This document shows positions 1-64,000 of a DNA stretch of 64,000 nucleotides, one piece after another (within the stretch, counting starts at the first letter, position 1; every line of letters starts with the position of its first letter). Made by a program: the position numbers and the translations under genes. The stretch is from the IMG/VR virus record IMGVR_UViG_3300010998_000812; one strand, 5' to 3'. Source of the stretch: an uncultured virus (IMG/VR IMGVR_UViG_3300010998_000812). Lineage: Duplodnaviria; Heunggongvirae; Uroviricota; Caudoviricetes. The notes under the pieces are model-generated. The model saw only the letters and a program-made list of their open reading frames with translations. It ran no database searches and was not told where the DNA came from.

Positions 1-840
1 TATCTGCTTATTGAACAAAGCCAGTACGCATTTGAAAATAAAAAAGGCGTTCACGATAACATTTCAGCAGCATTTATGATGCTTTGCAGATATGTAGGGG
101 TAGACTCGTATATAGCTACAGGATCATATAAGACAAAAAGCGGAAAATATAAAGACCATTCTTGGGTAGTGATCCAGTGTGATGATTTAATATTCCAGTT
201 TGACCCCACACTTGAAATCATAAATAAGCTCAACAATCCTAATGCGGAAAATAAATATTTTGCCTTACCGGACGATTATTCCTTATACGAACATCGAAAT
301 ATTATAGATTTTTATTGCTTTGAGCCTTCAAACACCTCAAACGTAAAATCATCTGCCGTGGAATCTGTAAACGAAACGGATGATACATCGGCTGCTTCTG
401 AAAAGCCGTTCCTTAATGTAGGCGGAGGGAGCTTTTCTAACGATGAAAAGATATACGAAACTCTGCTTAATTTAGTCAATCAGGCAAGGGAAGAGGCTGG
501 AGTAAAAAAGCTCTATTATTCTTCAAAGGTTCAAGAAGTTTGTAAGATAAGGACCGATGAAATATCTTACTACTATTCACATACAAGACCTACAGGCTCC
601 CGGTTCTGTACAGCGTACCGAGATGCCAGCATAAAATACAAGAAGAGCGGTGAAAACATTGCATATGGATTGAATATGTTTGATACGCCCGAAGAAGTAT
701 TTCAAGCTTGGATGGACTCTGAAACGCACAAAGAAAACATTCTTAATCCTAACTTTGAATGCTGCGCCTTCGGACTAAGCATTGTAAAGGTCGGTAGTGA
801 TACCTATTATTATTGGACTCAGGAATTCGCGAGCCTTTAA
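1..840 (+). CDS. Transglutaminase-like plus CAP/SCP domain protein, 5'-partial
   Basis: Frame is open from base 1. Shows GVHDNISAAF..HSWV..FDPT (TGase-like, Cys position is His) and C-terminal HTRP..GENIAYG..WMDSETHKENIL (CAP/SCP). Confidence 0.75.
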   Translation, partial: YLLIEQSQYAFENKKGVHDNISAAFMMLCRYVGVDSYIATGSYKTKSGKYKDHSWVVIQCDDLIFQFDPTLEIINKLNNPNAENKYFALPDDYSLYEHRNIIDFYCFEPSNTSNVKSSAVESVNETDDTSAASEKPFLNVGGGSFSNDEKIYETLLNLVNQAREEAGVKKLYYSSKVQEVCKIRTDEISYYYSHTRPTGSRFCTAYRDASIKYKKSGENIAYGLNMFDTPEEVFQAWMDSETHKENILNPNFECCAFGLSIVKVGSDTYYYWTQEFASL

Positions 841-849
841 TCTCATATA

Positions 850-1110
850 TACAAAAGATGCCCCACCTATTAAGATGGGGCTATGTTATTTCATCCTGCT
901 GCATCCAACCTATTACAGAGGATATAATGTATACCCATTTAAACACCATTAGAGCCTCACCTGATGTTATTACCCATCAGACAGAAAGTAGCTACCTCTC
1001 TGTATGGCTCGTATGTTCAGTCCGTTGAAGCCTTAGCGTTCTTCTGGGACTTATACCGGATGCATACTGTCCGGTCGTGTATGCGGCGTCCTTAAGACTA
1101 TTCACACACA
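850..1110 (-). ncRNA. Candidate ~260-nt structured sRNA
   Basis: Minus-strand TTGACA-17-TATATT promoter at ~1153-1125, no credible ORF, hairpins including ACCGGA/TCCGGT, and a terminator hairpin GCCCCA..TGGGGC plus T-run at ~852-882. Confidence 0.45.
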
Positions 1111-1392
1111 TTATCCTATGCTAAATATAGCACATAATTTAATCGATGTCAATACTTTTATTGAAATTTACCAAAAAAATTCTTAAGTATTGCTTTTTAA
1201 TTTTCACTACATTTCAAGAGTTTCATTGTGTTTGAAACTCAAACAACTCGCATATCGATCAGTTCCATTCCCGTGTAGGCGAGTATCGGGGAACAGTTCA
1301 TCTGGAGAACTTTCGTACACACCCTATGAAAATCCCCTGCCAGCAATGACAGGGGAATAGTCTTATTAAGTTCTATCTGTATCAAGGTCTGC

Positions 1393-1644
1393 CTAAGGCT
1401 CTTCTATCAAAGTCTCCTCAATGGCTTTCTCTCTTTCCTCTCGGTCTTCCTTCAGAATGAAGTAGCTTGGGAATATGTCGTCTGTATCACAGTATTCTCT
1501 CACAATACCAAGGAACGACTTGTTATACGCCTGACCGTACAAGGCGGATAGCCTACTGCTCTTATACATCCTGAAACCGGTAAATGCACAGCTGATACCT
1601 AAGTATATAGCAAAGATTATCAAGAGCTTATTCGGATCTCTCAT
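1393..1644 (-). CDS. Small membrane protein, hypothetical
   Basis: N-terminal hydrophobic helix, ATGA overlap with the upstream gene. Confidence 0.6.
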   Translation of the reverse strand: MRDPNKLLIIFAIYLGISCAFTGFRMYKSSRLSALYGQAYNKSFLGIVREYCDTDDIFPSYFILKEDREEREKAIEETLIEEP

Positions 1645-2924
1645 TTTGTGCCTTCTTTCTTATTTTTCTTGTTGTTCTTACCTTTACCAATCCATTTAAG
1701 ATTTTCAGCCTTCCAATTAGTTCTATCTCCGTCAATAAAGCCGACAGATGTACAACCATTAGGATTATCAAGCCAAGCATTCGCCTCAAGGATGTAAACC
1801 TTTTTGTTTGTTATCTTGCCATCTATTTTCAGTTTTACTGTTCCGTCCTCTTTAACTTTGTAAAATTTCCTACCATTATATGTGTTAATGATGCGTCCGT
1901 AGTTCGATACCTCTGCATAAGATTTAGGAATTGGCTTGAATACCTCTCCGGGGAACAGAATGACTTTCTCAGGAACTTTATGCTTGTCAAACGGTTCTCC
2001 TTTAAAGCGCCACACTCTATTTGCTGCTGACATATATTTCCCAATACAAGTACTCTTGATTGAGATAGTGCTTAACCTGTATTTTCGCGCCGCCGCTGTC
2101 ATGCTACTCCAAGTTCCAAGAAATTCTCCGTCCAGAGAATACTCGTCAACCGGTTTACTTCTCTTGATCAAGTTATTTGAATTGGTATGGTCTCGCATTC
2201 CATAAACAAGGTTATTTACATTATTATTCCAAGGATCGCCATCCTTGTGACCAATTATAATATGATGTTTACCGGACTTTCCTTTAGTACTACCATTTGA
2301 AACTTCAGTTCCGTCTGGGAGCGAAGGAACAATCTCAGTCATATTTGCTTTACGGCGAGATATAGGTTTCTCTTTAGGCTTTCCCAAAAACGCAAAAGCC
2401 ACAAGTCGTGCCACAGATACATTTTTGCTTTCACCATATACTCTCAGAGTAACAAATGCTCTCCCATTATTGCTGTATATCTTTAGAGGTTTACAGTCTT
2501 TATACTTTCTGACTCTACCATCAGATGATACCTCATAAGCTGAAGAAATATCCGTTTTTCTCCATTTGCCTATTTTATTCTCCGGAAGCTCGCGAGGATT
2601 GTACCATTCATAATTGGCAAGAGAATAGTCGTTCCAGTTACCATTGATACACCGCAACAAATCATCCTTCTTCTTTTTGAGATATGTACGAGCAATCATC
2701 TCGCTTACCTTGATGGTTTTTGTCTTTTTGATATTACCCTTAGCCTTGCCTTTTTCGGAATACATTCCGATCTTGATAACAACATAGTTCACTTTGTTAA
2801 GTGTTACTACCTTTGCAAGCTTTTTGGTAGACCTCACTCTTACTCTACCATCAAGACTCACTTCATAAGCGTTATAAGACACACAAGGCTTGAACTCTTC
2901 GCTTGAGCTAACTTTTTCTTCCAT
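1641..2924 (-). CDS. Multi-module NUMOD4/HNH/NUMOD1 protein
   Basis: Three YEVS..GR modules, each followed by an HNH-like segment (HKDGDPWNNNVNNL intact, the other two degenerate), plus NUMOD1-like VDEYSLDGEFLGTWSSMTAAAR. Confidence 0.75.
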   Translation of the reverse strand: MEEKVSSSEEFKPCVSYNAYEVSLDGRVRVRSTKKLAKVVTLNKVNYVVIKIGMYSEKGKAKGNIKKTKTIKVSEMIARTYLKKKKDDLLRCINGNWNDYSLANYEWYNPRELPENKIGKWRKTDISSAYEVSSDGRVRKYKDCKPLKIYSNNGRAFVTLRVYGESKNVSVARLVAFAFLGKPKEKPISRRKANMTEIVPSLPDGTEVSNGSTKGKSGKHHIIIGHKDGDPWNNNVNNLVYGMRDHTNSNNLIKRSKPVDEYSLDGEFLGTWSSMTAAARKYRLSTISIKSTCIGKYMSAANRVWRFKGEPFDKHKVPEKVILFPGEVFKPIPKSYAEVSNYGRIINTYNGRKFYKVKEDGTVKLKIDGKITNKKVYILEANAWLDNPNGCTSVGFIDGDRTNWKAENLKWIGKGKNNKKNKKEGTK

Positions 2925-2928
2925 TTTA

Positions 2929-3762
2929 TCATACCTCCTTGTTGATGGTCATACCTTTGTGGCTGAAGATCCATTTATCTCCCGGCTCACATAACACGCA
3001 CATCCTCATTATATCTATTTCAGGAATGTTACTCACTTCTGATGCCTCCGAAATAGTAGGGAATAAGTACCTGCTCTTGTTATCATATATGCCGGTGATC
3101 AGATAATGGCTAAGCGTCTTTATTTTAACGCCTATTTTAGGATAAACATCATTCTCCGGACTAAGAGAACTGAAAACCCAGACATAGCCATGTGCAGAGA
3201 ATGTTTCGCCTTCAGCACACATCAGTATATCCCCGCCGCGATATCCGGTAGCTTCAACTACTTCAGAAATGTTATTCCATTGTCTTACAAATATGCCGTC
3301 CGGGGTGAACTGGCATAAAGGGAATGTAGTAGTATATTCTCTTGAAATTATAGGAGAACGAGAGGCTTCGCTTTTTGATACATATCTGAGATTATCGACA
3401 ACATTATCATCTTTATCTCCATTAATATGTATTACATGAATCCCTTTCCCAAGAGCACCGAAATACTTAGCTACGAGTATATGCGGTCGAACATCCATTC
3501 CGTTGATCCGCAGCCTGCCAGTCTTTTTATAGCTTTTCTGCTCTGTCAGCATTATGCGTTCTCCCGTTGTTTTGTTCTGCCGGAGCATCCTTCCGAATGA
3601 ACTTACGTAAACATTATTCGCGTCAATAAGATTATCCCAAACTTCTTCCTTGGCATATTCCGGGTTCTTACATTCGTGAATGACACGCATACCTATGTCG
3701 CGTTCGAGTTTTTTCCTTTCTTCCAAGAGCTGTTCTAAGTAGCTCTGGCTCGGATAATCCAT
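2929..3762 (-). CDS. NUMOD4-HNH-NUMOD1 endonuclease-like protein
   Basis: YVSSFGR, HILVAKYF..HINGDKDDNVVDNL, QFTPDGIFVRQWNNISE. Confidence 0.75.
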   Translation of the reverse strand: MDYPSQSYLEQLLEERKKLERDIGMRVIHECKNPEYAKEEVWDNLIDANNVYVSSFGRMLRQNKTTGERIMLTEQKSYKKTGRLRINGMDVRPHILVAKYFGALGKGIHVIHINGDKDDNVVDNLRYVSKSEASRSPIISREYTTTFPLCQFTPDGIFVRQWNNISEVVEATGYRGGDILMCAEGETFSAHGYVWVFSSLSPENDVYPKIGVKIKTLSHYLITGIYDNKSRYLFPTISEASEVSNIPEIDIMRMCVLCEPGDKWIFSHKGMTINKEV

Positions 3763-4109
3763 AAAATCACCTCTTTATGTATATAGTATGATTGCCGAAG
3801 CCGAAAAACAAAAATCAGACTCACGCTTAAATATGTTACACCGTCACATTTCAGATATAGTTCCAATTTTGAAAAATTTCCTGCTTCACTTAGGAAAAGA
3901 GAGAAGAAAAAATTAAAGAAATTAAAATCCCCTACATACCCCACGCAATACAAAAACGCCGTCAAACCGCACCGTTAAGCCAAACACTCTAAAACAGCAA
4001 AAGGGTGTTTAAGGTAATGAATGCCGGAAAATCCCATAGATAATACCTTTCAGCAACAAAAAGTATCTCAAAACCCCCAAAGTATTTACTATATACAAAA
4101 CTGAGGGGG

Positions 4110-5155
4110 ATGTAATTTTTCAGACACATAATGTGACATAATCCAGAAACCACCCTCGAAGAAAAGAACTGAAAACACACCCTTTCTTCTTCTGTATTTC
4201 CTAATAAACAAGAGAAAACAATGCGGAAAACATTTCTGTTTGCATATCAGGAAGGAGCGGAGTGACGATATCCCCGGCGCAAACCTAAGAAAAAGACAGG
4301 AAAGCACTGATGAAGGTGTACTGGCGTTCTCTTCCAGAACGAAGTCCGCACCCCTCCAAAACGAAAGCCTACTATATTGCTATGAATAAACCTCCGTTAT
4401 CTCGTAAACTGCTGTCATTAACAGAAGTACACGGGGAGAAACGTCCGAAAGCAGCTCAGTAAGCTCCGTCTAACCGTAATCGGCTGATAAAATCTCGTAC
4501 ATAGCTGTTATCACACGAGAAGCCTACCCCTTACATCATTCGTACACACCCTCTTTTAAACTAAAAAAGAAGAAAAATGGGAGTATATGGGAGTAAAATA
4601 CGAAGATTTGCAAGCTGCACATACCTAAAATCAAGGAAAAACACAAGAAAAGAGATAAGGATAGAGAGGAAAGGGGAAAAATACACCCTGATAGTTCGTA
4701 CACACCTTAAACGGACCTAAAATCCGAACAACAACAGGAGCATCCTGCCGAAATAACCGCTGTGTGGATAAGGCAAGAGACGATAGGGCTTGTCTCGAAT
4801 TTTTTGGAGAAGAAAAATAAAGGGCGGGGTATCGTTTTGAAGGCAGAAAAATGTCTGAAAAATTACATACTGTTCTGGTGTATATAATTCTAAAAGTTAG
4901 ATACCTGTCTGAAAAATTACAGTCCTATCATTCGATTTAGAGTAATTGCTTTGGGGCATAAAATCTTGCAAAAGGTAATATCCGTAGGATTTCAAGATAA
5001 AAATATAACTAAAACCTCTAATTTATCTAATTTTTTGATGCTATTTTTCTAATTTTTTAAAAAATAAGCACTATATTATCGGACACATAAGTCAATGCTG
5101 TTCCTCATGGGTGAATAAATTAAAACCTGAAATCTGAAAAATTACATACTGTCCT
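4110..5155. repeat. TCTGAAAAATTACA(TACTGT) repeats in a 1.6-kb non-coding gap, candidate iterons
   Basis: Direct copies at ~4853, ~4907 and ~5133, an inverted copy at 4110-4125, and an AT-rich stretch at 4990-5070. Confidence 0.6.
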
Positions 5156-5459
5156 TTCATAAATGAGGCTCACTTTCTTGAATAAGAGCGCATAATAGCC
5201 CCTTATGTGTGTCGTTATTCTGCGTAAATATGAGAAATACTGCTATAAAAGGAGCATAAATTGATATAAGTAACGACGATTTTGGTTAGGCAACGAAGCA
5301 TAATGCGTGCCGCGTACACAGACACCTTCTTATATTCAACAGAAATGTGTATAGCAGACAATTTGATAGGATATTTTGTTTTCTGTAGCCAGCAATCATA
5401 CTAATAGTGTGACTTTATTCGGAAGTCACTATCGAAAACCAGTAAAGGAGACTGATATA

Positions 5460-6929
5460 ATGAAGAAAAGGTCAACGGCAGCGGTATTGTTAGCGGCAAT
5501 ATTGCTGGCAAGTGGATGCTCCGAGAATAAGGGGCAGGTAAGTAACGCTGAAACAGAGCTTGCGGCATTGGCAAATAATGCGGGCAAGACTTCGGAAGTA
5601 ACGACGGAGGCTCCTGAGGTCAAAGAAGCTGTGTGGGAGCCGGTAAGTACGCTTGATTTCCTCTCCTCTCTCAAAGAGATATCTGATGTCAAGTCTTATG
5701 ATTTCAGATCAGTAGCGGAAATAAAGAATGAAGAAGATGCCTCTATGACAATGAAGATGGGCGGCACATATGTAGAGAGCGGCGATATGAAGTTCGTGTT
5801 CTCTCTCGAAGGTAAGGGAGAAGACTTCCCTTATGACAAGCCTATGGAGTTCGACTTCATCGTCAAGGATAAGGCTATCTACCTTAATGCTAAGGCAATA
5901 TTCGCCATCTCTATGATGGGTGGGGCTGATGTCAGCTACCTCGACGGCTTATCCAAGGAATATGTAAGGATAGATGCCAGCGATATGAGTGAAGCTACAG
6001 CGTCCTACGGTATTTCCGGCATAGAAGATGTCGATGAAAAGACAATCGAAGAGGCTAAGGTAGTTATCGAGAAGTTCTTCAAGGAGCTCGGCGATAAGTT
6101 CGAGGCAGCTATCAAGGATACCAAGATAGTGAATACGCAGAGGAAAGAGAATGTGTATAAGTTCGACATTGATAAGGAGAATATCAAGAGCCTGCTTGCA
6201 GCGCTTAAGAATGTCCTGTCTAATGACCTCGGCGAGATGATAGCTAATGCTACGGAGACAATTACCGATGAAGAGGTTCGTACACAGATAGACGAGTTCA
6301 TCACATCTTATGACGAGAACGGCAAGACTTCCATCTCTGAAGGCTTCGATGAGATAATCGAGAAGTTCGATGAGCTGGATGTCTTCAAGATTGAGGGACA
6401 GTCTACAATATCCGGCGAGAAGGGTTCTAAGGAATGGGAACTCCTCATCAACTCAAAGGTTGAGTATGATGCACCCGTCTACCAGTACGACGACATATAC
6501 TACAACTCGTATGATGCGTACGGCGACACCGATGCCGATGAGAATGTAAACGACACTGAACGCTCTAATGAAGATATATCAGAAGGTGCTGGCGAAGAGG
6601 GGATGCCCGCAGCAGATATAGCCCCTGAAGTAATCGGGTTCGTTGCTCCTAAGGAAGCTGTTACTGAACCTGAGACAGAGCATAAGGCTATTGATATCGA
6701 CTTCTCGTTCACTGCGAAAGAGATATCCTCGTACACAACTATTGACGCTCCGGAAGCACTCACTATGGAAGAGTTCCAGTCTGAGGTAGAGGCACTCGTT
6801 ACAGCGTACTACGAACAGATATATGCGGAATACTACAGCTCTATCGAGACCGGCGATGAAGGAGAGATCATTCCTTATACCGATGAACCTATGGTCGAAG
6901 ATACTCCTGCCGGCGGCGCGTCTGCTTAA
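5460..6929 (+). CDS. Acidic lipoprotein, hypothetical
   Basis: RBS AAGGAG, signal peptide MKKRSTAAVLLAAILLASGC with lipobox. Confidence 0.75.
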   Translation: MKKRSTAAVLLAAILLASGCSENKGQVSNAETELAALANNAGKTSEVTTEAPEVKEAVWEPVSTLDFLSSLKEISDVKSYDFRSVAEIKNEEDASMTMKMGGTYVESGDMKFVFSLEGKGEDFPYDKPMEFDFIVKDKAIYLNAKAIFAISMMGGADVSYLDGLSKEYVRIDASDMSEATASYGISGIEDVDEKTIEEAKVVIEKFFKELGDKFEAAIKDTKIVNTQRKENVYKFDIDKENIKSLLAALKNVLSNDLGEMIANATETITDEEVRTQIDEFITSYDENGKTSISEGFDEIIEKFDELDVFKIEGQSTISGEKGSKEWELLINSKVEYDAPVYQYDDIYYNSYDAYGDTDADENVNDTERSNEDISEGAGEEGMPAADIAPEVIGFVAPKEAVTEPETEHKAIDIDFSFTAKEISSYTTIDAPEALTMEEFQSEVEALVTAYYEQIYAEYYSSIETGDEGEIIPYTDEPMVEDTPAGGASA

Positions 6930-6950
6930 GAGTACAGGAGGATTTGTACA

Positions 6951-7181
6951 ATGATTGAGTATAAGGTAAAGATCGATACTATTGACGGCGTTAAGAAGTT
7001 CGTTACAGCGGTATCGAAGTTCGCATACGACATCGATTTGATATCCGGCAGATACGCTGTGGACGCTAAGTCGGTAATGGGCATATTCAGTATAGATACC
7101 TCTAAGGTTCTTACGATGGTGGCTCATACCGATGACACATCCGAGCTTGAAGCGGAACTGTCCGATTTCATCATCAACTAA
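6951..7181 (+). CDS. HPr-family phosphocarrier-like protein
   Basis: FV..VSKF.YDIDL.SGRYAVDAKSVMGIFS retains the Ser46 motif, but there is no His15 motif. Confidence 0.8.
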   Translation: MIEYKVKIDTIDGVKKFVTAVSKFAYDIDLISGRYAVDAKSVMGIFSIDTSKVLTMVAHTDDTSELEAELSDFIIN

Positions 7182-7227
7182 TCCGGTGCAGGGAGCTGCA
7201 CACACAACCAACCTTTCTTTTAAATAT

Positions 7228-7262
7228 ACGGGCGGATACCATCGTTGTATCCGTCCTTTTTT
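7228..7262 (+). terminator. Rho-independent terminator
   Basis: GGGCGGATAC..GTATCCGTCC followed by a T-run. Confidence 0.7.
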
Positions 7263-7796
7263 CTATTATTTCTTTTCAAGGCATAAGAAGCTCCCGTGAA
7301 TTTCCAAGAGTTTCCAGAAATTTCCAAAAGTTTTAAAAAGTTGCAACGAGTTGCAAAATGGTAACACCGAGTTGATTACTCTGAGGCGGAGGCTCCCCCA
7401 CACTATGATGTGCTGAACTGTTATTCCGGCATTTTGTTATACACGAGTTCTACATCAGTTCTACATCAGTTGCAGCGCGGGGCGACAGCTCCGCCGCTTA
7501 ATGTTTCGTACACACCTTATCTATACCTTCCAAAAACACCGGGTTTATTATCCTTGTTTTACCCTCATTTTATCCTTACTATTATCATACGGCTGGTGGT
7601 CAGATGGGGCGCACGCCTCGTCCGGATGCCGGAGACATAGCTGCATTCATTCTGGATTATAATCTTTCTTATCGCCCGCAGTTGTCTCAAGCGGATTAGG
7701 GTGTGTACAGCAAAGGGAAAACATATTGACTGCACTCCGGATATATAGTATAATAACAGATAAGAGAAGAATACCTTCAATAGAGAGGAGAGCTTT

Positions 7797-8510
7797 ATGA
7801 AAAAGACTGATATAGGGCAGATCAGAGAGCTGGCAGTTACATTTATGAATATCGATGTTACCTTCAATGAAAAATACCCATTCGTAGTAAAGCATCCGTT
7901 CTTTGATACTGCGGCGGTAATTACTCCTGACGGCAAGCTGATAGATATACACGATAAAGAGAACTTGAAGAAAGTAAGGGAAAAATATATCGAGATCATC
8001 AAGCAGTCGAGTTTCCATCAGATAATAACAATGATATGCTCCCCATATAGATTTACCTTCCTGAAATATGCTAAGCCATACTTAAGTAAAGAGGATTTCG
8101 ATAAGACGCTCGCTGAGTGCTGGATCACCAGTGAGAACCCTAATCAGGACAGTAATGTCCAGATAAGAACATTCATTAGCTGGTTCAAGAAAGCAGATAA
8201 GAAGACAATAATGAACGAAGAGGAGTATGAGTATTATCGTAGGCTTCCTGATATAGTCGATGTATACCGTGGAGTTGCAGTGGGCAGGGCAGAGCAAAAG
8301 GGGTTGTCTTGGACTTGCAAGTATGAGACAGCTGAGTGGTTCTCCCGCCGGTTCGACAATGAAGTTGAGGGTAAGTATGGATACATACTGAAGGGAAGGA
8401 TTAACAAAGAGGATGTATTTGCTTACTTCAACTCAAGAGGAGAAGACGAGGTACTATGCAATTCCTCAAAGGTATATGATATAGAGAGAATTGAAAGAAA
8501 TGCTACCTGA
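7797..8510 (+). CDS. Hypothetical protein
   Basis: RBS GAGGAG, own TTGACT/TATAAT promoter and terminator, YRG..GLSWT..AEWF motif. Confidence 0.7.
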   Translation: MKKTDIGQIRELAVTFMNIDVTFNEKYPFVVKHPFFDTAAVITPDGKLIDIHDKENLKKVREKYIEIIKQSSFHQIITMICSPYRFTFLKYAKPYLSKEDFDKTLAECWITSENPNQDSNVQIRTFISWFKKADKKTIMNEEEYEYYRRLPDIVDVYRGVAVGRAEQKGLSWTCKYETAEWFSRRFDNEVEGKYGYILKGRINKEDVFAYFNSRGEDEVLCNSSKVYDIERIERNAT

Positions 8511-8790
8511 AATTAAATTAAGACTAAAAGAGACCTTGTTCGGTTGAGCAGGGTCTTTTCTTTGTATTTTTGTCCGTACACACCCTATCGAAACAGTTTG
8601 CATAACGTCCTTCTGAGTTGTCGAATAAGACTCTCCAGTTGTCGAACGACCTTCCTCAGTTGACGAATGAGTTGACAAAACAGTTGACGAACCGGAGCCG
8701 CTTAATTCATTTCACATAAAAGAAGACCACCGTGATGATGGCGGTCTTCTTTGTTTGTAGAATATGATATAGCATCGCATACACTTTCTT

Positions 8791-9186
8791 TTACCAATCA
8801 AGCGGCACTTCTATATCTACGTCGGGAAGAGTAACGATGACAAGACAGGTCGTTGTATACCAGCTCTTAGGATAGATCATTGCCTTTAAGCCTTCGGATT
8901 CTGCCCATTCACCTACCTCATCTCTTATAGCGCCAGCATCCTGATAGGGGAGATATACCAAACAACAGGTCTTGTCTTCAGGATTTTTGTAAACTATCCC
9001 GTGGTCTATGTAGGGAACGGCAGTGTATTTGCTGTATCCTTCAGAGGCAAGCGTACCCGTTTCCAGAATACGAGACAAGATCCCTTGGTTGTAATATTGA
9101 CAAGCTCTTGTAAATCCATTTTCTTCAAGAAAAGAGTCGGGAGCTACAAAAGAGAGACCGAGGTCTTTGATTTTGTACCAGCTCAT
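8791..9186 (-). CDS. Hypothetical protein
   Basis: RBS AAGGAAG, 131 aa, downstream of the toxin-antitoxin pair. Confidence 0.65.
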   Translation of the reverse strand: MSWYKIKDLGLSFVAPDSFLEENGFTRACQYYNQGILSRILETGTLASEGYSKYTAVPYIDHGIVYKNPEDKTCCLVYLPYQDAGAIRDEVGEWAESEGLKAMIYPKSWYTTTCLVIVTLPDVDIEVPLDW

Positions 9187-9237
9187 ATTATCACTTCCTT
9201 ATTTTTAGTATATAAGAACATTTTAACCGTTAAAATG

Positions 9238-9516
9238 TTACTTTCCAAACAAATCGGCGTGAGTCCCGGTACCGGTGGCGGTAAGTATTAATACATCGTC
9301 GTGCTTTTGATAAACAAGCAGCCAATCGGGTTCTATATGACATTCTCTGAAGTCTTTAAGATTGCCGGTGAGCTGATGATCGTTATACTTAAGATCCATT
9401 GGTTCGCCCGAAGCAAGCAAGTCAAGAACTGTTACGAGCTTCGACATATCCTTCCCCCGCTTCTTCATAAGCTTGGCATTGCGCTTCATTTCATTTGTAT
9501 ATTCTATTTTGTACAC
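9238..9516 (-). CDS. yafQ: YafQ-family mRNA interferase toxin
   Basis: DHQLTGNLKDFRECHIEPDWLLVY..TGTHADLF, GTG start after AGGAGG. Confidence 0.9.
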   Translation of the reverse strand: MYKIEYTNEMKRNAKLMKKRGKDMSKLVTVLDLLASGEPMDLKYNDHQLTGNLKDFRECHIEPDWLLVYQKHDDVLILTATGTGTHADLFGK

Positions 9517-9526
9517 AATCCGCCTC

Positions 9527-9790
9527 CTATTCCTTAAGCATAGAAGCAACAGCATCTTCTGCTGTATTATACGGACCGTGCAGATTAACTCTGTTCCTGC
9601 TATCATAGATGGCTTCCCGCATACCTTCCGGCATAGTTCTATGCTTCACTTCGAAAGGCAATCCGTGATTTTCGATAGCTGCGGTCAGAAATATACGTAC
9701 AGCGGTTGATGTGTCAAATCCCAAGCTTGTAAAAAGAGTATCTGCCTGTTCCTTGAGTTCATCTGTAAGCCTTACCTGTAAATTAGCCAT
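9527..9790 (-). CDS. dinJ: RelB/DinJ-family antitoxin
   Basis: LQVRLTDELKEQADTLFTSLGFDTSTAVRIFL..GLPF, directly upstream of yafQ. Confidence 0.85.
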   Translation of the reverse strand: MANLQVRLTDELKEQADTLFTSLGFDTSTAVRIFLTAAIENHGLPFEVKHRTMPEGMREAIYDSRNRVNLHGPYNTAEDAVASMLKE

Positions 9791-9920
9791 AATAACCCTC
9801 CTATAATATTTGCTTGATATTATTATAGCACAAAAATAATGAAATGTCAATACAAATTAATGCGAAAATAATGAAAACGAACATATAAATCATAGCTTTG
9901 TGGGCAGATATAAGTCGAAA

Positions 9921-10196
9921 TCAATAAAGATACCATACAAGAGCTTCGGGATTGGATACGCAGCATCTCCTGTTAGCTATGTCTTTTATTAGTTCTCCGG
10001 CGAACAGCATCCTTTTAGTAAAACCGTTGTCGATTGTACATATCATAGATAATGTATATTGCCCCCATCTGATGTTGTCAGGAAGGTATATGTGCCATAT
10101 ATTCTCGCGGGATGTATCATCATGTCTGACATAAGACCTGTAGTTAATGTCCAAAAGCTCAGAGAATGGGATATGTATGAATTCAATACAAGTCAT
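9921..10196 (-). CDS. Hypothetical protein
   Basis: RBS GAGGAG before MTCIE. Confidence 0.45.
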   Translation of the reverse strand: MTCIEFIHIPFSELLDINYRSYVRHDDTSRENIWHIYLPDNIRWGQYTLSMICTIDNGFTKRMLFAGELIKDIANRRCCVSNPEALVWYLY

Positions 10197-10330
10197 ATCA
10201 GCTCCTCTCTCGTACATACCTTATTTTAATGTACCTTCCGAAAATAAAGCCTTAATGGTATCCAACTCTAAGCTGGATGGCGCAACATTCAATGCTTTAC
10301 GCACCCCTAACTGCTTTCCTACATAAATTT

Positions 10331-11242
10331 TTATTCTGACTTATGTCTATACTGGTTTGATAAAGGAAAATAATCAGGGATTAAATTAAGATCTATATTT
10401 CCTGTAGGAACATTCCCTGCCGAGCATCCTATTTGTTCACCAACGAACTGTAAAGCTTTTCTGTCGAGTATTTTTCCATTACAATCCTTACGCAAATACA
10501 TCCGTTCATCTTCATTATCAATATCCTCAATTTTTCTTGCGACTCGAAGATATAAAAGCGTGGCATACTGCCTTCTGAAATACTGTATTTTACAATCTCT
10601 GGCAACCTTAAGGAAAATATGCTCGCCGGGAGGTGTTTCACTGGCTTTCTCGGAAACAAAATTCTCAAACTCTTTAATGACAAGAGCTGTCCTTGCAACG
10701 CCGCGCTTACCTTTTGCGACCCTCACATACATATTCCCATCATCTCCGCGATATATATCTTCGGGACAAATAGAAGTAAGCTCTTTTTTAGTCAGACCTG
10801 TCGCTATACAAAAAGTGATGACATCGTTGTTTTTGCTGATCATATCCGGATGAGGAGCTGTTCTGCATCTTCTTATATTTACCCGACTACGATTAGGAAA
10901 TTCTATGCCGAAGGTGTTCACTTTACACCCGAACAGTTTGGCTAAAGATGAGATATAGGCACGTACAGACCATGCAGATAAACCTTCCCGCATCTTCTCC
11001 TCTGCGTATTCTTTTACATATTGCCTCATATCATCAATATCACAACACTCAGGATGCTTCTTTTCAACCCATTTAGCAAACACACAACATTCTTCTATGT
11101 ATTTTCTTTGTGTATCAGAAGCAAACTTGCTCGATATAGCATTATCTCTTGTTTCAACCGAAACTTCATCTATGCTATTCAAATAAAGAATGGACTGTAT
11201 TTTTTCTTTCGTTAAAAGTTCCAAAGATTTGTGTTCACACAT
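10331..11242 (-). CDS. Tyrosine-recombinase-fold protein, catalytic motifs degenerate
   Basis: ATGLTKKEL, KGKRG..R, IQYFRRQYA and QIGCS align with integrase boxes but lack the R, H and H/W residues. Confidence 0.65.
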   Translation of the reverse strand: MCEHKSLELLTKEKIQSILYLNSIDEVSVETRDNAISSKFASDTQRKYIEECCVFAKWVEKKHPECCDIDDMRQYVKEYAEEKMREGLSAWSVRAYISSLAKLFGCKVNTFGIEFPNRSRVNIRRCRTAPHPDMISKNNDVITFCIATGLTKKELTSICPEDIYRGDDGNMYVRVAKGKRGVARTALVIKEFENFVSEKASETPPGEHIFLKVARDCKIQYFRRQYATLLYLRVARKIEDIDNEDERMYLRKDCNGKILDRKALQFVGEQIGCSAGNVPTGNIDLNLIPDYFPLSNQYRHKSE

Positions 11243-11315
11243 AGATAACCCTCCCAAATCGGTATAATCAGAGGGAGATACTGCATAATTGCTTTCTCTC
11301 CCTCTTTCTTTGTTA

Positions 11316-12398
11316 TTATGCGTACGCCTCAGCTATCTTATCGAGCTGTAAGCAGTAGGATGTTACGCTGCCTGCCTTTCTATAGCCGGTCTTCTCACAC
11401 ACATACATTAGAGCCGTCTTATCAAGAAGAAGGGTGCCATTGTCGGTCTCAACAGGGAAGACATCCTTCTTGTCAGATATACCCTTCCCGTTTCTTGCCG
11501 TTCTTAAGTAGAGAATAGTAGCATAACTCTGGCGATACGTCTCATCGCCATCTTCTATCGGGATGGTCTTGAATACCTTTTCGAGAGGGCGGAGACCTTT
11601 CAGTTTGTTTTTGACCGTATCCTCATACTCTTCCAGAACGATTGCCTCTCTGTCAGGCATTCTTGTGTCACCCGGTACTCTGATGTATGTACGACCGTCC
11701 TTGCCTTTGAACACAGCTTTAGGACACAGCTTCTTCAGTTCATTGGTCTTAAGTCCTGTTCCTATACAGAAATCAACGAACTCGTCGAATTCGGATATCC
11801 TGTCAGATATAACAACGGGAGTTTCCTTTTTCTCAACAGAAGGTTTGTCTGAAGAAGCAGAAGCAACAACTGCGTCAGGTTTTGAGGCTAAAGGCGCGGC
11901 TACAGAAGCAGACTTGGGTGCTTTTTCCGACTTGGAAGCGGCGAGTTCGGTATTCATCACAGGCTTGGAAGCTGTCTTGGCAGCAGATATGGGAGGAGCC
12001 ATTTCGATAACAGCTGACTTAACACTTGCTTTAGGCGTATCTGCCTCTTTGCCGTCATCAAAGAAGTCCGTCATCTTGCACTTATAAAGTACAGCGAGCA
12101 TCGAAGCGTATGTGCCGAGCTGCCAATCCGTAACACCTTCTCCTGTCTTTTTCTTAAGGAAAGCGTCTGTGTACCGGCGAGCATCTTCCAGTCTCTTACA
12201 GTGAGGAACCTGAACTTTCAGCCACGCAATATATTCCTGAGCCAGCTCCTTGTAATGGTCAAAGGTCTTTCTGTCGTATATAGCGTCAGGAAAAGCCTTG
12301 CCGCGCCATTCCGTAAAGGTCTTGGTAGAGCAGCCTATCCTCGAACCCTCATTGATAACTTTTCTCATCTGATGTCTTAATGTTTCGTTCTTACTCAT
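11316..12398 (-). CDS. Tyrosine-recombinase-fold paralog, catalytic motifs degenerate
   Basis: GTGLKTNEL, ETYRQSYA, KTGYRK. Similar to 10331-11242 with an Ala/Ser/Pro/Lys-rich linker. Confidence 0.65.
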   Translation of the reverse strand: MSKNETLRHQMRKVINEGSRIGCSTKTFTEWRGKAFPDAIYDRKTFDHYKELAQEYIAWLKVQVPHCKRLEDARRYTDAFLKKKTGEGVTDWQLGTYASMLAVLYKCKMTDFFDDGKEADTPKASVKSAVIEMAPPISAAKTASKPVMNTELAASKSEKAPKSASVAAPLASKPDAVVASASSDKPSVEKKETPVVISDRISEFDEFVDFCIGTGLKTNELKKLCPKAVFKGKDGRTYIRVPGDTRMPDREAIVLEEYEDTVKNKLKGLRPLEKVFKTIPIEDGDETYRQSYATILYLRTARNGKGISDKKDVFPVETDNGTLLLDKTALMYVCEKTGYRKAGSVTSYCLQLDKIAEAYA

Positions 12399-12442
12399 AG
12401 TCGTCTTCCTTTCGTTGAATAAATTGAATACATCTCTCGTCG

Positions 12443-12826
12443 TCAAAAATGCGTATATCTCGCTCTCCGGGCAAGAGAATGAGATGCTGAGTACCTGTCT
12501 ATAACCGACATAGGCAGAGTATTGCCGCAGGCATCGGTCTTGAAATCGTTAAGCACATCTCCTATAAGATCCGAAAGCGTAGTACCGGAAAGATTATCCG
12601 GAGTACAGTGTCCTTTGTCTGTAAACCACATTGTATATATACCGTTATACGAATCAATGATACCCGCGTTTACCCCTTTGGCATCTAAAAGGATACCGTA
12701 AACGGGTGTTCCGGGCGTATCATCTTTATAGAATGCGGCTACATCGAAATGTTTTCCCTCAAGGATTACGCTCTTGTATCCCCTTGCTCTTATAGCCTCG
12801 TCAACTTTATCAATTATCTTCTCCAT
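12443..12826 (-). CDS. Hypothetical protein (paralog of 13638-14027)
   Basis: Shared pattern ME.I....I..RG...FY..D.P..PVYGI. Confidence 0.65.
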   Translation of the reverse strand: MEKIIDKVDEAIRARGYKSVILEGKHFDVAAFYKDDTPGTPVYGILLDAKGVNAGIIDSYNGIYTMWFTDKGHCTPDNLSGTTLSDLIGDVLNDFKTDACGNTLPMSVIDRYSASHSLARRARYTHF

Positions 12827-13625
12827 TGTTTTCCTCCTCGAACAGTCTGTGCTGCTCTATATATTTGTTTATTACGAACGGTATGCGCTTTGCATCGAAC
12901 GTATATGTTGTTTGAAAGGCAGAAAGTCCGTATCTGTCTGTACAAGACTTAAGTTCTTCAATAGCATCATAGAGAAGTTTCCTATACGCCTCTATCGTAA
13001 ATGTCTTAACCGGAATCTGACCCGCTGCCCACTGTACATAAGCTGCATTACGTTCAGCTATCACTCCTACATAGACAGTTTTCTTTGTTATAACTGCGCT
13101 GTGTATGATGCCGCCTTCCTCAGCATTGTAAGATACAATCAGATGTCCGGTTGCCGTCACGCACTCTTGGTTACTAAGCTTGTTTTCATTTGAAAAGCTG
13201 CGTATATCTTCAGCTATATCCATTGAGTTTTTGAAAATCTCCGTCTTTTCGGGAACAAAGTGTTCCTCATAGAACTTTCCAATTATAACTGCCGGGTCTT
13301 CATGGACAGAAAGATGAGGTACTGACCAACTTAAGCGGTCGTTGATTTTGGAGACGGGAGAAAGGAAAAATTCCTTGATTTCCCAATACTTCTTTTGATA
13401 GAACTTATATTGAGTCTTTCTGCGGTATACACAGCCTAAATATATGTAACATGGATTCTTCTCGCATTTGAAAGCATACACTATTTCATTCTCTCCGCAC
13501 GGGTAGCCGAAAAGAATATATATTTCTTTGTCTGCGGGCAGTATTACAGGAGAATAGCCCATCTGCTTTACCTTTTCGGCAATCAGTACACTGTACTGAC
13601 TTGTATTCATATGACCTTTATTCAT
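12810..13625 (-). CDS. Hypothetical protein
   Basis: 271-aa ORF in an operon, N-terminus weakly similar to the flanking paralogs. Confidence 0.65.
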   Translation of the reverse strand: MNKGHMNTSQYSVLIAEKVKQMGYSPVILPADKEIYILFGYPCGENEIVYAFKCEKNPCYIYLGCVYRRKTQYKFYQKKYWEIKEFFLSPVSKINDRLSWSVPHLSVHEDPAVIIGKFYEEHFVPEKTEIFKNSMDIAEDIRSFSNENKLSNQECVTATGHLIVSYNAEEGGIIHSAVITKKTVYVGVIAERNAAYVQWAAGQIPVKTFTIEAYRKLLYDAIEELKSCTDRYGLSAFQTTYTFDAKRIPFVINKYIEQHRLFEEENNGEDN

Positions 13626-13637
13626 CTTGCATTCTCC

Positions 13638-14027
13638 TTATCTGCGTCCGGCAAGGAAATCGGACACTATATATCCCGCATTTTCGAACTCGAACTGTAT
13701 CCTGCTTTCAGGCGGCGTTGCCTGAATATCCTCCCATTTCATTGTTTCCACCCTCTCTTTGGTGTGTATGAACATCTCATCGAAAACCCTGAATGAGAAA
13801 CGTGCCGTACTGCATATAAGACAGGGTTCGAATGAATATCCATACCTGTTACGGGTAACAAAACCGGTCTTTACGCCGCTGTTCGTGACCTTTATGCCGT
13901 ACACAGGCACTCTGGGCATATCTTTTTCATAAAACATCATGTACGTTTCGTCTCCGCCGGGACGTATCATCGTCTCGAAGCCTCTGCGCTTAAGTGTTGA
14001 TATTATCTCATTCAGTATGCTTTCCAT
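13638..14027 (-). CDS. Hypothetical protein (paralog of 12443-12826)
   Basis: RBS GAAAGGA, shared N-terminal motif. Confidence 0.65.
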   Translation of the reverse strand: MESILNEIISTLKRRGFETMIRPGGDETYMMFYEKDMPRVPVYGIKVTNSGVKTGFVTRNRYGYSFEPCLICSTARFSFRVFDEMFIHTKERVETMKWEDIQATPPESRIQFEFENAGYIVSDFLAGRR

Positions 14028-14082
14028 TAAATATGATTCCTTTCGATTTTATCTTTCCTGCAATAATGTATATAACATTGCG

Positions 14083-14274
14083 CTATATAAGCGTTCCTGT
14101 ATAATTGACGGACAGAGGTTTATTGCACACCATTAAGTAAGGGGCTATATCCTCGCTGTCCGCATCTTCATGATCTTCAAGTTTTTGTCCTATGTATGTT
14201 TCATAGCTATCAAGGACGCGGGCTATGTAAAAACAGATGAGACCGACGATTATTACAACTGTTGCAGCAGACAT
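14083..14274 (-). CDS. Small membrane protein
   Basis: N-terminal transmembrane helix, RBS AGGAGAGG. Confidence 0.55.
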   Translation of the reverse strand: MSAATVVIIVGLICFYIARVLDSYETYIGQKLEDHEDADSEDIAPYLMVCNKPLSVNYTGTLI

Positions 14275-14277
14275 ATC

Positions 14278-14916
14278 TTATCCTCTCCTGCCTCTGATAC
14301 GCAGATCGAGCTGTTCAGGGTCTTTCTTGCCGAGAAGCTTAGTAACATACTGCTGTACATTCTTATAGTTGTCATCCTTGGCGTCGGTAAATCTTACCCC
14401 ATACTGGTGTGAGTTGTGTACATCTCCTGCAAAGCGGACGATCTCACCTTCGCCTTCATATATACCTAAGCCGGAAGAAGAGGAAAGAGAGAACCGAAGC
14501 TTGACTTTATCGTGAACATTGAATTCTGAGTTTGATTTAAGCAGTACGCCGCTAATCGAGATGTTCATTATCGTAGCGTTGATGTTCTCTGCACCGGGGA
14601 CGCTTATAGCAGAAGGAATTACCGATGTAACCCTCTCATCTCTTCTGCGTTCCACGCCGGTAAGGAGACGAAGCTCTGTCAGCACCACAGCACTGTCGTC
14701 ATACGAAACAACCGTTCCTTCATATACCTCAAGTGTGTCTCCTTTGCCGTTTATGAGGATAGCTACCGTCTTGATGTAATCAAGGTTCTTGCTTAAGTCT
14801 GAGCAATTGACGAGCAGCTTATCGTCGGCGGATACAGCCACTGTTCCAATTCCGAGAATAGTGTCATCTTTAATATGCTTTATTGTTGCAGTTGTGCCTG
14901 TAGTAATGTTGCACAT
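14278..14916 (-). CDS. PilZ-domain protein (c-di-GMP receptor)
   Basis: ERRRDER (RxxxR), NISISG (D/NxSxxG) and YGVRF. Confidence 0.85.
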   Translation of the reverse strand: MCNITTGTTATIKHIKDDTILGIGTVAVSADDKLLVNCSDLSKNLDYIKTVAILINGKGDTLEVYEGTVVSYDDSAVVLTELRLLTGVERRRDERVTSVIPSAISVPGAENINATIMNISISGVLLKSNSEFNVHDKVKLRFSLSSSSGLGIYEGEGEIVRFAGDVHNSHQYGVRFTDAKDDNYKNVQQYVTKLLGKKDPEQLDLRIRGRRG

Positions 14917-14956
14917 ATTTATTTCTCCTTTTTTATATTCAAATTCTAATCTCCTA

Positions 14957-15104
14957 TCTCCCACTTCTATAAGCGTTTACCGGAATACTATGGCAAAATT
15001 AACCTTGGTGAGAGTTAACACCGATATAGATGCCACTTCCTCGGCTACGGATATTATAATCCAGCGCCAAGCTTACGTCACCACAAGGACATCAAGCTGC
15101 CCCG
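14957..15104 (-). ncRNA. Dispersed structured leader motif, minus-strand copy with ~38-nt insert
   Basis: Reverse complement reads CGGGGCAGCTTGATGTCCTTG..GAAGT..AACTCTCACCAAGGTTAAT..ATAGTATTCC..GTGGGAGA, upstream of the PilZ gene. Confidence 0.8.
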
Positions 15105-15227
15105 TAGGTCACATAATCATCTGCGACCATCGTTTATAATAGTATGATTTCTCAGGCAGAAAACCCTCAGCTTATACCTTTCGTACACATTATTTTCTTA
15201 TATGCTTGTCCTTATTTTTCATACCTA

Positions 15228-15387
15228 TTGACATTCACTTCAAAACATGGTATATTATTATCAAGGCAAACGATGACAAAACAGCTTCGTTGCTGAACTT
15301 TCTTTTTACAGGGTAATAGGTTTTGCGACAGATCACACAATCACCTCCAACACACTAACAGCTCTCACCGTGAGGGCTGTTTTGTTT
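15228..15387 (+). ncRNA. Promoter-sRNA-terminator unit 1
   Basis: TTGACA-17-TATATT, ATCACCTCC, terminator AACAGCTCTCA..TGAGGGCTGTTTT. Confidence 0.6.
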
Positions 15388-15440
15388 ATATAGCGACTTG
15401 AGTCTCGTACACACCTTTGAAACAAAATAAAGAAAATATA

Positions 15441-15580
15441 TTGACATTTCGCGTAAAAATGATATAATATAAACAAGGCAGAGTTTATTCGATTGTCTCT
15501 GCTGAAATTTTGTGTCAATATTTTGGGTTTGGCTCCTTTCTAAAGAAACTCCTCGATTACTCCAGCGGGGAGTTTTCTTT
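15441..15580 (+). ncRNA. Promoter-sRNA-terminator unit 2
   Basis: TTGACA-16-TATAAT, 5' hairpin GCAGAG/CTCTGC, CTCCTTTC, terminator. Confidence 0.6.
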
Positions 15581-15618
15581 GGGTCAAGGATGCGGCTTGT
15601 CCTTATTTTCTAAAACTA

Positions 15619-15780
15619 TTGACTCTGAAACAGAACAATGATATAATATATATAAGGTCAAATGACGGCGCTTGACCGAATTTTCTTCTTATTTTTTCTA
15701 ATTTTCTTTATTCTTTTTACCTTCTTTCGCTCATGTCTTTAACCGAAGAAAGGCTCTTCATTCAGGAAGGGTCTTTTTTC
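15619..15780 (+). ncRNA. Promoter-sRNA-terminator unit 3
   Basis: TTGACT-17-TATAAT, hairpin GGTCAA/TTGACC, pyrimidine tract, terminator. Confidence 0.6.
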
Positions 15781-15787
15781 ATTTCAC

Positions 15788-15895
15788 TTGAAATATTTGT
15801 TTTCTTATATTATAATAATAGATGTAAAGATCATATCTTTACAAATTTTCTCTCAACACCGGAAGCCCGCGTAAACAGCGGGTTTCTTCTTTTTT
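15788..15895 (+). ncRNA. Promoter-sRNA-terminator unit 4
   Basis: TTGAAA-17-TATAAT, hairpin TGTAAAGAT/ATCTTTACA, terminator GAAGCCCGC..GCGGGTTTC. Confidence 0.55.
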
Positions 15896-16002
15896 ACGCA
15901 AAACGTCAATATAATATAAACAAAATCCCGCTGATAAAACCTTCATAATTTGTGCAAAACGCAGAATGTTGAGCTTTAAGAAGATAAATTTACTTAAGAT
16001 GC

Positions 16003-16190
16003 TTGACTTTTTCATTTTATATGGTATAATCTGCTTAAGGTGCGAGAATAGAAGATGCTTGCAACCTTTGCTTGAAGGCAATGAAATCGGCTCTTGAAGT
16101 CGGTATGTGTGAGAAAGCATCAAGATATGATGTTCGTTCTTAAGAAGAGGTAAGAAATAGGCTGTGATATCTTTACAGCCTTTTTTCTTT
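16003..16190 (+). ncRNA. Promoter-sRNA-terminator unit 5
   Basis: TTGACT-16-TATAAT, terminator AGGCTGT..ACAGCCTTTTTT. Confidence 0.55.
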
Positions 16191-16341
16191 CTAAAAGCAA
16201 AATATGAGTGATCGTGCTGCGGATGACATCGGGAATTGCACCGAATGCCGGACTTGCGAAGCCCGCTGCCCAATGAGCCCCTGCGGGGGCTCTTTTGTTC
16301 GCCTAAAATGTCGCTCATACACAGAATTGAAAGAAAATCTA

Positions 16342-16466
16342 TTGACATTTTCGCGAAAACATGATACAATACATACATAGAGTTAATCTCAACCTCTTGA
16401 GATCGTCTAACTCAAAAAACATCCAACCAGCGAAAGGGATCACGGCGGCTACCGTGGTCTTTTTTG
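16342..16466 (+). ncRNA. Promoter-sRNA-terminator unit 6
   Basis: TTGACA-17-TACAAT, hairpin ATCTCAA/TTGAGAT, terminator GATCACGG..CCGTGGTCTTTTT. Confidence 0.6.
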
Positions 16467-16583
16467 TTAATACGGAGCAAAATATGATGTGTACAAGAAG
16501 CATAAGTTTACGGTTTTCCTCGCCGTAAATCATACTATTTATGAGACCTCGTAGTGAGGCGAATTTTTAAGGAGGAATAACAA

Positions 16584-17918
16584 ATGAACAACAGAGAGTC
16601 AACCCTGAACATCGTCTGCACCATAGCTTTTCTTATCGGTGTACGGCAGGATACTATTGACCTGCATTACGGCGGTGAATGCGGAGAGCTTATCAAATCT
16701 CTGGAAGGGAATAAGGATGCGGTTAACATCAGAAGCCTTTGCAGACTAAGGACAAGCTTAATGCAGAATTTCAGGAAAACGGACAATGAGCTGCGGTACA
16801 ACATGAACAACATCAACCGGCAGGAATGGTTTCCGCAGGATGCCATCAGAGCACTGGAACGCAACGGCATCTATCCCATCCTCGCCAATAAGCTTGCTAC
16901 CGACTATAATGTATTCTTCGGAAAGAAGATAATCGAACTCATCGACAAGTGCAAGCCTTTGTTCCCAAGTTGGGTGGAATGGAAATACATATTAGCTTTG
17001 TTTGTTCAGCATAAGATCGACGATGTAAATACTCAGAAGAGAGAATTCGAGAAGTATAAGGGTAATATCAATAACTACCCCTTCCAGTGCTATATCATTT
17101 GGGAGCCCTCGGATATCGGCAATTGGCTTCAGAACGATAATAAGTTCCTCGGACACCTTTATAAGATGAATGGTGTGAAGTTCACCGACAGCGATAAGTG
17201 TCAGACTGTAAAGGCAGAGGTAAAGGACGGCATCTACGATTTTATCAATGACAGCGACAATACCGTGCTTGTAGTTGATTGTGAGAACAGTGATGTATTC
17301 AAGCTCTACAGCGTGCTTAAGAGCTGCAACAAAGACGAGATCAATAAGATCAGCAAGATAATGCTCTTTGACGACGAACACACATCAAGCGGATGGGATC
17401 ATATCAGCGATTACATCGATATTCCGGTAGAGCACCTCATGGTAGACAGAGTTATGGACCGCAAATCTCTCGTAGATATCAAGGTAACTGCGGGTGTATG
17501 CAAGGAATTCTATCAGAACGGAACATCCTCGTTTATACTCTTCTCCAGCGACTCTGATTATTGGGGGCTTATATCCTCTCTCCCTGATGCAAAGTTTATG
17601 GTGATGGTCGAAAGCATCAAGTTCGGCAAGGATACCAAGGCGACACTTGAGAAGAATAATGTAAGCTACTGCTGTATAGATGAGTTCTGCACCGGCAATA
17701 TCGAAGAACTGAAGCACTCCATTCTCCTCGAAAAACTCAACGAAGAGCTTCCCAAGCTCATTAACCGTAACGGATATGAACTTGCAAGGTCACTTTACAA
17801 CAGAGCCCACTTTGAGGCAAACGAGAACGAAATCAAGAACTTCTATGAGAAGTATATAAGAACCCTGAAGCTCTCCTTCGACAGCGAAGGCAATATCACG
17901 CTCGTAGCAAGCAAGTAA
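16584..17918 (+). CDS. NYN-domain (PIN-like) protein
   Basis: LVVDCENS..KSLVD..LFSSDSDY acidic motifs. Confidence 0.75.
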   Translation: MNNRESTLNIVCTIAFLIGVRQDTIDLHYGGECGELIKSLEGNKDAVNIRSLCRLRTSLMQNFRKTDNELRYNMNNINRQEWFPQDAIRALERNGIYPILANKLATDYNVFFGKKIIELIDKCKPLFPSWVEWKYILALFVQHKIDDVNTQKREFEKYKGNINNYPFQCYIIWEPSDIGNWLQNDNKFLGHLYKMNGVKFTDSDKCQTVKAEVKDGIYDFINDSDNTVLVVDCENSDVFKLYSVLKSCNKDEINKISKIMLFDDEHTSSGWDHISDYIDIPVEHLMVDRVMDRKSLVDIKVTAGVCKEFYQNGTSSFILFSSDSDYWGLISSLPDAKFMVMVESIKFGKDTKATLEKNNVSYCCIDEFCTGNIEELKHSILLEKLNEELPKLINRNGYELARSLYNRAHFEANENEIKNFYEKYIRTLKLSFDSEGNITLVASK

Positions 17919-18352
17919 CAGTAAAAAGGATACCGGCGGGTGTATCTGCATCCGCCGTATTCCGAAGATGTTTTCACTTAAGGAGATTTTGACCATCAAC
18001 TACATTTTCAGTCAGCCAATATCGAAAAAAGTCGTCAAAAACTAAGGCTTTTTGTTCTAATATTTTTCGTACACATCTATTTTGAAGTGAAAAATCATAA
18101 CAAATGACAGCAGCTCAAAGTGGGATAACAATCATCGACGGTCTTATGACAGCAGTTGACAAAGTGGGCAAATTTAAGAGTTAATACTTAAGGGAAAAAT
18201 ACGAAAAGTCGGATTTTCCTGCATTGATCTTTTTGAAAAAATAAGACTTAAAACAACCACAAACAAGCATTATTAAAGCATTTATTCGACTTAAGATGAA
18301 AACGAAAAGGAAAACTGTAAATTTGTGGGACTATGGAGAGGAGGCAAGAGTT

Positions 18353-18691
18353 ATGGCGTTCGGAACGTATTTGAATGATATGCTTAACAAGAAGGGTATG
18401 TCGCAGAGCGAATTAGCTACTAAAGCAGGGATGAACAAAGCTACCCTAAGTACGATAATAAAGAAGGATACAGATAAGATAAGCATCGGGCTATTTTTCA
18501 AGATATGTGATGCTCTCGAATGCTCACCCATCATATTCAAAAATTATTATAAAATGGACAACCTTGACCCGGATGCTAAAGAATTTCTCCGCTTATATAA
18601 TATGGCAAACGATAAAGGAAAGGATCTAATAGCAGCTCTTGTGATAGGATTATCCGCAAATCCGAAGTACAGAAAGGAAACAAAAGAATGA
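18353..18691 (+). CDS. XRE-family HTH regulator
   Basis: KKGMSQSELATKAGMNKATLSTI..ICDALEC. Confidence 0.85.
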   Translation: MAFGTYLNDMLNKKGMSQSELATKAGMNKATLSTIIKKDTDKISIGLFFKICDALECSPIIFKNYYKMDNLDPDAKEFLRLYNMANDKGKDLIAALVIGLSANPKYRKETKE

Positions 18692-19323
18692 GACAGTTAA
18701 TAATAGTAAGGAAAGACCTTAATATGGGTATAGGGAAGCTTGCGGCTCAGTGCTGCCATGCGAGCAACGCATATTTTATGCACCTGTTTAAAGGAAGAGA
18801 GGAGTGGCTAAGCCGTACTCCGGTCGAGCCTTACGCGGCACACCTTGCAGTTGACGAAGACGGGAAACCCGCCCTTTATAGACTGAATGAACTTTCAGAA
18901 TATGCTCAGAGAGCTGTAAACGAAGGAAAGGTGATATTCTTCACCAAGTTTGTACCCCATGAAGAGGGGAGCAAGTTCGGCAAGCTCGAATGGGCAGACC
19001 CGGAAGAGGTTAAGTTCGTATACAGCGGCAAGGTCATCATTCCATCAGATGTGTATGAGAACTGGGTCAATGATATCTACACAAAAACGGTATGCGAGGC
19101 AAAGACTAAGAACCATCTGCTTAAGGCGGTAGCAGCGGCACAGGAGCTTGGATTGCGGGAAGATGAAGATTTCTTCCTTATCAAGGACAGATGTCTTACC
19201 GAACTTGAGCCTGAAGAAACAGATGAGAACGGTGTGGGATATACGCTGACCTGTATTGGGTTCAAGCCGCTTGAAGATGAAATAGCCCACACCATAAGCA
19301 AGAAATATCAGCTTTTGAAGTGA
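18688..19323 (+). CDS. Peptidyl-tRNA hydrolase, Pth2 family, with a large insertion
   Basis: QLIIVRKDLNMGIGKLAAQCCHAS..IKDRCLTE..TCIGFKP. Confidence 0.8.
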   Translation: MRQLIIVRKDLNMGIGKLAAQCCHASNAYFMHLFKGREEWLSRTPVEPYAAHLAVDEDGKPALYRLNELSEYAQRAVNEGKVIFFTKFVPHEEGSKFGKLEWADPEEVKFVYSGKVIIPSDVYENWVNDIYTKTVCEAKTKNHLLKAVAAAQELGLREDEDFFLIKDRCLTELEPEETDENGVGYTLTCIGFKPLEDEIAHTISKKYQLLK

Positions 19324-19399
19324 TCAGCGTAAAGGCTTTGCTTCGGTATTGAAATTCCACGAAATATATGTTATAATAGTATATACAACAAACATTATT

Positions 19400-19510
19400 C
19401 GGGGCGGCTCGACGCCCTTGTGACGACGAAGTACCTATCAAGTATAGGCAACTCTCGTTAAGGTCAATTCCTGTATAGTATTCCGCAGGACGCTTGCGAA
19501 AGCGCGAGAA
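19400..19510 (+). ncRNA. Dispersed structured leader motif copy
   Basis: CGGGGCGGCTCGACGCCCTTG..GAAGT..AACTCTCGTTAAGGTCAAT..ATAGTATTCC..GCGAGAA, after a TTGAAA-17-TATAAT promoter. Confidence 0.85.
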
Positions 19511-19563
19511 AGTTGATTGGCTTCGACTTATTGCCCTCAAAAAGACACAAAAGGAGAGAGAAT

Positions 19564-20016
19564 ATGCCTAAAAAGAAGAAAATAATGGGAATAATAGACT
19601 GTGAACGCAAAGGAAATGTAGTAAGGTTCACCATCGGAGATGTTACAGAAAACTATAACGGTGACGATTGGGACGACAAATACTATGCTTCCAACGCAGG
19701 TTCTGTTTACTCCGAATACGTGGATCATTATGTCGATATAGCTTTCCCGTTCGACTGCGATGTATTTGAACCGGATGAAGACAATGTATCCCGCGATGAC
19801 ATGAAAGCAAGGTTAGTCCCTTGCCTTGTTGTACTTCCTAATAAGGTCAGGAAGAATAGAGGATACTATTATTATAGCTACAGTTCTCTAATGCAGGCAG
19901 GCGAACCGGTGATAAAGTTTTATTTCGGAGATGTTATCGACGAAGAGAAGCTTAAGACAGAATTTGACGCTCTCACAATGACACAGCGAATCAAAGTAAA
20001 CTACGAGCTGGTGTGA
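19564..20016 (+). CDS. Hypothetical protein
   Basis: RBS AGGAG, F.IG...YNGDDWDD..Y..NAG.VY pattern. Confidence 0.7.
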   Translation: MPKKKKIMGIIDCERKGNVVRFTIGDVTENYNGDDWDDKYYASNAGSVYSEYVDHYVDIAFPFDCDVFEPDEDNVSRDDMKARLVPCLVVLPNKVRKNRGYYYYSYSSLMQAGEPVIKFYFGDVIDEEKLKTEFDALTMTQRIKVNYELV

Positions 20017-20171
20017 TGCAGTCAAACACAAGATATGTACGACAGAGCTGGTTACAACCCTGCTTATTCTGTACACAAATCCTTTTTTACCGGATACCGC
20101 CGTAAAGTCCCTGCCTTTAGGCATGGGGAGTGTCAAAAATGTGCGTATTAGTTGTTGCAAAGGAGAAGCAA

Positions 20172-20480
20172 ATGAGAATGTCATTTTATGAGTTTCCGGA
20201 AGATACGCCTGAAGGAGTGCTTATTGATGAGGAGCTTCCTGTAGTGCTTAAGAATGGACAAACGATATCATCGCAATGGCTTACCGAGGAGAAGAGATCT
20301 CTCATAGACCATTTCGAGAGAGTCACTCAATGTACCATTACTTACGCCAAGAAGATGCTTAAGAAATATGGCGGGAGAGCTTGGACAGAGCATTACGACA
20401 GGGACGGAGGATTGTTCGAGGTCACTCCGATAGAGCTTACCGGAAATAACAGCAGATTCAAATATAATCGGCATCTATAG
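20172..20480 (+). CDS. Hypothetical protein
   Basis: RBS AAGGAG before MRMSFY. Confidence 0.65.
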   Translation: MRMSFYEFPEDTPEGVLIDEELPVVLKNGQTISSQWLTEEKRSLIDHFERVTQCTITYAKKMLKKYGGRAWTEHYDRDGGLFEVTPIELTGNNSRFKYNRHL

Positions 20481-20522
20481 TAAGATTAATCTACACATGG
20501 GAAGGAGGGAACAGGAGTCTGT

Positions 20523-22406
20523 ATGAATATAGAATTTCAATGTGGCGGACTGATACTGCTTGTTATAATAATGTTGTTATTCATAAAGGAAAAGAAATTA
20601 GGAATAACCAACAGTAAACTGTTCTTTTTCGCTCTTATCTCATGTATAGTCTGCGAAGTGTTTGATATAGCCTCGATCATAGCGATACACGAGGCTGTGT
20701 ATAACGGCTTTTCTGACATCATCACCAAGATCACTTGTAAGCTGTACCTATGCTCCCTTGTCTTGCAGGGATATCAAGGCTTTCTGTACGCTTCCTCAGA
20801 GGCGCTATACGCCAAAAGGAACAAGCGCACAAAGATTTTTTGCTTGATATTCTTTATTTTGGGTGAAATTGCCATCTTAACGAATGAAATATCATACTAT
20901 ATGGATGGCAGAACGGTCTATTCATACGGACCGTCTACCAAAATAACCTACGCTATAGCCGTAGTGTTCATAACCTTAACTATCTGGACAGCTTTCAAAT
21001 ACAGGGAAGGATTGATGAAGAGAAGACGCAATGCCATGCTTATATGGCAAGGTTGTTGGCTTCTTGCGGCAATCGTGCAGTTTATATTTCCTCAACTGTT
21101 ACTTGTAGGTTTTGCAGCCGCAGTGGGAATGGTAATACTTTACGCAGAGCTTGAGAACCCAAATGAATTTACCGACCGGGGGACAGGGTTGTTCACTCCG
21201 AATGCTATGAAGATGTTCGTGAAAGATATGTTTCTTCGCGAAAAGAAATTTTCAGCTATATTTTTCAAAGCTAAGTTTGTGTACGAGACAGCGGAATATG
21301 AGATAGAACAGGCTGTGACCCAGAGAATAGTAAAAGCAATAGGCAGGCTCGGAGAAGAACCAGCATTCAAGCTTGATGACAACCTATATGCAATCATATA
21401 CGAAGACGAGAAAGAACTGCAAAAGAAGTTCGAAATACTCAAAAAGATGGCTGACAGCGTAACAGATGTAAAAGCCGATGGTATGTATATCCTTATACCG
21501 GACAGCAGCGTATTTGAAAGCTACGAGGAGTTCTTCTTATTTCAAAGATATTACGAAGACGCTGGTCCGGGCATTATAACCGTTGACGAAGCAACGATAG
21601 AAAAGATAAGAAAACGTGAAAACACAAGGATATTCATTGACAATGCGTTGAGAGATGATAGGGTACAGGTATTCTATCAGCCGTTCTTTGACACTAAAAA
21701 GGGTTATTACACTGTTGCGGAGGCTCTTGTCCGCGTATTTGATGAAAACGGTAGGATCGTTCCTCCTATGGAGATAATCCCGATAGCGGAAGAAAACGGA
21801 CAGATAATGCCTCTCGGAATACGGATATTCGAAAAAGTCTGCGAGTTCCTTGAAAAGGGAGAAGCTCAGAAACTTGGTATTGAATACATCGAGGTCAACA
21901 TCTCAGCGGCTCAGTTTGATCACGAAAACCCTTATCTGTTTGTTACAGAGATTATGAGGAAACATAACATCAAGGCTGAATGGATCAACCTTGAGATTAC
22001 CGAAACAGCTTCAAATGACTTAAAACACGTTTTACTTCTCAATATGAATAAACTCATATCCGAAGGTATAGAATTCTCACTTGACGACTTCGGTACAGGC
22101 AGGTCTAATCTGGACTACTTTGTGAATATGCCTGTGAAGAACATCAAATTTGATTACAGCTTTACTCAAGGGTTCTTTACGAATGATAAGATAAAGCAGG
22201 TAATGACGGGTATGACAGACATCTTACATAACATGAATATGCATATCGTATCAGAGGGGATAGAGACCAAAGAACAGATGGATGCGATGATAGACTTGAA
22301 TATAGAATACATACAAGGCTATTATTTATCGAAGCCTATTAACGAAATCGAATTCATAGAATTCCTTAAAGAAAAGAACAAGGAATATGTTGGTTCATAC
22401 ATATAG
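20523..22406 (+). CDS. Membrane-anchored EAL-domain c-di-GMP phosphodiesterase with degenerate GGDEF
   Basis: About 7 N-terminal transmembrane segments, DRGTGL..FKLDDNLY (degenerate GGDEF), YQP..AEALVR..VNIS..LEITE..SLDDFGTG..IKFD..SEGIET..IQGY. Confidence 0.9.
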   Translation: MNIEFQCGGLILLVIIMLLFIKEKKLGITNSKLFFFALISCIVCEVFDIASIIAIHEAVYNGFSDIITKITCKLYLCSLVLQGYQGFLYASSEALYAKRNKRTKIFCLIFFILGEIAILTNEISYYMDGRTVYSYGPSTKITYAIAVVFITLTIWTAFKYREGLMKRRRNAMLIWQGCWLLAAIVQFIFPQLLLVGFAAAVGMVILYAELENPNEFTDRGTGLFTPNAMKMFVKDMFLREKKFSAIFFKAKFVYETAEYEIEQAVTQRIVKAIGRLGEEPAFKLDDNLYAIIYEDEKELQKKFEILKKMADSVTDVKADGMYILIPDSSVFESYEEFFLFQRYYEDAGPGIITVDEATIEKIRKRENTRIFIDNALRDDRVQVFYQPFFDTKKGYYTVAEALVRVFDENGRIVPPMEIIPIAEENGQIMPLGIRIFEKVCEFLEKGEAQKLGIEYIEVNISAAQFDHENPYLFVTEIMRKHNIKAEWINLEITETASNDLKHVLLLNMNKLISEGIEFSLDDFGTGRSNLDYFVNMPVKNIKFDYSFTQGFFTNDKIKQVMTGMTDILHNMNMHIVSEGIETKEQMDAMIDLNIEYIQGYYLSKPINEIEFIEFLKEKNKEYVGSYI

Positions 22407-22420
22407 AAAAACGTTATTTG

Positions 22421-22532
22421 CGGGGCGGCTCGACGTCCTTGTAACGATGAAGCAGCATCTATAACGGTGTTAACTCTCGTTAAGGTTAATTCTGCCATAG
22501 TATTCCGGCAGACACTTATTGAAGCGCGAGAA
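22421..22532 (+). ncRNA. Dispersed structured leader motif copy
   Basis: Same conserved blocks, starting 14 nt after the EAL stop codon. Confidence 0.85.
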
Positions 22533-22592
22533 GCCGGAGAAGATCAGGAAACAACATTAACATTTTTATTAAAACAGAAAGGAATAAAAGTA

Positions 22593-22793
22593 ATGAATAT
22601 AGCTATTTCAAGAAAAGAAGACAAATACTTCAAAAGAGGCGAAAGATACGAGATACTTCGTATGTATGACAATATGCTCGATCTCAATGTTGTTGGGATT
22701 GACAAGCCTGTAACTGTGCCTTTGGATGATGATGATTTCCTTGTGGCTTTCAATGTCAGAGAAGACGATGCATTGGTCATAGGAGATAAGTGA
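22593..22793 (+). CDS. Small hypothetical protein (tandem duplicate A)
   Basis: MNIAI...GERYEILRMYD, with RBS context identical to the next gene. Confidence 0.65.
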   Translation: MNIAISRKEDKYFKRGERYEILRMYDNMLDLNVVGIDKPVTVPLDDDDFLVAFNVREDDALVIGDK

Positions 22794-22834
22794 ACTTATT
22801 CGACAAAAACATGGAACAGAAAGGAATAAAAGTA

Positions 22835-23182
22835 ATGAATATCGCTATTGCAAGGACGACAAATACGAAACTGGGCTACGAAAAAGGGGAGAGATATGAG
22901 ATACTGCGTATGTATGACGGTAAACTCGACCTCTACTTGGATGACAAGACAATAACAGTTCCGGCGGACGGCAAGGAGTTCGAGATCATAATGAACGGCT
23001 CCGGGGACTATTATTATATAAGAAAAGAGAAAGTAGATCCTGATACACAGGCGGAAAATGACACCGAGCGCGAGCTGCTTCATTTCTTCCGGCTGCTGAA
23101 CAGGAGGGAAAGATTTGAAGCTTCTGAGCATATCAAGCGTATGGTGAATACAAGAAGAGCTTGTGATGCTGAGTTCAAGTAA
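22835..23182 (+). CDS. Hypothetical protein (tandem duplicate B, C-terminal extension)
   Basis: MNIAI...GERYEILRMYD. Confidence 0.65.
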   Translation: MNIAIARTTNTKLGYEKGERYEILRMYDGKLDLYLDDKTITVPADGKEFEIIMNGSGDYYYIRKEKVDPDTQAENDTERELLHFFRLLNRRERFEASEHIKRMVNTRRACDAEFK

Positions 23183-23202
23183 TTCAAGGGGAGTGATAAG
23201 CC

Positions 23203-23502
23203 GTGAATATCGAAATGTCGGCGGACAAGAAAAACGTAACGGTACACCTTACAGGCGAGGTCGATGCTCTTAACGCCCCGGATATAGAGGAAAAGATAAT
23301 AGAAAAGATACCTGTAGCGGAAGAAATCATTATAGACGCAGCAGGGCTTGAGTACATATCGTCTTCAGGACTGAGAATACTGTTGGTAGCTCAGAAGGCA
23401 ATGAAAAATAAGGGCGGTCATATGGTTATAAAACATGTAAATGAAGATGTAATGGATGTGTTTAACGTCACAGGCTTCGCAAAGCTGTTAGATATAGCTT
23501 AA
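23203..23502 (+). CDS. STAS-domain anti-sigma-factor antagonist
   Basis: LTGEVDA..LEYISSSGLRILL..VFNVTGF. Confidence 0.9.
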   Translation: MNIEMSADKKNVTVHLTGEVDALNAPDIEEKIIEKIPVAEEIIIDAAGLEYISSSGLRILLVAQKAMKNKGGHMVIKHVNEDVMDVFNVTGFAKLLDIA

Positions 23503-23512
23503 GTATACAATT

Positions 23513-23655
23513 CGGGGTGGCTCCGGCTACAGGCAGAGCCTGATGTCAGCTTCGCGACGCCCTTGTGACGATGAAGTACCTATCAAGTATAAGCAACTCT
23601 TGTTAAAGTCAATTCCTGTATAGTATTCCACGGGACACTTATGATAGTGCGAGAA
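23513..23655 (+). ncRNA. Dispersed structured leader motif copy with ~32-nt insert in the GCTCGA loop
   Basis: Conserved blocks plus insert CCGGCTACAGGCAGAGCCTGATGTCAGCTTCG. Confidence 0.8.
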
Positions 23656-23683
23656 AAACGAGGAGTTCGCAATGAGGATAAAA

Positions 23684-23945
23684 TTCAACTACCCACCACT
23701 AAAGTAGCGGGATTGTGAAACAATCGAGTTGAATAGCCTAAGTGAAGAGCTAAAAGCTCTGAACTACGTTAAGAGAGAATGTATAGTTACCTACGGATGT
23801 AGTACCAAGTCTGTAGCTCTAAGGTCAATGATTAAACAGCTTTTCGGGGAAGAAGCAGTGTTGTTGACAAGAAACCTCTCATTAACATTGGCGATGGTAC
23901 ACTAACGGTAAGATATACACCGGCTTAATGCGTAAAGTATATCAA
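23684..23945 (+). ncRNA. omegaRNA (HEARO-type) scaffold of IscB
   Basis: TCAACTACCC..CTAAAG..GGG, GTTGAATAGCCTAAG, CTACGTT, CCAAGTC..GCTCT, AACATTGGCGATGG, immediately upstream of iscB. Confidence 0.85.
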
Positions 23946-23969
23946 TCTTAAGAGAAGGAGAGCCTTTCA

Positions 23970-25253
23970 ATGGTATATGTGTTAAACAAGAACGGGCAGC
24001 CGCTTATGCCTACTGAAAGGCACGGTAAAGTAAGGAGACTGCTTAAGTCTAAGAAGGCTATAGTAGTCAAGAGATGTCCGTTCACTATACAGCTACAATA
24101 TGAATGTGGCAATGTAACACACCCTATTACTTTAGGCGTGGATGCAGGGAGCAAACATATAGGTCTATCTGCGGCTACAGAGAATAAAGAGCTTTATGCA
24201 GCAGAAGTGGAGCTTCGTAACGACATTGTTAAACTCTTATCTGCGAAACGAGAGCTTCGCATATCTCGTAGGAACAGAAAGACTCGATATCGCAAGGCAA
24301 GATTTAATAATCGGGTGAGTGCTAAGCGAGACGGGTGGTTAGCTCCTTCGTTGCAGCACAAGGTTGATACACATCTTAAGGTGATAGCGGATTTACATAA
24401 AATACTGCCTATCACAAAGATAGTGGTTGAAGTAGCTGCTTTCGATATTCAAAAAATCAAGAACCCTGATATACAGGGGACTGAGTATAAACAAGGTGAA
24501 CAGTTAGGGTTTTGGAACGTCAGAGAGTATGTGCTGTTCAGAGATGGACATCAATGCCAGTGCTGTAAGGGCAAATCTAAGGATACAATACTCAATGTGC
24601 ATCACATAGAGAGCAGGCAGACCGGAGGAGATGCACCCAACAATTTGATTACGCTATGCGAAACATGTCATACCGGGTATCATAAGGGTACTGTCAAGCT
24701 CCCTAAAACCATAAAGCGAGGCATGAGGTTCAAGGATGCTGCATTTATGGGTATAATGAGATGGGCTTTCTTTGAAGAGCTTAAGCGTACATACCCGGAT
24801 GCAAGACTTACGTATGGGTATATTACAAAACATACGAGGATATCGAATGGCTTAAGTAAAACTAAGACTGTTGATGCTCGCTGTATTAGTGGCAATCCTA
24901 TGGCTACTCCCTTAGATACTGTATACTATCTTAAGAAGGTACGGTGTCATAATAGACAGATACATAAATGCACTATTAACAAAGGCAGCATTCGCAAGCG
25001 TAATCGAGCACCATACGATGTTAATGGCTTCAGACTCTTTGATAAAGTAAGATACCAAGGTGCCGAACGCTTTATCTACGGAAGAAGGTCATCCGGGTAC
25101 TTTGATATCAGAGGGCTTGACGGTACAAAGATTTCTTCAAGTGTAAGCTACAAAATGCTAACATTATTGGAGACAAGAAAAAACATTCTAATAGAAAGGC
25201 ACTTGACTGATGAAAAACGAAACCAATCAAAAATCTCCTGCCTTTGCCACTAA
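23970..25253 (+). CDS. iscB: RNA-guided endonuclease IscB (IS200/IS605 OMEGA)
   Basis: PLMP domain (GQPLMPT), RuvC-I LGVDAG, Arg-rich bridge helix, RuvC-II VVE, HNH (CQCC..HHI..NLITLCETCH), RuvC-III VDARCI. Confidence 0.95.
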   Translation: MVYVLNKNGQPLMPTERHGKVRRLLKSKKAIVVKRCPFTIQLQYECGNVTHPITLGVDAGSKHIGLSAATENKELYAAEVELRNDIVKLLSAKRELRISRRNRKTRYRKARFNNRVSAKRDGWLAPSLQHKVDTHLKVIADLHKILPITKIVVEVAAFDIQKIKNPDIQGTEYKQGEQLGFWNVREYVLFRDGHQCQCCKGKSKDTILNVHHIESRQTGGDAPNNLITLCETCHTGYHKGTVKLPKTIKRGMRFKDAAFMGIMRWAFFEELKRTYPDARLTYGYITKHTRISNGLSKTKTVDARCISGNPMATPLDTVYYLKKVRCHNRQIHKCTINKGSIRKRNRAPYDVNGFRLFDKVRYQGAERFIYGRRSSGYFDIRGLDGTKISSSVSYKMLTLLETRKNILIERHLTDEKRNQSKISCLCH

Positions 25254-25635
25254 TATAAAACGCTTAAGGATATCTCGTAATCTGACGCAGCTCGAATTGG
25301 CAAAAATTGCTGGAGTATCAGATAAAGCGGTATCGACTTGGGAAAGCGGACGTAAAATGCCGAGAATTCAAGTGCTAAGCAAGCTGTGTGATTATTTTGG
25401 CGTAAGCCTTGGAGAATTGTTCGAAGAAGAAGAAAAACGGACAGACGAGCCGGTATCCAAAAAAGAAAAAGAACTTCTTAAATGGTTCAGACGCCTATCC
25501 GATAAAGAGCAAGATGTTATTTTTTACCTGACAAAGAAGGCAGGAATGACTATAGAGGAGCTTTTGGAGGAACAGGAATGCCAAGAAGAGGAGAAGAAAC
25601 GCTCTGATTACAAAGAAGAAAAGAAAGATGATTGA
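25210..25635 (+). CDS. XRE-family HTH regulator
   Basis: IKRLRISRNLTQLELAKIAGVSDKAVSTWESG..P. Confidence 0.9.
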   Translation: MKNETNQKSPAFATNIKRLRISRNLTQLELAKIAGVSDKAVSTWESGRKMPRIQVLSKLCDYFGVSLGELFEEEEKRTDEPVSKKEKELLKWFRRLSDKEQDVIFYLTKKAGMTIEELLEEQECQEEEKKRSDYKEEKKDD

Positions 25636-25638
25636 ACT

Positions 25639-26406
25639 ATGAAAAACAAGGATTTCGAGAACATATATATTACAGGCGATACACACGCTGATTTCAAAGA
25701 CCTCATACGGCAGGCACAAAGGTTTGATTTCACCGAGCGGGACCTTCTTATCATTCTCGGCGATGTGGGTATAAATTACTTCGGTGACTTAAGGGACGAT
25801 AAGAACAAGAAGACGCTTGAAGCTGTACCTTGCACTATTCTTTGTATTCACGGGAACCACGAGATGCGTCCGACAAGCCCCGAAATAGCGGAGAAATATA
25901 AGAAAATCGAATGGCAGGGAGATACGGCGTATGTAGAAGATAACTATCCTCGCTTCATTATGGCTGAAGATGGTTCAAGATACCACATCAACGAGAGAGA
26001 TTTCCTTGTTATAGGCGGAGCATATTCCGTCGATAAGCTGTACCGCTTGGAATATGGATACAGGTGGTTCAAGGATGAGCAGCTTACTGAGGATGAAAAG
26101 GATAGCATCAGAAAGAAAGTAGAAAAACACGGGAATAAAGAAGATGTCATACTCGCACACACCTGCCCGTATAACAACAGACCGGTGGAATGTTTCCTGA
26201 AGGATGTAAACCAATCCACGGTAGACAACTCTATGGAGCATTTCTTGCAGGAGATAGTCGATAAGATCGAATACAACGCCTTATACTGCGGACATTGGCA
26301 CACAGAGAAGCAAGATGGAAAGGTTCGTATAATGTTCCATGATATCATTGTTCTGGGGGAGCCCAAGAAGGACGAGGAGATGTTTTCAGGAAGACTCTGC
26401 TCGTAA
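25639..26406 (+). CDS. Calcineurin-like metallophosphoesterase
   Basis: GDTH, LGD, GNHE, HTCP and GHWH motifs. Confidence 0.9.
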   Translation: MKNKDFENIYITGDTHADFKDLIRQAQRFDFTERDLLIILGDVGINYFGDLRDDKNKKTLEAVPCTILCIHGNHEMRPTSPEIAEKYKKIEWQGDTAYVEDNYPRFIMAEDGSRYHINERDFLVIGGAYSVDKLYRLEYGYRWFKDEQLTEDEKDSIRKKVEKHGNKEDVILAHTCPYNNRPVECFLKDVNQSTVDNSMEHFLQEIVDKIEYNALYCGHWHTEKQDGKVRIMFHDIIVLGEPKKDEEMFSGRLCS

Positions 26407-26479
26407 AATATCTGTGTACAGCAAACAAGACTTTTTGATTTTCCTTCCGAGAAGTCATACTATTAACAAATAAATAATT

Positions 26480-26590
26480 CGGGGCAGCTCGATGCCCTTG
26501 TGACGATGAAGTGCCTATCAAGTATAGGTAACTCTCGTTAAGGTTAATCCTCCCATAGTATTCCGAGAGGCGCTCATTGAAGTGCGAGAA
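26480..26590 (+). ncRNA. Dispersed structured leader motif copy
   Basis: Conserved blocks, about 18 nt after a CATACTA promoter box. Confidence 0.85.
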
Positions 26591-26705
26591 CGCCGAACTC
26601 CGCCTTCTTCTTAGCGGTCAATCGCATACAGCGATGATACATACGCGATATATATGCATTATCACTCATAAAAGAAAGATATTTTTGGGAAAGAGAAGAA
26701 CAAAT

Positions 26706-26990
26706 ATGTACAAATTATACGAATACGCAGACGGAGACACGAAAATCGGACTTATAATGTCCGACAAAGAACAGTGCCTATACATAGGTAATAAGCTTTA
26801 CTCAGCAAAAACGAATGTTACCCCTGAGAAGCAAAGCCTTGACAGCGATATTACCGGGCGTGGGCTTGTAAAGATTGAACTTGAGCCCCTCAGAGTAACT
26901 ATCGCCGGAAAAGAGGTAAAGCCTACCTACGAGCATGAAGAGCCGGACAAAGCTTCCATTCTTCAGCACTGGAACTCAAGACTTAAGTAA
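26706..26990 (+). CDS. Hypothetical protein
   Basis: ORF starting MYKLYEY between two motif copies. Confidence 0.55.
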   Translation: MYKLYEYADGDTKIGLIMSDKEQCLYIGNKLYSAKTNVTPEKQSLDSDITGRGLVKIELEPLRVTIAGKEVKPTYEHEEPDKASILQHWNSRLK

Positions 26991-27016
26991 AACGGAAAGA
27001 CTTTCCATAGATATAT

Positions 27017-27126
27017 CGGGGCGGCTCGACGTCCTTGTGGCGATGAAGTGCTTGTTTAATATAAGTAACTCTCGTTAAGGTTAATCCCTGTATAGTATTC
27101 CACAGGGCACTTATGAAGCGCGAGAA
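27017..27126 (+). ncRNA. Dispersed structured leader motif copy (no clear downstream ORF)
   Basis: Conserved blocks, with the 3' AAGTGCGAGAA repeated again at ~27145. Confidence 0.85.
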
Positions 27127-27231
27127 GGGGGGATGACACGCAAGAAGTGCGAGAACGAGGGCATTGATACCCCCAATTTTAACGCACGCCTTGCTGTCAA
27201 GAAGGCTGTGTACGAGCCTTAAAATAGGGTA

Positions 27232-27492
27232 TTGCAATTTTTGCAATTTCATGATACAATGTGATTACAGTAAAGAAAAGAGATAACCACATAATCAAAT
27301 GTTTTCATAAATATTCCTTTCACAACAATATCATGCATATCCCGTCAGAGAAAGAGTGGGACAGGACGGCAATAAATCTGGGAACACCGTCCAAAGTGTG
27401 ATATTGTACCTAAAGACGATACACCGGATATTCATAATAATCCTTTCATAATAAAGAGGGCTCCTCGGATAACGATCCGGGGAGTTTTCTTT
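27232..27492 (+). ncRNA. Promoter-sRNA-terminator unit with two anti-RBS/anti-AUG boxes
   Basis: TTGCAA-17-TACAAT, TTCATAAATATTCCTTTCA and TTCATAATAATCCTTTCA flanking a multi-stem core, terminator CTCCTCGGA..TCCGGGGAGTTTT. Confidence 0.6.
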
Positions 27493-27732
27493 TATGTTGG
27501 TGCGAAACGGAATATTTCAGAATATTTCGTGAAGCTCGGATTTGACATCTCTTAAGAGAAGCTTAAGCTGTGTACGACCTATGAATTTAGGTATTGCAAT
27601 TACCGGGGAACCATGCTATAATTTAAGAACAAAGAGGCAGAAGATAATATTTGTAAGTAAAAAGATGTGTACGAACAACAACAGTTTATGATTTTCCTCG
27701 CGAAAAGTCATACTATTAACAAATAAATAATT

Positions 27733-27844
27733 CGGGGCAGCTCGATGTCCTTGTGGCGACGAAGTGGCATCTATAACGATGTTAACTCTCGTTAAGGTTA
27801 ATCCCACAATAGTATTCCTGTGGGCACTTGTAGGAGTGCGAGAA
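27733..27844 (+). ncRNA. Dispersed structured leader motif copy
   Basis: Conserved blocks after a CATACTA promoter. Confidence 0.85.
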
Positions 27845-27873
27845 GAGTGCTATTCTCACCTTAAGGAGACAAC

Positions 27874-28365
27874 ATGACAGACGAAAAGTATCTTAATATC
27901 TATAGCGCTATACGAGATATTCTCGTTATATTCGCAGATTCCGAGATTGGCGGAGAATACGAGTTCAATAATGATGTTATCGCGAGGTATCTTGATGGCA
28001 AGGCTATAGTAGACTTTTGGGAATGCAACACCAAAGAAGAAATCTATGAAAGATTTACTCAGGACATCATAAACGGTTATCCTGTATGGCAAATGCTTAT
28101 CCTACCTGAATGGACAAAGGGAATGATCGAGAAATCTTTCGCCGAAGAGGTAAATAAAGAAGAGGAAGAAGCAAAGAAGATTTACAAATGCCTTACTTGT
28201 AAGCATTTCTGCAAAAGCACTACGAGGTTCGGTATGCATTATAGCTGTAAGCGACCGCTGAAGCGAATGGGAATGAGAGAACCAAGAAGCGGTCCGTTTG
28301 AGCTGAAGAAAGCTTGCAAGTATTATGAGGTTGCAGACACAGAAACGGACGAAAAAGGAGTATGA
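27874..28365 (+). CDS. Hypothetical protein with a C-terminal Cys cluster
   Basis: RBS AAGGAG, CLTCKHF..C..C. Confidence 0.65.
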   Translation: MTDEKYLNIYSAIRDILVIFADSEIGGEYEFNNDVIARYLDGKAIVDFWECNTKEEIYERFTQDIINGYPVWQMLILPEWTKGMIEKSFAEEVNKEEEEAKKIYKCLTCKHFCKSTTRFGMHYSCKRPLKRMGMREPRSGPFELKKACKYYEVADTETDEKGV

Positions 28366-28366
28366 G

Positions 28367-29008
28367 ATGAACTACGAAAATAGAGTAGCTGTATTCAAAC
28401 CAGAGATTGAGCTCATTAAGAGAGAATATATCAGAGGTGTTGTAAAAAATGAGCTTAAGTACACACCGGATTACTTCTTCTATGTTCCGGCAAGTTCTTC
28501 CGGAAAGTATCATCCCAATTTTGCTCAAGGCGCCGGCGGACTTGTAAGACACACAAAGGCAGCAGTAAAGACTGCGGTAGAACTGATGAGGCTTGAACAG
28601 TATATCAATGAGTTCAGTCGGCAGAGAGATACAATTAAGGACGAAATCATCGCAGCCCTGATTTTGCACGACACATACAAGTGCGGTTTAGATGAAAACC
28701 CTTACGTTAATACCGATATGACAAGCTATAAGACAAAATCGAGCCATCCGGTGTTAGCTCATGACCAGCTCATCAAGCATCGAATTTCCGAAAACGATGG
28801 GGTATATATGTCCGATTTGACAGAAAGTATTGCTGACCTTATACTGACGCATATGGGTCAGTGGAACACAGACCACAATACAGGCAAGGAAATAATGCCA
28901 AAGCCTGAAACTTATGCTCAGAAGTTTGTACACTTATGCGATTATCTTGCTTCCAGAAAAGAGATCACTGTGTACGACTATGACCCTAATTCATACGATA
29001 ATCCTTGA
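28367..29008 (+). CDS. HD-domain phosphohydrolase
   Basis: PASSSGKYH..GGLVRHT..LILHD..THMGQW..VHLCDY. Confidence 0.85.
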   Translation: MNYENRVAVFKPEIELIKREYIRGVVKNELKYTPDYFFYVPASSSGKYHPNFAQGAGGLVRHTKAAVKTAVELMRLEQYINEFSRQRDTIKDEIIAALILHDTYKCGLDENPYVNTDMTSYKTKSSHPVLAHDQLIKHRISENDGVYMSDLTESIADLILTHMGQWNTDHNTGKEIMPKPETYAQKFVHLCDYLASRKEITVYDYDPNSYDNP

Positions 29009-29020
29009 AAGGAAAATAAA

Positions 29021-30118
29021 ATGAAAGAAAACAAAGCAGAATATACAGAACAGGAACGCTCGGAAGCTCGTCATAAAGAACCACATATCCTTTCAATCGA
29101 AGAAATATCCGCTGAAATAGCGAGTGAAAAGTATAGCTTCTTAAGAGAAAATGAGCATCTTGGCAGTCACATCGCTATGATAGGTCTTGGCGGTTCCTAC
29201 GCCTACGGCACAAACAAAGCAACATCCGACCTTGATGTAAGAGGCTTTGCACTTAACAGCAAGGAAGACATCCTCGGCGGCGGAAACTTCGAGCAGTTTG
29301 AGGAGCACGATACCGATACTGTCATATATGGCTTTACTAAATTTGTAAGGCTGCTTGCGGGTTGTAATCCTAATATGATCGAGATACTCGGACTTAAGCC
29401 CGAACACTACATATATCTTTCACCGGTAGGGAAGGAACTCCTCGACAACAGAAAGATGTTCCTCTCAAGACAGGTTGTACACACCTTCGGAGGATATGCT
29501 TCAAGTCAGCTGCGTCGCTTGGACAATAAATCCGGAAGGATAGGAAATCAAGCGATACAGGAACAGCATCTTCTTAATAGCATACTTAAGGACTTGGAAA
29601 ACTTCGGAGAGACATACGCTAACTTCCCTGAAGACGCAATAAACCTTTACCTTGACAGTGCTGTAAATCCTGAATTTGAAAGAGAAATCTTTATGGATAT
29701 ATCTTTGAAACATTACCCTATAAGGGATTATAAGGATATGCTGTCCCGCATAGCTGGTATAGTGAGAGATTACAATGCGGTAGGAAAAAGAAACAAACAG
29801 GCTCTTACACACGATAAGATAGGAAAACATTCGATGCACCTGCTGCGGCTCTACATGATGTGTATAGATATTCTTGAAAAAGGAGAAATCGTCACATATA
29901 GAGAAAAAGAGCACGATCTTCTAATGAGTATAAGGAATAACGAGTATCTTGATAAGGACGGACAGCCGATACCGGAGTTCTTTGAGATGGTGGATGAATA
30001 CGAAAAAAGAATGAAGTATGCGGCAGAAAATACTGACCTTCCGGCAAAGCCTGACCATAAGAGGATCAATGAATTTGTAATGTCGGTCAACGAGAAGGTA
30101 GTGAAGGGAGAGATTTGA
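29021..30118 (+). CDS. Pol-beta-superfamily nucleotidyltransferase
   Basis: GGSYAYGT..SDLDVRG, CNPNMIE, KHSMHLLRL. Confidence 0.85.
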   Translation: MKENKAEYTEQERSEARHKEPHILSIEEISAEIASEKYSFLRENEHLGSHIAMIGLGGSYAYGTNKATSDLDVRGFALNSKEDILGGGNFEQFEEHDTDTVIYGFTKFVRLLAGCNPNMIEILGLKPEHYIYLSPVGKELLDNRKMFLSRQVVHTFGGYASSQLRRLDNKSGRIGNQAIQEQHLLNSILKDLENFGETYANFPEDAINLYLDSAVNPEFEREIFMDISLKHYPIRDYKDMLSRIAGIVRDYNAVGKRNKQALTHDKIGKHSMHLLRLYMMCIDILEKGEIVTYREKEHDLLMSIRNNEYLDKDGQPIPEFFEMVDEYEKRMKYAAENTDLPAKPDHKRINEFVMSVNEKVVKGEI

Positions 30119-30119
30119 A

Positions 30120-30587
30120 ATGATATACACACCATTAACAGAAAAAGCGATGAAAATCGCATTTGAAGCGCATAAAGGACAGGTCGATAAGGCTGGATTG
30201 CCTTACTTCCATCATCCGCTGCATCTCGCCGAACAGTTTGATGGGGAAACTCCTGCTATTGCAGAGAAGCTCGTAACAGCAGCTCTTCTTCACGATGTTG
30301 TAGAGGATACGGAGTGGACGTTCGACGGCTTAAGAGAAGAGGGGATCCCCGATGATGTTGTAGAGGCGGTTAAACTCCTTACACACGGCAAGGACGTGGA
30401 CTATGATGCATACATAACTGAAATAAACGAGAATGATATTGCGAGAAAAGTAAAAATGGCTGACCTCAGGCACAATCTTGACGAAACAAGGCTCAGAGAA
30501 GACAACAGCGTCCTTCCTTATGACGCTGATAAGATAGCAGGGCGCAGAGAAAGATATAAGCGGGCGCTCAGTTACTTAAGAGGATGA
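30120..30587 (+). CDS. Stand-alone HD hydrolase of RelA/SpoT (SAH/Mesh1-like) type
   Basis: AHKGQVDKAGLPYFHHP..ALLHDVVEDT..VKMADLRHN. Confidence 0.85.
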   Translation: MIYTPLTEKAMKIAFEAHKGQVDKAGLPYFHHPLHLAEQFDGETPAIAEKLVTAALLHDVVEDTEWTFDGLREEGIPDDVVEAVKLLTHGKDVDYDAYITEINENDIARKVKMADLRHNLDETRLREDNSVLPYDADKIAGRRERYKRALSYLRG

Positions 30588-30595
30588 CAGTATTT

Positions 30596-30740
30596 CGAGC
30601 TGGCTCGACAGCCTTGTGGTGGACGAAAGTCAGGCATCAAGCTTTGCTTGTAGCCGAGAAGTACCTATCAAGTATAGGCAACTCTCATCAAGGTTAATCC
30701 CTACATAGTATTCCGTAGGGCATATTAATAGGTGCGAGAA
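30596..30740 (+). ncRNA. Dispersed structured leader motif copy with ~34-nt insert before GAAGT
   Basis: GCTG-GCTCGA-CAGC hairpin, insert CGAAAGTCAGGCATCAAGCTTTGCTTGTAGCCGA, remaining blocks conserved. Confidence 0.8.
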
Positions 30741-30813
30741 CAGGGTAAGCGGTCATACTATGCTTTAAGAATATTGAACGCTAATAATTGCAACATAAGA
30801 GGAGGATAAAACC

Positions 30814-32085
30814 ATGAAAGGAACAACTACTTATAAACAGGAAAGCAGAAGAGATGTTTTTACAGAAAACCTTAACGGATTGAAGGTTTTACTTGATAAC
30901 ACACTGCCGTTTGAGCAGAAGAAGTCACAGGAACTCGTAAAATGGGGGAATGAATTCCACCGCGAGTCCGAAGAGATCGTTTCATCTATAAACGTATTCG
31001 ACGTTGACGATGTTATCTCACTTTCCGAGGAGATACAGTGTACGCTCAAGTATATCAACGATACAATAAACGCTGCGTCTGTTGAACAACTTCCAACAGT
31101 CCGTCTTGCCAAAGACGCCAGCAATAAGCTTCAGGCGGCTCTGCAAGAAATAGGAAACAACATAGACGGTCACACTGCCGAAATCATCGACAACAGTTCT
31201 GTCATAAGACCTTCTGATGAGGAGTTTGATTTTTCTACATCCACTGAACACACAGACGATAAAGCTCCTAAGGAAGAATATATCGGTCTTGAAAACGATG
31301 GTACAGAAGAGAACGTCTCTGAAGAAGAGCACCCGATAGACCGATACGAAAAATATGTGGGGAAAGAACTTATCGAAGCGGCTAAGAAGGCTTTGGATTT
31401 GTATAGCAAAGAGCATGTTTCTCAGTATATTATGCGCAGCAAGTATGAAAAGGCTGGGGATGTATTCTATATAAATATTTCAGAAGACGGCGAAAGGATT
31501 AAGGTGAAGTTTACCAGCAATCCTACATCAATTTACAGCTATAGTGTAACTGTGTATTCGGATGAAGTAGAAAAGGGAGTTAAGCGTATTGCTTTCATTA
31601 CTATTGCCGATATATATGGCATAGAAGTGTCGGACGAAGACTATACCAAACCGGCTGAAGAAGAGCCGGAAGATCCTATAAGCAGAAAGGAAAAAGAAGG
31701 GAAAGCCTTAATCGAAATCGAGGCAAATATAGTAAATACGTTGAATGCGTATGTTGATTTCTGGAAAACATCAGGGGACTATCGAGGAAAGAAGGACGAA
31801 GCACGTCTTACGAAGAAAATTGAAATTGCGGGGTCTGAATGGGACTTCAAGTTTATCTTTAATAACGAAGCTGATGACGGAAATCAAATTACGATAATCA
31901 GCGAAAACAATTCGTCGGTCATCATGGGCTCAAGGGAAGATATCGGCGATGCAATCGAACAGCTTGCCGAGAAGATACTGAAGGATATATACGGAGACGA
32001 AGCAATTAACGATATGTATCGACTCAAGAGAACTCTCAAACAAAACGACTCGGAAACGGAGATTGGCGAGCGTTGGGATTTCTGA
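30814..32085 (+). CDS. Acidic hypothetical protein
   Basis: RBS GAGGAGG, 423 aa. Confidence 0.7.
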   Translation: MKGTTTYKQESRRDVFTENLNGLKVLLDNTLPFEQKKSQELVKWGNEFHRESEEIVSSINVFDVDDVISLSEEIQCTLKYINDTINAASVEQLPTVRLAKDASNKLQAALQEIGNNIDGHTAEIIDNSSVIRPSDEEFDFSTSTEHTDDKAPKEEYIGLENDGTEENVSEEEHPIDRYEKYVGKELIEAAKKALDLYSKEHVSQYIMRSKYEKAGDVFYINISEDGERIKVKFTSNPTSIYSYSVTVYSDEVEKGVKRIAFITIADIYGIEVSDEDYTKPAEEEPEDPISRKEKEGKALIEIEANIVNTLNAYVDFWKTSGDYRGKKDEARLTKKIEIAGSEWDFKFIFNNEADDGNQITIISENNSSVIMGSREDIGDAIEQLAEKILKDIYGDEAINDMYRLKRTLKQNDSETEIGERWDF

Positions 32086-32097
32086 TGACACAATGAT

Positions 32098-32207
32098 CGG
32101 GGCAGCTCGATGCCCTTGGAACGATGAAGTACCTATCAAGCATAGGCAACTCTCGTTAAGGTTAATTCCGTCATAATATTCCGGCGGACACTTATGATAG
32201 TGCGAGA
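32098..32207 (+). ncRNA. Dispersed structured leader motif copy
   Basis: Conserved blocks, 12 nt after the upstream stop codon. Confidence 0.85.
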
Positions 32208-32364
32208 CTGAGTGCTTTGTAATCCGTAATATCAGAGAGCATAATGTAAAAGACAAGCTGTGTACGAGTCTTAAAAAGAGTATTGCAATTATTGTAATTC
32301 CATGATACAATGTAATTACAGTAAGAAGGGACGAATTAAGATAATACTTAAGGAGAATGATTTT

Positions 32365-33036
32365 ATGAATGGTAATAAAGACACGCATCCGACATATGGT
32401 ATGATGCAGTTCAGCCGTACACAGAGAAGCGGTTCCACGACGCTGTTCGGCAGTTCGATAGTACATAGCAATACTGTAAAGATGTGCTTAAGAGAAGCAT
32501 CGGTAGAAAGAAGCCTTAGCAGCGACTTCTACTATGCAGGAGATACGATAGCTGAAGTTGAGATGAGCCAGTCTCAGTTTGCAGAGCTTATCACCTCAAT
32601 GAACTGCGGCAGCGGCGTACCGGTTACTATACGCTGGCTTAAGGGCGTGGGTAATACAGGTGATTGCCCGTTTATACACAAGAGAGAGCAATTTGAAGAA
32701 GAGCTCTCTCAGAACCTCAAACAGTCGAACGAAAAAGCCGATGAACTTATAGCTAAGGTACAAGAGCTGTTCTCTAAAGGAAGCGCCTTAACAAAAGCTG
32801 ATAAGGCTGCCGTTATGGACATGCTCACCAAGCTTAAGCATGAGGTAGGCTGCAACAGAGAATTCATCTACAAGTCGTTCAACGAACAGATGGATAAGAC
32901 TGTAATGGAAGCAAAGGGTGAAATCGAAGCCTTTATGCAGAATAAGGTAAATTCACTGGCATCGCTGGTAGCTAAAGAGGGAGACCCTGAGACACCTGAA
33001 ATAGACTGCCCGGTAGACATCTCAAACAAAGAATAA
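32365..33036 (+). CDS. Hypothetical protein (phage-like)
   Basis: HPTYGM..FSR..LFGSS..EVEMSQSQFAELITSMN.G.GVPVTI. Confidence 0.7.
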   Translation: MNGNKDTHPTYGMMQFSRTQRSGSTTLFGSSIVHSNTVKMCLREASVERSLSSDFYYAGDTIAEVEMSQSQFAELITSMNCGSGVPVTIRWLKGVGNTGDCPFIHKREQFEEELSQNLKQSNEKADELIAKVQELFSKGSALTKADKAAVMDMLTKLKHEVGCNREFIYKSFNEQMDKTVMEAKGEIEAFMQNKVNSLASLVAKEGDPETPEIDCPVDISNKE

Positions 33037-33058
33037 CGGAATAAATGAGGAAAGAAAT

Positions 33059-33265
33059 ATGGATTATAAATACTTAAGAGAGCTTACATCAGGTCGCACA
33101 CTCCCACTTTCAGCAACGAACGCGGACGGAGAAAATGTGATCATCGAAGAGGGCAGAGAAGAGGGCGTACACTACTATCGGCTGGAAACAATTCAGAAAA
33201 ACAACTGGAGTCGCATCAATCATTATTATGAAGACGGGACCTCTACAGAGACATATGAGAAATAA
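33059..33265 (+). CDS. Small hypothetical protein
   Basis: RBS GAGGA, followed by a terminator. Confidence 0.6.
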   Translation: MDYKYLRELTSGRTLPLSATNADGENVIIEEGREEGVHYYRLETIQKNNWSRINHYYEDGTSTETYEK

Positions 33266-33468
33266 CATACAAGCAGCGTTCGGTGCAGTAAACGGACGCT
33301 GTTTTGTTTTTGGTGAACTAATACAAAATTATTAGGCAAAATTTTACATCTCGCGCTTAAGTGAACTTCTATTGACAAACAATGGAAAGCATGCTATTAT
33401 ACAAGCCCAACGTTGTGAAAGTAATTCAGCTGGCTGATATTGTATTGACAGATTATAGGAGGAACACA

Positions 33469-34224
33469 TTGGCAAAATATCAATGTACGAATGAACAGCA
33501 AAAAGAATTCATACGTGAGCTTGAGAAAATCGGAGGTTTGCACACAACAAGAGATTTATTCTTGGATTGGGTCAGGTATACTGCTCTCGGAATATCATTA
33601 GGCGGATTTGATACACAAAAAGAAGAACATATCGAAGAACTTAATGGTATAGTGAAGAAGTATAAAGAAAGTGAACTGGAACAGTTTAATTCCTTAGCCG
33701 AAATAGTTGCGAAGCATCTTAAGAATAATACTGATCAGGATTATCTCGGAGACATCTATGTAGAGCTTGGTCTTTCCAATGGTAACAGGGGACAAATATT
33801 TACTCCATACTACATCAGTAAGCTGATGGCAAAACTTATATATAGCCCGGATACCGGGGCGAAAGGATACACAACTGCATCGGATCCTTGCATTGGAAGC
33901 GGCACGCTTATGATTGCATATGCCAATTGTGCAGCTGAAAACGGTTTATCGATACAAGACGACTTACTTATCGTAGGTCAGGATATAGACAGGACGCTTG
34001 CAATGATATCTTATATCCAGCTCTCGATTATAGGCGCTGCCGGTTATGTATCAGTAGGAAACTCTCTTCTAAGCCCTGTTTGCGGCACAGATTTGTTCCC
34101 TCCATACGATAAAGAAGTCTTTATAACGCCGGCTTTTTGCACAGGAATATGGGAACTCAGAAGGCTGATTTGGTTGGCAAGCATTCAAGAAAGTAATGAC
34201 GATGAGTCTGATCAGCAAGAGTAA
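33469..34224 (+). CDS. N6-DNA-methylase-like protein lacking an NPPY motif
   Basis: DYLGDIY..GQIFTPY..DPCIGSG..GQDID, TTG start after AGGAGG. Confidence 0.7.
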   Translation: MAKYQCTNEQQKEFIRELEKIGGLHTTRDLFLDWVRYTALGISLGGFDTQKEEHIEELNGIVKKYKESELEQFNSLAEIVAKHLKNNTDQDYLGDIYVELGLSNGNRGQIFTPYYISKLMAKLIYSPDTGAKGYTTASDPCIGSGTLMIAYANCAAENGLSIQDDLLIVGQDIDRTLAMISYIQLSIIGAAGYVSVGNSLLSPVCGTDLFPPYDKEVFITPAFCTGIWELRRLIWLASIQESNDDESDQQE

Positions 34225-34264
34225 AAAAAGCTGTGTACGAGCACGAAAACAATTAAAAAAGCAC

Positions 34265-34372
34265 TTGACATTTTTCTATTTTCATGATACTATATACATG
34301 TCAGGGTGGTAGCTGACAAAAATAGTGATTATTTGAATAAAGCCTCGGATTAAGTTCCGGGGCTCTTTTTTT
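34265..34372 (+). ncRNA. Promoter-sRNA-terminator unit (~75-nt transcript)
   Basis: TTGACA-17-TACTAT, hairpin TGTCAG/CTGACA, terminator. Confidence 0.55.
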
Positions 34373-34380
34373 GCTCATTT

Positions 34381-34465
34381 ACGGAAAGACTTTCCATAAT
34401 AAACGGAAAGACTTTCCGCCCTCAATGCTACCAAACGGCTTTATTGAGCCACGGAAAGTTTTTCC
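34381..34465. repeat. ACGGAAAGACTTTCC imperfect-palindrome repeats
   Basis: Copies at ~34381, ~34403 and ~34451 (variant), and another at ~26993. Confidence 0.65.
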
Positions 34466-34513
34466 GGTATATATGTTTCGTACACAGCTTTAGAAGAAAT
34501 ACGAGAAAAAATA

Positions 34514-34735
34514 TTGACAAAATATATAATGCATGGTATAATAATTAAGGATAAAGAATAGTATAGACCAACGGTTTTGCTGCGGTTCCGGGTTGAGTGT
34601 TTAGACTTATGGAACGTGAATGCAACAGGAACGGTGCTATTCAGAACACATCCGTAGATAATTACGTCGGGGCTACAGACCGACAAACAGTGAGACTGAG
34701 AAAGAGACGGGCGACACACTCGTCTTTTTCTTTTT
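34514..34735 (+). ncRNA. Promoter-sRNA-terminator unit (~185 nt, long irregular hairpin)
   Basis: TTGACA-17-TATAAT, GAATAGTA/TGCTATTC closing helix with GTTCC/GGAAC inside, terminator AGACGGG..CTCGTCTTTTT. Confidence 0.6.
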
Positions 34736-34828
34736 ATTTTATGATAGGCTTGTCCCTTTTTTCGGGGAGGCTTGTCCTTTTTTTCAAAAAGTATTGACTC
34801 TTGAGAGAAAATGATCTATAATAGTAAA

Positions 34829-35585
34829 TGTGACGAATGATATATCATGTTTCTTCGCTCTTTGGTGATTTTGACCAAGCGTGAGACGGCGAAGCTCTGG
34901 CGACGGAGTGTCACTCCCTCCTCGATGTACCATCCGTTACTAATTGTACCGTACGGCATACGGGAATTAACGCTTGTGGAGACTTCGTAATTCGTAGCTT
35001 TTTACAGAAGGCTATGTAGCGGTCGATGAAGCAAGAGCCACGGGTTTAACTGCGTGGAATGCTATAAGGCAAATATTACCGTCGGGCTCAGAGCGCCCGC
35101 AACCGCTCTGTATTTTACCCCACAGCAGGCTTATTCACATAAACTCGCTCAAGGGTCATACAAGCGGGCATACAGTCATCTGTATCGTATCCCCCGCACA
35201 CTCCTTTCGTCATATGCCATTCTCTTTCTGCGGCGGTCTTAGTGTAAATGAAGAGGACACTTTGTACAGCCCTAAAGAGCAGCCCGTTTCTTAGGGAAAA
35301 TGGTGACGGACTTCCGTCCATCTAACGGTATTCCCTCCGTTGTGGCATCACGAAACTCCATTCGTCAACCAGCAGGCAACGCAGAGCCTCTCGTTTGAGA
35401 GAACGGCGACGCGCTACGCGAACGACTTTTAACGGTAAAATCATTGCCTTATCTCCAATCTTCTTAAGAGATCTCTTACTCGTCTGTGTTTCACGGTTCC
35501 GTGCAATACAGCTGCGACGTAAGGGATTTCTTTTTTGGGGAAATCAAAAGGCAGGTATCCGGATAATGGATATCTGCCTCTTTGT
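34829..35585 (+). ncRNA. Candidate large (~750-nt) structured RNA
   Basis: TTGACT-17-TATAAT at 34794-34822, no credible ORF, GC-richer with many hairpins, TGACGAATG/CATTCGTCA long-range helix, terminator at 35549-35585. Confidence 0.55.
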
Positions 35586-35587
35586 TG

Positions 35588-36253
35588 TTATTCATCTTTT
35601 GAAGATGCTTCTTCGTTGTCATTGTTGCACATCTCAAGAGCAGCAAGGACTTCATTTGTATCGAAGTCTTCGTAGTCCTGAACACTGGCATTGCCGTCAT
35701 CATCCAGAAGCATAAGTTCTGTCTGAGTGGGAAGAGTGTGATATCCGTTAGACACCTCAATGTGCTTTGCTATTCTGTCGGGTATTGATGTGATGTTATA
35801 CTCCTTTAAGGTAACAGCATTGGTTATGTAAGAATGTGTATCCGGTATATACACACTTACGAATACAGGCTGGCTGTTTTCTCTACACAGAGTCATCAAG
35901 TCGTCAATATATCTTTCGACATCAAGTGTCGGGGCATCCCCGTTCTGAACACTGACTACGTCTTCTCCATTTTGACGAGCTACTCCATCGGCATCTATAT
36001 TCATAAGATTATCCTTTGGAGGAACAGTATCAAAGCCATTGGCAACATTAAGGTGTTCGGTGATCTTATCCGGTTCAGCTTCCACAGATATAGAAATAGG
36101 GGAAACTATATCGGATATATATTCCTTTTTTTCAGGTACATAGACTGTAACGAACATCGGTATCTTACTTTTCTGACAATATTCTCTCAAATCTCTGATT
36201 TTCTTCTGAGCTGCGAGCTTAGTCACATTCTCAGGAAAAGCATAAGCCGGCAT
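35588..36253 (-). CDS. Hypothetical protein with internal duplication, third gene of the par operon
   Basis: Two copies of DL...C.....P.FV.VY.P....YI...PD.I..H..V.NG..T.P. Confidence 0.7.
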   Translation of the reverse strand: MPAYAFPENVTKLAAQKKIRDLREYCQKSKIPMFVTVYVPEKKEYISDIVSPISISVEAEPDKITEHLNVANGFDTVPPKDNLMNIDADGVARQNGEDVVSVQNGDAPTLDVERYIDDLMTLCRENSQPVFVSVYIPDTHSYITNAVTLKEYNITSIPDRIAKHIEVSNGYHTLPTQTELMLLDDDGNASVQDYEDFDTNEVLAALEMCNNDNEEASSKDE

Positions 36254-36254
36254 A

Positions 36255-36863
36255 TTAGTTTATCCCCCCTACTCCTAACAACATAGATGCCAATTCATCA
36301 TCGTCATCATCAGCCGAGTTGTTTATATCTTTATGATAGAGATCAGTACCGGAATCCATAAGCGCGGCCGTCTTAGATTTTTCTTCGGTTACAGGCTCCT
36401 GCGCCTTAACGATTTCCGGTATAGCAGATGCAATATTGCCGTACATAAACTGCGGCAGCATCTCAGGCGGTGCGCTCTCCACGAGATGACCTGACTCCGA
36501 CTTGTCAGCGAGATAAATGTCGGAAACAGTGTCTCTCTGCGGAAAGATTGACTTATAGGCATAATACCGTACAACATACTTTATAAAGGCTGTCTTATTC
36601 TTCACCTTGGACAGCATCTTTATTATCTTCGCATCCTCATTGGGGTCAAGATAAATAGTCACTTCCTTCATAATTATCTTATGAGGAATGCTGTAATGAC
36701 TCTCTCCTCCGAGAAACGGGGTGTTTGTGAAAGGTATATTATCGGCATACGACTTAAGAGAAGACTTGGCTATCTGCGAAAAGTTGATTACCGGATTATA
36801 GGACATATAGAGCAGATCCAGATCACTTGTCGCGTAAAGCCTGAATATGACTCTTTTCGCCAT
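36255..36863 (-). CDS. Putative ParR-like adaptor
   Basis: Coupled to parM by a TAATG overlap, RHH-like segments, acidic C-terminal tail. Function inferred from position. Confidence 0.5.
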   Translation of the reverse strand: MAKRVIFRLYATSDLDLLYMSYNPVINFSQIAKSSLKSYADNIPFTNTPFLGGESHYSIPHKIIMKEVTIYLDPNEDAKIIKMLSKVKNKTAFIKYVVRYYAYKSIFPQRDTVSDIYLADKSESGHLVESAPPEMLPQFMYGNIASAIPEIVKAQEPVTEEKSKTAALMDSGTDLYHKDINNSADDDDDELASMLLGVGGIN

Positions 36864-38068
36864 TACTTGCCTACCTTTCTCTGATTGCAAAGGTTCTTAT
36901 ACAGTGCCATATAGTAGCCGCGAACATTGTTAAAGATAGCGCTTATCCCTTCATTGTCGGAAGCGATAATCACCTTCTTGCCCCAGCTTTCAACTATAGG
37001 AGCGATATAACCCTGCCATGCTGTTCCGCTGCCGCCGGTGAGAATAAGATTGTCGAATTCCTTGAGCCTCTGAGTTTCCTGACTGAGGAAGCTTAAAGAC
37101 TTAAGAGCGACTTTATGGCTATTCTTCTCAAGAATGTCGGTAAAATCTACTTCGACTGTCTTGAAGGTGGAAGGGTCGAGCTCGTTGATAGGAACGCCCT
37201 CGGATGTGGGAACCATGTGTGTAAACTTGCCGGTCTCAAGATACTTCTGCATATAAGGCACAGGAATATCGACACCGTACTTGCTCATGATCTCATCGGA
37301 GGTTTCCTTGAATACTGCCCTCATACCGCAGTCCTCGTGAGTAGTGGACTTCTCAATGGTCATTCTCTTAATAGAGAAGATATCAAGAGTGCCAAACCCT
37401 CCATCGAATATGCAGGTGTTCTGACCGGCGAGTTTTTTACGTTCTTCAATAGGCTTGCCGACAGCATCGTAGAGAGAACACCAGAAAGAGCCCATAGGCT
37501 GAGCTATTACCAGAACATTGTTTTCGTCGATAGTGAAATCGAAATGCTGCCATTCCTTGATGCCATCGAAACGGATATCAAAAACATGGTGTCCGGCAAA
37601 AGCAGCCTTGAGCTTTGCTGCGTCAGAACTGTAATCATTAGGAAGACCGGTCTGAACAACAATCGGCTCGCCGTTATGTTTGCCATACTTATTGGAAGCA
37701 AGGCTTACGCCGAGAGCAACTCTCACACACACCTTAAACGTGTCGGTTGTGTAGCGGTCTCTTCCGTAAAGCACCTTATCCGAGCCGTAGAGGTCGCCGT
37801 CATTACTTATCATGATAGCCCTGTTGCCGACATCGTATTCAGCGCCTGTCTCATCTCTGTACTGAATATCTCCTTTTTCAAGATAATCAAATACCAACTC
37901 AGATGTATTTGTCTTCCTGATGAACGTAGGAAAAGAGAATATTCTGTTCTTGGAATATCCCTTTACAGCCGAATAGCCTACATCTATAGCTACTGGCCAC
38001 ACGCCTTCAACAGAGGGGTTGTTGGTATTGATAAACCCCGTTTGAGTTTTGTAACTCTTCGTTTCCAT
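36863..38068 (-). CDS. parM: ParM/StbA-family actin-like ATPase
   Basis: AIDVGYSAVK, TGLP, AQPMG, IFDGGFGTLD, ILTGGSG, FNNVRGYY. Confidence 0.9.
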   Translation of the reverse strand: METKSYKTQTGFINTNNPSVEGVWPVAIDVGYSAVKGYSKNRIFSFPTFIRKTNTSELVFDYLEKGDIQYRDETGAEYDVGNRAIMISNDGDLYGSDKVLYGRDRYTTDTFKVCVRVALGVSLASNKYGKHNGEPIVVQTGLPNDYSSDAAKLKAAFAGHHVFDIRFDGIKEWQHFDFTIDENNVLVIAQPMGSFWCSLYDAVGKPIEERKKLAGQNTCIFDGGFGTLDIFSIKRMTIEKSTTHEDCGMRAVFKETSDEIMSKYGVDIPVPYMQKYLETGKFTHMVPTSEGVPINELDPSTFKTVEVDFTDILEKNSHKVALKSLSFLSQETQRLKEFDNLILTGGSGTAWQGYIAPIVESWGKKVIIASDNEGISAIFNNVRGYYMALYKNLCNQRKVGK

Positions 38069-38360
38069 TTCTTAAGCTCCTTTACTATTGAGTAAACTGC
38101 TGTCATTTCTTCGTGAAATGCTGTTCAGTCTCTTATAATAGTATGATTGCTGAATTCAAAAAACAAAAACTATTGCTTCGCCCACACATCTTATTTGTAC
38201 ATTTTCTTTTCTTCCCGTCTTTTCATCTTGATACAGGTAGAAGCGTATATGTGTCCGCCGTACATCCATCTGGACTTTCTTTCCGGCATATATTTGCAAT
38301 AGCATTTCTTTTCTCGGCAAAGGGCACAGCAAATGTTATTCTTGAGGACCGTGAAGATAT

Positions 38361-39242
38361 TCATGCCGCTACCTCCGCGTTGGAGTAGTTGGTTATAAGA
38401 ACTTCGGGAACAGCTCCTCTGCCGTTACCCTTGGAGTTTATAGCACGCTTAGCCAAAACCCGTTCTATGTGGAACTCTTTATAAAGTGCATCAAAGTAGT
38501 TGCCGGGATCCGAATTGCTGAGCATAAACTTAGCTCCCTTAAGAGAAGCTTTCTTAAGAGCTTTATGTAAATCTTCCTGATCACTGTCGGAAAATCTTTC
38601 CGCTGAATATGAAGTGAAAGTATCCTTGTACGGAGGGTCTGCATATATAAAGGTATTGACGTTTGCGGTGGATATACACTTCTTATAATCTCCACACAGA
38701 ATATCGGTATTGCTTAAAGCTTTGCTGCACGCATATAAGAGAGGCTCATTACAAATCAGCGGATGCGAATATGATCCTGCCGGAGTATTGAACTCACCTT
38801 TGCTGTTGACACGATACAAGCCGTTATAGCAAGTGCGGTTCAAGAAGAGGAACAGAGCATCTTTGTATACGGACGAAGAGGTCCTGTTGTAAATGTCTCT
38901 TATATTATAATAGTACTCCTTTGCTTTATCCCCTTGAAGGCATATGTATTCACCCTCAAGAACAGAGAGATAAGATATGAGCTCATCGACCTTATCTCTT
39001 ATCGCAATATAGGTATGTATGAGAGTCTCATTGATGTCGTTTATCGTGATTTTCTTGGGAGAATAATTCTGAAGTATATAGAATAAAACAGCGCCTCCGC
39101 CGACAAAAGGTTCACAGTACTCTGTGATATTGTCAGGAAGGCGTTTTGATATTTCAGGGATAAGCTGCGATTTGCCGCCGACCCATTTTACGAAGGGCTT
39201 AAGGTCATAGTTATCCATTGTTCCAAAATTGCCGCCGTCCAT
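38361..39242 (-). CDS. dam: Dam-family DNA adenine methyltransferase
   Basis: KWVGGKSQL, EPFVGGGAV, NRTCYNGLYRVNSKGEFN, YADPPY. Confidence 0.92.
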   Translation of the reverse strand: MDGGNFGTMDNYDLKPFVKWVGGKSQLIPEISKRLPDNITEYCEPFVGGGAVLFYILQNYSPKKITINDINETLIHTYIAIRDKVDELISYLSVLEGEYICLQGDKAKEYYYNIRDIYNRTSSSVYKDALFLFLNRTCYNGLYRVNSKGEFNTPAGSYSHPLICNEPLLYACSKALSNTDILCGDYKKCISTANVNTFIYADPPYKDTFTSYSAERFSDSDQEDLHKALKKASLKGAKFMLSNSDPGNYFDALYKEFHIERVLAKRAINSKGNGRGAVPEVLITNYSNAEVAA

Positions 39243-39344
39243 ATTTTCTTTTCTTCCTTTCTCTTTTTGAAGTATGGGGTATCCGTTTCCGATACAAGTG
39301 GGGTCTTTCCGAATGAGAAGGGGAGGAGTATCTATTCTTTTAGA

Positions 39345-39635
39345 TAGCACCTGCTTGAGACCTTGAATTTACCCGCTCGATTAGAGATGCTGTGCTGACC
39401 GGAAACTTCACTCACCTTCGATTTGAAGAACGGGGTATCAAACTCAACGGAGCAGAGACCTTTAAGAAGCACCGAGCTTTCAAAAGAAGCAGATACTTCC
39501 AAACCACACCACCCCTGTACAGTCCTGAAACACGAAAAGCCATACTGTTTAATAGCAAGGGGTTGTGTAGCACCGTCCTCGATGTGGGTGCAGGTGTTCC
39601 CCACATCTGCGGGCAGGATTTCCCCGTGGTGCTGA
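39345..39635 (-). ncRNA. Candidate structured RNA upstream of dam
   Basis: On the minus strand: AGCACC/GGTGCT helix, GATGTGGG/CCCACATC hairpin whose loop CACCTGC complements GCAGGTG about 245 nt downstream. Confidence 0.4.
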
Positions 39636-39689
39636 AAAAACGGAAAAATCACTGGAAAAGTGAATTTTTAGATGAAAATTAAATGAAAT

Positions 39690-40285
39690 TGCATCTACTG
39701 TAGCCACCCGCGCCTGTCAGCTCGTCTACTGCTGACCGGATCCAGTTCGTCCAATCCATAACGCGAGCCCCCTGTCTTTCGACAACGAACCCTTGATAGT
39801 GATATATCAATATCAGCCGCCCCCTCTAATTTTTGCGTGTGTCCATCGCGACGGTCAGAGTCACCCGTCTCACCGGGATACCACTGCTACAGTACGATAC
39901 CTCGGAGTGCATTTTCAGCCCACTACCCTTCGGCTACACCAAACCATCTGCTGTGCCTCTCCTTAAGATTGGCTGTGCAAGAATAAATCCGTACACAAGT
40001 ATATTTAACGAGCGGGGCAGACAAGGTGGGGAATCCCGCTCTTTTCAGTTGTATCACTCGTCCGAGCCTGACACACAAGCCTTGAAGGTTCGGAACTGCT
40101 TATCAAGGAAACTCTGGTAAAAACCAAAGACCATCAGGTATTTACCTTTATCATTTGCGGATGATGTCCGCTCAGGTTGACGATACCTGAGTACGGGAGC
40201 GGTATTCCTGTACTTCAACGAAAAGAAATGGTGTCTTCACAGGCATATGTACGAAGTGATCCCGACCGTCCGGCGGTACACGAAT
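39690..40285 (-). ncRNA. Candidate large (~600-nt) structured RNA
   Basis: Starts after a minus-strand CATACTA promoter (~40303), no credible ORF, many GC-rich hairpins (CTCAGGT/ACCTGAG, GAGCGGG/CCCGCTC, GTCAGC/GCTGAC). Confidence 0.5.
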
Positions 40286-40512
40286 TATCATCAATATTAG
40301 TATGATTTTTCAGAGTGAAAAAAATAAAGAAGATAATCAATTCCTGAATTTCTGTTTTATAAGGGATAATGTCATACTATTATTATCTAAATACCTTGAC
40401 GAATGGAGTATTAAACAGCATCAGACCTGCGTACTGAATGTCTGTACTCATCATCAAGGCTTATTATTTCAACGTTTCGGCTTAAAAGTGCCGCATGAAA
40501 GGAAGGTTTATT

Positions 40513-40827
40513 ATGATGGGTTACACAAATTCAAACATCTCTGAAATCACCAACAAGCTGTATTCTGTTACTTCGGAAGGTTCCGAGACTGAAAAGGAAG
40601 TCTATCCTTTGGACGACAACTACTTCATATCCTGTCACGTTATCCACGGCAGAAGCGGAAACAGTGCCGGTCTCACTCTCGAAACCAAGGAGTCCCCTGT
40701 GTACGGGTGTGTAATAAGCGCCAACAGTAAGGGCGACAGGTATAACTTCGACACATCGGTCCTCCGGATGATACAGACGTATCACAATATGAAGAGGAGC
40801 GCAGAGCTGAACGCAGTATTTTGCTGA
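40513..40827 (+). CDS. Hypothetical protein
   Basis: RBS GAAAGGAAGG, terminator after. Confidence 0.65.
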   Translation: MMGYTNSNISEITNKLYSVTSEGSETEKEVYPLDDNYFISCHVIHGRSGNSAGLTLETKESPVYGCVISANSKGDRYNFDTSVLRMIQTYHNMKRSAELNAVFC

Positions 40828-40886
40828 ACAAAAGAAAAAACGGGCGGTGTATTCGCCCGTTTTTCTTCTTAAGTGCGGTCTGCTCA

Positions 40887-41099
40887 TTAAAGGGCTTCGA
40901 TAGCGTCAATCGATGTTCTGATCTTTGCGACGATGCCCTTTGATTTAGCTATAAGCTTTGTCACCTCAGCATCGCTCGGAATTTCTCCTTCTTCCTTGCA
41001 GAACAACGCACTGCCGACCTCAAGTTCAAGAGAGCTTGAAGCCTCGCTGATTTTGTCGGTTTCCGACTTAAGTACGTCCATTGCTTCTTTTGTAGACAT
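40887..41099 (-). CDS. Small helical hypothetical protein
   Basis: RBS AGGAGG. Confidence 0.6.
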   Translation of the reverse strand: MSTKEAMDVLKSETDKISEASSSLELEVGSALFCKEEGEIPSDAEVTKLIAKSKGIVAKIRTSIDAIEAL

Positions 41100-41131
41100 T
41101 GTTTTGTTCCTCCTGTCGTAAAAGTTGTTGC

Positions 41132-41344
41132 TTACTCTTGGCTGTTCGCGTTAGCCAAGAGGTTTATTGTATAAGAAAGATGCAGCTTAGCCTTCTTGAG
41201 GTTGCACACAGCCTTGGTTGCGTCAGTCGAAGAAAGTTCATCGCTATTATGTGCATCTTTTGCCTTATCCTGTATGTAGAGAATGATATTGTCAATCTCT
41301 TCACTCATGTTCTTCAGAGCCTCTACCGATGTTTCATTTATCAT
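41132..41344 (-). CDS. Small helical hypothetical protein
   Basis: RBS GAGG, in an operon. Confidence 0.6.
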   Translation of the reverse strand: MINETSVEALKNMSEEIDNIILYIQDKAKDAHNSDELSSTDATKAVCNLKKAKLHLSYTINLLANANSQE

Positions 41345-41354
41345 GTCAGTTACC

Positions 41355-42836
41355 TCACTTTAAGTTATCTTCGAGAAGACCTTTGATGATCTCCGCGTTT
41401 GTACTGTTGCTGTGTATATAAGGAACATTTCTTCTTTTACACAAGTCCTTAAGCTTTTTGTAATAACTGTGACTGATATACGTAGTCACCATTACCACCG
41501 CAGCGAAGCGGGACACATCAATATAGCCGTTACAAAGCGTGAACTCCGCGTTCGGAAACGTCTGCTTGATGTTCTGCTCGAAGACCGGGCGTTTATCAGA
41601 AACAAAGAGAAGAGGTAAACTTGTATCAAATGGACTTTCGACGAGGGCTACAGCTTCTTGCTCTGGTTCGTCGTCTGTAGACTCTGTTGAAGATTCACCG
41701 GCATTACTACCTCTAACACTGTCCTTAAGCTGGTTGTACTTAACGAGCAGATTGTCATATTTTGCAGCAAGGGTATCATTTTGTGCTCTAAGCTCATCTA
41801 ACTCACTGGCATCAGGCTTATCAGGCTTTACTGATGCTTGTTCACTGATTTGAGCACGGAGACTTGCAATAGTCCGCTCTTGATCTGCAAGCTTTTCCTG
41901 AGCGGATGAAAGTTCAGCTTCGAGCGACTTGTTCTGTTTCTCAAGAGTACGCAACTCGTCACGAACAATGGATTCGCATCTGTCGTCATAGTGAGTGCTA
42001 TCGAAATAAAGAGAAATCTCATAATATGCCGCCGTGAGCATTTCTGTGAGCATAAGTCTCAAATCACCCACATAATCAGGCAGAATCTGCATTAGACTCT
42101 CTTTCTTGATAGGAGAAAGCGTGTTATAATTAGTCTCCGAGCGGTTTATTACCAAAATACGACAGCGAAGATAGTTTTTAATGACATCGTGAATTACTTT
42201 ATCAACCAGCTTATGTACGGTTTGTATATTTGAAAAATTACAAATCCAGTCGAGAAATGCTCTGTACTTCTCTTTTGAACAAATAACAGGAATGGAAGAC
42301 GCGACAAATAAATCGAATATAAAGAAGGCATCTCTGTCGTCATCTTTTATGGCATTCAAAAAACATAAATATAATTTTAATAATTCAGTTATATACTTTG
42401 TAAGCGAAGGAGAGGAGTCGTTCAAAAATATCTTCATATTATTCGAGAAAATCGGAGCCGCTTTTGATATATACTCAGAAACAGCGTCCATCACTTTAAC
42501 TGAATATCTTGTAAACATTTTTGTTTCCCAAAGGTCTTCTACAAAGCTGATATCCCCAAGCAAGGCGGTCGCCTCTTTGTGTGGGGAAGCCGGCTTACTT
42601 GCTTTCGCAAAAAACTTATTTGCTACTCTGTAATATGTTTGCACTTCGTTGACGCCATCCACGGTTTCAGAAGTATTTATTATACAGAGATTTTTATTAT
42701 CAGCGCTGTGCCCGCTCGCTTTAGGTGTGCTTTTATTAACCTCATCCTTACAATGCTTGATTATAGCACGATCCAATTCCCGCCCGGATAAGACTTTAAA
42801 GTCGTCATATCTTGATTTACGTGTGTTTGGTTTCAT
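41355..42836 (-). CDS. Coiled-coil protein with C-terminal DUF2325-like domain
   Basis: Central coiled coil, VVMVTTYISHSYYKKLKDLCKRRNVPYIH. Paralog of 47551-48915. Confidence 0.7.
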   Translation of the reverse strand: MKPNTRKSRYDDFKVLSGRELDRAIIKHCKDEVNKSTPKASGHSADNKNLCIINTSETVDGVNEVQTYYRVANKFFAKASKPASPHKEATALLGDISFVEDLWETKMFTRYSVKVMDAVSEYISKAAPIFSNNMKIFLNDSSPSLTKYITELLKLYLCFLNAIKDDDRDAFFIFDLFVASSIPVICSKEKYRAFLDWICNFSNIQTVHKLVDKVIHDVIKNYLRCRILVINRSETNYNTLSPIKKESLMQILPDYVGDLRLMLTEMLTAAYYEISLYFDSTHYDDRCESIVRDELRTLEKQNKSLEAELSSAQEKLADQERTIASLRAQISEQASVKPDKPDASELDELRAQNDTLAAKYDNLLVKYNQLKDSVRGSNAGESSTESTDDEPEQEAVALVESPFDTSLPLLFVSDKRPVFEQNIKQTFPNAEFTLCNGYIDVSRFAAVVMVTTYISHSYYKKLKDLCKRRNVPYIHSNSTNAEIIKGLLEDNLK

Positions 42837-43010
42837 AAAAATCCTCCTTTGCTTAAGCGAATGATTTAACCTTCGACAATAGTATGACTTTTGAAGAGGA
42901 AAAACGCAAACTATTGTCTTTCCTACACATTATTTTTGTTTATATCTCTGAGTTGTCATACTATTTATAGTATTTATATCCAGACGAACGGAGAAAGGAA
43001 GGTGATAATT

Positions 43011-43742
43011 ATGTTAGAAGTAAAAACAGATAAAAATGGTACGTATTGTATCGTTTCCCCTAAGATGGAAGACCTTGATGAGAACTTTGTTCTGCACATC
43101 CCTATATGTGACAGGCTTATAGAAGGATCTATTAATGATAATATGAAATTGTTGATTACAGGCGTTGTTATACCTGAAGGAGTGAAGTTTATAGGTAGAG
43201 CGGTATTCAGTGGACTTATTAAACTTAGAAATGTCGTTTTACCCGAATCCTTGGAAACGATAGGTTTAGAGGCATTCCAAAATACTGCTATAAACGACAT
43301 AGACTTTAAGAATGTCAAAAAAATAGGACCAATGGCTTTTGAAGGTTCACGCCTGAAACATATTACAGTCAGGAATGATTGTGAAGTGGATGCGATGGCT
43401 TTTGACAACTGTGATTTCTTAAATCATATCACATTCACAGGCGGCGGCAAACCGAAGCTTTCCTTCTGCATAAGCAATAAGGAGTATGAGATAAGCTATA
43501 ACGGCGTAACGGAAAGAATACTTCCGTACGGACATGACTTTGAGTTCGTACATCTCCAGACGGTAACGCTTGATGATTTCTTGATATACGAGGGATTTGT
43601 GCGATATCCTAACGGAACAACAAAGGAAGAACATCTGATACTTCAGAAAGGTACAGGTATAGGCTATCCGAAAATTATTGAACGTGTGTACGATATCGGT
43701 AGTCTCGAAAGATTCATTAAAAGTGAAAGGAGAAAGCAATAA
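43011..43742 (+). CDS. BspA-type leucine-rich repeat protein
   Basis: VIPEGVKFIG..F..L..VVLPESLETIG..AF repeats. Confidence 0.8.
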   Translation: MLEVKTDKNGTYCIVSPKMEDLDENFVLHIPICDRLIEGSINDNMKLLITGVVIPEGVKFIGRAVFSGLIKLRNVVLPESLETIGLEAFQNTAINDIDFKNVKKIGPMAFEGSRLKHITVRNDCEVDAMAFDNCDFLNHITFTGGGKPKLSFCISNKEYEISYNGVTERILPYGHDFEFVHLQTVTLDDFLIYEGFVRYPNGTTKEEHLILQKGTGIGYPKIIERVYDIGSLERFIKSERRKQ

Positions 43743-43745
43743 ACT

Positions 43746-44567
43746 ATGAAAGTAAAAGGAACAGGCGGCGCATTTGCCGGAGAAATGTTGATAGAAGTAC
43801 TTGACGAAGACATTGACGAAAGAGGTGTTTTCGTTATACCAGAACATATTACTTGCATTGATAGTGGTGTGTTCAAAGGAAATACCAAATTGAAAAGAGT
43901 AATCGGCAAGGGTATAAAAGGGATAGGCAGCGATGCCTTCTCGGAGTGTTTATTATTGGAGGACATTTGTTTTCCTCATGCACAGAGTATAGGCACATCT
44001 GCGTTTGAAGGATGCGAGTCTCTCAGGAAAGTGTCTCTTTTAAACAAGTTCGACCCTGATTCTGGATTAGGCGAGAAAATTTTTTCGGGCTGTACAGCGC
44101 TGAATACTCTCGATTTATCCGCTTACAAGTGGATACCATACATACTGATAGGAGAGAAGCAACATCTTGACAAGCTTATACTCAGCGGCAAAAGTACAGT
44201 AGATTCTAATCCTATCTATATTGACGATGGATTAAATATAGAAATTGTCGAATATTCAGATAAGATGCCAACGAACCCATTAGGCTTGAACCAGCGAAGA
44301 TACACAATAGTTGACCCAAATAAAGCTATAGATTGCATAGGTGTTGACGATCACGTATTTCAAATTGAACAGACTATAAAGATAAACCCTTGGATAAGGC
44401 TGTTCTGCGGAAAAACCATTGCGGGAGAAATTAACTGTCCATATGGTATGGCATACGGCGAATATGAGGACTATTACAGCTATAAGCTGTACACATCAAT
44501 TGAAAACTTCCGTAAGGATATGAATGATGATTTTCGGCTTGAAGGAGAAAGCGAAAACATAGTTTAA
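43746..44567 (+). CDS. BspA-type leucine-rich repeat protein
   Basis: IPEHITCI..IGSDAFSEC..IGTSAFEGCESL. Confidence 0.8.
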   Translation: MKVKGTGGAFAGEMLIEVLDEDIDERGVFVIPEHITCIDSGVFKGNTKLKRVIGKGIKGIGSDAFSECLLLEDICFPHAQSIGTSAFEGCESLRKVSLLNKFDPDSGLGEKIFSGCTALNTLDLSAYKWIPYILIGEKQHLDKLILSGKSTVDSNPIYIDDGLNIEIVEYSDKMPTNPLGLNQRRYTIVDPNKAIDCIGVDDHVFQIEQTIKINPWIRLFCGKTIAGEINCPYGMAYGEYEDYYSYKLYTSIENFRKDMNDDFRLEGESENIV

Positions 44568-44572
44568 GGAGA

Positions 44573-44806
44573 ATGAAAATGACGGATATGTTTGGTAATG
44601 CGCTTGAGGTAGGAGACAAAATCGTCTTTGCAAACCTTGTGAAGTCGAATTATAGCTCTCCGATAAGAGGAACTCTTAGAACAGGCATTATAGACCGCTT
44701 TACGAAATCCGGAAACGAATGTTATGTAGGAAAGGGTGACGGAAAGTTTTTTCGTCTTTCTTCTGCCTTTATTCTGAAGTACGCCTACCCGGTTGAAAAG
44801 ACCTGA
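44573..44806 (+). CDS. Small hypothetical protein
   Basis: DMFGNALEVGDKIVF, a phage-like SH3-type pattern. Confidence 0.6.
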   Translation: MKMTDMFGNALEVGDKIVFANLVKSNYSSPIRGTLRTGIIDRFTKSGNECYVGKGDGKFFRLSSAFILKYAYPVEKT

Positions 44807-44825
44807 TGCAAGAGGAGATCAACGA

Positions 44826-45590
44826 ATGAAAATAAGCGATGGAAAGCTGATAGATGTAAGAGATGAAGATGTGCCGGAAGACGGAACACTGGTTTTGCCC
44901 GATGATGTAACTGAGATATCTAATTCGGCTTTATGTAGCAAAGTCAGGGTCTTAGTGGGCAATAACGTGAAGAAGGTTACAGATAGCGCTTGTATATATG
45001 ACAACCTTCAGGAAATCTATCTTCCACAAGCGGTTATTGTCAGCCGACACGCCTTTTCGGGATGTAGGTCTTTGAAAAAGGCGAGACTGCTTAAGGATAG
45101 GACTTTAAACAGCTATATCGGCGTATCTGCATTCGCGAACACAGCCTTAAGTGAGCTTGATATATCGGGATACGATATTGTCGATAAATATGTGTTTGAA
45201 GGGTCATATTCTCTTACGAAGCTGTGTATGCACAGCACGAGAGAAATAGCAGGTACAGGAGCGATGATGAACCCTTATCAGTTACAGGAGGTCGAATATG
45301 TCGATAAATTCCCTGACGTGATAAGCATCTACCCGTATAGAAAGCTCACTGTATCTTCTTGCGGAAAGGAACGGCATTTCCTTTGCATTGAAAAGACCAC
45401 GTTCGAGATAATGCAGTCGATGGAAATGAACGGAGCTGTAATACATTGCGGGAAAACAGCCTGTAAACACTACATTGACGAATGTGTGTACGCTTCGGAA
45501 TTCGATAGCCGGATAAAGCTGTACACATCTCTCGAAAACTTAAAGAAGGACGCTGATGCAGGGTTTACGCTTGAAGGCGGGATACTGTAA
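44826..45590 (+). CDS. BspA-type leucine-rich repeat protein
   Basis: LPDDVTEI..AFSGCRSL..IGVSAFANTAL, C-terminal KLYTS.EN shared with 43746-44567. Confidence 0.8.
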   Translation: MKISDGKLIDVRDEDVPEDGTLVLPDDVTEISNSALCSKVRVLVGNNVKKVTDSACIYDNLQEIYLPQAVIVSRHAFSGCRSLKKARLLKDRTLNSYIGVSAFANTALSELDISGYDIVDKYVFEGSYSLTKLCMHSTREIAGTGAMMNPYQLQEVEYVDKFPDVISIYPYRKLTVSSCGKERHFLCIEKTTFEIMQSMEMNGAVIHCGKTACKHYIDECVYASEFDSRIKLYTSLENLKKDADAGFTLEGGIL

Positions 45591-45622
45591 AAGCGAACAG
45601 GAAGTTGAAGAAGGAGAACGAT

Positions 45623-46069
45623 ATGCTTTTTGATACTGAATTTGAGCCGTTCACAGAACAGGATTACGAGAACTGTTTAGATACATATGCAAATATGGAT
45701 CGCTCATATCTGAGAGTAACCGAACGCGGCGGACACTTTGATATTCGCTGCTGTGAAAATGAAAGAGTGATACTGTCCGGGGACAGCGATATGCTGAACT
45801 CTGAAGAACAGTATTACTCGTATAACGAAATGATTACAGATATCATAGAGAGGATAGAAGAAGAAATGTTTACAGTAAAGGAATTTCTCATGAACTTCGT
45901 TGATCCTTACGGGCAGCAGTTCCGAATTTGGGATAACGAGATCGAGGATGTCGTTTATGACGGGTATCTTGACGATCTTCCCGACAGATATGCTGACACT
46001 TATGTGACAAGCATTGACAACATCGACGAAGACAGCATACTTACCATCAACATAGGCGATAACGAATGA
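45623..46069 (+). CDS. Highly acidic hypothetical protein
   Basis: RBS AAGGAG, very D/E rich. Confidence 0.65.
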   Translation: MLFDTEFEPFTEQDYENCLDTYANMDRSYLRVTERGGHFDIRCCENERVILSGDSDMLNSEEQYYSYNEMITDIIERIEEEMFTVKEFLMNFVDPYGQQFRIWDNEIEDVVYDGYLDDLPDRYADTYVTSIDNIDEDSILTINIGDNE

Positions 46070-46129
46070 ACACAAGCTTGACATTAACTACATAGGGTAG
46101 TATAATGAAATAACAAATGGAGGCTATGT

Positions 46130-46852
46130 ATGAAAATAGGGATAACCGAAAGAGGAGACGCGGGAATAGATTTCTCTTGGGCAGATAAGCTCTGCGAAGG
46201 AAACATTCTTATAACAAAGCAGCTTCATACAAGGAACGATAAGCTGATTGACCTTTTACTTCAGAATAAGGATAAGGTCATTCTTCATGTTACCTGCACA
46301 GGATACGGAGGGACCAAGATAGAACCTCATGTTCCTAAGCCGGAAGATGTGAAGATGGGAGTATATAAACTCTTAAGGGAAGGGTTCCCTGTGGAACAAA
46401 TCGTTCTTAGGACTGACCCTATCATTCCTACACAAACCGGTATCAGCGTAGTAAAGGCTGTTTGGGATCTCTTTAAGGATACCGGCATAACGAGAGTTCG
46501 TTACTCCGTGATAGATATGTACCCGCATGTAAGGGAAAGGTTTACCGCAAACGGTATATGGCTTCCTTTCAACACATTCCTTGCTCCTAAGGCGATGATG
46601 GATGCTGTAAGAGAGGCGGTCACTACATACGACGGTCCTTACGGATTTGAGGCTTGTGCCGAAAATCTCCCTGTACAGACCGGCTGCATCAGCAAGAAAG
46701 ACCTCGAACTGCTCGGATTGCCGACAGAAGAGGCTATAGGCGGGTTCCAAAGAAAAGGATGTCTTTGCCTTGCAGGTAAGACCGAACTTTTGACAAATAA
46801 GCGCAGATGTCCTTCGGGATGCCTGTACTGCTACTGGAAAGATAATAAGTAA
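46130..46852 (+). CDS. DUF1848-like protein with C-terminal CxxxCxYC
   Basis: ITK..TGYG..IEPHVP..LRTDPI..ACAE..GCI..CLC..CPSGCLYCY. Confidence 0.7.
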   Translation: MKIGITERGDAGIDFSWADKLCEGNILITKQLHTRNDKLIDLLLQNKDKVILHVTCTGYGGTKIEPHVPKPEDVKMGVYKLLREGFPVEQIVLRTDPIIPTQTGISVVKAVWDLFKDTGITRVRYSVIDMYPHVRERFTANGIWLPFNTFLAPKAMMDAVREAVTTYDGPYGFEACAENLPVQTGCISKKDLELLGLPTEEAIGGFQRKGCLCLAGKTELLTNKRRCPSGCLYCYWKDNK

Positions 46853-46861
46853 GGAGAACAT

Positions 46862-47302
46862 ATGAACAAAAACGATTATACAGGAATATGCGTAGTAACA
46901 GGTCAGAACGGCCCCGGTAAGACGAAAGCGTTATTTGAACTTCAGGGAAAATATCCTAAAGCGAAGGTTCTCGACGAGCCAGAACAGGCGCTTGACCCAA
47001 ACAATGCGATAGCACTTGCAGAAAAACTGTTGAAAGGCTATAAGGAAAACAAACAGCACCTTATCATAAGTACGAAAAGTATGCTATTCTTAAGAGCTAT
47101 CGAGTGCTACTCAGATTATTTCGGCGTTATGCGCGACCTCAATGTCTATGATATGGACAGCGCTGCCGAGAAGGGAAATATCGATACTGCTCCCAATGTT
47201 ATGTATTCGGAGTACGGTATATCCGAGATTTACGACAAATATAATAAAGCATTCAAATTCTTGGACAATCTGATTGACCGGGATGAGTGCGATACCGAAT
47301 AA
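46862..47302 (+). CDS. Minimal ABC/AAA-type ATPase-like protein
   Basis: GQNGPGKT, VLDEPEQALDP and ISTKS in only 146 aa. Confidence 0.6.
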   Translation: MNKNDYTGICVVTGQNGPGKTKALFELQGKYPKAKVLDEPEQALDPNNAIALAEKLLKGYKENKQHLIISTKSMLFLRAIECYSDYFGVMRDLNVYDMDSAAEKGNIDTAPNVMYSEYGISEIYDKYNKAFKFLDNLIDRDECDTE

Positions 47303-47550
47303 AGCAACATAATAATCACCAACGAGAAATGAGCGGGGAAACTTGCTCATTTTTCTTTTTGCACAGAAAAACTGCCGGATTTTATAAACTCGGCAGTCTT
47401 TTGCTATTTGTAAGCCCATTTACTGTTCACAGTAAAGTTTATCGGGAATGTTATAAGAAAGCTTATACAGAATCCGACAGTCTTTGATAAATAGTCCATA
47501 ATGGATGAGCGTATTTATAACCCTTACAAGCCCAAACTGAATTACTTTCT

Positions 47551-48915
47551 TCACGATTTTGCCAACTGCTCTCCGATAAGTTGCTTGATTCGGTCAGTAT
47601 TTGTGTGAGCACAATGTATGTAATTAGCTCCGCAATCCTTACACCTGTCCTTGAACTTTGCGTACATAGAATGAGAAATGCGTGAGGTTATGATGATGAC
47701 CATAGTATATTTGTTGAAATCTATAGACAGATCGGACATTGTGAATTCAGCATTCGGAAAAGTCTCTCTGATATAATTCTCAAACTTGGCGTTCCGGTCA
47801 ACAATGAAGAGGTATGGAGCCTCAACATCAACATCTACACTCATTGGTTGCACAGGATCTTCCACTTGTATATCTCCTTCAGACAAGGAGGGCGCAGAAC
47901 AGTCCTTTCCGGACGACTTAAGGTCGTTATATTGAACGAGGAGGTTTTCATACTTTTCGCTAAGTACCGAATACCTTGCATCAGCTTCCAAAAGCTCCTG
48001 AGACCGGTCAATAACGACAGGCTTGGCGCTTTCCTTAACAGCCTTCAGGTTCTCAATTTCCGCCGCTTGACGAGCATTGATTACCTCAAAATCCTTAAGT
48101 CTGGTGTTTAACGCCTGTATCTCGTTGCTTTGCTTCCTTATTTCTCTTTCGTGAGCAAGTTCTGTATGTTCCTCGTCGTGAGTTGCATTGTATTCAATGA
48201 CGATCTCATAAAACACACGAGAGACAATATCTTTGAATATACGCAGGGAATCTCCGATTGTTTCAGGCAGATACTTCATAATGGATTCGGACTTGAACTG
48301 CTTACCTGCGGGCTGCTGAAGAGCACATTCCTTAAGGTAATCCTTATACACAGCCCGCTGTGCGCGGCATGTGGGTTCAATCAAGTCTACTTTGCCGTCC
48401 ATTAAATCATGAACAAACGTACTGTATTTATCGGGGGAACAGATGATATGATGAGGACTGACTTTAGCAAACTCAAACAGGATATTATCCCCTCTGGGCA
48501 TTAAGCCGGAGTATTCCAAATAGCTGTACACACAAACATCTACAACGATCAATCTTATTGCCGGAACGAGAGAGGAGGCATCGGATTGTGTTTTCGGGAG
48601 ATGGTTTTTGCATAGCTCAGGAAAAGCTCGAACCACATAATCCATAACATTATTGTTTGCTTTGGATATGTAGCGGTCAAGACGCTTACCTTCAAGCGCA
48701 TCGATAAAATTTCGTCGCCTAAGGGAAGCTGTGACATAATCTGTCGGCTCATCGGAAGAAATTAAGTAATAACTCCCTTTGTACAGACGTCCCATCATAA
48801 GAAGCTTATCGTCGCGGTCGGCTTCGGGGTCGCTCATAACATCGTCGAATTCTTCGGCAGAGGGAATTCCTGTCGATAAAAAGAATTCACTCCGGTTTTC
48901 AAGTGTTGTTATCAT
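47551..48915 (-). CDS. Coiled-coil protein with C-terminal DUF2325-like domain
   Basis: VIIITSRISHSMYAKFKDRCK..YIH. Paralog of 41355-42836. Confidence 0.7.
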   Translation of the reverse strand: MITTLENRSEFFLSTGIPSAEEFDDVMSDPEADRDDKLLMMGRLYKGSYYLISSDEPTDYVTASLRRRNFIDALEGKRLDRYISKANNNVMDYVVRAFPELCKNHLPKTQSDASSLVPAIRLIVVDVCVYSYLEYSGLMPRGDNILFEFAKVSPHHIICSPDKYSTFVHDLMDGKVDLIEPTCRAQRAVYKDYLKECALQQPAGKQFKSESIMKYLPETIGDSLRIFKDIVSRVFYEIVIEYNATHDEEHTELAHEREIRKQSNEIQALNTRLKDFEVINARQAAEIENLKAVKESAKPVVIDRSQELLEADARYSVLSEKYENLLVQYNDLKSSGKDCSAPSLSEGDIQVEDPVQPMSVDVDVEAPYLFIVDRNAKFENYIRETFPNAEFTMSDLSIDFNKYTMVIIITSRISHSMYAKFKDRCKDCGANYIHCAHTNTDRIKQLIGEQLAKS

Positions 48916-49061
48916 ATATTGGACTTCCTTTCGTTTATATTTTATAATAGTATGATTTCCGGGAAGGGAAAACGAAAAGATATGTCTCTTGTACACAGAT
49001 AATCTCTATTTCGGATGAACAATCATACTATTATAAATTGAAGAAAGGCAGGTCAACCACA

Positions 49062-49256
49062 ATGAACACAAAAGACTTAAGCTATAAGATCACAGAAATG
49101 CTTGAAGAGGGGAAGGCAACTCCTAAAGCAGTAAATATAGCATTTGACAGCGGCAAGAAACTTGCCAGAGAGAACGGAATAGGGGTCGCTGCGTTCTACG
49201 GACTGTGGAACAGCGCAATGAACGAATATATAGCTCGCCATAAAGGTGAGTTGTGA
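49062..49256 (+). CDS. Small hypothetical protein
   Basis: First ORF after a CATACTA promoter. Confidence 0.55.
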   Translation: MNTKDLSYKITEMLEEGKATPKAVNIAFDSGKKLARENGIGVAAFYGLWNSAMNEYIARHKGEL

Positions 49257-49282
49257 AACAAAACATAAGGAGGGTAACAAAA

Positions 49283-49489
49283 ATGGGTAAAACAGCTCAT
49301 TTCAGCGATAATTGGGGTAAAAAGAACATTGAGTATCTCAAAAACGCTCCTATTTTCACAGAAGATAAGCATACAAAACTAATGGAGTGCAATATGGGCG
49401 AAAAGGTTCCCATACATAGAAGCGGTCCGATAGTAGCACGACAGCCAAAGTCGAGAAGGCTTAAGAAAAAACTCATACGCGGAAGGTAA
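49283..49489 (+). CDS. Small basic hypothetical protein
   Basis: RBS AAGGAGG. Confidence 0.55.
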   Translation: MGKTAHFSDNWGKKNIEYLKNAPIFTEDKHTKLMECNMGEKVPIHRSGPIVARQPKSRRLKKKLIRGR

Positions 49490-49499
49490 GGGAATATTC

Positions 49500-50426
49500 A
49501 TGAGGAAAAGATATATTACAGCGGCACTTTTATGCTGTTCGTTAATCCTTGGTTCCTGTGATACCAAACCCCGGAAAGACGCAGATGTACTATCAGAATA
49601 TATAGAGACTACCTCAACTGCATCAACATCAACGGCGCCGGAAGCTCAAACAAGTACGGAAACGAGCATAGAAACCGAAGAGGAAACAAACATTATGTCG
49701 GAGACCAATACAGTTCCGAATGATGATAATATACGGAAGGAGATAGAAGGGGCTGTAAAAGAAGCAATGGAAGCCAATACAGCGATGAGAAAGGCTTACA
49801 AAGAGTCTGATACGTTAACAGACGAAGAGGTAGCCAAGAAGGTTTACGAGGCGTTTGATCTCAAAACGTATTACTATTTCTCTACCGGTAAGATAAGCGA
49901 CTGGAAAACAACGATAAAGCATTTCGAGAGCAGTGGAGCCTTGAAAAGGTCTGCGGTCACGCAATCATCCGAGGATGATGGGACAACGGATCCTACCGAT
50001 ACCAAATGGAAATTGATAGATTCTGGCTCCATAACGGACGAAAAGTATATAGATATGTATAATATGCTTTATGGAATCGACGAGGAACTGAAGTTCTTAA
50101 GTGATGCTATTCCTTCATTTGATGCAGTCAGCAGAGTTGTAGGCATTGAAGATGTATGGTGCTGCAATGTCAATGTCTGTACAAAAGCCACTGAAGAGGG
50201 TATCAGATTATTTGAGGAAACAGATCCTGAAATAATATCCGAATACACATCTACAAGAGGAATATACCTTTCCGATGATGGATATTTCGTATCTCCTATG
50301 TCTATGTTTGTATTCTACAGGGACGGCAAATGGAGAGTATGCATGGGGTATACTTCGTTGTATCGAATGACAGACCTTTATAAAAGAGGTGTTATAGATA
50401 GTATAGCAGGATTATCCGGCAGATAG
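49500..50426 (+). CDS. Lipoprotein, hypothetical
   Basis: MRKRYITAALLCCSLILGSC lipobox, Thr/Ser/Glu-rich linker. Confidence 0.75.
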   Translation: MRKRYITAALLCCSLILGSCDTKPRKDADVLSEYIETTSTASTSTAPEAQTSTETSIETEEETNIMSETNTVPNDDNIRKEIEGAVKEAMEANTAMRKAYKESDTLTDEEVAKKVYEAFDLKTYYYFSTGKISDWKTTIKHFESSGALKRSAVTQSSEDDGTTDPTDTKWKLIDSGSITDEKYIDMYNMLYGIDEELKFLSDAIPSFDAVSRVVGIEDVWCCNVNVCTKATEEGIRLFEETDPEIISEYTSTRGIYLSDDGYFVSPMSMFVFYRDGKWRVCMGYTSLYRMTDLYKRGVIDSIAGLSGR

Positions 50427-50551
50427 TAAAAACGAAGGCAGGAGCGACTTAAGTCTTCTGCCTTTTATTTGTGTAGAAAAAACAATAGTTTTCGATTTTC
50501 TTTTCGTTCAATCATACTATTATTAAATGGTCATAGATAGTTCGTGACCTA

Positions 50552-50662
50552 CGGGGCAGCTCGATGTCCTTGGGACGATGAAGTGCTTATCCGGCATAAG
50601 CAACTCTCGTTAAGGTTAATCCCACAATAGTATTCCTGTGGGCACTTGTGGTAGTGTGAGAA
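50552..50662 (+). ncRNA. Dispersed structured leader motif copy
   Basis: Conserved blocks, plus an extra 5' GGTCA/TGACC hairpin like that of the minus-strand copy. Confidence 0.85.
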
Positions 50663-50710
50663 AAATGAGAAAAATGAAAAAAATATAAATAAAGAAAAGA
50701 AGTGAGTTTT

Positions 50711-51823
50711 ATGACCAAAGAAGTACAAGATCAAAAATCGTTTTATACAAAACAAAGTGCTGAGATTGTAGAATATATCACGGATATAGTTAACAGCCGA
50801 CTCGACTTATATGAGGTTGAACACTCCTTATTCTTTTCAAAGCCAGATAAACTTGGAAGAATAGACAGCTTTACCATTCTTATCGGAAATTCAAAGGTCA
50901 ACCTGTGTGAGCCAATGTTCTTCAGTGGCACTATAAGCATCAGGGATATACAGGACACCACTCCACACAGAGAAGATGCAAACAGATATATAGCCGAAGA
51001 AGCTGTAAGGGCTGCAATGATGAATATAAGCAGGACTATTAGATATGGTGCTCGTACACAGACAGAACGTGAAACGTTGGAAATCGCATACCTTGCCCTT
51101 GACAATGTTACCGGTGAGATGTATGACAGCCTTGAAGAAATAACCCTTAAGAGTGTAAAACTCGCTCTTTTGCATGGACTGATAACATTTGAAGAGAAAA
51201 AGTATGAACTCACCTTCAGTGATGTATGGGGGTACGAAAAAGTAGAGCTTATCCCTGATTATAAAAGAAAGAGTGTATATTATTGGCATTATACGGAGGA
51301 CGAACTTGCGGAACTGATATACAAGCGTCTGTGCGAAATTAAGAGCAATAGGCTTGAGAGACATATATACGACAGTTTCAGATATATTTTCTCTCTTTTC
51401 GGCTGCGGAATGCAGGAATATCCCACATCATTCCTTATGGAAGATCAGAGACAAGAGATGCAGAAACTGAAAGAGTATCTGATAAAAAAAGGATACAGAG
51501 TGTATATGACCGAAGAACAGATCAGGTGTGTATCAATACCTAATCTTAACCTGTGCATAACGGCATATAAGAAGGACGGCGGCGCCTGCAATATAGGCAT
51601 ACTCCATATTGAGATGGATTCCATAGAAGGAATTTGTCGAAGAATGGTATTTAAAGCAAAGAACCTGTATGAGCATAGACCGACGCAAGAGGCGAAAGAG
51701 GCGGCGTACGAAGTATATAAAGATATATCACAGTACTACAGCCCACGCACAATCGCACCTGAGCCGGTGTACGCCAAATATGTATACAGGGCTCTTGTGC
51801 AAAACAAGAAAATGCGAAAGTAA
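50711..51823 (+). CDS. Hypothetical protein
   Basis: 370-aa ORF after a motif copy. Confidence 0.65.
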   Translation: MTKEVQDQKSFYTKQSAEIVEYITDIVNSRLDLYEVEHSLFFSKPDKLGRIDSFTILIGNSKVNLCEPMFFSGTISIRDIQDTTPHREDANRYIAEEAVRAAMMNISRTIRYGARTQTERETLEIAYLALDNVTGEMYDSLEEITLKSVKLALLHGLITFEEKKYELTFSDVWGYEKVELIPDYKRKSVYYWHYTEDELAELIYKRLCEIKSNRLERHIYDSFRYIFSLFGCGMQEYPTSFLMEDQRQEMQKLKEYLIKKGYRVYMTEEQIRCVSIPNLNLCITAYKKDGGACNIGILHIEMDSIEGICRRMVFKAKNLYEHRPTQEAKEAAYEVYKDISQYYSPRTIAPEPVYAKYVYRALVQNKKMRK

Positions 51824-51841
51824 AAAGAAAGGAAAAATATT

Positions 51842-52243
51842 ATGGCAGCTTTACCTAACCTTCCGTTGATACAGGAGCGGTTCTATAACAAAATCAAAGG
51901 AGAACTTGAAGAAAGGGATATAAAATACCCCGAATTTGAGGTGTTAGGTGTATTCCTACAGTTTTGGGGCAGTACGGCACTCGGTTTTGGCGGGATAGGC
52001 GGAGCCGCTGTAACGTCTGCGTATACAACCGTTATTGAGAACAATAAGCTCGGATATGTAGGAGTTTTCTTCGGAGAAAGACTCGCATACATCATATATC
52101 AGCCGAACGATAAGTTCCGGGAAGACCTCAAGGCTCGCTGTATGGTGGATGTTATGTCACACAGCAAGTATGAAAAATCTGCGGTAGAGCCTCCTCCGAG
52201 AAGTTATAAGCCGATGGAAGCCTTTGAAGACGAGATAGATTAA
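51842..52243 (+). CDS. Hypothetical protein (phage-like)
   Basis: FLQFWGSTALGFGGIGGAAVTSAYTTV..VFFG.RLAY. Confidence 0.7.
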   Translation: MAALPNLPLIQERFYNKIKGELEERDIKYPEFEVLGVFLQFWGSTALGFGGIGGAAVTSAYTTVIENNKLGYVGVFFGERLAYIIYQPNDKFREDLKARCMVDVMSHSKYEKSAVEPPPRSYKPMEAFEDEID

Positions 52244-52397
52244 GAAAAGATGTGATAATATTATAACGAAGGGGCAATCAGTTTGCGTGGTACACATCTT
52301 TCAGTAAACAAGGAAATTGAGCGAATAATTTGTGTACAAACGACAACAGTTTGTAGTTTTCCTTCCGAGAAGTCATACTAATGACAGATAAATAATT

Positions 52398-52508
52398 CAG
52401 GGCAGCTCGATGTCCTTGGGACGATGAAGTACCTATCAAGCATAGGCAACTCTCGTTAAGGTTAATTCACACATAGTATGCCGTGTGACGCTCTTTGAAG
52501 TGCGAGAG
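52398..52508 (+). ncRNA. Dispersed structured leader motif copy
   Basis: Conserved blocks after a CATACTA promoter. Confidence 0.85.
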
Positions 52509-52570
52509 GAATCAACATAGAGGAATCAACATATTTTTCTAAATATTCTTGAGCACAAGGAGGAAGGGTA

Positions 52571-53116
52571 ATGCAAGAAATACTGATGAGTATAAATCCT
52601 ATACAGTGCTTTAGGATTTTCGAGGGAAGGCAAAAGGCAGAAATAAGGAAAACCCGCCCAAACAAGGACGAAGAATTCAAAGTGTACATATATTGCACGA
52701 ATGGCATCTGCTTGTACAAAGCGCCGGCATTGGCAGATGTTGGATTTCTCTTAAGTGAGAGTGAACCGGATTTTGAAAAGTCTTTAAATTGTAAGGTAAT
52801 CGGAGAGTTTATGTGCAAGGAAATAAGCTCTTTCGATGTTCTGGAAAACGGAAATATCCGGGACTGGAACTTTTCCGGAGCTATTGACGCGGGGATGACA
52901 TATGATGCGGTTGAGGAGCTTATAGGTAGAGGGCGGACAGGCTATGTATGGCACATATCAGACCTCGTCACATATGATGAACCGAAGAAAATATCAGAAT
53001 TTAAGGCTGAAGAGGGGATAAGCCTTGTAAGACCTCCGACGTCTTGGAGGTATGTAAAAACAACGGAAGGAAATATGGACGATAATTGCTTACAAGATCA
53101 GGAAAGAGGAGGATGA
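52571..53116 (+). CDS. ASCH/PUA-like domain protein
   Basis: ILMSINP..IFEG.QKAEIRK..VYIYCT..KVIGEF..WHISDL..RPPTSWRYV. Confidence 0.75.
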   Translation: MQEILMSINPIQCFRIFEGRQKAEIRKTRPNKDEEFKVYIYCTNGICLYKAPALADVGFLLSESEPDFEKSLNCKVIGEFMCKEISSFDVLENGNIRDWNFSGAIDAGMTYDAVEELIGRGRTGYVWHISDLVTYDEPKKISEFKAEEGISLVRPPTSWRYVKTTEGNMDDNCLQDQERGG

Positions 53117-53121
53117 TCCAT

Positions 53122-53571
53122 ATGTCTATAATGGAAAAATATCAAAAAAGCACGGCATTCACCTTGCCAAACGGAACCAAAGAAAATGCCATAAAAACAC
53201 GACTCGGATTAGATAAATACAATGATTTCATCGATCGCTTGGACAAGGATCGCAAAGGAAAAACCAAAGCTGCCAGATTATTTGCAAATATGCCTGAAAT
53301 ATTGGCGCTCGGAATGACAGCTTATTGTGTAAGAAACACCTGCCTTGAGGATTTTCATGCAGAAAATACACCAATAGATGATGAAAAAATGAAAATCTTT
53401 ATGAAAGAATGCTCAGAAAAATGTTCCGAAGTACTATCTAATCTTCTATCATCTGACTATATGACAAGAGCAACGATGTCATACTTTCTCGTGACTCAAT
53501 GCGAATTTTACTGTAAAGAATGGGATATACCTGATGTCACAAATCCATCATATTTAGAAAACGAAAGGTGA
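53122..53571 (+). CDS. Hypothetical protein
   Basis: RBS GAGGAGG, VRNTCLEDFHA. Confidence 0.65.
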   Translation: MSIMEKYQKSTAFTLPNGTKENAIKTRLGLDKYNDFIDRLDKDRKGKTKAARLFANMPEILALGMTAYCVRNTCLEDFHAENTPIDDEKMKIFMKECSEKCSEVLSNLLSSDYMTRATMSYFLVTQCEFYCKEWDIPDVTNPSYLENER

Positions 53572-53578
53572 TCATAAT

Positions 53579-53779
53579 ATGACTGAACATTTTCTGATAA
53601 ACAACAAACCTGTAAAAGTATGTCTGAATTGCGGAACTGTATTTACATATACACAGGACGATATCGTTATTTGCCGTGCAACAAGCATTACACCATCAAG
53701 CACAATAAGATGCCCCACTTGTAATCATGTATACGAAGCGCCTGTCGAAGCACGATTCGAGAATGGGCAAGTGAACTAA
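53579..53779 (+). CDS. Small zinc-ribbon protein
   Basis: CLNCG..CPTC. Confidence 0.65.
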   Translation: MTEHFLINNKPVKVCLNCGTVFTYTQDDIVICRATSITPSSTIRCPTCNHVYEAPVEARFENGQVN

Positions 53780-53820
53780 TGAGAATTCCCGCTCGGATGT
53801 CTTAAAAAAGGAGTAAACAC

Positions 53821-54156
53821 ATGAATATAAATTCCAGCTATCCATATAGCCTCGTGAACGACAGGGAACATACACCGACATATCTGGCGGAAACCTTGAA
53901 GTTGTTCGGACTTAAGAATAAAGAGATTACACAGCTTAAGAATGCGCTTATGCAAAAGGAATTTCGTATGGGAGAAGGCGGGAGAAGACTGTTTTCCGAC
54001 GAGGACCTATATAATTGTCTGCTTCAGTCTGAATACGCCGCAAGATTCTGCGAAAGGCATAAACTCGGCAGTTGGCAGGAAGTAATCGCTTACAGGATCT
54101 GGAGAGAGGACGAAGATTTTGAAAGAAGCCAAACCGCTGTGAGAAGTAATGGCTAA
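53821..54156 (+). CDS. Hypothetical protein
   Basis: RBS AAGGAG. Confidence 0.6.
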   Translation: MNINSSYPYSLVNDREHTPTYLAETLKLFGLKNKEITQLKNALMQKEFRMGEGGRRLFSDEDLYNCLLQSEYAARFCERHKLGSWQEVIAYRIWREDEDFERSQTAVRSNG

Positions 54157-54288
54157 CAATTCCGATTTTTGTTTTTGTTGGTTATCTTTCATACTATTTA
54201 CATAGAGATTGTTTTGACGAACGGAGAATTGAAAACATCATCTTCATTCGCAAAATGGTTTCTGATTATTACGAAAGGAACTATACTG

Positions 54289-54459
54289 ATGACAAGAACT
54301 TACAGCAGCTACAGTCTGTATAGATGGTGGTTCGATGTTGATTGGTCGTTTGACGGTTGGTTGTTCGGCAAAACAAGCCACAGCCCCATCAAGAGACTTT
54401 CGGCACATCAGTGCGATGATACGGTACATGATACTATCATCAGCCAAAAGCCACCTTAG
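54289..54459 (+). CDS. Possible small Trp-rich peptide within a short transcription unit
   Basis: RBS GAAAGGA, own CATACTA promoter, terminator at ~54583-54616. Confidence 0.35.
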   Translation: MTRTYSSYSLYRWWFDVDWSFDGWLFGKTSHSPIKRLSAHQCDDTVHDTIISQKPP

Positions 54460-54717
54460 CGAATGAGCGGCGATTTTCCTGTATAACGGTCAAGGGTTGC
54501 AGAAACAGGCTATTGTTTCCGGCGGACACCCAAGCTGGCAAGTGTATACATAGAAATATTGCTGCATTGATGTTTTCGGCTTAAGAGGGGGATACTACGG
54601 TATCTCCCTCTTTTTGTTTTGTCTTACGAAATCACATACTATTATTATGTAAGCATTATGACGAATGGAGAATGTCTGGAAATGCTTAAACAATAACGTT
54701 TGAAAGGAAAGAATATC

Positions 54718-55602
54718 ATGATAATTGAAAGAGAAATAATTGAAAGAAAAGGGAAAGTTTTGAAAGTTCTTACGGATTGTCCTACTGCCGAAGATATTGC
54801 ATACTTCCAGCCAGCGCTTAACAGAGAGCGTATCGTTATCTCTAAGTACTATGATGACGGGGAGGAACGCAATCCTGACATTCCGGATGTGCTCGATTCT
54901 ATTGATGACGAGCTCGACGGCCTTGAAAGGCAGCTTGACAGATTTGTAGAAGCCGCATATGCAGGCATTTCATCACAGTTCAGTCGTCCGAGCAGATATT
55001 TCAGAGGAGAACGCTATACTCCTAAGCAGATAAAGGATAAGATTGGGACACTGGAAGAAATGAGAGAGGCAATCCTTAAGGATGAGGATCATGTTTATTA
55101 TAAACTTGATAATCTTAGTGGACATTATCGTCACTCCGGCAAGCCCTCATTTGCTGCGGTTCAGATATGCGAGCTTTCGCTTTACAGACCTAAGTTCAAT
55201 ATGGAATCTCTTAGATGGGATGCTGAGCCTACCACTCTGAGATGTCTCGCATTTGATAATAGCTTATATATAGTGTTGCATGATAGTGTAACATTCTTAA
55301 GCAATGTTGTTAATGCAGGTATGGGAATTGAAACAACAGAAAAGTATTATTCTCTGGATAAGGATTACATCATAGATAAGCTTAATCCCGAAGGAGATAT
55401 AGTAAAACTCTGTAGAAAATGCGGCAGACCGTTCAGGTTGACTAAAAGCCATGTCGAATGGTACAGGAACAGGAATTTTTCTTTGCCGAATTATTGCTAC
55501 AATTGTCGTAAGGAACGCAGAGAAGAGAAACAGCGTGAAGAGGAGCGCAACTGGTATCTTGAGCATGGTTGGACAGAACAGGAACTTGATGAAAGTAACT
55601 AA
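54718..55602 (+). CDS. Hypothetical protein with C-terminal zinc ribbon
   Basis: CRKCGRPF..WY..LPNYCYNCRKERR. Confidence 0.7.
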   Translation: MIIEREIIERKGKVLKVLTDCPTAEDIAYFQPALNRERIVISKYYDDGEERNPDIPDVLDSIDDELDGLERQLDRFVEAAYAGISSQFSRPSRYFRGERYTPKQIKDKIGTLEEMREAILKDEDHVYYKLDNLSGHYRHSGKPSFAAVQICELSLYRPKFNMESLRWDAEPTTLRCLAFDNSLYIVLHDSVTFLSNVVNAGMGIETTEKYYSLDKDYIIDKLNPEGDIVKLCRKCGRPFRLTKSHVEWYRNRNFSLPNYCYNCRKERREEKQREEERNWYLEHGWTEQELDESN

Positions 55603-55621
55603 ATGAAAGGAAAAGAAGAGT

Positions 55622-57121
55622 ATGAGCAGAAAGTTTGACATGATCATCAGAGGCACAATAGAGATCCCGGAAGAGCTTAATCCTATGGAGATGGATGAAG
55701 TCGAGATTGCTGAGTATATCGGCAAGAACTTCGGTGATTTTCAGTACAACGGAGAAGCTGTGTACGGTTCTATGCCTGAGCTTACAGAAGAAGAACTAAG
55801 GAAAGGTCTTGAAGAAGGGCACATTACCCTTGGGGACTGCGGCTTTAATATCAGCGACATTGAAACCGCCATCGGCTGTGACATAGATGAATATCTTGAA
55901 TCCGGTGTCGATTATAACGAAATGTCGGAAGAGGAGGCATTTCCAATAGATAAAATGATAAAAATGTTCAGAAATGCCGATGGATGCGCCAAAAGGCATT
56001 CACTGTCTGATATTATTTATTATGATAGCGAAGAAGGACAGCAAAGAAACGATGAGTTGAGAGCCTATGAAAGCTTACAGGGATTGGGGTTCTTCAGTGA
56101 CAGCTCGAACGACAAACTTAAGCCGCTTAAGGATGCAATCAAGAGGCTTGATGAGCTTATGAACGGCTTCGGCTGCTTAAATGTAAGCAGTGAATGTGAA
56201 GGCGGAGTAGTCAGCTGGACACTTACGTTTTATGTGGATAACGCTCTTCCTATCAATGAGCCGGCATATCAGTGTACCTTTACCGATTTCGAGAATAAGA
56301 GAACTGATATGGTCAAAGAGCTTAACAAAAAAGGTTCTTCACTCTATAGCTTTATCATCGGAGATATCGTCAAAACCACAGCATCTAAGTCGGGATTAGC
56401 GTACGAGCGCAGTAATGCTCTTTGCGCAATACTTGATCGTGATATAGAGTCGTATGATTACATAGGTATTAATACCATTCAGAGGGGCATTGAAGCAGGA
56501 GGTATAAATTTGACATTTAAGCCGAACTGTATCACAGCTCATATTGGAAAGCTGGAACTTGAGTGCCCTGAGCCTAAGTATAATGACGATTCAAAGGATA
56601 TAAAATTCTTGTACACATCAGAAGAGTTTGCGACATTTGTGTATAGTGCATCAACCTCGTTAAGTCCCGCTGATAAGGTATATCTTTACAGCTACTTAGG
56701 AGCGAGCGGATACTTTTGTGACCGCGCCCTTTATGGGAACAAGGACGCTAAAGCGCTTGACGAGCTCATTCGCAAGATACAAAAGGCAGCAAAAAATAAC
56801 GGATATACTTTATCTACATATCAAAAGTGGTCGTCTTCGGGACATTTTGACCTCAATCTCCCTGACGAGATAAACTTCTATTTTAAGAAGATGGAAGTAG
56901 ATGCGGCATTCAGAGTCGGAATGACCTATGCCGGAATACCGCTGAAAGACGGATATGTTTGTAAACAGCTTCTTATCGGGCTTGATGAGGTACAGAACGA
57001 CAATATAGGTAATATCCTTTATGATGATATTCCTAAGATTGAAGCAGACATAAAAAATATCAGCGTATCTGATGACAAGAAGAAGGTAAAGGACGAGACT
57101 CCACTTTTCACTTCTTGCTGA
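55622..57121 (+). CDS. Hypothetical protein
   Basis: 499 aa, RBS GAAAGGA. Confidence 0.7.
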   Translation: MSRKFDMIIRGTIEIPEELNPMEMDEVEIAEYIGKNFGDFQYNGEAVYGSMPELTEEELRKGLEEGHITLGDCGFNISDIETAIGCDIDEYLESGVDYNEMSEEEAFPIDKMIKMFRNADGCAKRHSLSDIIYYDSEEGQQRNDELRAYESLQGLGFFSDSSNDKLKPLKDAIKRLDELMNGFGCLNVSSECEGGVVSWTLTFYVDNALPINEPAYQCTFTDFENKRTDMVKELNKKGSSLYSFIIGDIVKTTASKSGLAYERSNALCAILDRDIESYDYIGINTIQRGIEAGGINLTFKPNCITAHIGKLELECPEPKYNDDSKDIKFLYTSEEFATFVYSASTSLSPADKVYLYSYLGASGYFCDRALYGNKDAKALDELIRKIQKAAKNNGYTLSTYQKWSSSGHFDLNLPDEINFYFKKMEVDAAFRVGMTYAGIPLKDGYVCKQLLIGLDEVQNDNIGNILYDDIPKIEADIKNISVSDDKKKVKDETPLFTSC

Positions 57122-57286
57122 ACGGATAATAGCATTTCAAGACAATAAACAACAGAAAAGGGATACCGTGTGTATCTCTTTTTTGTTTTGTTCCGTGAAA
57201 TTTCATACTATTTATATAGCTTTTTTAAGACGACTGGAGAGTATGTCTGAAAATGCTTAAATCTAAAATATGAAAGGAAAATGATA

Positions 57287-57958
57287 ATGATTACAGAAAT
57301 TAGAAAAAGGGACGGAAGGACTACATCGTTCAACGTCCAGAAGATAGCGGACGCTATATTCAAGGCTGCTGTAGCTACCGGCGGCAATGATTACGAAGAG
57401 GCAAACGCACTCGCGAAGGAAGTGTGTACAGTCCTTGAGCGTAAGGGCGGCGAGAACTATGTTCCTACAGTTGAGGAAGTTCAGGACGCCGTTGAAAAGG
57501 TGCTTGTAGAGACCGGTCACGCAAAGACTGCAAAGGCATACATCCTTTACAGAGCGGACAGAACTCGTATCAGAGAGATGAACACATCTCTTATGAAGAC
57601 ATATGAGGATCTTACGTTCAAGTCAGCTCAGGACTGCGACATCAAGCGTGAAAACGCTAACATCGACGGCGATACGGCAATGGGTACTATGCTTAAGTAT
57701 GGTTCTGAAGGCGCAAAGCAGTTCAATGAGATGTATGTACTCGATCCGGTTCATTCAAGAGCTCACATCGACGGGGACATTCACATTCACGACCTCGACT
57801 TCTACACACTCACAGAGACCTGCTGCCAGATAGACCTTAAGAAGCTGTTTCACGGCGGTTTTTCTACCGGTCACGGGTTCCTGCGCGAGCCTAACAGCAT
57901 AGCAAGCTACGCTGCTCTTGCTTGTATAGCGATACAATCAAATCAGAATGACCAGCAT
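57287..57958 (+). CDS. nrdD: Anaerobic ribonucleoside-triphosphate reductase, exon 1 (ATP cone)
   Basis: IRKRDGR..VEEVQDAVE, RENAN, IHIHDLD, TCCQ, ending QSNQNDQH. Confidence 0.92.
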
Positions 57959-58830
57959 TAACAAATAAATATCTGTGCCAGTATAGAGAAATCTATACTG
58001 AAAACCACGTTAACCTATGTTCAAAGGGTGTAGGAATAACTCCTTAAGAGGCAGCGTAGGAAATGACGCTTTGTATTCCTGCTAACAGGGGATTAAAAGG
58101 ATCCTGTGCCACGTTAGTATTACAAAAGTAATAACTGAAAGGTGGTGTGCGTATGGTAAGAATTAACAGTTTATACTCTTTGGAAATCGTAATGGACTAT
58201 TATTATATAAGCGAAGACTTAAGGATTGTAAACAATGTGACAAAAACAGAAAAGAAGATATCTATCAACAAAAGAGGATATCCTTATGTTACATTGGAAA
58301 CCCGTGAAAATCGGAATATAAAAGTTCCGATTCATAAAATCGTTGCTCTTGCTTTTATAAAGAATGCTCCATATGAGTTGATAGAACATATTGATGATGA
58401 CAAGATGAATTATGCCATCACCAATTTAAAGTTTTCCAATCATAAAAACAATGCGCTTTCAGCAAGTAAACATGGATTACTTCATAAAAAAGAAGCTGTT
58501 TACAGATTGTCTTTGAAAAGCGGAGAAGTTTTTATGGGAACTATAAAAGAACTTGTAAAACTATCATCAATTCCTAAAGGAACGCTATATGACAATTATT
58601 ATACTGCACGAAACGGAAGAATAAAAGAAATTGTATTACTAACAGGTTAACAGACTGTCGAAAGGCTACTTTAACGCATAAGGTCGGGCAACTCCAAATC
58701 GATAGAGAATGCCCTAATAAAGAGCACCGAGTAGAGTAGGATGGAGATGAACACCATTCCAAAATGTGGTGAACCCAGCGCTTGAAGGCGGGGTCAGTGG
58801 TATAGTCGGCGGCTTCACAAAGAAGTCACG
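57959..58830 (+). mobile_element. Group I intron in nrdD
   Basis: Exon 1 ends in T and the intron ends in G. Splicing restores QNDQH-GGQSIPNFD. P7-like CAGACTG/TATAGTC elements and an internal HNH ORF are present. Confidence 0.9.
58153..58650 (+). CDS. Intron-encoded HNH homing endonuclease
   Basis: GYPYV..IHKIVALAF..EHIDDDKMNYAITNL..N. Confidence 0.85.
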   Translation: MVRINSLYSLEIVMDYYYISEDLRIVNNVTKTEKKISINKRGYPYVTLETRENRNIKVPIHKIVALAFIKNAPYELIEHIDDDKMNYAITNLKFSNHKNNALSASKHGLLHKKEAVYRLSLKSGEVFMGTIKELVKLSSIPKGTLYDNYYTARNGRIKEIVLLTG

Positions 58831-60417
58831 GGAGGTCAATCGATACCTAATTTTGATTATGCGCTTGCAGACGGCGTGAAGAAGACATACGTGAAGATGT
58901 ACAGAAATAACATCATTCGCGGGCTTTCGCTTGAGACTGATATCAGCGACGCGGATGCTGAAGAGAAGGTCAAGGCGTACTTTGACGAGCTTCAGGAGAA
59001 GGATATCGTTCCTACGCTTGCGAACGACAACAACTTCTGCGCTGAAGAACTCAAGTACCTCACAGAAATCGCGGGAAGCGAAGATACAGCAAAGAAGATC
59101 CAGAAGTTCGCTCTGAAGTTTGCTGAAAAGGAAACAGATAAGGCGACATATCAGGCAATGGAGTCTCTTGTACACAACCTGAACACAATGCACAGCCGTG
59201 CGGGAGCACAGATACCGTTCTCCTCGATAAATTACGGTACGGATACATCTCCGGAAGGTCGTATGATCATCAAGAACGTGCTTCTCGCAACTGATGCAGG
59301 CTTAGGCAATGGAGAAACAGCTATATTCCCCATACACATCTTTAAGGTGAAGGATGGGATAAACTACAATCCGGGCGAACCTAACTATGATATGTTCAAA
59401 CTGGCAATAAAAGTGTCAGCAAAGCGTCTTTTCCCGAACTTCTCGTTCATTGATGCTCCGTTCAACATCCAGTACTATAAGCCCGGCGACTATCGTACAG
59501 AGGTTGCTTACATGGGCTGTCGTACCAGAGTTATCGGCAATGCATATGATCCTACGAGAGAAATCGTTACGGGACGCGGCAATCTGAGCTTTACATCTGT
59601 AAATCTTCCTCGCCTCGCAATAAAGGCACAGAAGGATGTAGTGAAGTTTTTCGAGCTTCTTGAGGGCGAAATGGACATTGTTGTGGCGCAGCTCTTAGCA
59701 CGTTACAAGATACAGGCTCAGAAGAAGGTCAAGAACTATCCTTTCCTTATGGGTCAGGGCATCTGGCTCGACTCTGATAAGCTCGGTCCCGACGACACGA
59801 TAGGCGAGATACTTAAGCACGGCACACTTTCTATGGGCTTCATAGGACTTGCCGAATGCTTAAAAGCTCTTATAGGAGTACATCACGGCGAGAGTGAAGA
59901 GGCTCAGGAGCTTGGACTTCGAATCATCGGTCGTATGCGTCAGAGAATGGATGAAGAGACAAAGAAGACAGGAATGAACTTCTCGCTCCTTGCTACTCCG
60001 GCTGAAGGTCTTTCCGGTAGATTTGTAAAGATCGACAGCAAGAAGTTTGGCAAGATAGAGGGAGTAACGGACAGAGCGTACTACACAAACTCCTTCCACA
60101 TTCCGGTTTACTATCAGATCTCTGCGTTCAAGAAGATACAGCTGGAAGCTCCTTACCATGCTCTTACAAATGCCGGACACATCAGCTATGTAGAACTTGA
60201 TGGGGATCCCACAAAGAACCTTGAGGCGTTTGAACAGATCATACGCTGCATGAAGGAATCCGGCATCGGCTATGGCTCTGTTAACCATCCTGTTGACAGA
60301 GACGCTGTGTGTGGATACACGGGTATAATAGGGGATAGATGCCCCAGATGCGGACGCACGGAGGCAGAACACAACTTCTTTACAGAGAAGATCAAGAGAA
60401 TTCGCCCCTGCTGCTGA
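58831..60417 (+). CDS. nrdD: Anaerobic ribonucleoside-triphosphate reductase, exon 2
   Basis: HNLNTMHSRAGAQIPFSS, MGCRT, GNLSFTSVNLPR, TPAEGL, YYTNSFH. Confidence 0.92.
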   Translation, partial: GGQSIPNFDYALADGVKKTYVKMYRNNIIRGLSLETDISDADAEEKVKAYFDELQEKDIVPTLANDNNFCAEELKYLTEIAGSEDTAKKIQKFALKFAEKETDKATYQAMESLVHNLNTMHSRAGAQIPFSSINYGTDTSPEGRMIIKNVLLATDAGLGNGETAIFPIHIFKVKDGINYNPGEPNYDMFKLAIKVSAKRLFPNFSFIDAPFNIQYYKPGDYRTEVAYMGCRTRVIGNAYDPTREIVTGRGNLSFTSVNLPRLAIKAQKDVVKFFELLEGEMDIVVAQLLARYKIQAQKKVKNYPFLMGQGIWLDSDKLGPDDTIGEILKHGTLSMGFIGLAECLKALIGVHHGESEEAQELGLRIIGRMRQRMDEETKKTGMNFSLLATPAEGLSGRFVKIDSKKFGKIEGVTDRAYYTNSFHIPVYYQISAFKKIQLEAPYHALTNAGHISYVELDGDPTKNLEAFEQIIRCMKESGIGYGSVNHPVDRDAVCGYTGIIGDRCPRCGRTEAEHNFFTEKIKRIRPCC

Positions 60418-60483
60418 TACTTGACAAAGGAGAAAATAGGTGGTATAATATATACTACTTAAGGAAACGAATGGAGGACTAAT

Positions 60484-60729
60484 ATGAGTTTATATGAAGA
60501 GCTGAAAGCAGCTGTCCCCGATCCGAAAGAGGACTTGGATACTCATTGTTCTGACATATACGTCTTGAAAACGCCTAAAACAGAGGCAATTGTCAAGGCT
60601 TACTATGAGAGGATGAAGATAGAGGACCAGTCTACCACTTTCAAGGACAATATAAGCGGCAGAATCTTCTTTGATATACCGTTCGGATATATGAACGAGT
60701 ATGTTGAGGAAAGGAAAAAGGAAGCATAA
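60484..60729 (+). CDS. Hypothetical protein
   Basis: Own TTGACA-17-TATAAT promoter, RBS GGAGG, terminator. Confidence 0.7.
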   Translation: MSLYEELKAAVPDPKEDLDTHCSDIYVLKTPKTEAIVKAYYERMKIEDQSTTFKDNISGRIFFDIPFGYMNEYVEERKKEA

Positions 60730-61355
60730 CAGACGACAAAAGAGGCGGGACTACGGTTCCGCTTCTTTTTTTTGTTTTAATATAGCATTATAGTCAAAGT
60801 ATCAGCTTGTATTATAGCGACGATTGTGCATTATCACAAAATTCATGAAATTTGATAATTTTTTCAAATCTCAGGTTATATTTTTAGTCTTCTCAAGCTA
60901 TATAGGGGAAAGGAAAAATCGGAAAAGCAAAGGAGATACGGAAGGGAAAAGAGCCGAATGCAAAGGATGTGATAGGATATATCGCAAACGGTATAGCCAA
61001 AGAAATCGAACGCTAAAAAAATTGGGATGAAGATACATCCCATCTGAAAGATTTGAAGAAAATATATGAGTTGCTCACAAAGCCCGAATAATCGTACACA
61101 AATGCATTCCTCGTATTGGCATTCAGTACAAGCGAGGGATGCTTTTTGCTGCACGCAGGCAAGGTTTGTGTACGAAAGGCATTAGTTTGTGAATTTCCTT
61201 ATGAAAAACCATACTATATATAAGCTAATGAAGACAAAGATTGCCATTTTTGTTTTCCTGCTCCATAACTCATACTAATATTATAGCATATTTCAAGACG
61301 AACGGAGAATATGGTCTGTTATGCTGATGTTAGTATATGAAAGGAAAAGAATGAT

Positions 61356-62591
61356 ATGAAAGTAATTATGATAGCCGGTACTTTCACCGACAAGAAAAAC
61401 GAAGACGGAAAATATGGGAAGCCTTCCTCCCTTGCTGCAAAGCTGTATGAAAAAGTTACAGAACTGCTGTTCGAAGGAAGAGCAGGCGTACACTCTCAGG
61501 TAAACGGCGGTTCATATGATGAGCTTCGGGCAATTTCAGAAGACAAATCTGTTCGATGGAATCAGGATCCATTGTCTACATATGACTATATCTTTTGGTT
61601 CCCCGATGTACCGAATGAGCTTGATAAAGTAAGAGACATCAAGAAAATCAATCCGACCTGTATGCTCATTACGTCTAAAAGGAATGACAATGAGAAATAT
61701 GAGTTCGGGGAATTGGTGCAGCGAGCCTTGGCACAGAAGGCAAATCTTGTGTGCGAGTTCAGTAAAAAGGAAGAAAGGCTTTTCAATATCAGAGTTCTCG
61801 ATCCGCTCGGATGTGTGTACGCAGATACTACTGATATAGATCAGGCAGCAAACGCTCTTGCTGACAGGCTGATATATATAAAAGGGGTAACGCGACAGCC
61901 TACCATAACTGCGCCGGAGGACAAAATTCACATCATGAACGCTTGTTTTAACGAAGAGATGTCCGAAGAGATATCAAACGGCACAGCAGTTATTCCCGAT
62001 GAGCAGCGGTTTGTTGATATTGTAAGAAGATATGCGGTTGAGTTTCAGAAGCTTATGCCGACCGGATGCAAGACAGAGCGCTTTATAGGGAATGCTTCGC
62101 TGAGACCTCCTCAGGTCGGCAGATGCGGAAAAGGTATGCCTTCTTTCAGGAGAGATAATATCATTTTCGTATCCAAGCGAAACATTGACAAGCGGTTTAT
62201 AGAGCTTGAAAACTTTGTGCCGGTATATCTTGAGGGCGGCAAGCTTTACTATTGCGGACAAGATAAACCCTCGGTCGATACGCCCATTCAGGTTCGGCTC
62301 TATGAGGCACTTCCCAATATCAAATATATGCTGCATTCTCATTGTTATCTTGAAGATGCCCCATACACATCCACTGCGATTCCTTGTGGAGCTATAGAGG
62401 AATATGACGAGATCTTAAGAGTGATATACGCAAAGTATGGCGGTTCGCAGACCGAGTCCTTTTATAAGATAAATCTTATTGGGCACGGCAGTATTGTTAT
62501 GGCTGACAGCCCTGACAGATTTGAAGATGAACTGCTGAAGTATAAAGCTCGTAAGCTTCCGGAATTTATTCCTAAAGAAAAGACGCATTGA
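61356..62591 (+). CDS. Protein with C-terminal class II aldolase/adducin-like domain
   Basis: GNASLR..KPSVDT..LY..MLHSH..NLIGHGS. Confidence 0.7.
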   Translation: MKVIMIAGTFTDKKNEDGKYGKPSSLAAKLYEKVTELLFEGRAGVHSQVNGGSYDELRAISEDKSVRWNQDPLSTYDYIFWFPDVPNELDKVRDIKKINPTCMLITSKRNDNEKYEFGELVQRALAQKANLVCEFSKKEERLFNIRVLDPLGCVYADTTDIDQAANALADRLIYIKGVTRQPTITAPEDKIHIMNACFNEEMSEEISNGTAVIPDEQRFVDIVRRYAVEFQKLMPTGCKTERFIGNASLRPPQVGRCGKGMPSFRRDNIIFVSKRNIDKRFIELENFVPVYLEGGKLYYCGQDKPSVDTPIQVRLYEALPNIKYMLHSHCYLEDAPYTSTAIPCGAIEEYDEILRVIYAKYGGSQTESFYKINLIGHGSIVMADSPDRFEDELLKYKARKLPEFIPKEKTH

Positions 62592-62618
62592 ACAAAATAC
62601 AGAAAGGAAGGAAAAGAA

Positions 62619-62874
62619 ATGATAACACGGAATGACGCAGAGAGCGTAATTCTTTATATGGCAGATATCGTAGCAGAAAACAGGTATCTGAGAGCACGAG
62701 TAGCTGAGCTTAAAAAAGAACGAAAAGAATCTCGGACGGCTGCACGAGTGCTATAAAGCAAACGAAGAGCACACGGCTCTGCTTCTCCATGCAGCTCTTA
62801 CGCAACCTGTCGAGAGAGCTCTGGCGTTTGAAAAAGCCATAAAGAGTACTAAAACGACAGATAACCTGAGCTGA
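62619..62874 (+). pseudogene. Small gene apparently frameshifted at an A6 run
   Basis: Good RBS. The frame stops at 62756, but the +1 frame from 62716 stays open to TGA at 62874. Confidence 0.4.
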
Positions 62875-62888
62875 AAGAAGGTAACGGG

Positions 62889-63353
62889 ATGGCTTACAGA
62901 ACATACGTAAACGATGTTCAAGTATTCGGTAACAATGAAACACATCCTGAATGGATTGAGTTCATTAAGTCCCAAGGCATAGCGGTCGATGAAGACGATA
63001 TGTACGACGGCGTTATCACAGACTTTATGGCCGCTCTTTCTGTAATTGAAACAGTTGCTTTCAAGATCGAAGATAATTATCGTAAAAACGACAATGACTC
63101 TGTCTTCGATATAAGAGAAGACTACGAATTCTTACAGAAGCAAGCCGACTTTGAACGCAAATATGGAGAAGACAAATATAAAGTATCGCTCTTTGACGCG
63201 AATATCAACAGAGTTCGAAACGGATATGCTTTTTTACCGTTCGCTTTCTATATGGCATGTGTGAATTGCCTTGAAGAAGATGAACATTGGGCATATCCTA
63301 ATCACATGAACTGTTTTAAGGCAAAGAAGCCCATAAGAGTATACGCTCGATGA
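62889..63353 (+). CDS. Hypothetical protein
   Basis: 154-aa ORF in an operon. Confidence 0.65.
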   Translation: MAYRTYVNDVQVFGNNETHPEWIEFIKSQGIAVDEDDMYDGVITDFMAALSVIETVAFKIEDNYRKNDNDSVFDIREDYEFLQKQADFERKYGEDKYKVSLFDANINRVRNGYAFLPFAFYMACVNCLEEDEHWAYPNHMNCFKAKKPIRVYAR

Positions 63354-63369
63354 TAAAAGGAGAATAAAA

Positions 63370-64000
63370 ATGTTTGAATGGAAAATCGATGACTATAAGT
63401 TATATAAGGAAGCCAAGGAGTACAATTTTGAGCTGTGTATGTTGCGCATATTCAGTATAGAGAACGAGACATCTGAAAAGGATAAGATTGATTTCGTTGA
63501 CAACTTGACCGACGGTATGCTTTCATATATTCTTAATCTCGCAAACGCATTTGATAAAGACAGCGCCGGCATGCGTAAGGATAAATTCGGCAACGTATAT
63601 CGCAATTCTCTTTTGACTTGGCTTAAGAAGAACGACAAAAGAAATGTGATGATTACTACCACTTTTGGATTTGGAAGCGTGGATACAGAGAAGCTTAACG
63701 ACGGCAAATTCTATTTTCCTAAGTGGTATATAGGAAACATCAATGGGAAAACATATGCATCTGGGGCAACTCATAATGAACGTAGTTATGCAGATCTCGT
63801 CTTTCACTACGTCCTAAAAGATCTTTGCAAAAAAGAGATTGAACACTTTGAAAGTCGTAGTGATTACTATGACATCCTTACACGGGATGCAAAGGCGGTA
63901 TTAAACAGGTATGGAGCCTTTGGATCCAATTTATGTGTTTCGTCCGACGGAACGATATCTGTGTACAAAGATGATCCGTATAAAGAGCAAAGGAAGCTTA
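63370..64000 (+). CDS. Hypothetical protein, 3'-partial
   Basis: RBS AAGGAG, starts MFEWKIDDY and stays open to the window end. Confidence 0.65.
   Translation, partial: MFEWKIDDYKLYKEAKEYNFELCMLRIFSIENETSEKDKIDFVDNLTDGMLSYILNLANAFDKDSAGMRKDKFGNVYRNSLLTWLKKNDKRNVMITTTFGFGSVDTEKLNDGKFYFPKWYIGNINGKTYASGATHNERSYADLVFHYVLKDLCKKEIEHFESRSDYYDILTRDAKAVLNRYGAFGSNLCVSSDGTISVYKDDPYKEQRKL

Follow-up and report, generated by a model that had tools for sequence, protein, structure and literature searches.

The locus described here raises the question of what is done by one elaborate sequence that recurs eleven times in front of, or between, unrelated genes of a single phage. The host element has the appearance of a large phage of Firmicute type from ruminant guts; several studies have yielded ruminant gut DNA runs that contain it, and none of the listed runs is recorded as RNA. 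The eleven copies are best explained as one new family of structured RNA module, about 113 nt in length.

Copies and family

A covariance model (R1) was built from the eight insertion-free copies and used to scan, at E<=10, both strands of all 64,000 bases of the window, by which we mean the whole stretch of DNA that was analysed. R1 matched eleven motif copies and no others, and these are the same eleven, by start and by strand, that had been listed in the first-pass annotation. Eight copies score 124-132 bits (in descending order 26480, 32098, 19400, 50552, 52398, 27017, 27733 and 22421), and the three that score lower carry an extra insert. Copy 23513-23657 (97.8 bits) has 32 additional nucleotides in the P1 loop, and copies 14954-15104(-) (85.5 bits) and 30596-30742 (72.2 bits) have an optional hairpin, P2a, after the 5' strand of P2. 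With as many as 3 mismatches allowed, a 15-mer from the motif core is found at 12 sites against an expectation of 1.78, and 0 of 100 shuffles reach 12; 11 of the sites fall inside motif copies. The twelfth, at 46484(-), is unconfirmed by R1.

No family in Rfam 15 matches the motif, whether at gathering score or at E<=10, in agreement with the earlier impression by eye that it fits none of several named ribozyme and riboswitch consensuses, and no homologues were found in IMG/VR, JGI metagenomes, GTDB genomes, GenBank phages or PLSDB plasmids.

Fold, covariation and strand

The fold of the motif is well supported. It has five helices, arranged from the 5' end as the P1 hairpin, P2 enclosing P3, a linker, P4, P5 and a 3' tail. 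The P1 hairpin loop (L1) is an invariant 6 nt, P2 and P3 are separated by a conserved internal loop, the linker between P2 and P4 is short and conserved, and the P4 loop (L4) is 10 nt long and nearly invariant. Pairing holds in 97.9% of 290 cells, compared with 32-48% in slid controls, compensatory change on both sides is found in 17 of the 27 pairs, and 0 of 500 shuffles equalled this support. A structure-blind MAFFT alignment of 8 copies led to the same result (98.8% of cells paired, 12 of 31 pairs compensated), and the covarying stems quoted in the first-pass annotation are real on both counts.

Sequence change is distributed very unevenly over this structure. In the 8-copy alignment the P3 and P4 stems are near saturation, with mean pairwise differences of 0.45 and 0.57, whereas L1 (0.00), L4 (0.05), the P2-P4 linker (0.04), outer P2 (0.00) and the junctions hardly vary. 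Each motif includes some 45 near-invariant unpaired bases, and conservation begins sharply at base 1, preceded by A/U-rich flanks that are unrelated to one another. The eleven copies are segment-exchanging paralogues of one phage lineage, so the constancy of their loops is less independent evidence than it seems. Only the gene-sense strand folds, since G-U or U-G cells outnumber A-C or C-A cells by 21 to 3 in the same alignment, and the description of the element as structured and strand-specific, with strong covariation, is borne out.

The 3' tail, CGAGA, is able to pair with L1. This putative pseudoknot of 4 bp would close the whole fold and is compatible, by reading, with 10 of the 11 copies; alignments of the copies show no covariation in the pairing. 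The pairing of the tail that had been proposed as a possible switch or pseudoknot is feasible, but there are two competing partners (CUCG in the P1 loop and CUC in the junction); as neither pairing varies, both are putative.

Placement and neighbouring genes

All eleven copies are gene-sense and co-oriented with the genes downstream, as had been claimed, and their placement, within the accessory-gene region of the phage, is strictly intergenic. Six lie 16-34 nt downstream of promoter-like sites of two different classes. Copy 14954-15104(-), with a TCATACTATT site 34 nt upstream and an extra 5' hairpin, heads an operon whose first gene encodes a PilZ-domain protein. Copy 19400-19512 (130.8 bits) follows by 22 nt a consensus sigma-70-like promoter at 19349-19377 that matches at 11 of 12 positions, and leads two ORFs of no known function and a 627-aa EAL-domain gene. 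Both 26480-26592 (131.9 bits), the leader of a 137-aa ORF, and 27733-27846 (124.5 bits) have a TCATACTATT site 16 nt upstream; the latter leads an operon for a 163-aa ORF, an HD protein, an RlaP-type nucleotidyltransferase and an HD_4 (RelA/SpoT-like hydrolase) protein. Farther along, 50552-50664 (128.4 bits), with a TCATACTATT site 31 nt upstream, has an additional hairpin on its 5' side and precedes ORFs of 373 and 133 aa, and 52398-52510 (126.9 bits) has a TCATACTAAT promoter-like site 16 nt upstream and leads a run of small ORFs starting at 52571.

The remaining five copies are placed 8-26 nt past stop codons. Copy 22421-22534 (123.7 bits) lies 14 nt past the stop of the EAL gene, ahead of a pair of small paralogous ORFs and a STAS (anti-sigma antagonist-like) gene. 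Copy 23513 lies 10 nt beyond the stop codon of the STAS gene; in this strain an IscB/HEARO element is inserted after it, and an HTH gene comes next. Copy 27017-27128 (124.5 bits) lies 26 nt past the stop of the 137-aa ORF, and the gene at 26577-26990 has a motif copy at each end. Copy 30596, 8 nt past the HD_4 stop codon, leads a 423-aa ORF, and 32098-32210 (131 bits) is found 12 nt past the stop of that ORF. The claim that the copies lie 5' of genes needs one correction: the copies follow promoters or stops as described, but 27017 and 32098 each precede another promoter-like site before the next ORF. For 27017 the intervening features are an orphan motif 3' fragment and a promoter-like site, with no ORF; for 32098 a TTGCAA-17-TACAAT site at 32283-32311 is followed by a 244-aa ORF.

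The distance from a copy to the next start codon ranges from ~31 to ~157 nt and that to the RBS from 25 to 150 nt, and the flanks of the 11 copies contain no shared downstream structure or pairing and no fixed-distance platform that could sequester an RBS. On the + strand from 14200 to 34100 no terminator-like site follows any copy; those predicted between 19400 and 34100 (19807, 21716 and 31830) are all within ORFs, and the co-directional gene run of 19.4-34.2 kb has no predicted intrinsic terminator between genes. The combination of no terminator and no fixed-distance RBS platform disfavours a classical riboswitch. In three copies the predicted transcript start is ~9 nt from P1, a 5' stretch with which the module would not protect the primary 5' end unless cleavage occurred.

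Exchange of gene cassettes between strains

Gene cassettes differ among relatives of this phage, and the break points coincide with motif copies. In the contigs of relatives, different copies are joined to one another and whole genes are absent or exchanged; the 244-aa ORF downstream of 32098, for example, is absent from some relatives. The P1-loop insert and the optional P2a hairpin likewise are present at a given site in one strain and missing there in another: the 32-nt insert of 23513 is missing in all four relatives compared (X2, X3, X4 and X6, joint 23522->23555), and P2a is absent at the 30596 site in X6. The orphan fragment at 27142-27157(+), which on reading the sequence resembles the last ~16 nt of the motif (the P5 3' strand and tail), is probably a scar of recombination between copies. 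The role of the copies as break points in cassette exchange was overlooked in the first-pass annotation.

What the module may do

We tentatively favour the view that the motif is an autonomous RNA module that processes or insulates plug-in gene cassettes and is also a recombination hot spot. The module would be transcribed as part of mRNAs and, being self-contained, would work at whatever distance the downstream gene lies. Its role would be to mark the boundaries of transcripts and process them there, with cleavage carried out by the RNA itself or by a nuclease devoted to the task, and such processing would uncouple and stabilise each cassette. As a side effect, the near-identical cores would serve as points of homologous recombination at which cassettes could be gained, lost or swapped between strains. 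The placement of the copies, after two promoter classes or after stops and at a variable distance from the start, resembles that of processing sites, and on our best reading the nearest analogy would be the sites in T7 RNA that RNase III cuts, which are likewise found both after promoters and between cistrons. The evidence base for this reading is one phage lineage. As a counterpoint, the motif is far more elaborate than known nuclease sites, and near-invariance of so many unpaired bases is more usual in ribozymes, aptamers or RNAs with specific protein or RNA partners.

Such a partner is central to a less probable explanation, in which an RNA-binding regulator, encoded by the phage or the host, docks on the motif and co-regulates accessory genes in time, either as an antiterminator (lambda N/nut, HK022 put, EAR RNA) or as a translational or decay regulator (T4 RegA/RegB). 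The same invariant loops and junctions recur in eleven leaders of unrelated genes, the copies sit behind two promoter classes and between cistrons as do nut, put and EAR-type elements, and the 19.4-34.2 kb run is co-directional and free of predicted intrinsic terminators between genes; yet, with none found, an antiterminator would have nothing to overcome, and the start-codon distance is too variable for direct translational repression. HTH regulators and an NYN-type RNase candidate are encoded nearby, but the latter is weak (22.2 bits against a Pfam cut-off of 24.2) and has no relative found in the PDB, no partner was found, and the 64,000-nt window contains no trans-RNA complementary to the motif. 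It is rather unlikely that the motif is a new class of self-cleaving ribozyme, cutting at or near its 5' border and freeing the downstream message with a folded 5'-OH end. The complex fold with its many invariant unpaired bases, the possible pseudoknot, the sharp onset of conservation at base 1, the many copies within one mobile genome, the optional peripheral hairpins and the tolerance of any distance to the gene would all suit a ribozyme, against which stand the absence of a match among the Rfam 15 ribozyme families, a pseudoknot without covariation and the lack of an identified cleavage site.

The genes downstream would also fit a riboswitch-like element that senses a signalling nucleotide, such as c-di-GMP, (p)ppGpp or a cyclic oligonucleotide, and switches phage signalling and anti-defence genes, as they include PilZ, EAL phosphodiesterase, HD and HD_4 hydrolase, nucleotidyltransferase, metallophosphoesterase and STAS proteins. 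The architecture is aptamer-like, and purine-rich GAAG (29-32) and GAGA (107-110) could compete for the junction CUCU. We consider this reading improbable: no expression platform was found, two copies (27017 and 32098) have no following gene in their own transcript, most downstream genes have no known function, and c-di-GMP-I/II, ydaO, ykkC and other Rfam riboswitch models do not match. Very doubtful is an element that works at the level of DNA only, as a cassette-shuffling recombination module, a dispersed repeat or a single-stranded DNA signal, its fold being incidental or formed in DNA. The joining of relatives' contigs across copies with different gene content, the orphan fragment and a weakly tyrosine-recombinase-like ORF (10331-11257) point in this direction, but homologous recombination needs no fold, and the stems are nevertheless kept by compensatory change while their divergence, up to 0.57 per site, lowers the homology usable for recombination. 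G-U tolerance on one strand, strict sense orientation and intergenic placement all fit RNA. The motif ends do not pair mutually, the only match of the ORF is to an N-terminal SAM-like domain, with no relative found in the PDB, and direct reading of the flanks found neither terminal inverted repeats nor target-site duplications at the copies.

Comparison with known systems

The processing or insulating module that we favour can be set beside several known systems. Integron attC sites are single imperfect hairpins whose ends, RYYYAAC and GTTRRRY, pair; like them, the motif is a co-oriented structured repeat that in 5 of 11 copies comes after the stop codon of a cassette gene, with structure kept more than stem sequence and with strain-variable cassette content, but its ends are unpaired, its fold is branched with invariant loops, promoters precede 6 of the 11 copies, and no integron integrase was found. 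The SAS/ESAS of Cluster K mycobacteriophages are similarly phage-specific, repeated in sense orientation before many unrelated genes and of unknown function; SAS, however, is reportedly a 13-nt sequence adjoining start codons and is not known to form a multi-helix fold or to covary. The cis-acting processive antitermination RNAs put (of HK022) and EAR (of the Bacillus eps operon) act on the transcribing polymerase. The motif shares with them a folded RNA (~70-120 nt), a position behind promoters or between cistrons and independence of distance, and differs in having no Rfam match, no predicted downstream terminators and 11 copies rather than one or two. With the nucleotide riboswitches and self-cleaving ribozymes of Rfam 15 it has in common a compact multi-helix fold, conserved junctions and a possible pseudoknot, and with the former some downstream genes in c-di-GMP or alarmone signalling, but none of these models matches and no expression platform accompanies it.

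The promoter-early stem-loop (PeSL) elements are regulatory cassettes of T4-type phages that combine a sigma-70 promoter with one terminator stem-loop (Arbiol et al. 2010, PMC2839356; Comeau et al. 2014, PMC4122927). PeSL and the motif are alike as small conserved cassettes that are promoter-linked, dispersed in hyperplastic accessory regions of a large phage and used as homologous exchange points, such that close relatives differ by whole genes between copies. The motif is unlike PeSL in its five-helix fold of ~113 nt with invariant loops and no U-tract, in having no sequence relation, and in that it can be parted from the promoter (the motif accompanies 5 of 17 TCATACTAWT sites, and 5 of 11 copies are promoterless). 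The RNase III sites of T7 (R0.3 to R18.5) and those of the early RNA of Bacillus phage SP82 are single irregular hairpins, present as about ten similar sense copies behind promoters or directly after stops between cistrons, and their action does not depend on how far off the next gene lies. Although the motif departs from these sites in its five helices, its ~45 near-invariant unpaired bases, its possible pseudoknot and a cleavage that is only putative, it has the same genomic distribution.

Eleven copies of a five-helix RNA module

The first-pass annotation had described eleven copies of a motif of about 110 nt, and all of them are real. A covariance model, R1, built from an alignment (A2) of the eight copies without inserts and a hand-written five-helix structure (113 positions, 27 pairs), matches exactly eleven places in the window when both strands are searched at E<=10. 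The copies that start at 26480, 32098, 19400, 50552, 52398, 27017, 27733 and 22421 score 124-132 bits, and the three that carry extra parts score 98 bits (23513-23657), 85.5 bits (14954-15104, minus strand, here called 15104(-)) and 72 bits (30596-30742). These extra parts are 32 nt within loop L1 of copy 23513 and, in 30596 and 15104(-), a hairpin named P2a, which follows the 5' strand of helix P2 and whose upper stem covaries between the two copies. When three mismatches at most are allowed, the window holds 12 occurrences of the module's 15-base core against 1.78 expected; the twelfth, at 46484(-), is not confirmed by R1.

Numbered along copy 19400, the fold opens with P1 (4-7 with 14-17), closed by loop L1 (GCUCGA), and continues with P2, in which 18-20 pair with 61-63 and, after a 2-nt bulge, 23-27 pair with 56-60. 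Inside P2, across a conserved internal loop, lies P3 (35-39 with 45-49), and the P2-P3 arm stacks to about 14-18 bp. A linker of 6 nt leads to P4 (70-75 with 86-91) with its invariant 10-nt loop, L4, and P5 (92-95 with 102-105) comes directly after P4 and is followed by the tail CGAGA. Readings of parts of this fold as a K-turn, a loop E or a tetraloop-receptor appear by eye not to fit.

It had been claimed that the stems covary around nearly invariant loops and junctions, and this is borne out. When the 11 copies are aligned by fitting to the model, standard pairs occupy 97.9% of 290 cells and 17 of the 27 pairs change on both sides; none of 500 shuffles reaches either value, and sliding the 3' partners by 1-3 columns lowers pairing to 32-48%. 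Because that alignment had been fitted to the model, the count was redone on a structure-blind MAFFT alignment of eight copies, where 98.8% of cells are paired and 12 of 31 pairs are compensated (slid controls, 29-50%). Variation is concentrated in the stems, with mean pairwise differences of 0.57 in P4 and 0.45 in P3, together with 0.52 in the P5 loop, as against 0.00 in L1, 0.05 in L4, 0.04 in the linker between P2 and P4, 0.10 in the P3-P2 junction and 0.00 in outer P2. About 45 unpaired bases are almost unchanged across copies, while the stems have been rewritten by compensatory change.

Among the paired cells, 21 are G-U or U-G and three are A-C or C-A, and since such an excess of G-U would put many mismatches in the complementary strand, only the gene-sense strand is taken to fold. 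Folded one sequence at a time, most copies yield P1-P5, with z-scores of -2.1 to +0.6, and in these energy terms the antisense strand folds about equally well; because the z-scores are weak, the case for fold and strand is made on covariation and G-U counts and not on energy. The alternative pairing that had been proposed for the 3' CGAGA is possible as far as complementarity goes, with two candidate partners, the CUCG of L1 and a junction CUC. The 4-bp pairing of tail CGAG with L1 contains one G-U in 50552 and an end mismatch in 15104(-), and is split by the insert in 23513; as neither candidate pairing varies among the copies, neither is demonstrated.

Placement at promoters and cistron borders

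All eleven copies lie in the sense of the genes around them, and the placement originally reported, after a promoter or after a stop codon, proved accurate: six follow promoter-like sites and five follow stop codons by 8-26 nt. Copy 19400 lies 22 nt past a TTGAAA-17-TATAAT site. Copies 26480, 27733 and 52398 each lie 16 nt past a phage-specific box, TCATACTAWT, and copies 50552 and 15104(-) are 31 and 34 nt past the same box, with a small extra hairpin between. The stop codon precedes copy 22421 by 14 nt, 23513 by 10 nt, 27017 by 26 nt, 30596 by 8 nt and 32098 by 12 nt. That the copies stand 5' of genes holds for most of them; 27017 and 32098 belong to the 3' end of the upstream message and are not leaders, because a promoter-like site of a second class (TTGCAA-17-TACAAT, with GCTGTGTACGAG ahead of it) comes first after each of them. 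One gene is bounded by copies at both ends. The distance from module to next start codon ranges from about 31 to about 157 nt, and the intervening sequence is unrelated from copy to copy.

The window holds 17 TCATACTAWT boxes, where 0.5 are expected, and promoter and module are regarded as separable parts because only five of the 17 have the module. Sites of the box include 16530, 40372, 42956, 49023, 54189, 57203 and 61270, and on the minus strand 38137, 42878 and 48946. TGTGTAC often lies about 45 nt upstream, and at several core genes a short GACGAAYGGAGA leader follows the box, which probably represents a promoter class of the phage itself, accompanied by an activator site.

Two other stretches near the copies may hold small transcription units. 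Between 15200 and 16400 (+) there are six strong sigma-70-like promoters (11-12 of 12 matches; first hexamers at 15228, 15441, 15619, 15788, 16003 and 16342), and intrinsic terminator-like hairpins at 15357, 15559, 15745, 15861 and 16159 follow the first five in turn by 45-130 nt; a sixth hairpin, at 16275, is upstream of the 16342 promoter and not after it. A GCTTGTCCTT...TATTGAC repeat marks three of these units, and the whole, in a divergent region by the motif cluster, resembles a series of very small transcription units that may encode small RNAs or micro-ORFs. A further unit, 27267-27495 (+), lies between copies 27017 and 27733 with a promoter-like TTGCAA-17-TACAAT at 27232-27260 ahead of it; about 220 nt holding only an ORF of 22-46 aa come after that site, a hairpin and U-tract follow at about 27455-27495, and the unit may be a gene for a small RNA or micro-protein.

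The genes of the window

The window looks like the accessory part of the genome of a large Firmicute-type phage, or of a phage-plasmid, and encodes HNH endonucleases, a ParM-like partition protein, Dam and N6 methylases and many PHROG families. Domains in the genes downstream of the module include PilZ, EAL, STAS, HTH, metallophosphoesterase, HD, an RlaP-type nucleotidyltransferase, a RelA/SpoT-like HD_4 and an N6 methylase, and the remaining downstream genes are mostly without known domain. The closest named phage relative of the nucleotidyltransferase, at 41% identity, is in a 130-kb Clostridioides phage. Directly behind copy 22421, at 22467-23182 (+), are two tandem paralogous small ORFs with repeated 5' regions (families D14, D16 and D19). 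Elsewhere, 9238-9606 (-) encodes a YafQ-type toxin domain (E 1.5e-32) of a type II toxin-antitoxin pair, and the gene for NrdD, the anaerobic ribonucleotide reductase, is interrupted, its halves at 57281-57961 and 58876-60417 (+) being separated by an HNH ORF at 58147-58650, in what looks like an intron or other intervening element with a homing endonuclease.

Comparison with known RNA and DNA elements

No Rfam 15 family (4227 models) matches the module at gathering score, which agrees with the initial impression that it belongs to no recognised class; hammerhead, twister, twister-sister, pistol, hatchet, HDV, c-di-GMP-I/II, ydaO, SAM and T-box all stay below that score. Permissive scans of 26400-27950 (three copies), 19390-19525 and 14940-15115 returned noise alone (E 0.73-9.8), and ARAGORN found no tRNA-like or tmRNA-like gene in the window. 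HEARO, which is the guide RNA of IscB, gives the lone gathering-score Rfam match of the window, at 23684-23906 (133.9 bits), 27 nt past copy 23513. Alongside it is a 427-aa IscB with RRXRR and HNH domains (23684-25253, +), and the IscB/HEARO block, about 23685-25209, is an insertion directly after that copy, separating the RBS of an HTH gene from its ATG (25210). In X3 and X6, two contig sets from relatives, the block is absent and a motif copy leads directly into the HTH gene; the module was rejected as part of an omega RNA unit because relatives keep copy 23513 while lacking the block.

Translation does not account for the pattern. Stops occur in all three sense frames in nine of the 11 copies; antisense frames are open across several copies, and were rejected as coding because a 1-nt difference in P3 length shifts the frames and the peptides diverge past a short common stretch. 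The possibility raised at the outset of a DNA MITE was rejected, as the termini of the module, CGGGGC and CGAGAA, do not form inverted repeats, no target duplication shows in the sequence flanking any of the 11 copies, and orientation is uniform. An integron attC site was likewise rejected: attC is a single imperfect palindrome, found by intI and attI, whose outer boxes RYYYAAC and GTTRRRY pair, whereas the module is a branched five-helix fold with unpaired 5' and 3' ends, and no integron integrase was found. The sole recombinase-like ORF (10331-11257) has an N-terminal SAM-like domain match alone and lies within an operon headed by a motif copy; a search of PDB sequences gave nothing useful for it or for the NYN-like ORF 16584-17918. 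Complements of L4, of the junction J3/2 between P3 and P2 and of the P2-P4 linker, as might mark a partner in trans, are absent outside the copies, and those of junction J2/3 and L1 are single or chance-level short matches.

Distribution and exchange among relatives

As far as the collections searched show (IMG/VR, GTDB, JGI, GenBank phages and PLSDB), the module occurs in a single phage lineage only. Scans of IMG/VR with strict, loose and 3'-half patterns of the core gave nothing, and the single match to a 5'-half pattern, in a GC-rich coding region at 15.2 bits, was rejected as chance. Two loci found with the loose pattern in GTDB genome contigs are rejected by R1 (best 7.7 bits, E 1.6), and the one locus from JGI metagenomes is the contig of one of these chance matches. 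One copy searched by blastn against GenBank phages and PLSDB plasmids, and 19000-34500 searched by megablast against phages, gave no match. Around relatives of the nucleotidyltransferase (52-65% identity), 80 IMG/VR loci totalling 1.55 Mb hold no R1 match at E<=1, five whole records of these loci hold none at E<=10, and three of the loci have no analogous dispersed repeat. Among the 10 papers listed of the 40 that a full-text literature search returned for the L4 and core strings, the matches were to unrelated primers, and in the main text of a phage structured-RNA survey (PMC10690425) none of six words for repeats or ribozymes occurs. Within that coverage no prior listing of the motif under another name turned up, although one may exist.

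Close relatives do occur in metagenomes. The stretch 19300-29200 is present in 20 DNA runs from nine studies labelled as gut, bovine gut or sheep gut metagenomes, one of them possibly the source itself; among the 23 runs listed none is RNA. Contigs from four runs of four studies were compared with 14800-34500 at a likeness of at least 80%. They end at motif copies, as is expected of repeats, and gene content differs among the relatives with break points at the copies. One X6 contig covers 27769-30616 and resumes at 33047-34491, about 150 other bases standing in for 2.4 kb, and in X4, another of these contig sets, the end of the 423-aa gene (32096) is joined through a 23513-like copy to 33047. 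Because these are metagenome contigs at such likeness, the joints are good leads and not proof of single genomes. The copies change internally as well: the L1 insert of 23513 is absent in all four runs, P2a is missing from the 30596 copy of X6, and the 27733 copy of X3 contains it as an insert of 34 nt. Few base differences are listed within copies, and these either lie in loops or bulges or preserve a pair, as at 23630, where A->G replaces U-A with U-G. In the window itself an orphan 3' end of the module, at 27142-27157, looks like the scar of an exchange between copies.

Possible functions of the module

It is clear that a strand-specific, strongly constrained fold stands at transcript heads and cistron borders, irrespective of promoter class and of how far away the next gene lies, and that it is a recombination point. 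What it does there is a matter of weighing, on an evidence base of one lineage with eleven paralogues that exchange segments. The sites cut by RNase III in T7 messages lie behind promoters and directly after stop codons, and because the module is distributed in the same way our tentative preference, itself short of probable, is an autonomous RNA-processing or insulating element, which would define message ends and stabilise each plug-in cassette, and which would be cut by itself or by a nuclease. The invariant unpaired bases exceed the needs of any known nuclease site, and for that reason three other RNA-level readings are kept alive. The fold might be a platform to which a regulator binds, a doubtful reading that ranks next; as an antiterminator such a regulator would have nothing obvious to act on, since no terminators are predicted behind the copies in 14200-34100. 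A new self-cleaving ribozyme is unlikely. A sensor of nucleotides, for which the PilZ, EAL, HD and HD_4 genes downstream speak and whose aptamer the fold and its conservation pattern would suit, is more improbable again; a classical riboswitch is disfavoured because no terminator-like site follows any copy on its own strand in 14200-34100, and there is no fixed RBS-sequestering platform. Least likely is a purely DNA-level role, which leaves unexplained the compensatory change, the G-U asymmetry and the divergence of stems around fixed loops.

A bolder proposal, and a rather doubtful one, is that the module represents a new catalytic or sensing RNA class within plug-in cassettes exchanged by phages. 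In its catalytic version a ribozyme would trim the message of each accessory gene at its 5' border; in its sensing version an aptamer for a signalling or immune nucleotide would let the phage tune PilZ, EAL and HD-type signalling and counter-defence genes.

Relation to known phage cassettes

The hyperplastic regions of large phages house accessory genes that change quickly, and to our knowledge little is understood, outside T4, of how such genes are expressed as interchangeable units. Here one elaborate fold is attached to at least nine accessory-gene units in a phage, and its invariant unpaired bases with compensated stems are the signature behind past discoveries of ribozymes and riboswitches. 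If the preferred processing and stabilising role is correct, the fold would be a portable "expression adaptor" for phage cassettes and a possible genetic insulator; should it prove self-cleaving or able to bind a nucleotide signal, it would be a new RNA class with 11 natural variants ready for biochemistry. The reach of the find is limited by what appears, from the sequence collections, to be a narrow distribution in one phage lineage of ruminant guts.

We rate the module as a phage regulatory cassette with a structured RNA. In its sense copies behind promoters (six of 11) and between cistrons (five of 11) it resembles the RNase III sites of T7. Such a site is an RNA duplex of roughly two helical turns, interrupted by an internal loop, that RNase III cuts; the P2-P3 arm of the module stacks to only about 14-18 bp. 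The PeSL cassettes of T4-type phages are described in PMC2839356 and PMC4122927 as dispersed regulatory cassettes that mediate modular shuffling; the module is also dispersed, and its copies are break points of exchange between close relatives (four runs, four studies). PeSL, however, is an early promoter with a terminator stem-loop, whereas the module has a promoter-like site upstream in only six of 11 copies and a hairpin with U-tract on its own strand in none. Of known systems, PeSL is the closest in behaviour and the processing sites of T7 and SP82 are the closest in placement, and the anatomy of the module matches neither.

Follow-up and report, generated by a model that had tools for sequence, protein, structure and literature searches.

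Six tandem promoter-terminator cassettes without open reading frames in a phage-like element from the cattle gut: candidate small-RNA genes

The element described here is uncultured, phage-like, and derived from the cattle gut, and the window that we analyzed comprises 64 kb of its DNA. A stretch of ~1.3 kb without genes (15181-16470, referred to as the array) fills the space that separates a divergent pair of class-B promoter copies, class B being a second promoter class that is specific to the element. These copies face the PilZ and NYN operons, respectively, and form a 59-nt inverted repeat (Table 1). The left copy carries the boxes TGTGTAC, GGTTTTC, and CATACTAT, and the three-box class-B motif is found at ~20 intergenic sites of the window. 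The array itself consists of six stacked units (U1 to U6), each with a promoter and a terminator, together with a short promoterless segment (segment X) and an inverted promoter fragment.

Table 1. Features of the array, its boundaries, and similar units elsewhere in the window. RNAs, terminators, and folds are predictions; the RNA start is placed 7 nt after the -10 hexamer.
Feature	Position	Strand	Promoter	Predicted RNA	Terminator	Other features	Fold z-score
Left boundary	15138..15196	-	class-B promoter-like site			toward PilZ operon	
U1	15228..15392	+	15228-15256	~15263-15392 (130 nt)	15357-15381	5' hairpin; unpaired tract; 16S-tail-like ATCACCTCC 15340-15348	-1.4
U2	15441..15582	+	15441-15468 (12/12)	~15475-15582 (108 nt)	15559-15573; long stem 15540-15582	5' hairpin; unpaired tract; CTCCTTTCTA 15533-15542	-2.2
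U3	15619..15787	+	15619-15647	~15654-15787 (134 nt)	15745-15780	5' hairpin; ~45-nt pyrimidine-rich tract with tandem AAUUUUCUU-type repeat	-3.2
U4	15788..15897	+	15788-15816, without TG	~15822-15897 (76 nt)	15861-15887	9-bp 5' hairpin; AAAUUUUCUCUCAACACC fully unpaired	-6.8
Inverted promoter fragment	15888..15913	-	U2/U6-type: -35 hexamer and part of spacer, no -10				
U5	16003..16190	+	16003-16030	~16037-16190 (154 nt)	16159-16181	four hairpins	-2.8
Segment X	16191..16300	+	no consensus promoter		16275-16292	58-codon ORF running into terminator	
U6	16342..16473	+	16342-16370, spacer palindrome TTTTCGCGAAAA	~16377-16473 (97 nt)	16429-16468	nested 5' hairpin; unpaired AAAAAACAUCCAACC	-6.2
Right boundary	16481..16539	+	class-B promoter-like site			toward NYN operon; NYN gene start 16584	
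V1		+	34265	~73 nt	34341-34364	5' hairpin; cluster 34265..35590	
V2		+	34514	~194 nt	34698-34732	cluster 34265..35590	
V3		+	34794	~760 nt, ORF-poor	35549-35579		-4.7
Further ORF-less unit	860..1152	-	1152-1124 (extended -10, 11/12)	~260 nt	881-860		

All six near-consensus promoters that a sequence-only reading had reported were recovered by a promoter scan, with sigma-70-type -35 hexamers on the + strand at 15228, 15441, 15619, 15788, 16003, and 16342. One promoter matches the consensus at 12/12 positions and five at 11/12, and all but that at 15788 have an extended -10 element (TG before the -10); the sequence upstream of the promoters is A/T rich. A separate count of sites scoring at least 11/12 in 15181-16470 gave six on the + strand and none on the - strand. 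Among 5,000 dinucleotide-preserving shuffles of the array, 4,880 contained no such site, 120 contained one, and none contained two or more. Both strands of the 64-kb window hold 17 of these sites, so that 6/17 fall within 2% of the sequence.

Likewise, the 70 to 160 nt and intrinsic terminator that had been claimed for each promoter match what we measure, namely, an ORF-less stretch of 72 to 154 nt that ends at a terminator in every unit. Six terminator-like hairpins were predicted on the + strand, one in each of U1 to U5 and one at 16275-16292 that lacks a consensus promoter of its own, while U6 ends in a 17-bp stem followed by a U run. In the region 14000-18000, 10 terminator-like sites were observed versus 2.9 +/- 2.0 in shuffled sequence. 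The distance from a terminator to the -35 of the next unit is 8 to 116 nt. At the promoter level the units are paralogous, with 71% identity over 55 nt for U1/U3, 95% over 21 nt for U2/U6, and further similarities of 64 to 83% over 29 to 33 nt. The 26-nt inverted fragment is 88% complementary to 15437-15462, and since it lacks a -10, it is a relic of rearrangement.

The array has no coding capacity that we could detect, consistent with the earlier statement that it holds no credible ORF. Its longest ORF (179 aa, - strand, 15839-16378) has a codon-usage score of -0.02, which is typical of shadow ORFs (0.01 +/- 0.13) and well under the scores of the 35 genes (0.29 +/- 0.07; minimum, 0.11). None of nine array ORFs tested reached a Pfam cut-off or had a PHROG match. 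The ORF of segment X (16204-16300) contains a CxxCxxCxxxCP ferredoxin-like motif and matches Fer4-type families with E values of 0.002 to 0.04, all below the respective cut-offs; its codon score is -0.15, and it is probably the relic of a gene. A search of the array against Rfam, which includes CRISPR repeats, type III antitoxins, riboswitches, and leaders, yielded no family at the gathering score. The best match at E values up to 10, Trp_leader on U4 (29.9 bits versus a cut-off of 41), was discarded, as it is explained by the terminator.

The predicted folds reveal a common layout in U1 to U4 and U6, which is how most units had been described before: a 5'-terminal hairpin is followed by an unpaired tract and then the terminator. 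U5 departs from this by folding into four hairpins. In all six units a hairpin lies within ~3 nt of the predicted 5' end, and in four of them AAGG forms the predicted RNA start. The single-stranded tract after the 5' hairpin, present in 5/6 units (not in U5), is pyrimidine rich in U1 to U4. The 5' hairpin of U3 (15677-15656) also scores as a terminator-like site on the - strand. U1 to U3 share the post-hairpin motif GAAnUUUUC, which lies in three different reading frames. The motifs complementary to Shine-Dalgarno sequences that had been singled out in units 1 and 2 are present, ATCACCTCC at 15340-15348 and CTCCTTTC(TA) at 15533-15542. The mean predicted probability of being unpaired is ~0.5 for these two motifs, 0.8 to 0.9 for the tract of U3, and 1.0 for those of U4 and U6.

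The 16S rRNA tail normally reads the Shine-Dalgarno sequence. As a query for tail matches we used the 17-nt 3' end of Firmicute 16S rRNA. Just two matches of at least 9 nt (9 to 10 nt) were found on both strands of the 64-kb window, one in U1 and the other in U2, and both are on the transcribed strand. The chance of obtaining two or more such matches in shuffled array sequence is 0.0007, a figure that is post hoc because these motifs had already been picked in the sequence-only reading.

Searches for targets within the window returned generic matches to purine-rich ribosome-binding regions only. With blastn-short, all units gave matches of 9 to 16 nt only, which is the level expected by chance. 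RNAduplex predictions against the leaders of class-B promoters were no better than those for shuffled RNAs; long inputs yield large spurious duplexes, which makes this a weak test. Also, a 110-nt element with 11 copies showed complementarity to the units in runs no longer than those of the null.

The array had been supposed to be linked to the adjacent NYN gene. However, a class-B site lies downstream of the last array terminator, and the NYN gene therefore has a promoter of its own. Moreover, none of the six retrieved loci of NYN homologues carries an array upstream, as judged by a promoter and terminator scan of three and, for the remaining three, by their annotation, in which intergenic gaps are short. 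The two thus appear to be independent. The NYN gene also exemplifies the strong Shine-Dalgarno sequences of the element's own genes.

At least four further ORF-less units with the same grammar occur elsewhere in the window (Table 1). The cluster at 34265-35590 (V1 to V3) has no Rfam match. Given the recurrence in this cluster and at 1152-860, ~10 of the host-type promoters of the window drive ORF-less units. The folds place a 5'-terminal hairpin in 7 of these 10 (U1 to U6 and V1), and reading of the sequences showed one in 0/4 units with promoters of this class that are located ahead of genes (9850 on the - strand, 19349, 33372, and 60421). In Firmicutes, 5' hairpins of this kind shield RNA from 5' exonucleolytic decay, and those of the array are stabilizer-like. 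The same promoter and terminator grammar is used by an IMG/VR phage (G001) that has one gene in common with the element. Between 80 and 100 kb, this phage has serial extended -10 consensus promoters on one strand, in terminator-closed units that resemble "moron"-like host-takeover modules. In contrast to the array, with a credible ORF in 0/6 units, 24 of its 27 cassettes contain a + strand ORF that is 35 codons or longer in a script-generated list, and a Shine-Dalgarno sequence and ATG were read after most of its promoters. Hence, the absence of ORFs is a particular property of the array.

Twenty sequencing runs were listed as containing the stretch or part of it, with no RNA run among those listed. 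In four of four other runs, from four studies, the complete set of six units recurs without a change in promoter hexamers or stems; six differences were seen within the array, each of them located in a loop, a spacer, a single-stranded tract, or a homopolymer run. Substitutions number 3 in the array versus 10 in the NYN gene, 8 of the latter at third codon positions. We reject these low numbers as a sign of constraint, since the coding flank 14000-14964 likewise shows no difference common to all four runs and the divergence is evidently patchy. In one run, loose contig ends at 15455, 15623, and 15658 were found; matches extend from within the spacer of the U2 promoter as far as the -35 of U3, and one or more contigs follow the U3 promoter and its AAGG start before continuing into unlike sequence. 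This hints at cargo swapping at promoters, but the breaks may just mark the point at which similarity drops below the 85% setting. No diverged relative was found in the databases searched: there was no useful match to the array among INPHARED phages (blastn) or PLSDB plasmids, to the NYN protein in IMG/VR, JGI metagenome contigs, or GTDB genomes (one irrelevant weak match in the last), to the PilZ protein in IMG/VR, or to the promoter-module pattern in IMG/VR. The 110-nt element was equally unproductive against INPHARED and, as a pattern, against IMG/VR (one chance match in coding DNA), JGI metagenomes, and GTDB genomes.

Besides the cassettes of G001, three known systems bear resemblance to the array. 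Clustered "sibling" small-RNA genes are known from Listeria (LhrC1-5) and Vibrio (Qrr1-5), and small RNAs of Gram-positive bacteria mask ribosome-binding sites with C/U-rich seeds. Like the array units, sibling RNAs are encoded by tandem genes, each with its own promoter and Rho-independent terminator, and expose pyrimidine-rich single-stranded seeds complementary to Shine-Dalgarno sequences. The array units, however, are alike only in their promoters and a short post-hairpin motif and are carried by a phage-like element, and two of their seeds match the 16S tail exactly over 9 to 10 nt and are not short C-rich loops. The promoter-early stem-loop (PeSL) cassettes of the T4-type phages RB49, phi1, PST, and nt-1 (PMC2839356, PMC4122927) are described as strong sigma-70-like promoters with stem-loop terminators that mediate cassette shuffling (PMC2839356). 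The array shares with them strong early promoters for the host sigma factor, A/T-rich upstream sequence, stem-loop terminators, many clustered copies in noncore regions, transcriptional isolation of the modules, and repeated promoters as possible recombination sites. PeSLs have a stable stem-loop beside the promoter that stops or attenuates transcription arriving from upstream, and the array has a terminator before each next -35 plus a hairpin just after each -10/start. In contrast, the PeSL modules flank ORFan genes, are conserved between copies over ~100 bp, which suffices for homologous recombination, and are sites of insertion, deletion, or replacement between close relatives, whereas the array has no credible ORF between consecutive modules, the similarity between its copies is shorter and weaker (21 to 55 nt), its setting is Firmicute type rather than T4 type, and there are only hints of shuffling. 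The words "tandem," "small RNA," and "noncoding" do not occur in PMC2839356. The replication origin of the lactococcal phage c2, too, lies in a noncoding region where gene blocks diverge, and it combines tandem early promoters with a transcript that lacks an ORF. No ORF or ribosome-binding site follows PE1, a part in initiation is ascribed to the PE1-T transcript, and relatives vary mainly in the sequence between the promoters (PMC7150918). That system has one transcript, compared with six or more here, and array-like clusters are found elsewhere in the window.

With about even confidence, we believe that the array is a set of autonomous small-RNA genes acting by base pairing with ribosome-binding sites. 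In this scheme, the main sigma factor of the host would read six stacked autonomous transcription units, each of which combines a near-consensus, mostly extended -10 promoter with an ORF-less RNA and a dedicated intrinsic terminator; the cassette grammar is PeSL-like, with RNA instead of an ORF as the cargo. Stable small RNAs would be made once the host polymerase meets the element, or constitutively should the element persist as a plasmid-prophage. Their exposed pyrimidine-rich tracts may then pair in trans with mRNAs of the host or the element at purine-rich ribosome-binding regions; U1 and U2 carry exact 16S-tail copies. Of the antisense small RNAs originally proposed, the autonomous ORF-less anatomy stands, and the 5' hairpins, pyrimidine tracts, and 16S-tail copies make small RNAs the best single reading; the search for targets within the window produced nothing above the null. 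Further points count against it. The Fer4-like relic and the inverted promoter fragment are signs of decay and rearrangement, the starts of U1 and U3 look vestigial (see below), and generic masking of Shine-Dalgarno sequences would strike the element too, as its own genes use strong ones. Conceivably, the array is a shufflable battery of small RNAs read by the host polymerase, a kind of "small-RNA integron," in which some 16S 3'-tail mimics would mask Shine-Dalgarno sequences wholesale during takeover or decoy host factors or toxins that recognize or cleave the anti-Shine-Dalgarno tail, but we consider this elaboration rather unlikely.

The signs of rearrangement speak for an alternative, to which we give appreciable but clearly lesser weight: that the cassettes are empty or decayed. 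The array would then be a hyperplastic spot of the PeSL type, where ORF cargo was deleted or swapped by recombination between promoter modules, transcriptional insulation of the two divergent operons from each other and a landing pad for new cassettes are what is selected, and the short transcripts are by-products. The paralogy of the promoter modules, the PeSL precedent (PMC2839356), and the loose contig ends, with the reservation made above, agree with this. So do the starts of U1 and U3, in which AAGG is followed after 4 to 6 nt by ATG; this looks like what is left of a ribosome-binding site with its start codon and would be expected of coding cassettes that lost their ORFs. On the other hand, six near-perfect promoters that express nothing should decay or be costly, the six units are intact in all four other samples, and this reading explains neither the hairpins at the 5' ends nor the pair of 16S-tail copies. 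It might instead be argued that the units do encode something, either micropeptides or type I toxin-antitoxin pairs. The U3 ORF (15662-15742; 26 codons, strongly hydrophobic), with AAGG 4 nt before its ATG, is the sole sizeable + strand ORF of the array near a Shine-Dalgarno-like sequence, and on the - strand opposite U1 a 33-codon ORF (15336-15235) has a perfect GGAGGTGAT 7 nt before its GTG start. But the U3 ATG is changed to CTG (15662 A>C) in one of the four other samples, the shared post-hairpin sequence runs through three frames, and there are no Pfam or PHROG matches. A type I antitoxin is further disfavored by the lack of any - strand promoter above 9/12 in the array and of any Rfam antitoxin family, type I or III, at E values up to 10; also, no - strand start codon is present 5 to 10 nt downstream of the 16S-tail-like motif of U2 or that of U3. 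We therefore regard a peptide or toxin-antitoxin function as quite improbable.

Another reading is a transcription-primed replication origin of the c2 (Ceduovirus) type, in which a noncoding transcript would start replication. The array does lie at the switch from a leftward to a rightward gene block and at the minimum of cumulative GC skew, with a G+C fraction of 0.39 versus ~0.43 in the flanks. GC skew, however, tracks gene orientation across the whole window, so that its minimum does not locate an origin. None of the 18 DnaA-box matches in the window falls in the array, and iterons are absent from it. Furthermore, instead of a single unit there are six, with additional same-grammar clusters at 34 kb and 1 kb; every RNA stops at an efficient terminator, and the pyrimidine-rich RNAs would form weak RNA-DNA hybrids. 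All in all, an origin is a doubtful proposition. The suggestion that the clustered near-consensus promoters, which lack a protein product, serve as a sink titrating RNA polymerase or its sigma holoenzyme off host genes was part of the sequence-only reading and now seems very improbable indeed. Short terminated units should release the enzyme for reuse within seconds, 6 to 10 promoters per genome copy would be few relative to cellular polymerase, and the conserved layout with its 5' hairpins would go unexplained.

To our knowledge, most phage regulatory RNAs described so far are encoded by single genes in a few model phages. Here, ~10 ORF-less units take up more than half of the 17 host-type promoter sites of the window, a majority that suggests an RNA-led rather than a protein-led program of takeover or maintenance. 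If the RNAs are real, the 16S-tail copies offer a testable idea, namely, that phage RNAs compete with the ribosome for Shine-Dalgarno sequences, and the cassette grammar would carry the concept of PeSL mobile cassettes from T4-type ORFs to Firmicute-type RNA genes. If they are not, the array would be a clear case of promoter and terminator modules piling up in a phage control region.

A promoter scan recovered all six promoters of the array (15181-16470) exactly where the sequence-only reading had placed them (see the table), one agreeing with the consensus at 12/12 positions and five at 11/12, with an extended -10 TG in five. Sites of at least 11/12 in this interval number six on the plus strand and none on the minus strand; among 5,000 dinucleotide-preserving shuffles of the array, 4,880 contained no such site, 120 contained one, and none contained two. 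The whole window holds 17 such sites, one third of which lie within the 2% of the sequence that the array occupies. The terminator claimed for each promoter is likewise present, as a terminator-like hairpin with a U run 3' of every one of the six, and an additional terminator lacks a consensus promoter of its own. The array very probably comprises six transcription units (U1 to U6), each independent, without an ORF, and read by the host sigma factor.

The claimed absence of a credible ORF also held. The longest array ORF (179 codons, minus strand, 15839-16378) has a codon-usage score of -0.02, within the range of 27 shadow ORFs (0.01 ± 0.13), compared with 0.29 ± 0.07 (minimum, 0.11) for 35 window genes, and none of nine array ORFs tested reached the Pfam cutoff or matched a PHROG. 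One ORF of 58 codons (16204-16380, plus strand) contains a CxxCxxCxxxCP motif with subthreshold ferredoxin-type (Fer4) matches; it runs into an array-internal terminator and has no ribosome-binding site, and we read it as a putative gene relic (16204-16300, plus strand). The motif GAA(n)UUUUC follows the 5' hairpin in U1 to U4. Its reading frame differs among U1, U2, and U3, all three frames being represented, so that the conservation is of nucleic acid and not of protein sequence.

At the RNA level, a predicted hairpin starts within ~3 nt of the predicted 5' end in all six units and in V1, a unit of a second cluster with the same grammar. By eye, this hairpin is absent from all four gene-preceding units of the host-type (sigma-70-type) promoter class. 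Four units (U1, U2, U3, and U5) have an AAGG start exactly 7 nt past the -10, as has the ORF-less V2 of the second cluster, and in the gene-preceding unit at 60421 it follows a few bases later. The tracts have unpaired probabilities of 0.5 to 1.0 in predicted folds, and that of U3 carries about three repeats of a AAUUUUCUU-type motif. The promoter modules are paralogous: 55 nt (71% identity) are common to those of U1 and U3, among them a GCTTGTCCTT box found again before one promoter of the second cluster. For those of U2 and U6, the common stretch is 21 nt (95%), and both have a spacer with a palindrome of the TTTTCGCGAAAA type; an inverted piece of this promoter type lies inside the array.

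The Shine-Dalgarno-complementary motifs noted earlier in the first two units were found as well. With a 17-nt query taken to be the 3' end of Firmicute 16S rRNA, ATCACCTCC (U1) and CTCCTTTCTA (U2) are the only matches of at least 9 nt on both strands of the 64-kb window; each is located on the transcribed strand, 3' of the 5' hairpin and 5' of the terminator. At least two such matches occurred in 0.07% of shuffled arrays, a figure that is post hoc because the motifs had already been noticed in the sequence-only reading. On the opposite strand, the motifs would read as ribosome-binding sites; proper start-codon spacing is found there for the U1 motif only (a GTG opening 33 codons), and the promoter scan gave no minus-strand promoter above 9/12 within the array.

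We see about an even chance that the array RNAs are selected products that would act in trans on ribosome-binding regions through exposed pyrimidine-rich or 16S-tail-like tracts. A less probable, though possible, reading is that cassettes which are empty or have decayed persist as insulators and recombination sites and that the RNAs are their by-products. Promoter-early stem-loop (PeSL) cassettes of T4-type phages are described, in the available parts of two papers, as grouped in hyperplastic regions, in most cases immediately 5' of ORFans, and as proposed mediators of modular shuffling via recombination (PMC2839356; PMC4122927). The array resembles them in grammar but lacks the ORF association that defines PeSLs; the words tandem, small RNA, and noncoding do not occur in PMC2839356. 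A coding version of the promoter/terminator grammar is seen in G001, an IMG/VR phage whose complete genome of 167 kb has direct terminal repeats and whose PTH2-like gene is 70% identical to that of the window. It has 58 perfect extended -10 promoters, 27 of them within 20 kb (G001:C1:80000-99999); a scripted count found a plus-strand ORF of at least 35 codons in 24 of these 27 cassettes, and most have a terminator and, by eye, SD plus ATG in their conserved start regions. The trans-acting and cassette readings can both be partly true, in that shufflable cassettes would carry RNA cargo.

The Ceduovirus origin, in the accessible part of its description, is noncoding and lies between divergent gene blocks with early promoters PE1 and PE2 on either side, the noncoding PE1 transcript being implicated in replication start (PMC7150918). 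The array, too, lies at a divergent gene-block junction and at the cumulative GC skew minimum. However, GC skew follows gene orientation across the whole window, DnaA boxes and iterons are both absent from the array, and clusters of the same grammar occur elsewhere in the window, so that a transcription-primed origin of this type would be rather improbable. We regard micropeptides or type I toxin systems as very unlikely and see hardly any room for polymerase titration; the remaining probability goes to an explanation that we have not thought of.

The array is bracketed exactly by a 59-nt inverted repeat, identified by repeat search and alignment, whose arms are two divergent copies of an element-specific promoter-like site (class B) with the boxes TGTGTAC(A), G(T/A)TTTTC(C), and CATACTAT, in that order. 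The last box resembles sporulation-sigma -10 elements; no sigma-factor gene was seen among the scanned window proteins. Class-B sites lie upstream of most window genes: CATACTA(A/T) occurs 23 times, about 20 of them intergenic and just upstream of a co-oriented ORF (read by eye), and the surrounding 13-mer was observed 21 times versus 4.3 expected. With the left copy facing the PilZ-domain operon and the right one facing the NYN operon, the array forms a self-contained insert that separates two divergent operon promoters. A link between the array and the NYN gene, as proposed earlier, is not supported: this gene has its own class-B site downstream of the last array terminator, and no array was present upstream of its homologues at any of the loci found. 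These homologues (35 to 46% identical) occur on two unannotated fecal phage contigs and on Ruminococcus albus, Vescimonas, and Butyrivibrio megaplasmids; in R. albus pRUMAL02 and Vescimonas pMM35_01, mobC and a relaxase gene precede them by ~400 to 500 bp, separated from them by one small ORF, which suggests a role in establishment or anti-defense. Searches of INPHARED, PLSDB, IMG/VR, JGI metagenome contigs, and GTDB genomes for diverged relatives, either of the array itself or of the flanking genes together with their context, found none.

Four runs, each from a different study, have contigs that align on 14000-18000; all six units are present in each run, on one contig in three runs and on two overlapping contigs in the fourth. 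Array differences are found at 15415 (three runs), 15662 (one), and 16271 (all four), with length differences in homopolymer runs at 15889 and 16413 (all four) and a further length difference at 16007 (part of one run); none affects a promoter hexamer or stem. That at 15662 lies in the U3 hairpin loop and destroys the ATG of a 26-codon ORF. The NYN gene shows 10 differences, 8 at third codon positions. Because the opposite coding flank shows no difference common to all runs, divergence along the element is patchy, and the few array differences are not read as constraint. One run contains contig ends whose matches begin midway through the U2 promoter spacer and extend as far as the U3 -35, and one match continues through the U3 promoter and AAGG start into unlike sequence, which hints that relatives may carry other cargo behind the same promoters.

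Coordinates of features in the window (RNA lengths are approximate and assume a start 7 nt past the -10)
Feature	Position	Strand	Remarks
U1	-35, 15228; terminator, 15357-15381	+	~130 nt; fold z-score, -1.4
U2	-35, 15441; terminator, 15559-15573 (extended stem, 15540-15582)	+	108 nt; -2.2
U3	-35, 15619; terminator, 15745-15780	+	134 nt; -3.2
U4	-35, 15788; terminator, 15861-15887	+	76 nt; -6.8
U5	-35, 16003; terminator, 16159-16181	+	154 nt; -2.8
U6	-35, 16342; terminator, 16429-16468	+	97 nt; -6.2
Additional terminator	16275-16292
Inverted U2/U6-type promoter piece	15888-15913
Inverted repeat	15138-15196; 16481-16539
Class-B sites (examples)	3790, 15146, 38145, 42886, 48954	-
Class-B sites (examples)	16531, 26456, 27709, 50513, 52374, 57204, 61210
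Second cluster (V1 to V3)	34265-35590	+
ORF-less unit	1152-860	-	~260 nt; extended -10 promoter, 11/12
110-nt element	14965-15112	-
110-nt element	19392-19501, 22413-22523, 23505-23646, 26472-26581, 27009-27118, 27725-27835, 30588-30730, 32090-32199, 50544-50653, 52390-52499	+
HEARO RNA and IscB-type gene	23684-25253	+	133.9 bits
nrdD, two pieces	57281-60417	+	HNH ORF, 58147-58650
PilZ	14278-14964	-
EAL	20523-22406
STAS	23203-23502
PTH2-like, with insertion	18688-19323
YafQ-type toxin	9238-9606	-

The window, which occurs in animal-gut runs, several labeled bovine gut, has the appearance of a large phage or phage-plasmid and encodes HNH/NUMOD4 homing endonucleases, a ParM-like partition protein, a Dam methylase, c-di-GMP-related PilZ and EAL proteins, a STAS-domain protein, a peptidyl-tRNA hydrolase (PTH2-like), a YafQ-type toxin behind a perfect host-type promoter, and many PHROG families without known function. 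The anaerobic ribonucleotide reductase gene nrdD is split by an HNH endonuclease ORF, a typical sign of invasion by introns or homing endonucleases in large phages, and a HEARO RNA directly precedes an IscB-type RRXRR/HNH protein gene. In the second cluster, V1 (73 nt) repeats the hairpin, tract, and terminator layout of the array, V2 (~194 nt) is ORF-less, and V3 (~760 nt, ORF-poor, G+C-richer; fold z-score, -4.7) is a candidate large structured RNA. The terminated unit at 1152-860, without a credible ORF, is another candidate noncoding RNA. Together with the array, about ten host-type promoters thus drive RNA without an ORF, and no Rfam family matched any of these units.

The window contains 11 copies of a structured RNA element of ~110 nt, which may be more novel than the array; each copy has the orientation of the genes and is located directly 3' of a promoter or in an intercistronic position. 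The copies score 82 to 130 bits with a covariance model, 97.5% of cells are paired, and 11 of 18 pairs show compensatory changes, values reached by none of 500 shuffles; the loop AUAGUAUUCC and AACUCUCGUUAAGGUUAAU are invariant, and no Rfam family matched. Processing, antitermination, or insulation is a candidate function of this RNA. Read depth in rumen runs rises over the copy at 14957-15043, which indicates that it is multicopy there too. The invariant loop AUAGUAU and the core ATACTAT of the class-B -10 box are complementary, possibly by chance.

Follow-up and report, generated by a model that had tools for sequence, protein, structure and literature searches.

An orphan TnpB guide-RNA scaffold as the probable core of a composite non-coding unit in a presumed mobile element of ruminant-gut bacteria

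Results and Discussion

Genomic context of the unit

The window, i.e. the whole stretch of 64,000 nucleotides that was analysed (IMG/VR record IMGVR_UViG_3300010998_000812), looks like a large mobile element, phage or plasmid. Many of its ORFs have no family match. The recognisable genes include those for an actin-like partition protein (PHROG 691), DNA methyltransferases, HNH endonucleases and a YafQ/RelB toxin-antitoxin pair, together with an integrase-like gene, a split NrdD gene, and IscB with a HEARO RNA. DNA nearly identical to the window is present in gut metagenomes of sheep and cattle. The gene for NrdD, the anaerobic ribonucleotide reductase (57281-60417, plus strand), is split into ORFs 57281-57961 and 58876-60417; the two halves are separated by an ORF of 167 aa belonging to no known family, and the intervening sequence may be mobile. 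The HEARO RNA (23684-23906, 133.9 bits) is the sole Rfam match within the window to reach its gathering score. It is followed by IscB, with RRXRR and HNH domains, and the two form a module (23684-25253, plus strand) for a second RNA-guided nuclease, unrelated to the system described below.

The unit under study is located in a 1.36-kb ORF-poor gap (34225-35587), where a block of plus-strand genes and a block of minus-strand genes converge. We looked for defence or other roles among the genes that neighbour the gap and found none. A replication origin in the gap was considered and rejected, because the gap combines this convergence of gene blocks with a peak of the cumulative GC skew. The gap also contains a second small non-coding unit (34514-34740, plus strand), with a perfect sigma-70 promoter (12 of 12 positions, with the TG element) and a 14-pair terminator about 175 nt downstream of it; searches for an ORF led by a ribosome-binding site, an Rfam match or a homologue of this small unit gave nothing.

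Organisation of the unit

The sequence-only reading had described 34829-35585 as an ORF-poor, hairpin-rich stretch bounded by a strong promoter and a terminator, and this description holds. No ORF longer than 68 aa lies between these positions. The promoter is of sigma-70 type and matches the consensus at 11 of 12 positions, the terminator forms 13 pairs, and the full-length RNA folds far better than its shuffled versions (z -4.67, 20 shuffles). Against PHROG, none of the eight small ORFs in the gap obtained a match better than E 0.085, and a coding reading was rejected since these ORFs match no family; the 47-aa ORF at 34847 has no Shine-Dalgarno sequence, and two of its three strain differences alter a residue. 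It is thus plausible that 34829-35585 is a non-coding transcription unit. Its features are as follows.

34747-34755 and 34769-34777, plus strand: GGCTTGTCC in two direct copies, both of which precede a T run and lie shortly before the -35 element (read directly)
34794-34822, plus strand: sigma-70-type promoter, TTGACT-17-TATAAT
34829-34945, plus strand: 5′ leader (117 nt), containing the sense half-motif TGACGAATG and a weak antisense-like box, CCATCCGTTAC (34930-34940)
34946-35065, plus strand: orphan TnpB guide-RNA scaffold (model R1 and blastn)
35066-35088, plus strand: guide-position segment, 20-23 nt directly 3′ of the scaffold
35089-35117, plus strand: internal terminator-like hairpin of 7 pairs (hairpin 35089-35110) with the tail TATTTTAC; -10.4 kcal/mol, z -3.9
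35118-35548, plus strand: lineage-specific tail (430 nt), containing box 2 (35200-35213) and box 1 (35355-35368)
35549-35579: strong terminator (13 pairs, -22.3 kcal/mol)

The terminator region (35549-35590) serves both strands, and the convergent minus-strand operon ends at 35588. Folded alone, the leader reaches -37.0 kcal/mol (z -2.76), its 5′ end pairing with the third box at 34930-34940. In the minimum-energy fold of the full-length RNA, a competing hairpin replaces the internal terminator-like hairpin. The tail has a G+C content of about 50%, against about 40-45% nearby, and its plus strand folds better (z -4.03) than its minus strand (z -2.09).

Pairwise alignment with 15585-15705 showed that the GGCTTGTCC element and the promoter recur near 15595-15650. 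This paralogous promoter cassette (15595-15700, plus strand) comprises the GGCTTGTCC element and TTGACT-17-TATAAT, followed by a short hairpin and a T run, and a tiny transcript is possible there.

The conserved part of the unit is a TnpB guide-RNA scaffold

Among 50,697 phage records, only 34946-35072 found matches, in unannotated DNA of two Enterocloster phages (74% identity). A 22-mer of this scaffold core is present in more than 112 metagenome loci, and a 27-mer in 4 IMG/VR contigs. When 34200-35700 was compared by blastn with 118 fetched loci (L001-L118), 122 alignments were obtained. Except for two weak ones at 34246-34295, they start at 34941-34960 (mostly 34942-34947) and end at 34980-35072. 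In elements of IS200/IS605 and IS607 type, the RAGATH-18-derived reRNAs are found immediately 3′ of tnpB. Among the copies sampled here, a TnpB-like ORF lies directly upstream of the scaffold in 46 of the 72 that have at least 600 nt of upstream sequence; full-length ORFs of this kind end some 25 nt short of the 22-mer and roughly 10 nt short of the scaffold. The RAGATH-18 family (RF03064) overlaps the shared 22-mer in 4 of the 20 loci scanned with Rfam. According to PMC11061315, TnpB nucleases are guided by an reRNA that has RAGATH-18 as its core: the RAGATH-18 part (73 nt) lies between a 5′ and a 3′ flank, and a guide of 20 nt follows the 3′ flank.

The TnpB ORF of locus L002 has OrfB_IS605, Cas12f1-like TNB and HTH_OrfB_IS605 domains and is preceded by a Y1_Tnp (IS200-type) transposase gene. 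More generally, members of the TnpB clade nearest to the window (L002, L008, L075, L082) carry a scaffold resembling RAGATH-18 along with a Y1 transposase and a left end that contains a hairpin; unlike what the name IS607 would imply, this clade uses no serine recombinase.

We aligned 26 distinct scaffolds of the nearest clade, each 118 nt long (alignment A3). RNAalifold predicted 26 pairs, 7 of them with compensatory changes. In the last 10 nt, eight columns are identical in all 26 scaffolds and the other two are at least 90% conserved. All the aligned loci diverge exactly past the scaffold end, which indicates that the guide position lies there. A model (R1) was built from these 26 TnpB-adjacent scaffolds; it aligned with 34946-35065 of the window over its entire length (model positions 1-118 of 118) with a score of 75.8 bits (E 1.1e-14), and 23 of its 26 pairs are standard in the window copy. 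Over 100 loci, R1 scored 100-149 bits in the near clade and 36-70 bits for TnpB-linked copies of other clades (for instance L065, 70.4; L019, 60.3; L011, 55.5; L050, 38.8). The window copy is therefore within the range of presumably working scaffolds.

The scaffold is made up of a 5′ hairpin; a stem, P1, interrupted by the internal loop GGAG/CGAUGAAG; a distal stem specific to its lineage; and a 3′ stem-loop. Not all of it is equally conserved. Most loci show 86-97% identity over 36 nt (34947-34982), while the distal stem has been replaced. Uniform decay would account for such a pattern less well than descent from a working lineage. RF03064 itself, even when E values up to 10 were allowed, did not detect the copy in the window, so that its gathering score is not reached; at E up to 0.01 it also misses the TnpB-linked loci L002, L003 and L006 and the orphan locus L001, and its reach is thus limited, the near clade being outside it. 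Judged by sequence and predicted fold, 34946-35065 is a TnpB guide-RNA scaffold (reRNA/omegaRNA) of RAGATH-18 type.

With ROOL, GOLLD and OLE the unit shares size class, location on a mobile element and strong predicted folding, and the sequence-only reading had proposed a single ornate RNA of the ROOL/GOLLD class, a proposal that a match to an RNA of known kind would contradict. In 34300-35800, nothing in Rfam, including ROOL, GOLLD, OLE, RNase P and the group I and II introns, matched better than E 0.04, and the sole part of the unit conserved in the other DNA searched is the 120-nt TnpB guide-RNA scaffold. This part being an RNA of known kind, the earlier proposal is not supported.

The scaffold is an orphan

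The genes that would normally accompany such a scaffold were searched for throughout the window. The TnpB of L002 gave no tblastn match better than E 2 in the 64 kb, none of 62 window ORFs had a Pfam OrfB_IS605 or Cas12f1-like TNB domain, and no tnpA was found in the 64 kb. The left-end hairpin of L002, L008, L075 and L082 had no match in the window with up to 3 mismatches. The leader showed no similarity to any fetched locus by blastn and no TnpB remnant by tblastn, and its local alignment scores with the left ends were within the range of shuffled sequences.

The right end is altered as well. The last 10 nt of the scaffold are GGAATGCTAT, against GGAGTGTCAA in the near clade, a difference at 5 positions that places the window copy outside the conserved terminal motif; scaffolds of other clades end in GTCAA, GTCAC or related sequences. 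With these terminal 10 nt altered, the RNA may no longer be recognised. Separately, GGAGTGTCA at 34906-34914 (plus strand), 32 nt upstream of the orphan scaffold, reproduces 9 of the 10 bases of the near-clade scaffold terminus; it may be a trace of an older right end, or due to chance.

Allowing up to 3 mismatches, neither a second copy nor a target of the guide-position segment was found in the window; the segment has no match in 120 fetched loci, and its 18-mer is absent from viral_contigs. Promoter targets of this segment were sought and none was found.

Two further relics of TnpB guide RNAs were observed in the window. The first, at 20102-20136 (plus strand), corresponds to the 3′ stem-loop with an intact GGAGTGTCAA (R1 19.5 bits, E 0.006) and sits just before ORF 20130-20480. 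The second belongs to a minus-strand region (39653-40304) that begins with a CATACTA promoter at 40304, followed at once by a diverged mini scaffold (40279-40177, minus strand); R1 gives the latter a weak score of 11.8 bits, and its P1 covaries. Past this mini scaffold, a GC-rich ORF-free leader of about 500 nt (fold z -1.7) reaches gene 39652-39332. A paralogous relationship between our unit and the ORF-free stretch 39653-40290 (minus strand) was rejected, only the box being similar and the fold z being -1.7. The segments that follow box 1 and the mini copy at 40177 have no second copy in the window.

Orphan copies also occur in the near clade, where they arose in another way. In L008, a left end abuts a second scaffold. 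L001 has 28 bases of the L002 left end immediately ahead of its scaffold, showing that this locus too retains left-end sequence. No strong promoter or terminator was found near the L001 copy, so the succession of promoter, scaffold and terminator is not the general layout of orphan copies.

Relatives of the tail and variation between strains

Outside the scaffold, homologues were sought in several collections. Against phages in distant mode, the scaffold core alone matched when the tail or the whole unit was used as query; against plasmids, neither had a homologue. The neighbouring proteins led to no relative of the unit in viral_contigs, and a 19-mer across box 1 was absent from the same collection. 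A window-specific 19-mer of the scaffold occurs at 2 loci of genome_contigs; these were discarded as chance hits because no further similarity surrounds them.

A single metagenome contig, belonging to run X3, covers the stretch from end to end. It shows 31 differences, of which about 20 are within 35496-35600, without clear compensation; the rest of the unit differs by about 1%, and both boxes are unchanged. Run X2 provided two contigs, the first stopping at 35065 and the next starting at 35093, which leaves the guide position without cover; this gap in cover was given no weight. In a metatranscriptome library, one contig of 176 nt covers 34990-35165; we take it as a hint only of transcription, since such libraries can contain DNA.

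A composite unit built around an immobilised scaffold

The reading that best fits the data is that of a composite non-coding unit with an orphan, immobilised TnpB guide-RNA scaffold at its centre. We assign a probability of roughly 0.45 to the view that this scaffold continues to be expressed and can be loaded by a TnpB produced elsewhere. The host-type sigma-70 promoter would start a non-coding transcript near 34829, which would run through the leader, the complete scaffold, the 20-23-nt guide-position segment and the weak terminator. A short RNA would end at this internal hairpin, and read-through would add the 430-nt structured tail up to the strong terminator, so that RNAs of about 290 nt (short) and 750 nt (long) are expected. 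The scaffold is probably the right end of a TnpB element, left stranded by the loss of tnpA, tnpB, the left end and the terminal motif, and after these losses it could no longer move. It would fold like its relatives and be loaded by a TnpB supplied by insertion-sequence copies of the host or by the unseen rest of the element, the segment of about 20 nt from 35066 being the putative guide. In the long form, the 5′ half-motif would pair with box 1 and close the molecule. The tail and the boxes are not explained by the guide-RNA reading.

PATE-type elements are gene-less derivatives of IS200/IS605 that retain both ends and the guide-RNA scaffold. The window copy resembles them in having the same scaffold without tnpB, and such forms exist in the near clade (L008, L001). 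It differs from them by the lack of a recognisable left end and by the changed terminal motif, and is therefore not a mobilisable two-ended element. The RAGATH-18 reRNA of the ISFba1 system (RF03064; PMC11061315) has the same 5′ hairpin, P1 with the GGAG/CGAUGAAG loop and 3′ stem-loop, with the same guide position directly 3′ of the scaffold. In contrast to it, the window copy has no adjacent tnpB, has its own sigma-70 promoter 124 nt upstream, carries a replaced distal stem and altered terminal 10 nt, and obtains no RF03064 score; moreover, its nearest TnpB-linked relatives follow a Y1 (IS200-type) gene and not a serine-recombinase gene. The guide RNAs of TldR proteins, which are repressors derived from TnpB (PMC10705468), are likewise immobilised RNAs of TnpB type, and by analogy the window RNA could serve a protein in regulation instead of transposition. 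Unlike these guide RNAs, it has no TldR or TnpB gene nearby and no promoter target for its guide-position segment.

The strongest alternative is that of a plain fossil: a dead right end that remained when a TnpB element was deleted, transcribed only by virtue of its position between a promoter and a terminator, with scaffold and tail both functionless. We hold this to be somewhat improbable by itself, and nearly as likely as an expressed, loadable scaffold. The altered terminal motif, the failure to find tnpB, tnpA or a left end in 64 kb, the lack of a guide-segment target in the window, the fetched loci and viral_contigs, and the two further relics (20102-20136; 40279-40177, minus strand) are all what a fossil would leave. 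Orphan copies are, in addition, frequent in the family, and function need not be assumed for them. Here, 26 of the 72 copies have no TnpB-like match, and PMC11061315 gives an adjoining TnpB gene for 64% (10,258 of 16,029) of RAGATH-18 RNAs, the other 36% being not adjacent. A near-consensus promoter with a strong terminator is harder to reconcile with such a relic, as are the standard state of 23 of the 26 pairs, the nearly unchanged 5′ part that is universally conserved, the plus-strand fold, which is far better than that of shuffled sequences (z -4.7 for the full length and -4.0 for the tail), and the non-random antisense boxes.

Antisense boxes and a motif shared by several leaders

The tail contains two boxes antisense to a motif found in leaders elsewhere in the window. 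Box 1, ACTCCATTCGTCAA (35355-35368), was reported by the sequence-only reading as the exact reverse complement of 40396-40409, and we confirm this; the 12-nt match that it had noted is placed at 54659-54670, and the related box that it had seen is box 2, ACTCCTTTCGTCAT (35200-35213). Allowing up to 2 mismatches, the 14-mer has 5 matches where 0.48 are expected, a number reached by none of 100 shuffles; the 11-nt core GACGAAYGGAG, with up to 1 mismatch, has 10 matches, against 1.48 expected. Only two copies of the motif are in minus orientation in the 64 kb, and both are inside the unit. The antisense complementarity to the shared leader motif is thus real and beyond chance. In sense orientation, the motif is located 24-26 nt after the start of the -10 region at seven promoters.

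40398, 42983, 54216, 54660, 57229 (one mismatch) and 61297: motif sites behind CATACTA promoters, 25-26 nt past the first base of CATACTA
60466: seventh motif site, at an equivalent distance behind a consensus-type promoter near 60436

The GGAG inside the motif resembles a Shine-Dalgarno sequence, and at 60466 it is placed as a ribosome-binding site. The unit itself begins with the half-motif TGACGAATG (34831-34839), 9 nt past the -10 hexamer, as had also been pointed out from the sequence. The suggestion that box 1 would be contested by the RNA's own 5′ end agrees with the modelled structure: in the predicted full-length ensemble, 34831-34839 pairs with 35359-35367 with a probability of 0.57-0.77.

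These data invite a reading in which the long RNA acts in trans, its boxes pairing with the GACGAAYGGAG leaders as an antisense regulator or sponge in competition with its own 5′ end. We regard it as unlikely. It would account for the exact complementarity over 14 nt at 40396 and over 12 nt at 54659, for the presence of both minus-orientation copies within the unit, and for the fixed distance of the motif behind seven promoters. The motif is in a hairpin loop in three of the six leaders folded singly, and no pairing is predicted for the first four bases of box 1 or for most of box 2. However, for 9 of the 14 bases in box 1 the predicted partner is the 5′ end of the RNA, leaders with C at the variable position mismatch both boxes, and no consensus structure was found among the six leaders (class A). 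In two runs from related metagenome strains, TG is changed to GA in the 5′ half-motif (34831-32) and the boxes are unchanged. Antisense or sponge RNAs of phages and plasmids show the same short, exact complementarity to leaders, partly masked within the RNA; the box in the present RNA, in contrast, is over 500 nt away from the 5′ end and is preceded by a weak terminator.

Less likely than other readings are a role of the motif at the DNA level and a single large RNA. According to the former, which we consider a little more improbable than pairing in trans, GACGAAYGGAG is an operator or promoter-proximal element acting on double-stranded DNA, whose orientation is irrelevant; the copies in the gap would be extra binding sites or, in a variant, sense motifs of minus-strand read-through from the convergent operon. 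No binding protein was identified, the minus-strand copies have no upstream promoter of the element's type, and the plus strand folds better than the minus strand, three points that weigh against this role. The spacing from the -10 region is nevertheless fixed at seven promoters despite differing intervening sequence, the leaders share no RNA structure, the motif is found in both orientations, and the terminator at 35549-79 acts for both strands, as would be expected of sites on DNA. A dual-role RNA, i.e. a stand-alone, promoter-driven TnpB guide RNA working with a nuclease or repressor supplied in trans and fused to an anti-leader domain, appears quite improbable; if it existed, its boxes would pair with the motif of at least seven of the element's own transcripts, and RNA-guided targeting would be coupled to the control of gene expression. 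Finally, a single new large RNA of the whole 750 nt, with the TnpB-type scaffold recruited as a structural module, is highly improbable. The one promoter and one strong terminator that bound the unit, the full-length z of -4.67 with a predicted helix closing 5′ and 3′ ends, and the rise of G+C to about 50% are set against the absence of conservation outside the scaffold in the collections searched and of any Rfam match, an internal terminator-like hairpin, and differences between close relatives that cluster in 35496-35600 without clear compensation.

Significance, promoter family and class B leaders

A conspicuous candidate for a large non-coding RNA is thus mostly explained by a known class, the TnpB guide RNAs, and the composite unit adds a case of a TnpB guide-RNA scaffold that stands by itself after a promoter close to consensus, within a large mobile element from bacteria of the ruminant gut. 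Should the orphan RNA indeed be used in trans, mobile elements could borrow the TnpB of their host; phage-borne CRISPR mini-arrays are a comparable case. The comparison with RF03064 also means that the Rfam RAGATH-18 model misses a whole TnpB-linked clade. Together, the antisense boxes and two repeated types of leader (class A and class B) point to a possible RNA-based regulatory layer in the element.

The CATACTA promoters form a family of about 20 near-identical members. They share a GTAC...AGTTT block upstream, a -35 hexamer similar to TTGTTT and, at -10, CATACTAT. The two strands of the window together contain 24 CATACTA sites, against about 8 expected from length alone, and some 20 of these 24 sites have a TTGTTT-like -35 hexamer. 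Behind promoters of this family, a second, structured leader of about 130 nt (class B) is repeated.

26476-26640, plus strand: class B leader
27729-27890, plus strand: class B leader
50548-50700, plus strand: class B leader
52394-52560, plus strand: class B leader
15112-14960, minus strand: class B leader
about 23510-23655, plus strand: likely sixth class B copy, just upstream of the HEARO/IscB unit

The class B leader has no Rfam match at the gathering score, and a 19-mer from it found no match in viral_contigs. In the consensus fold of five copies, compensatory changes support 8 of the 21 pairs, and the loop ATAGTATTCC is conserved.
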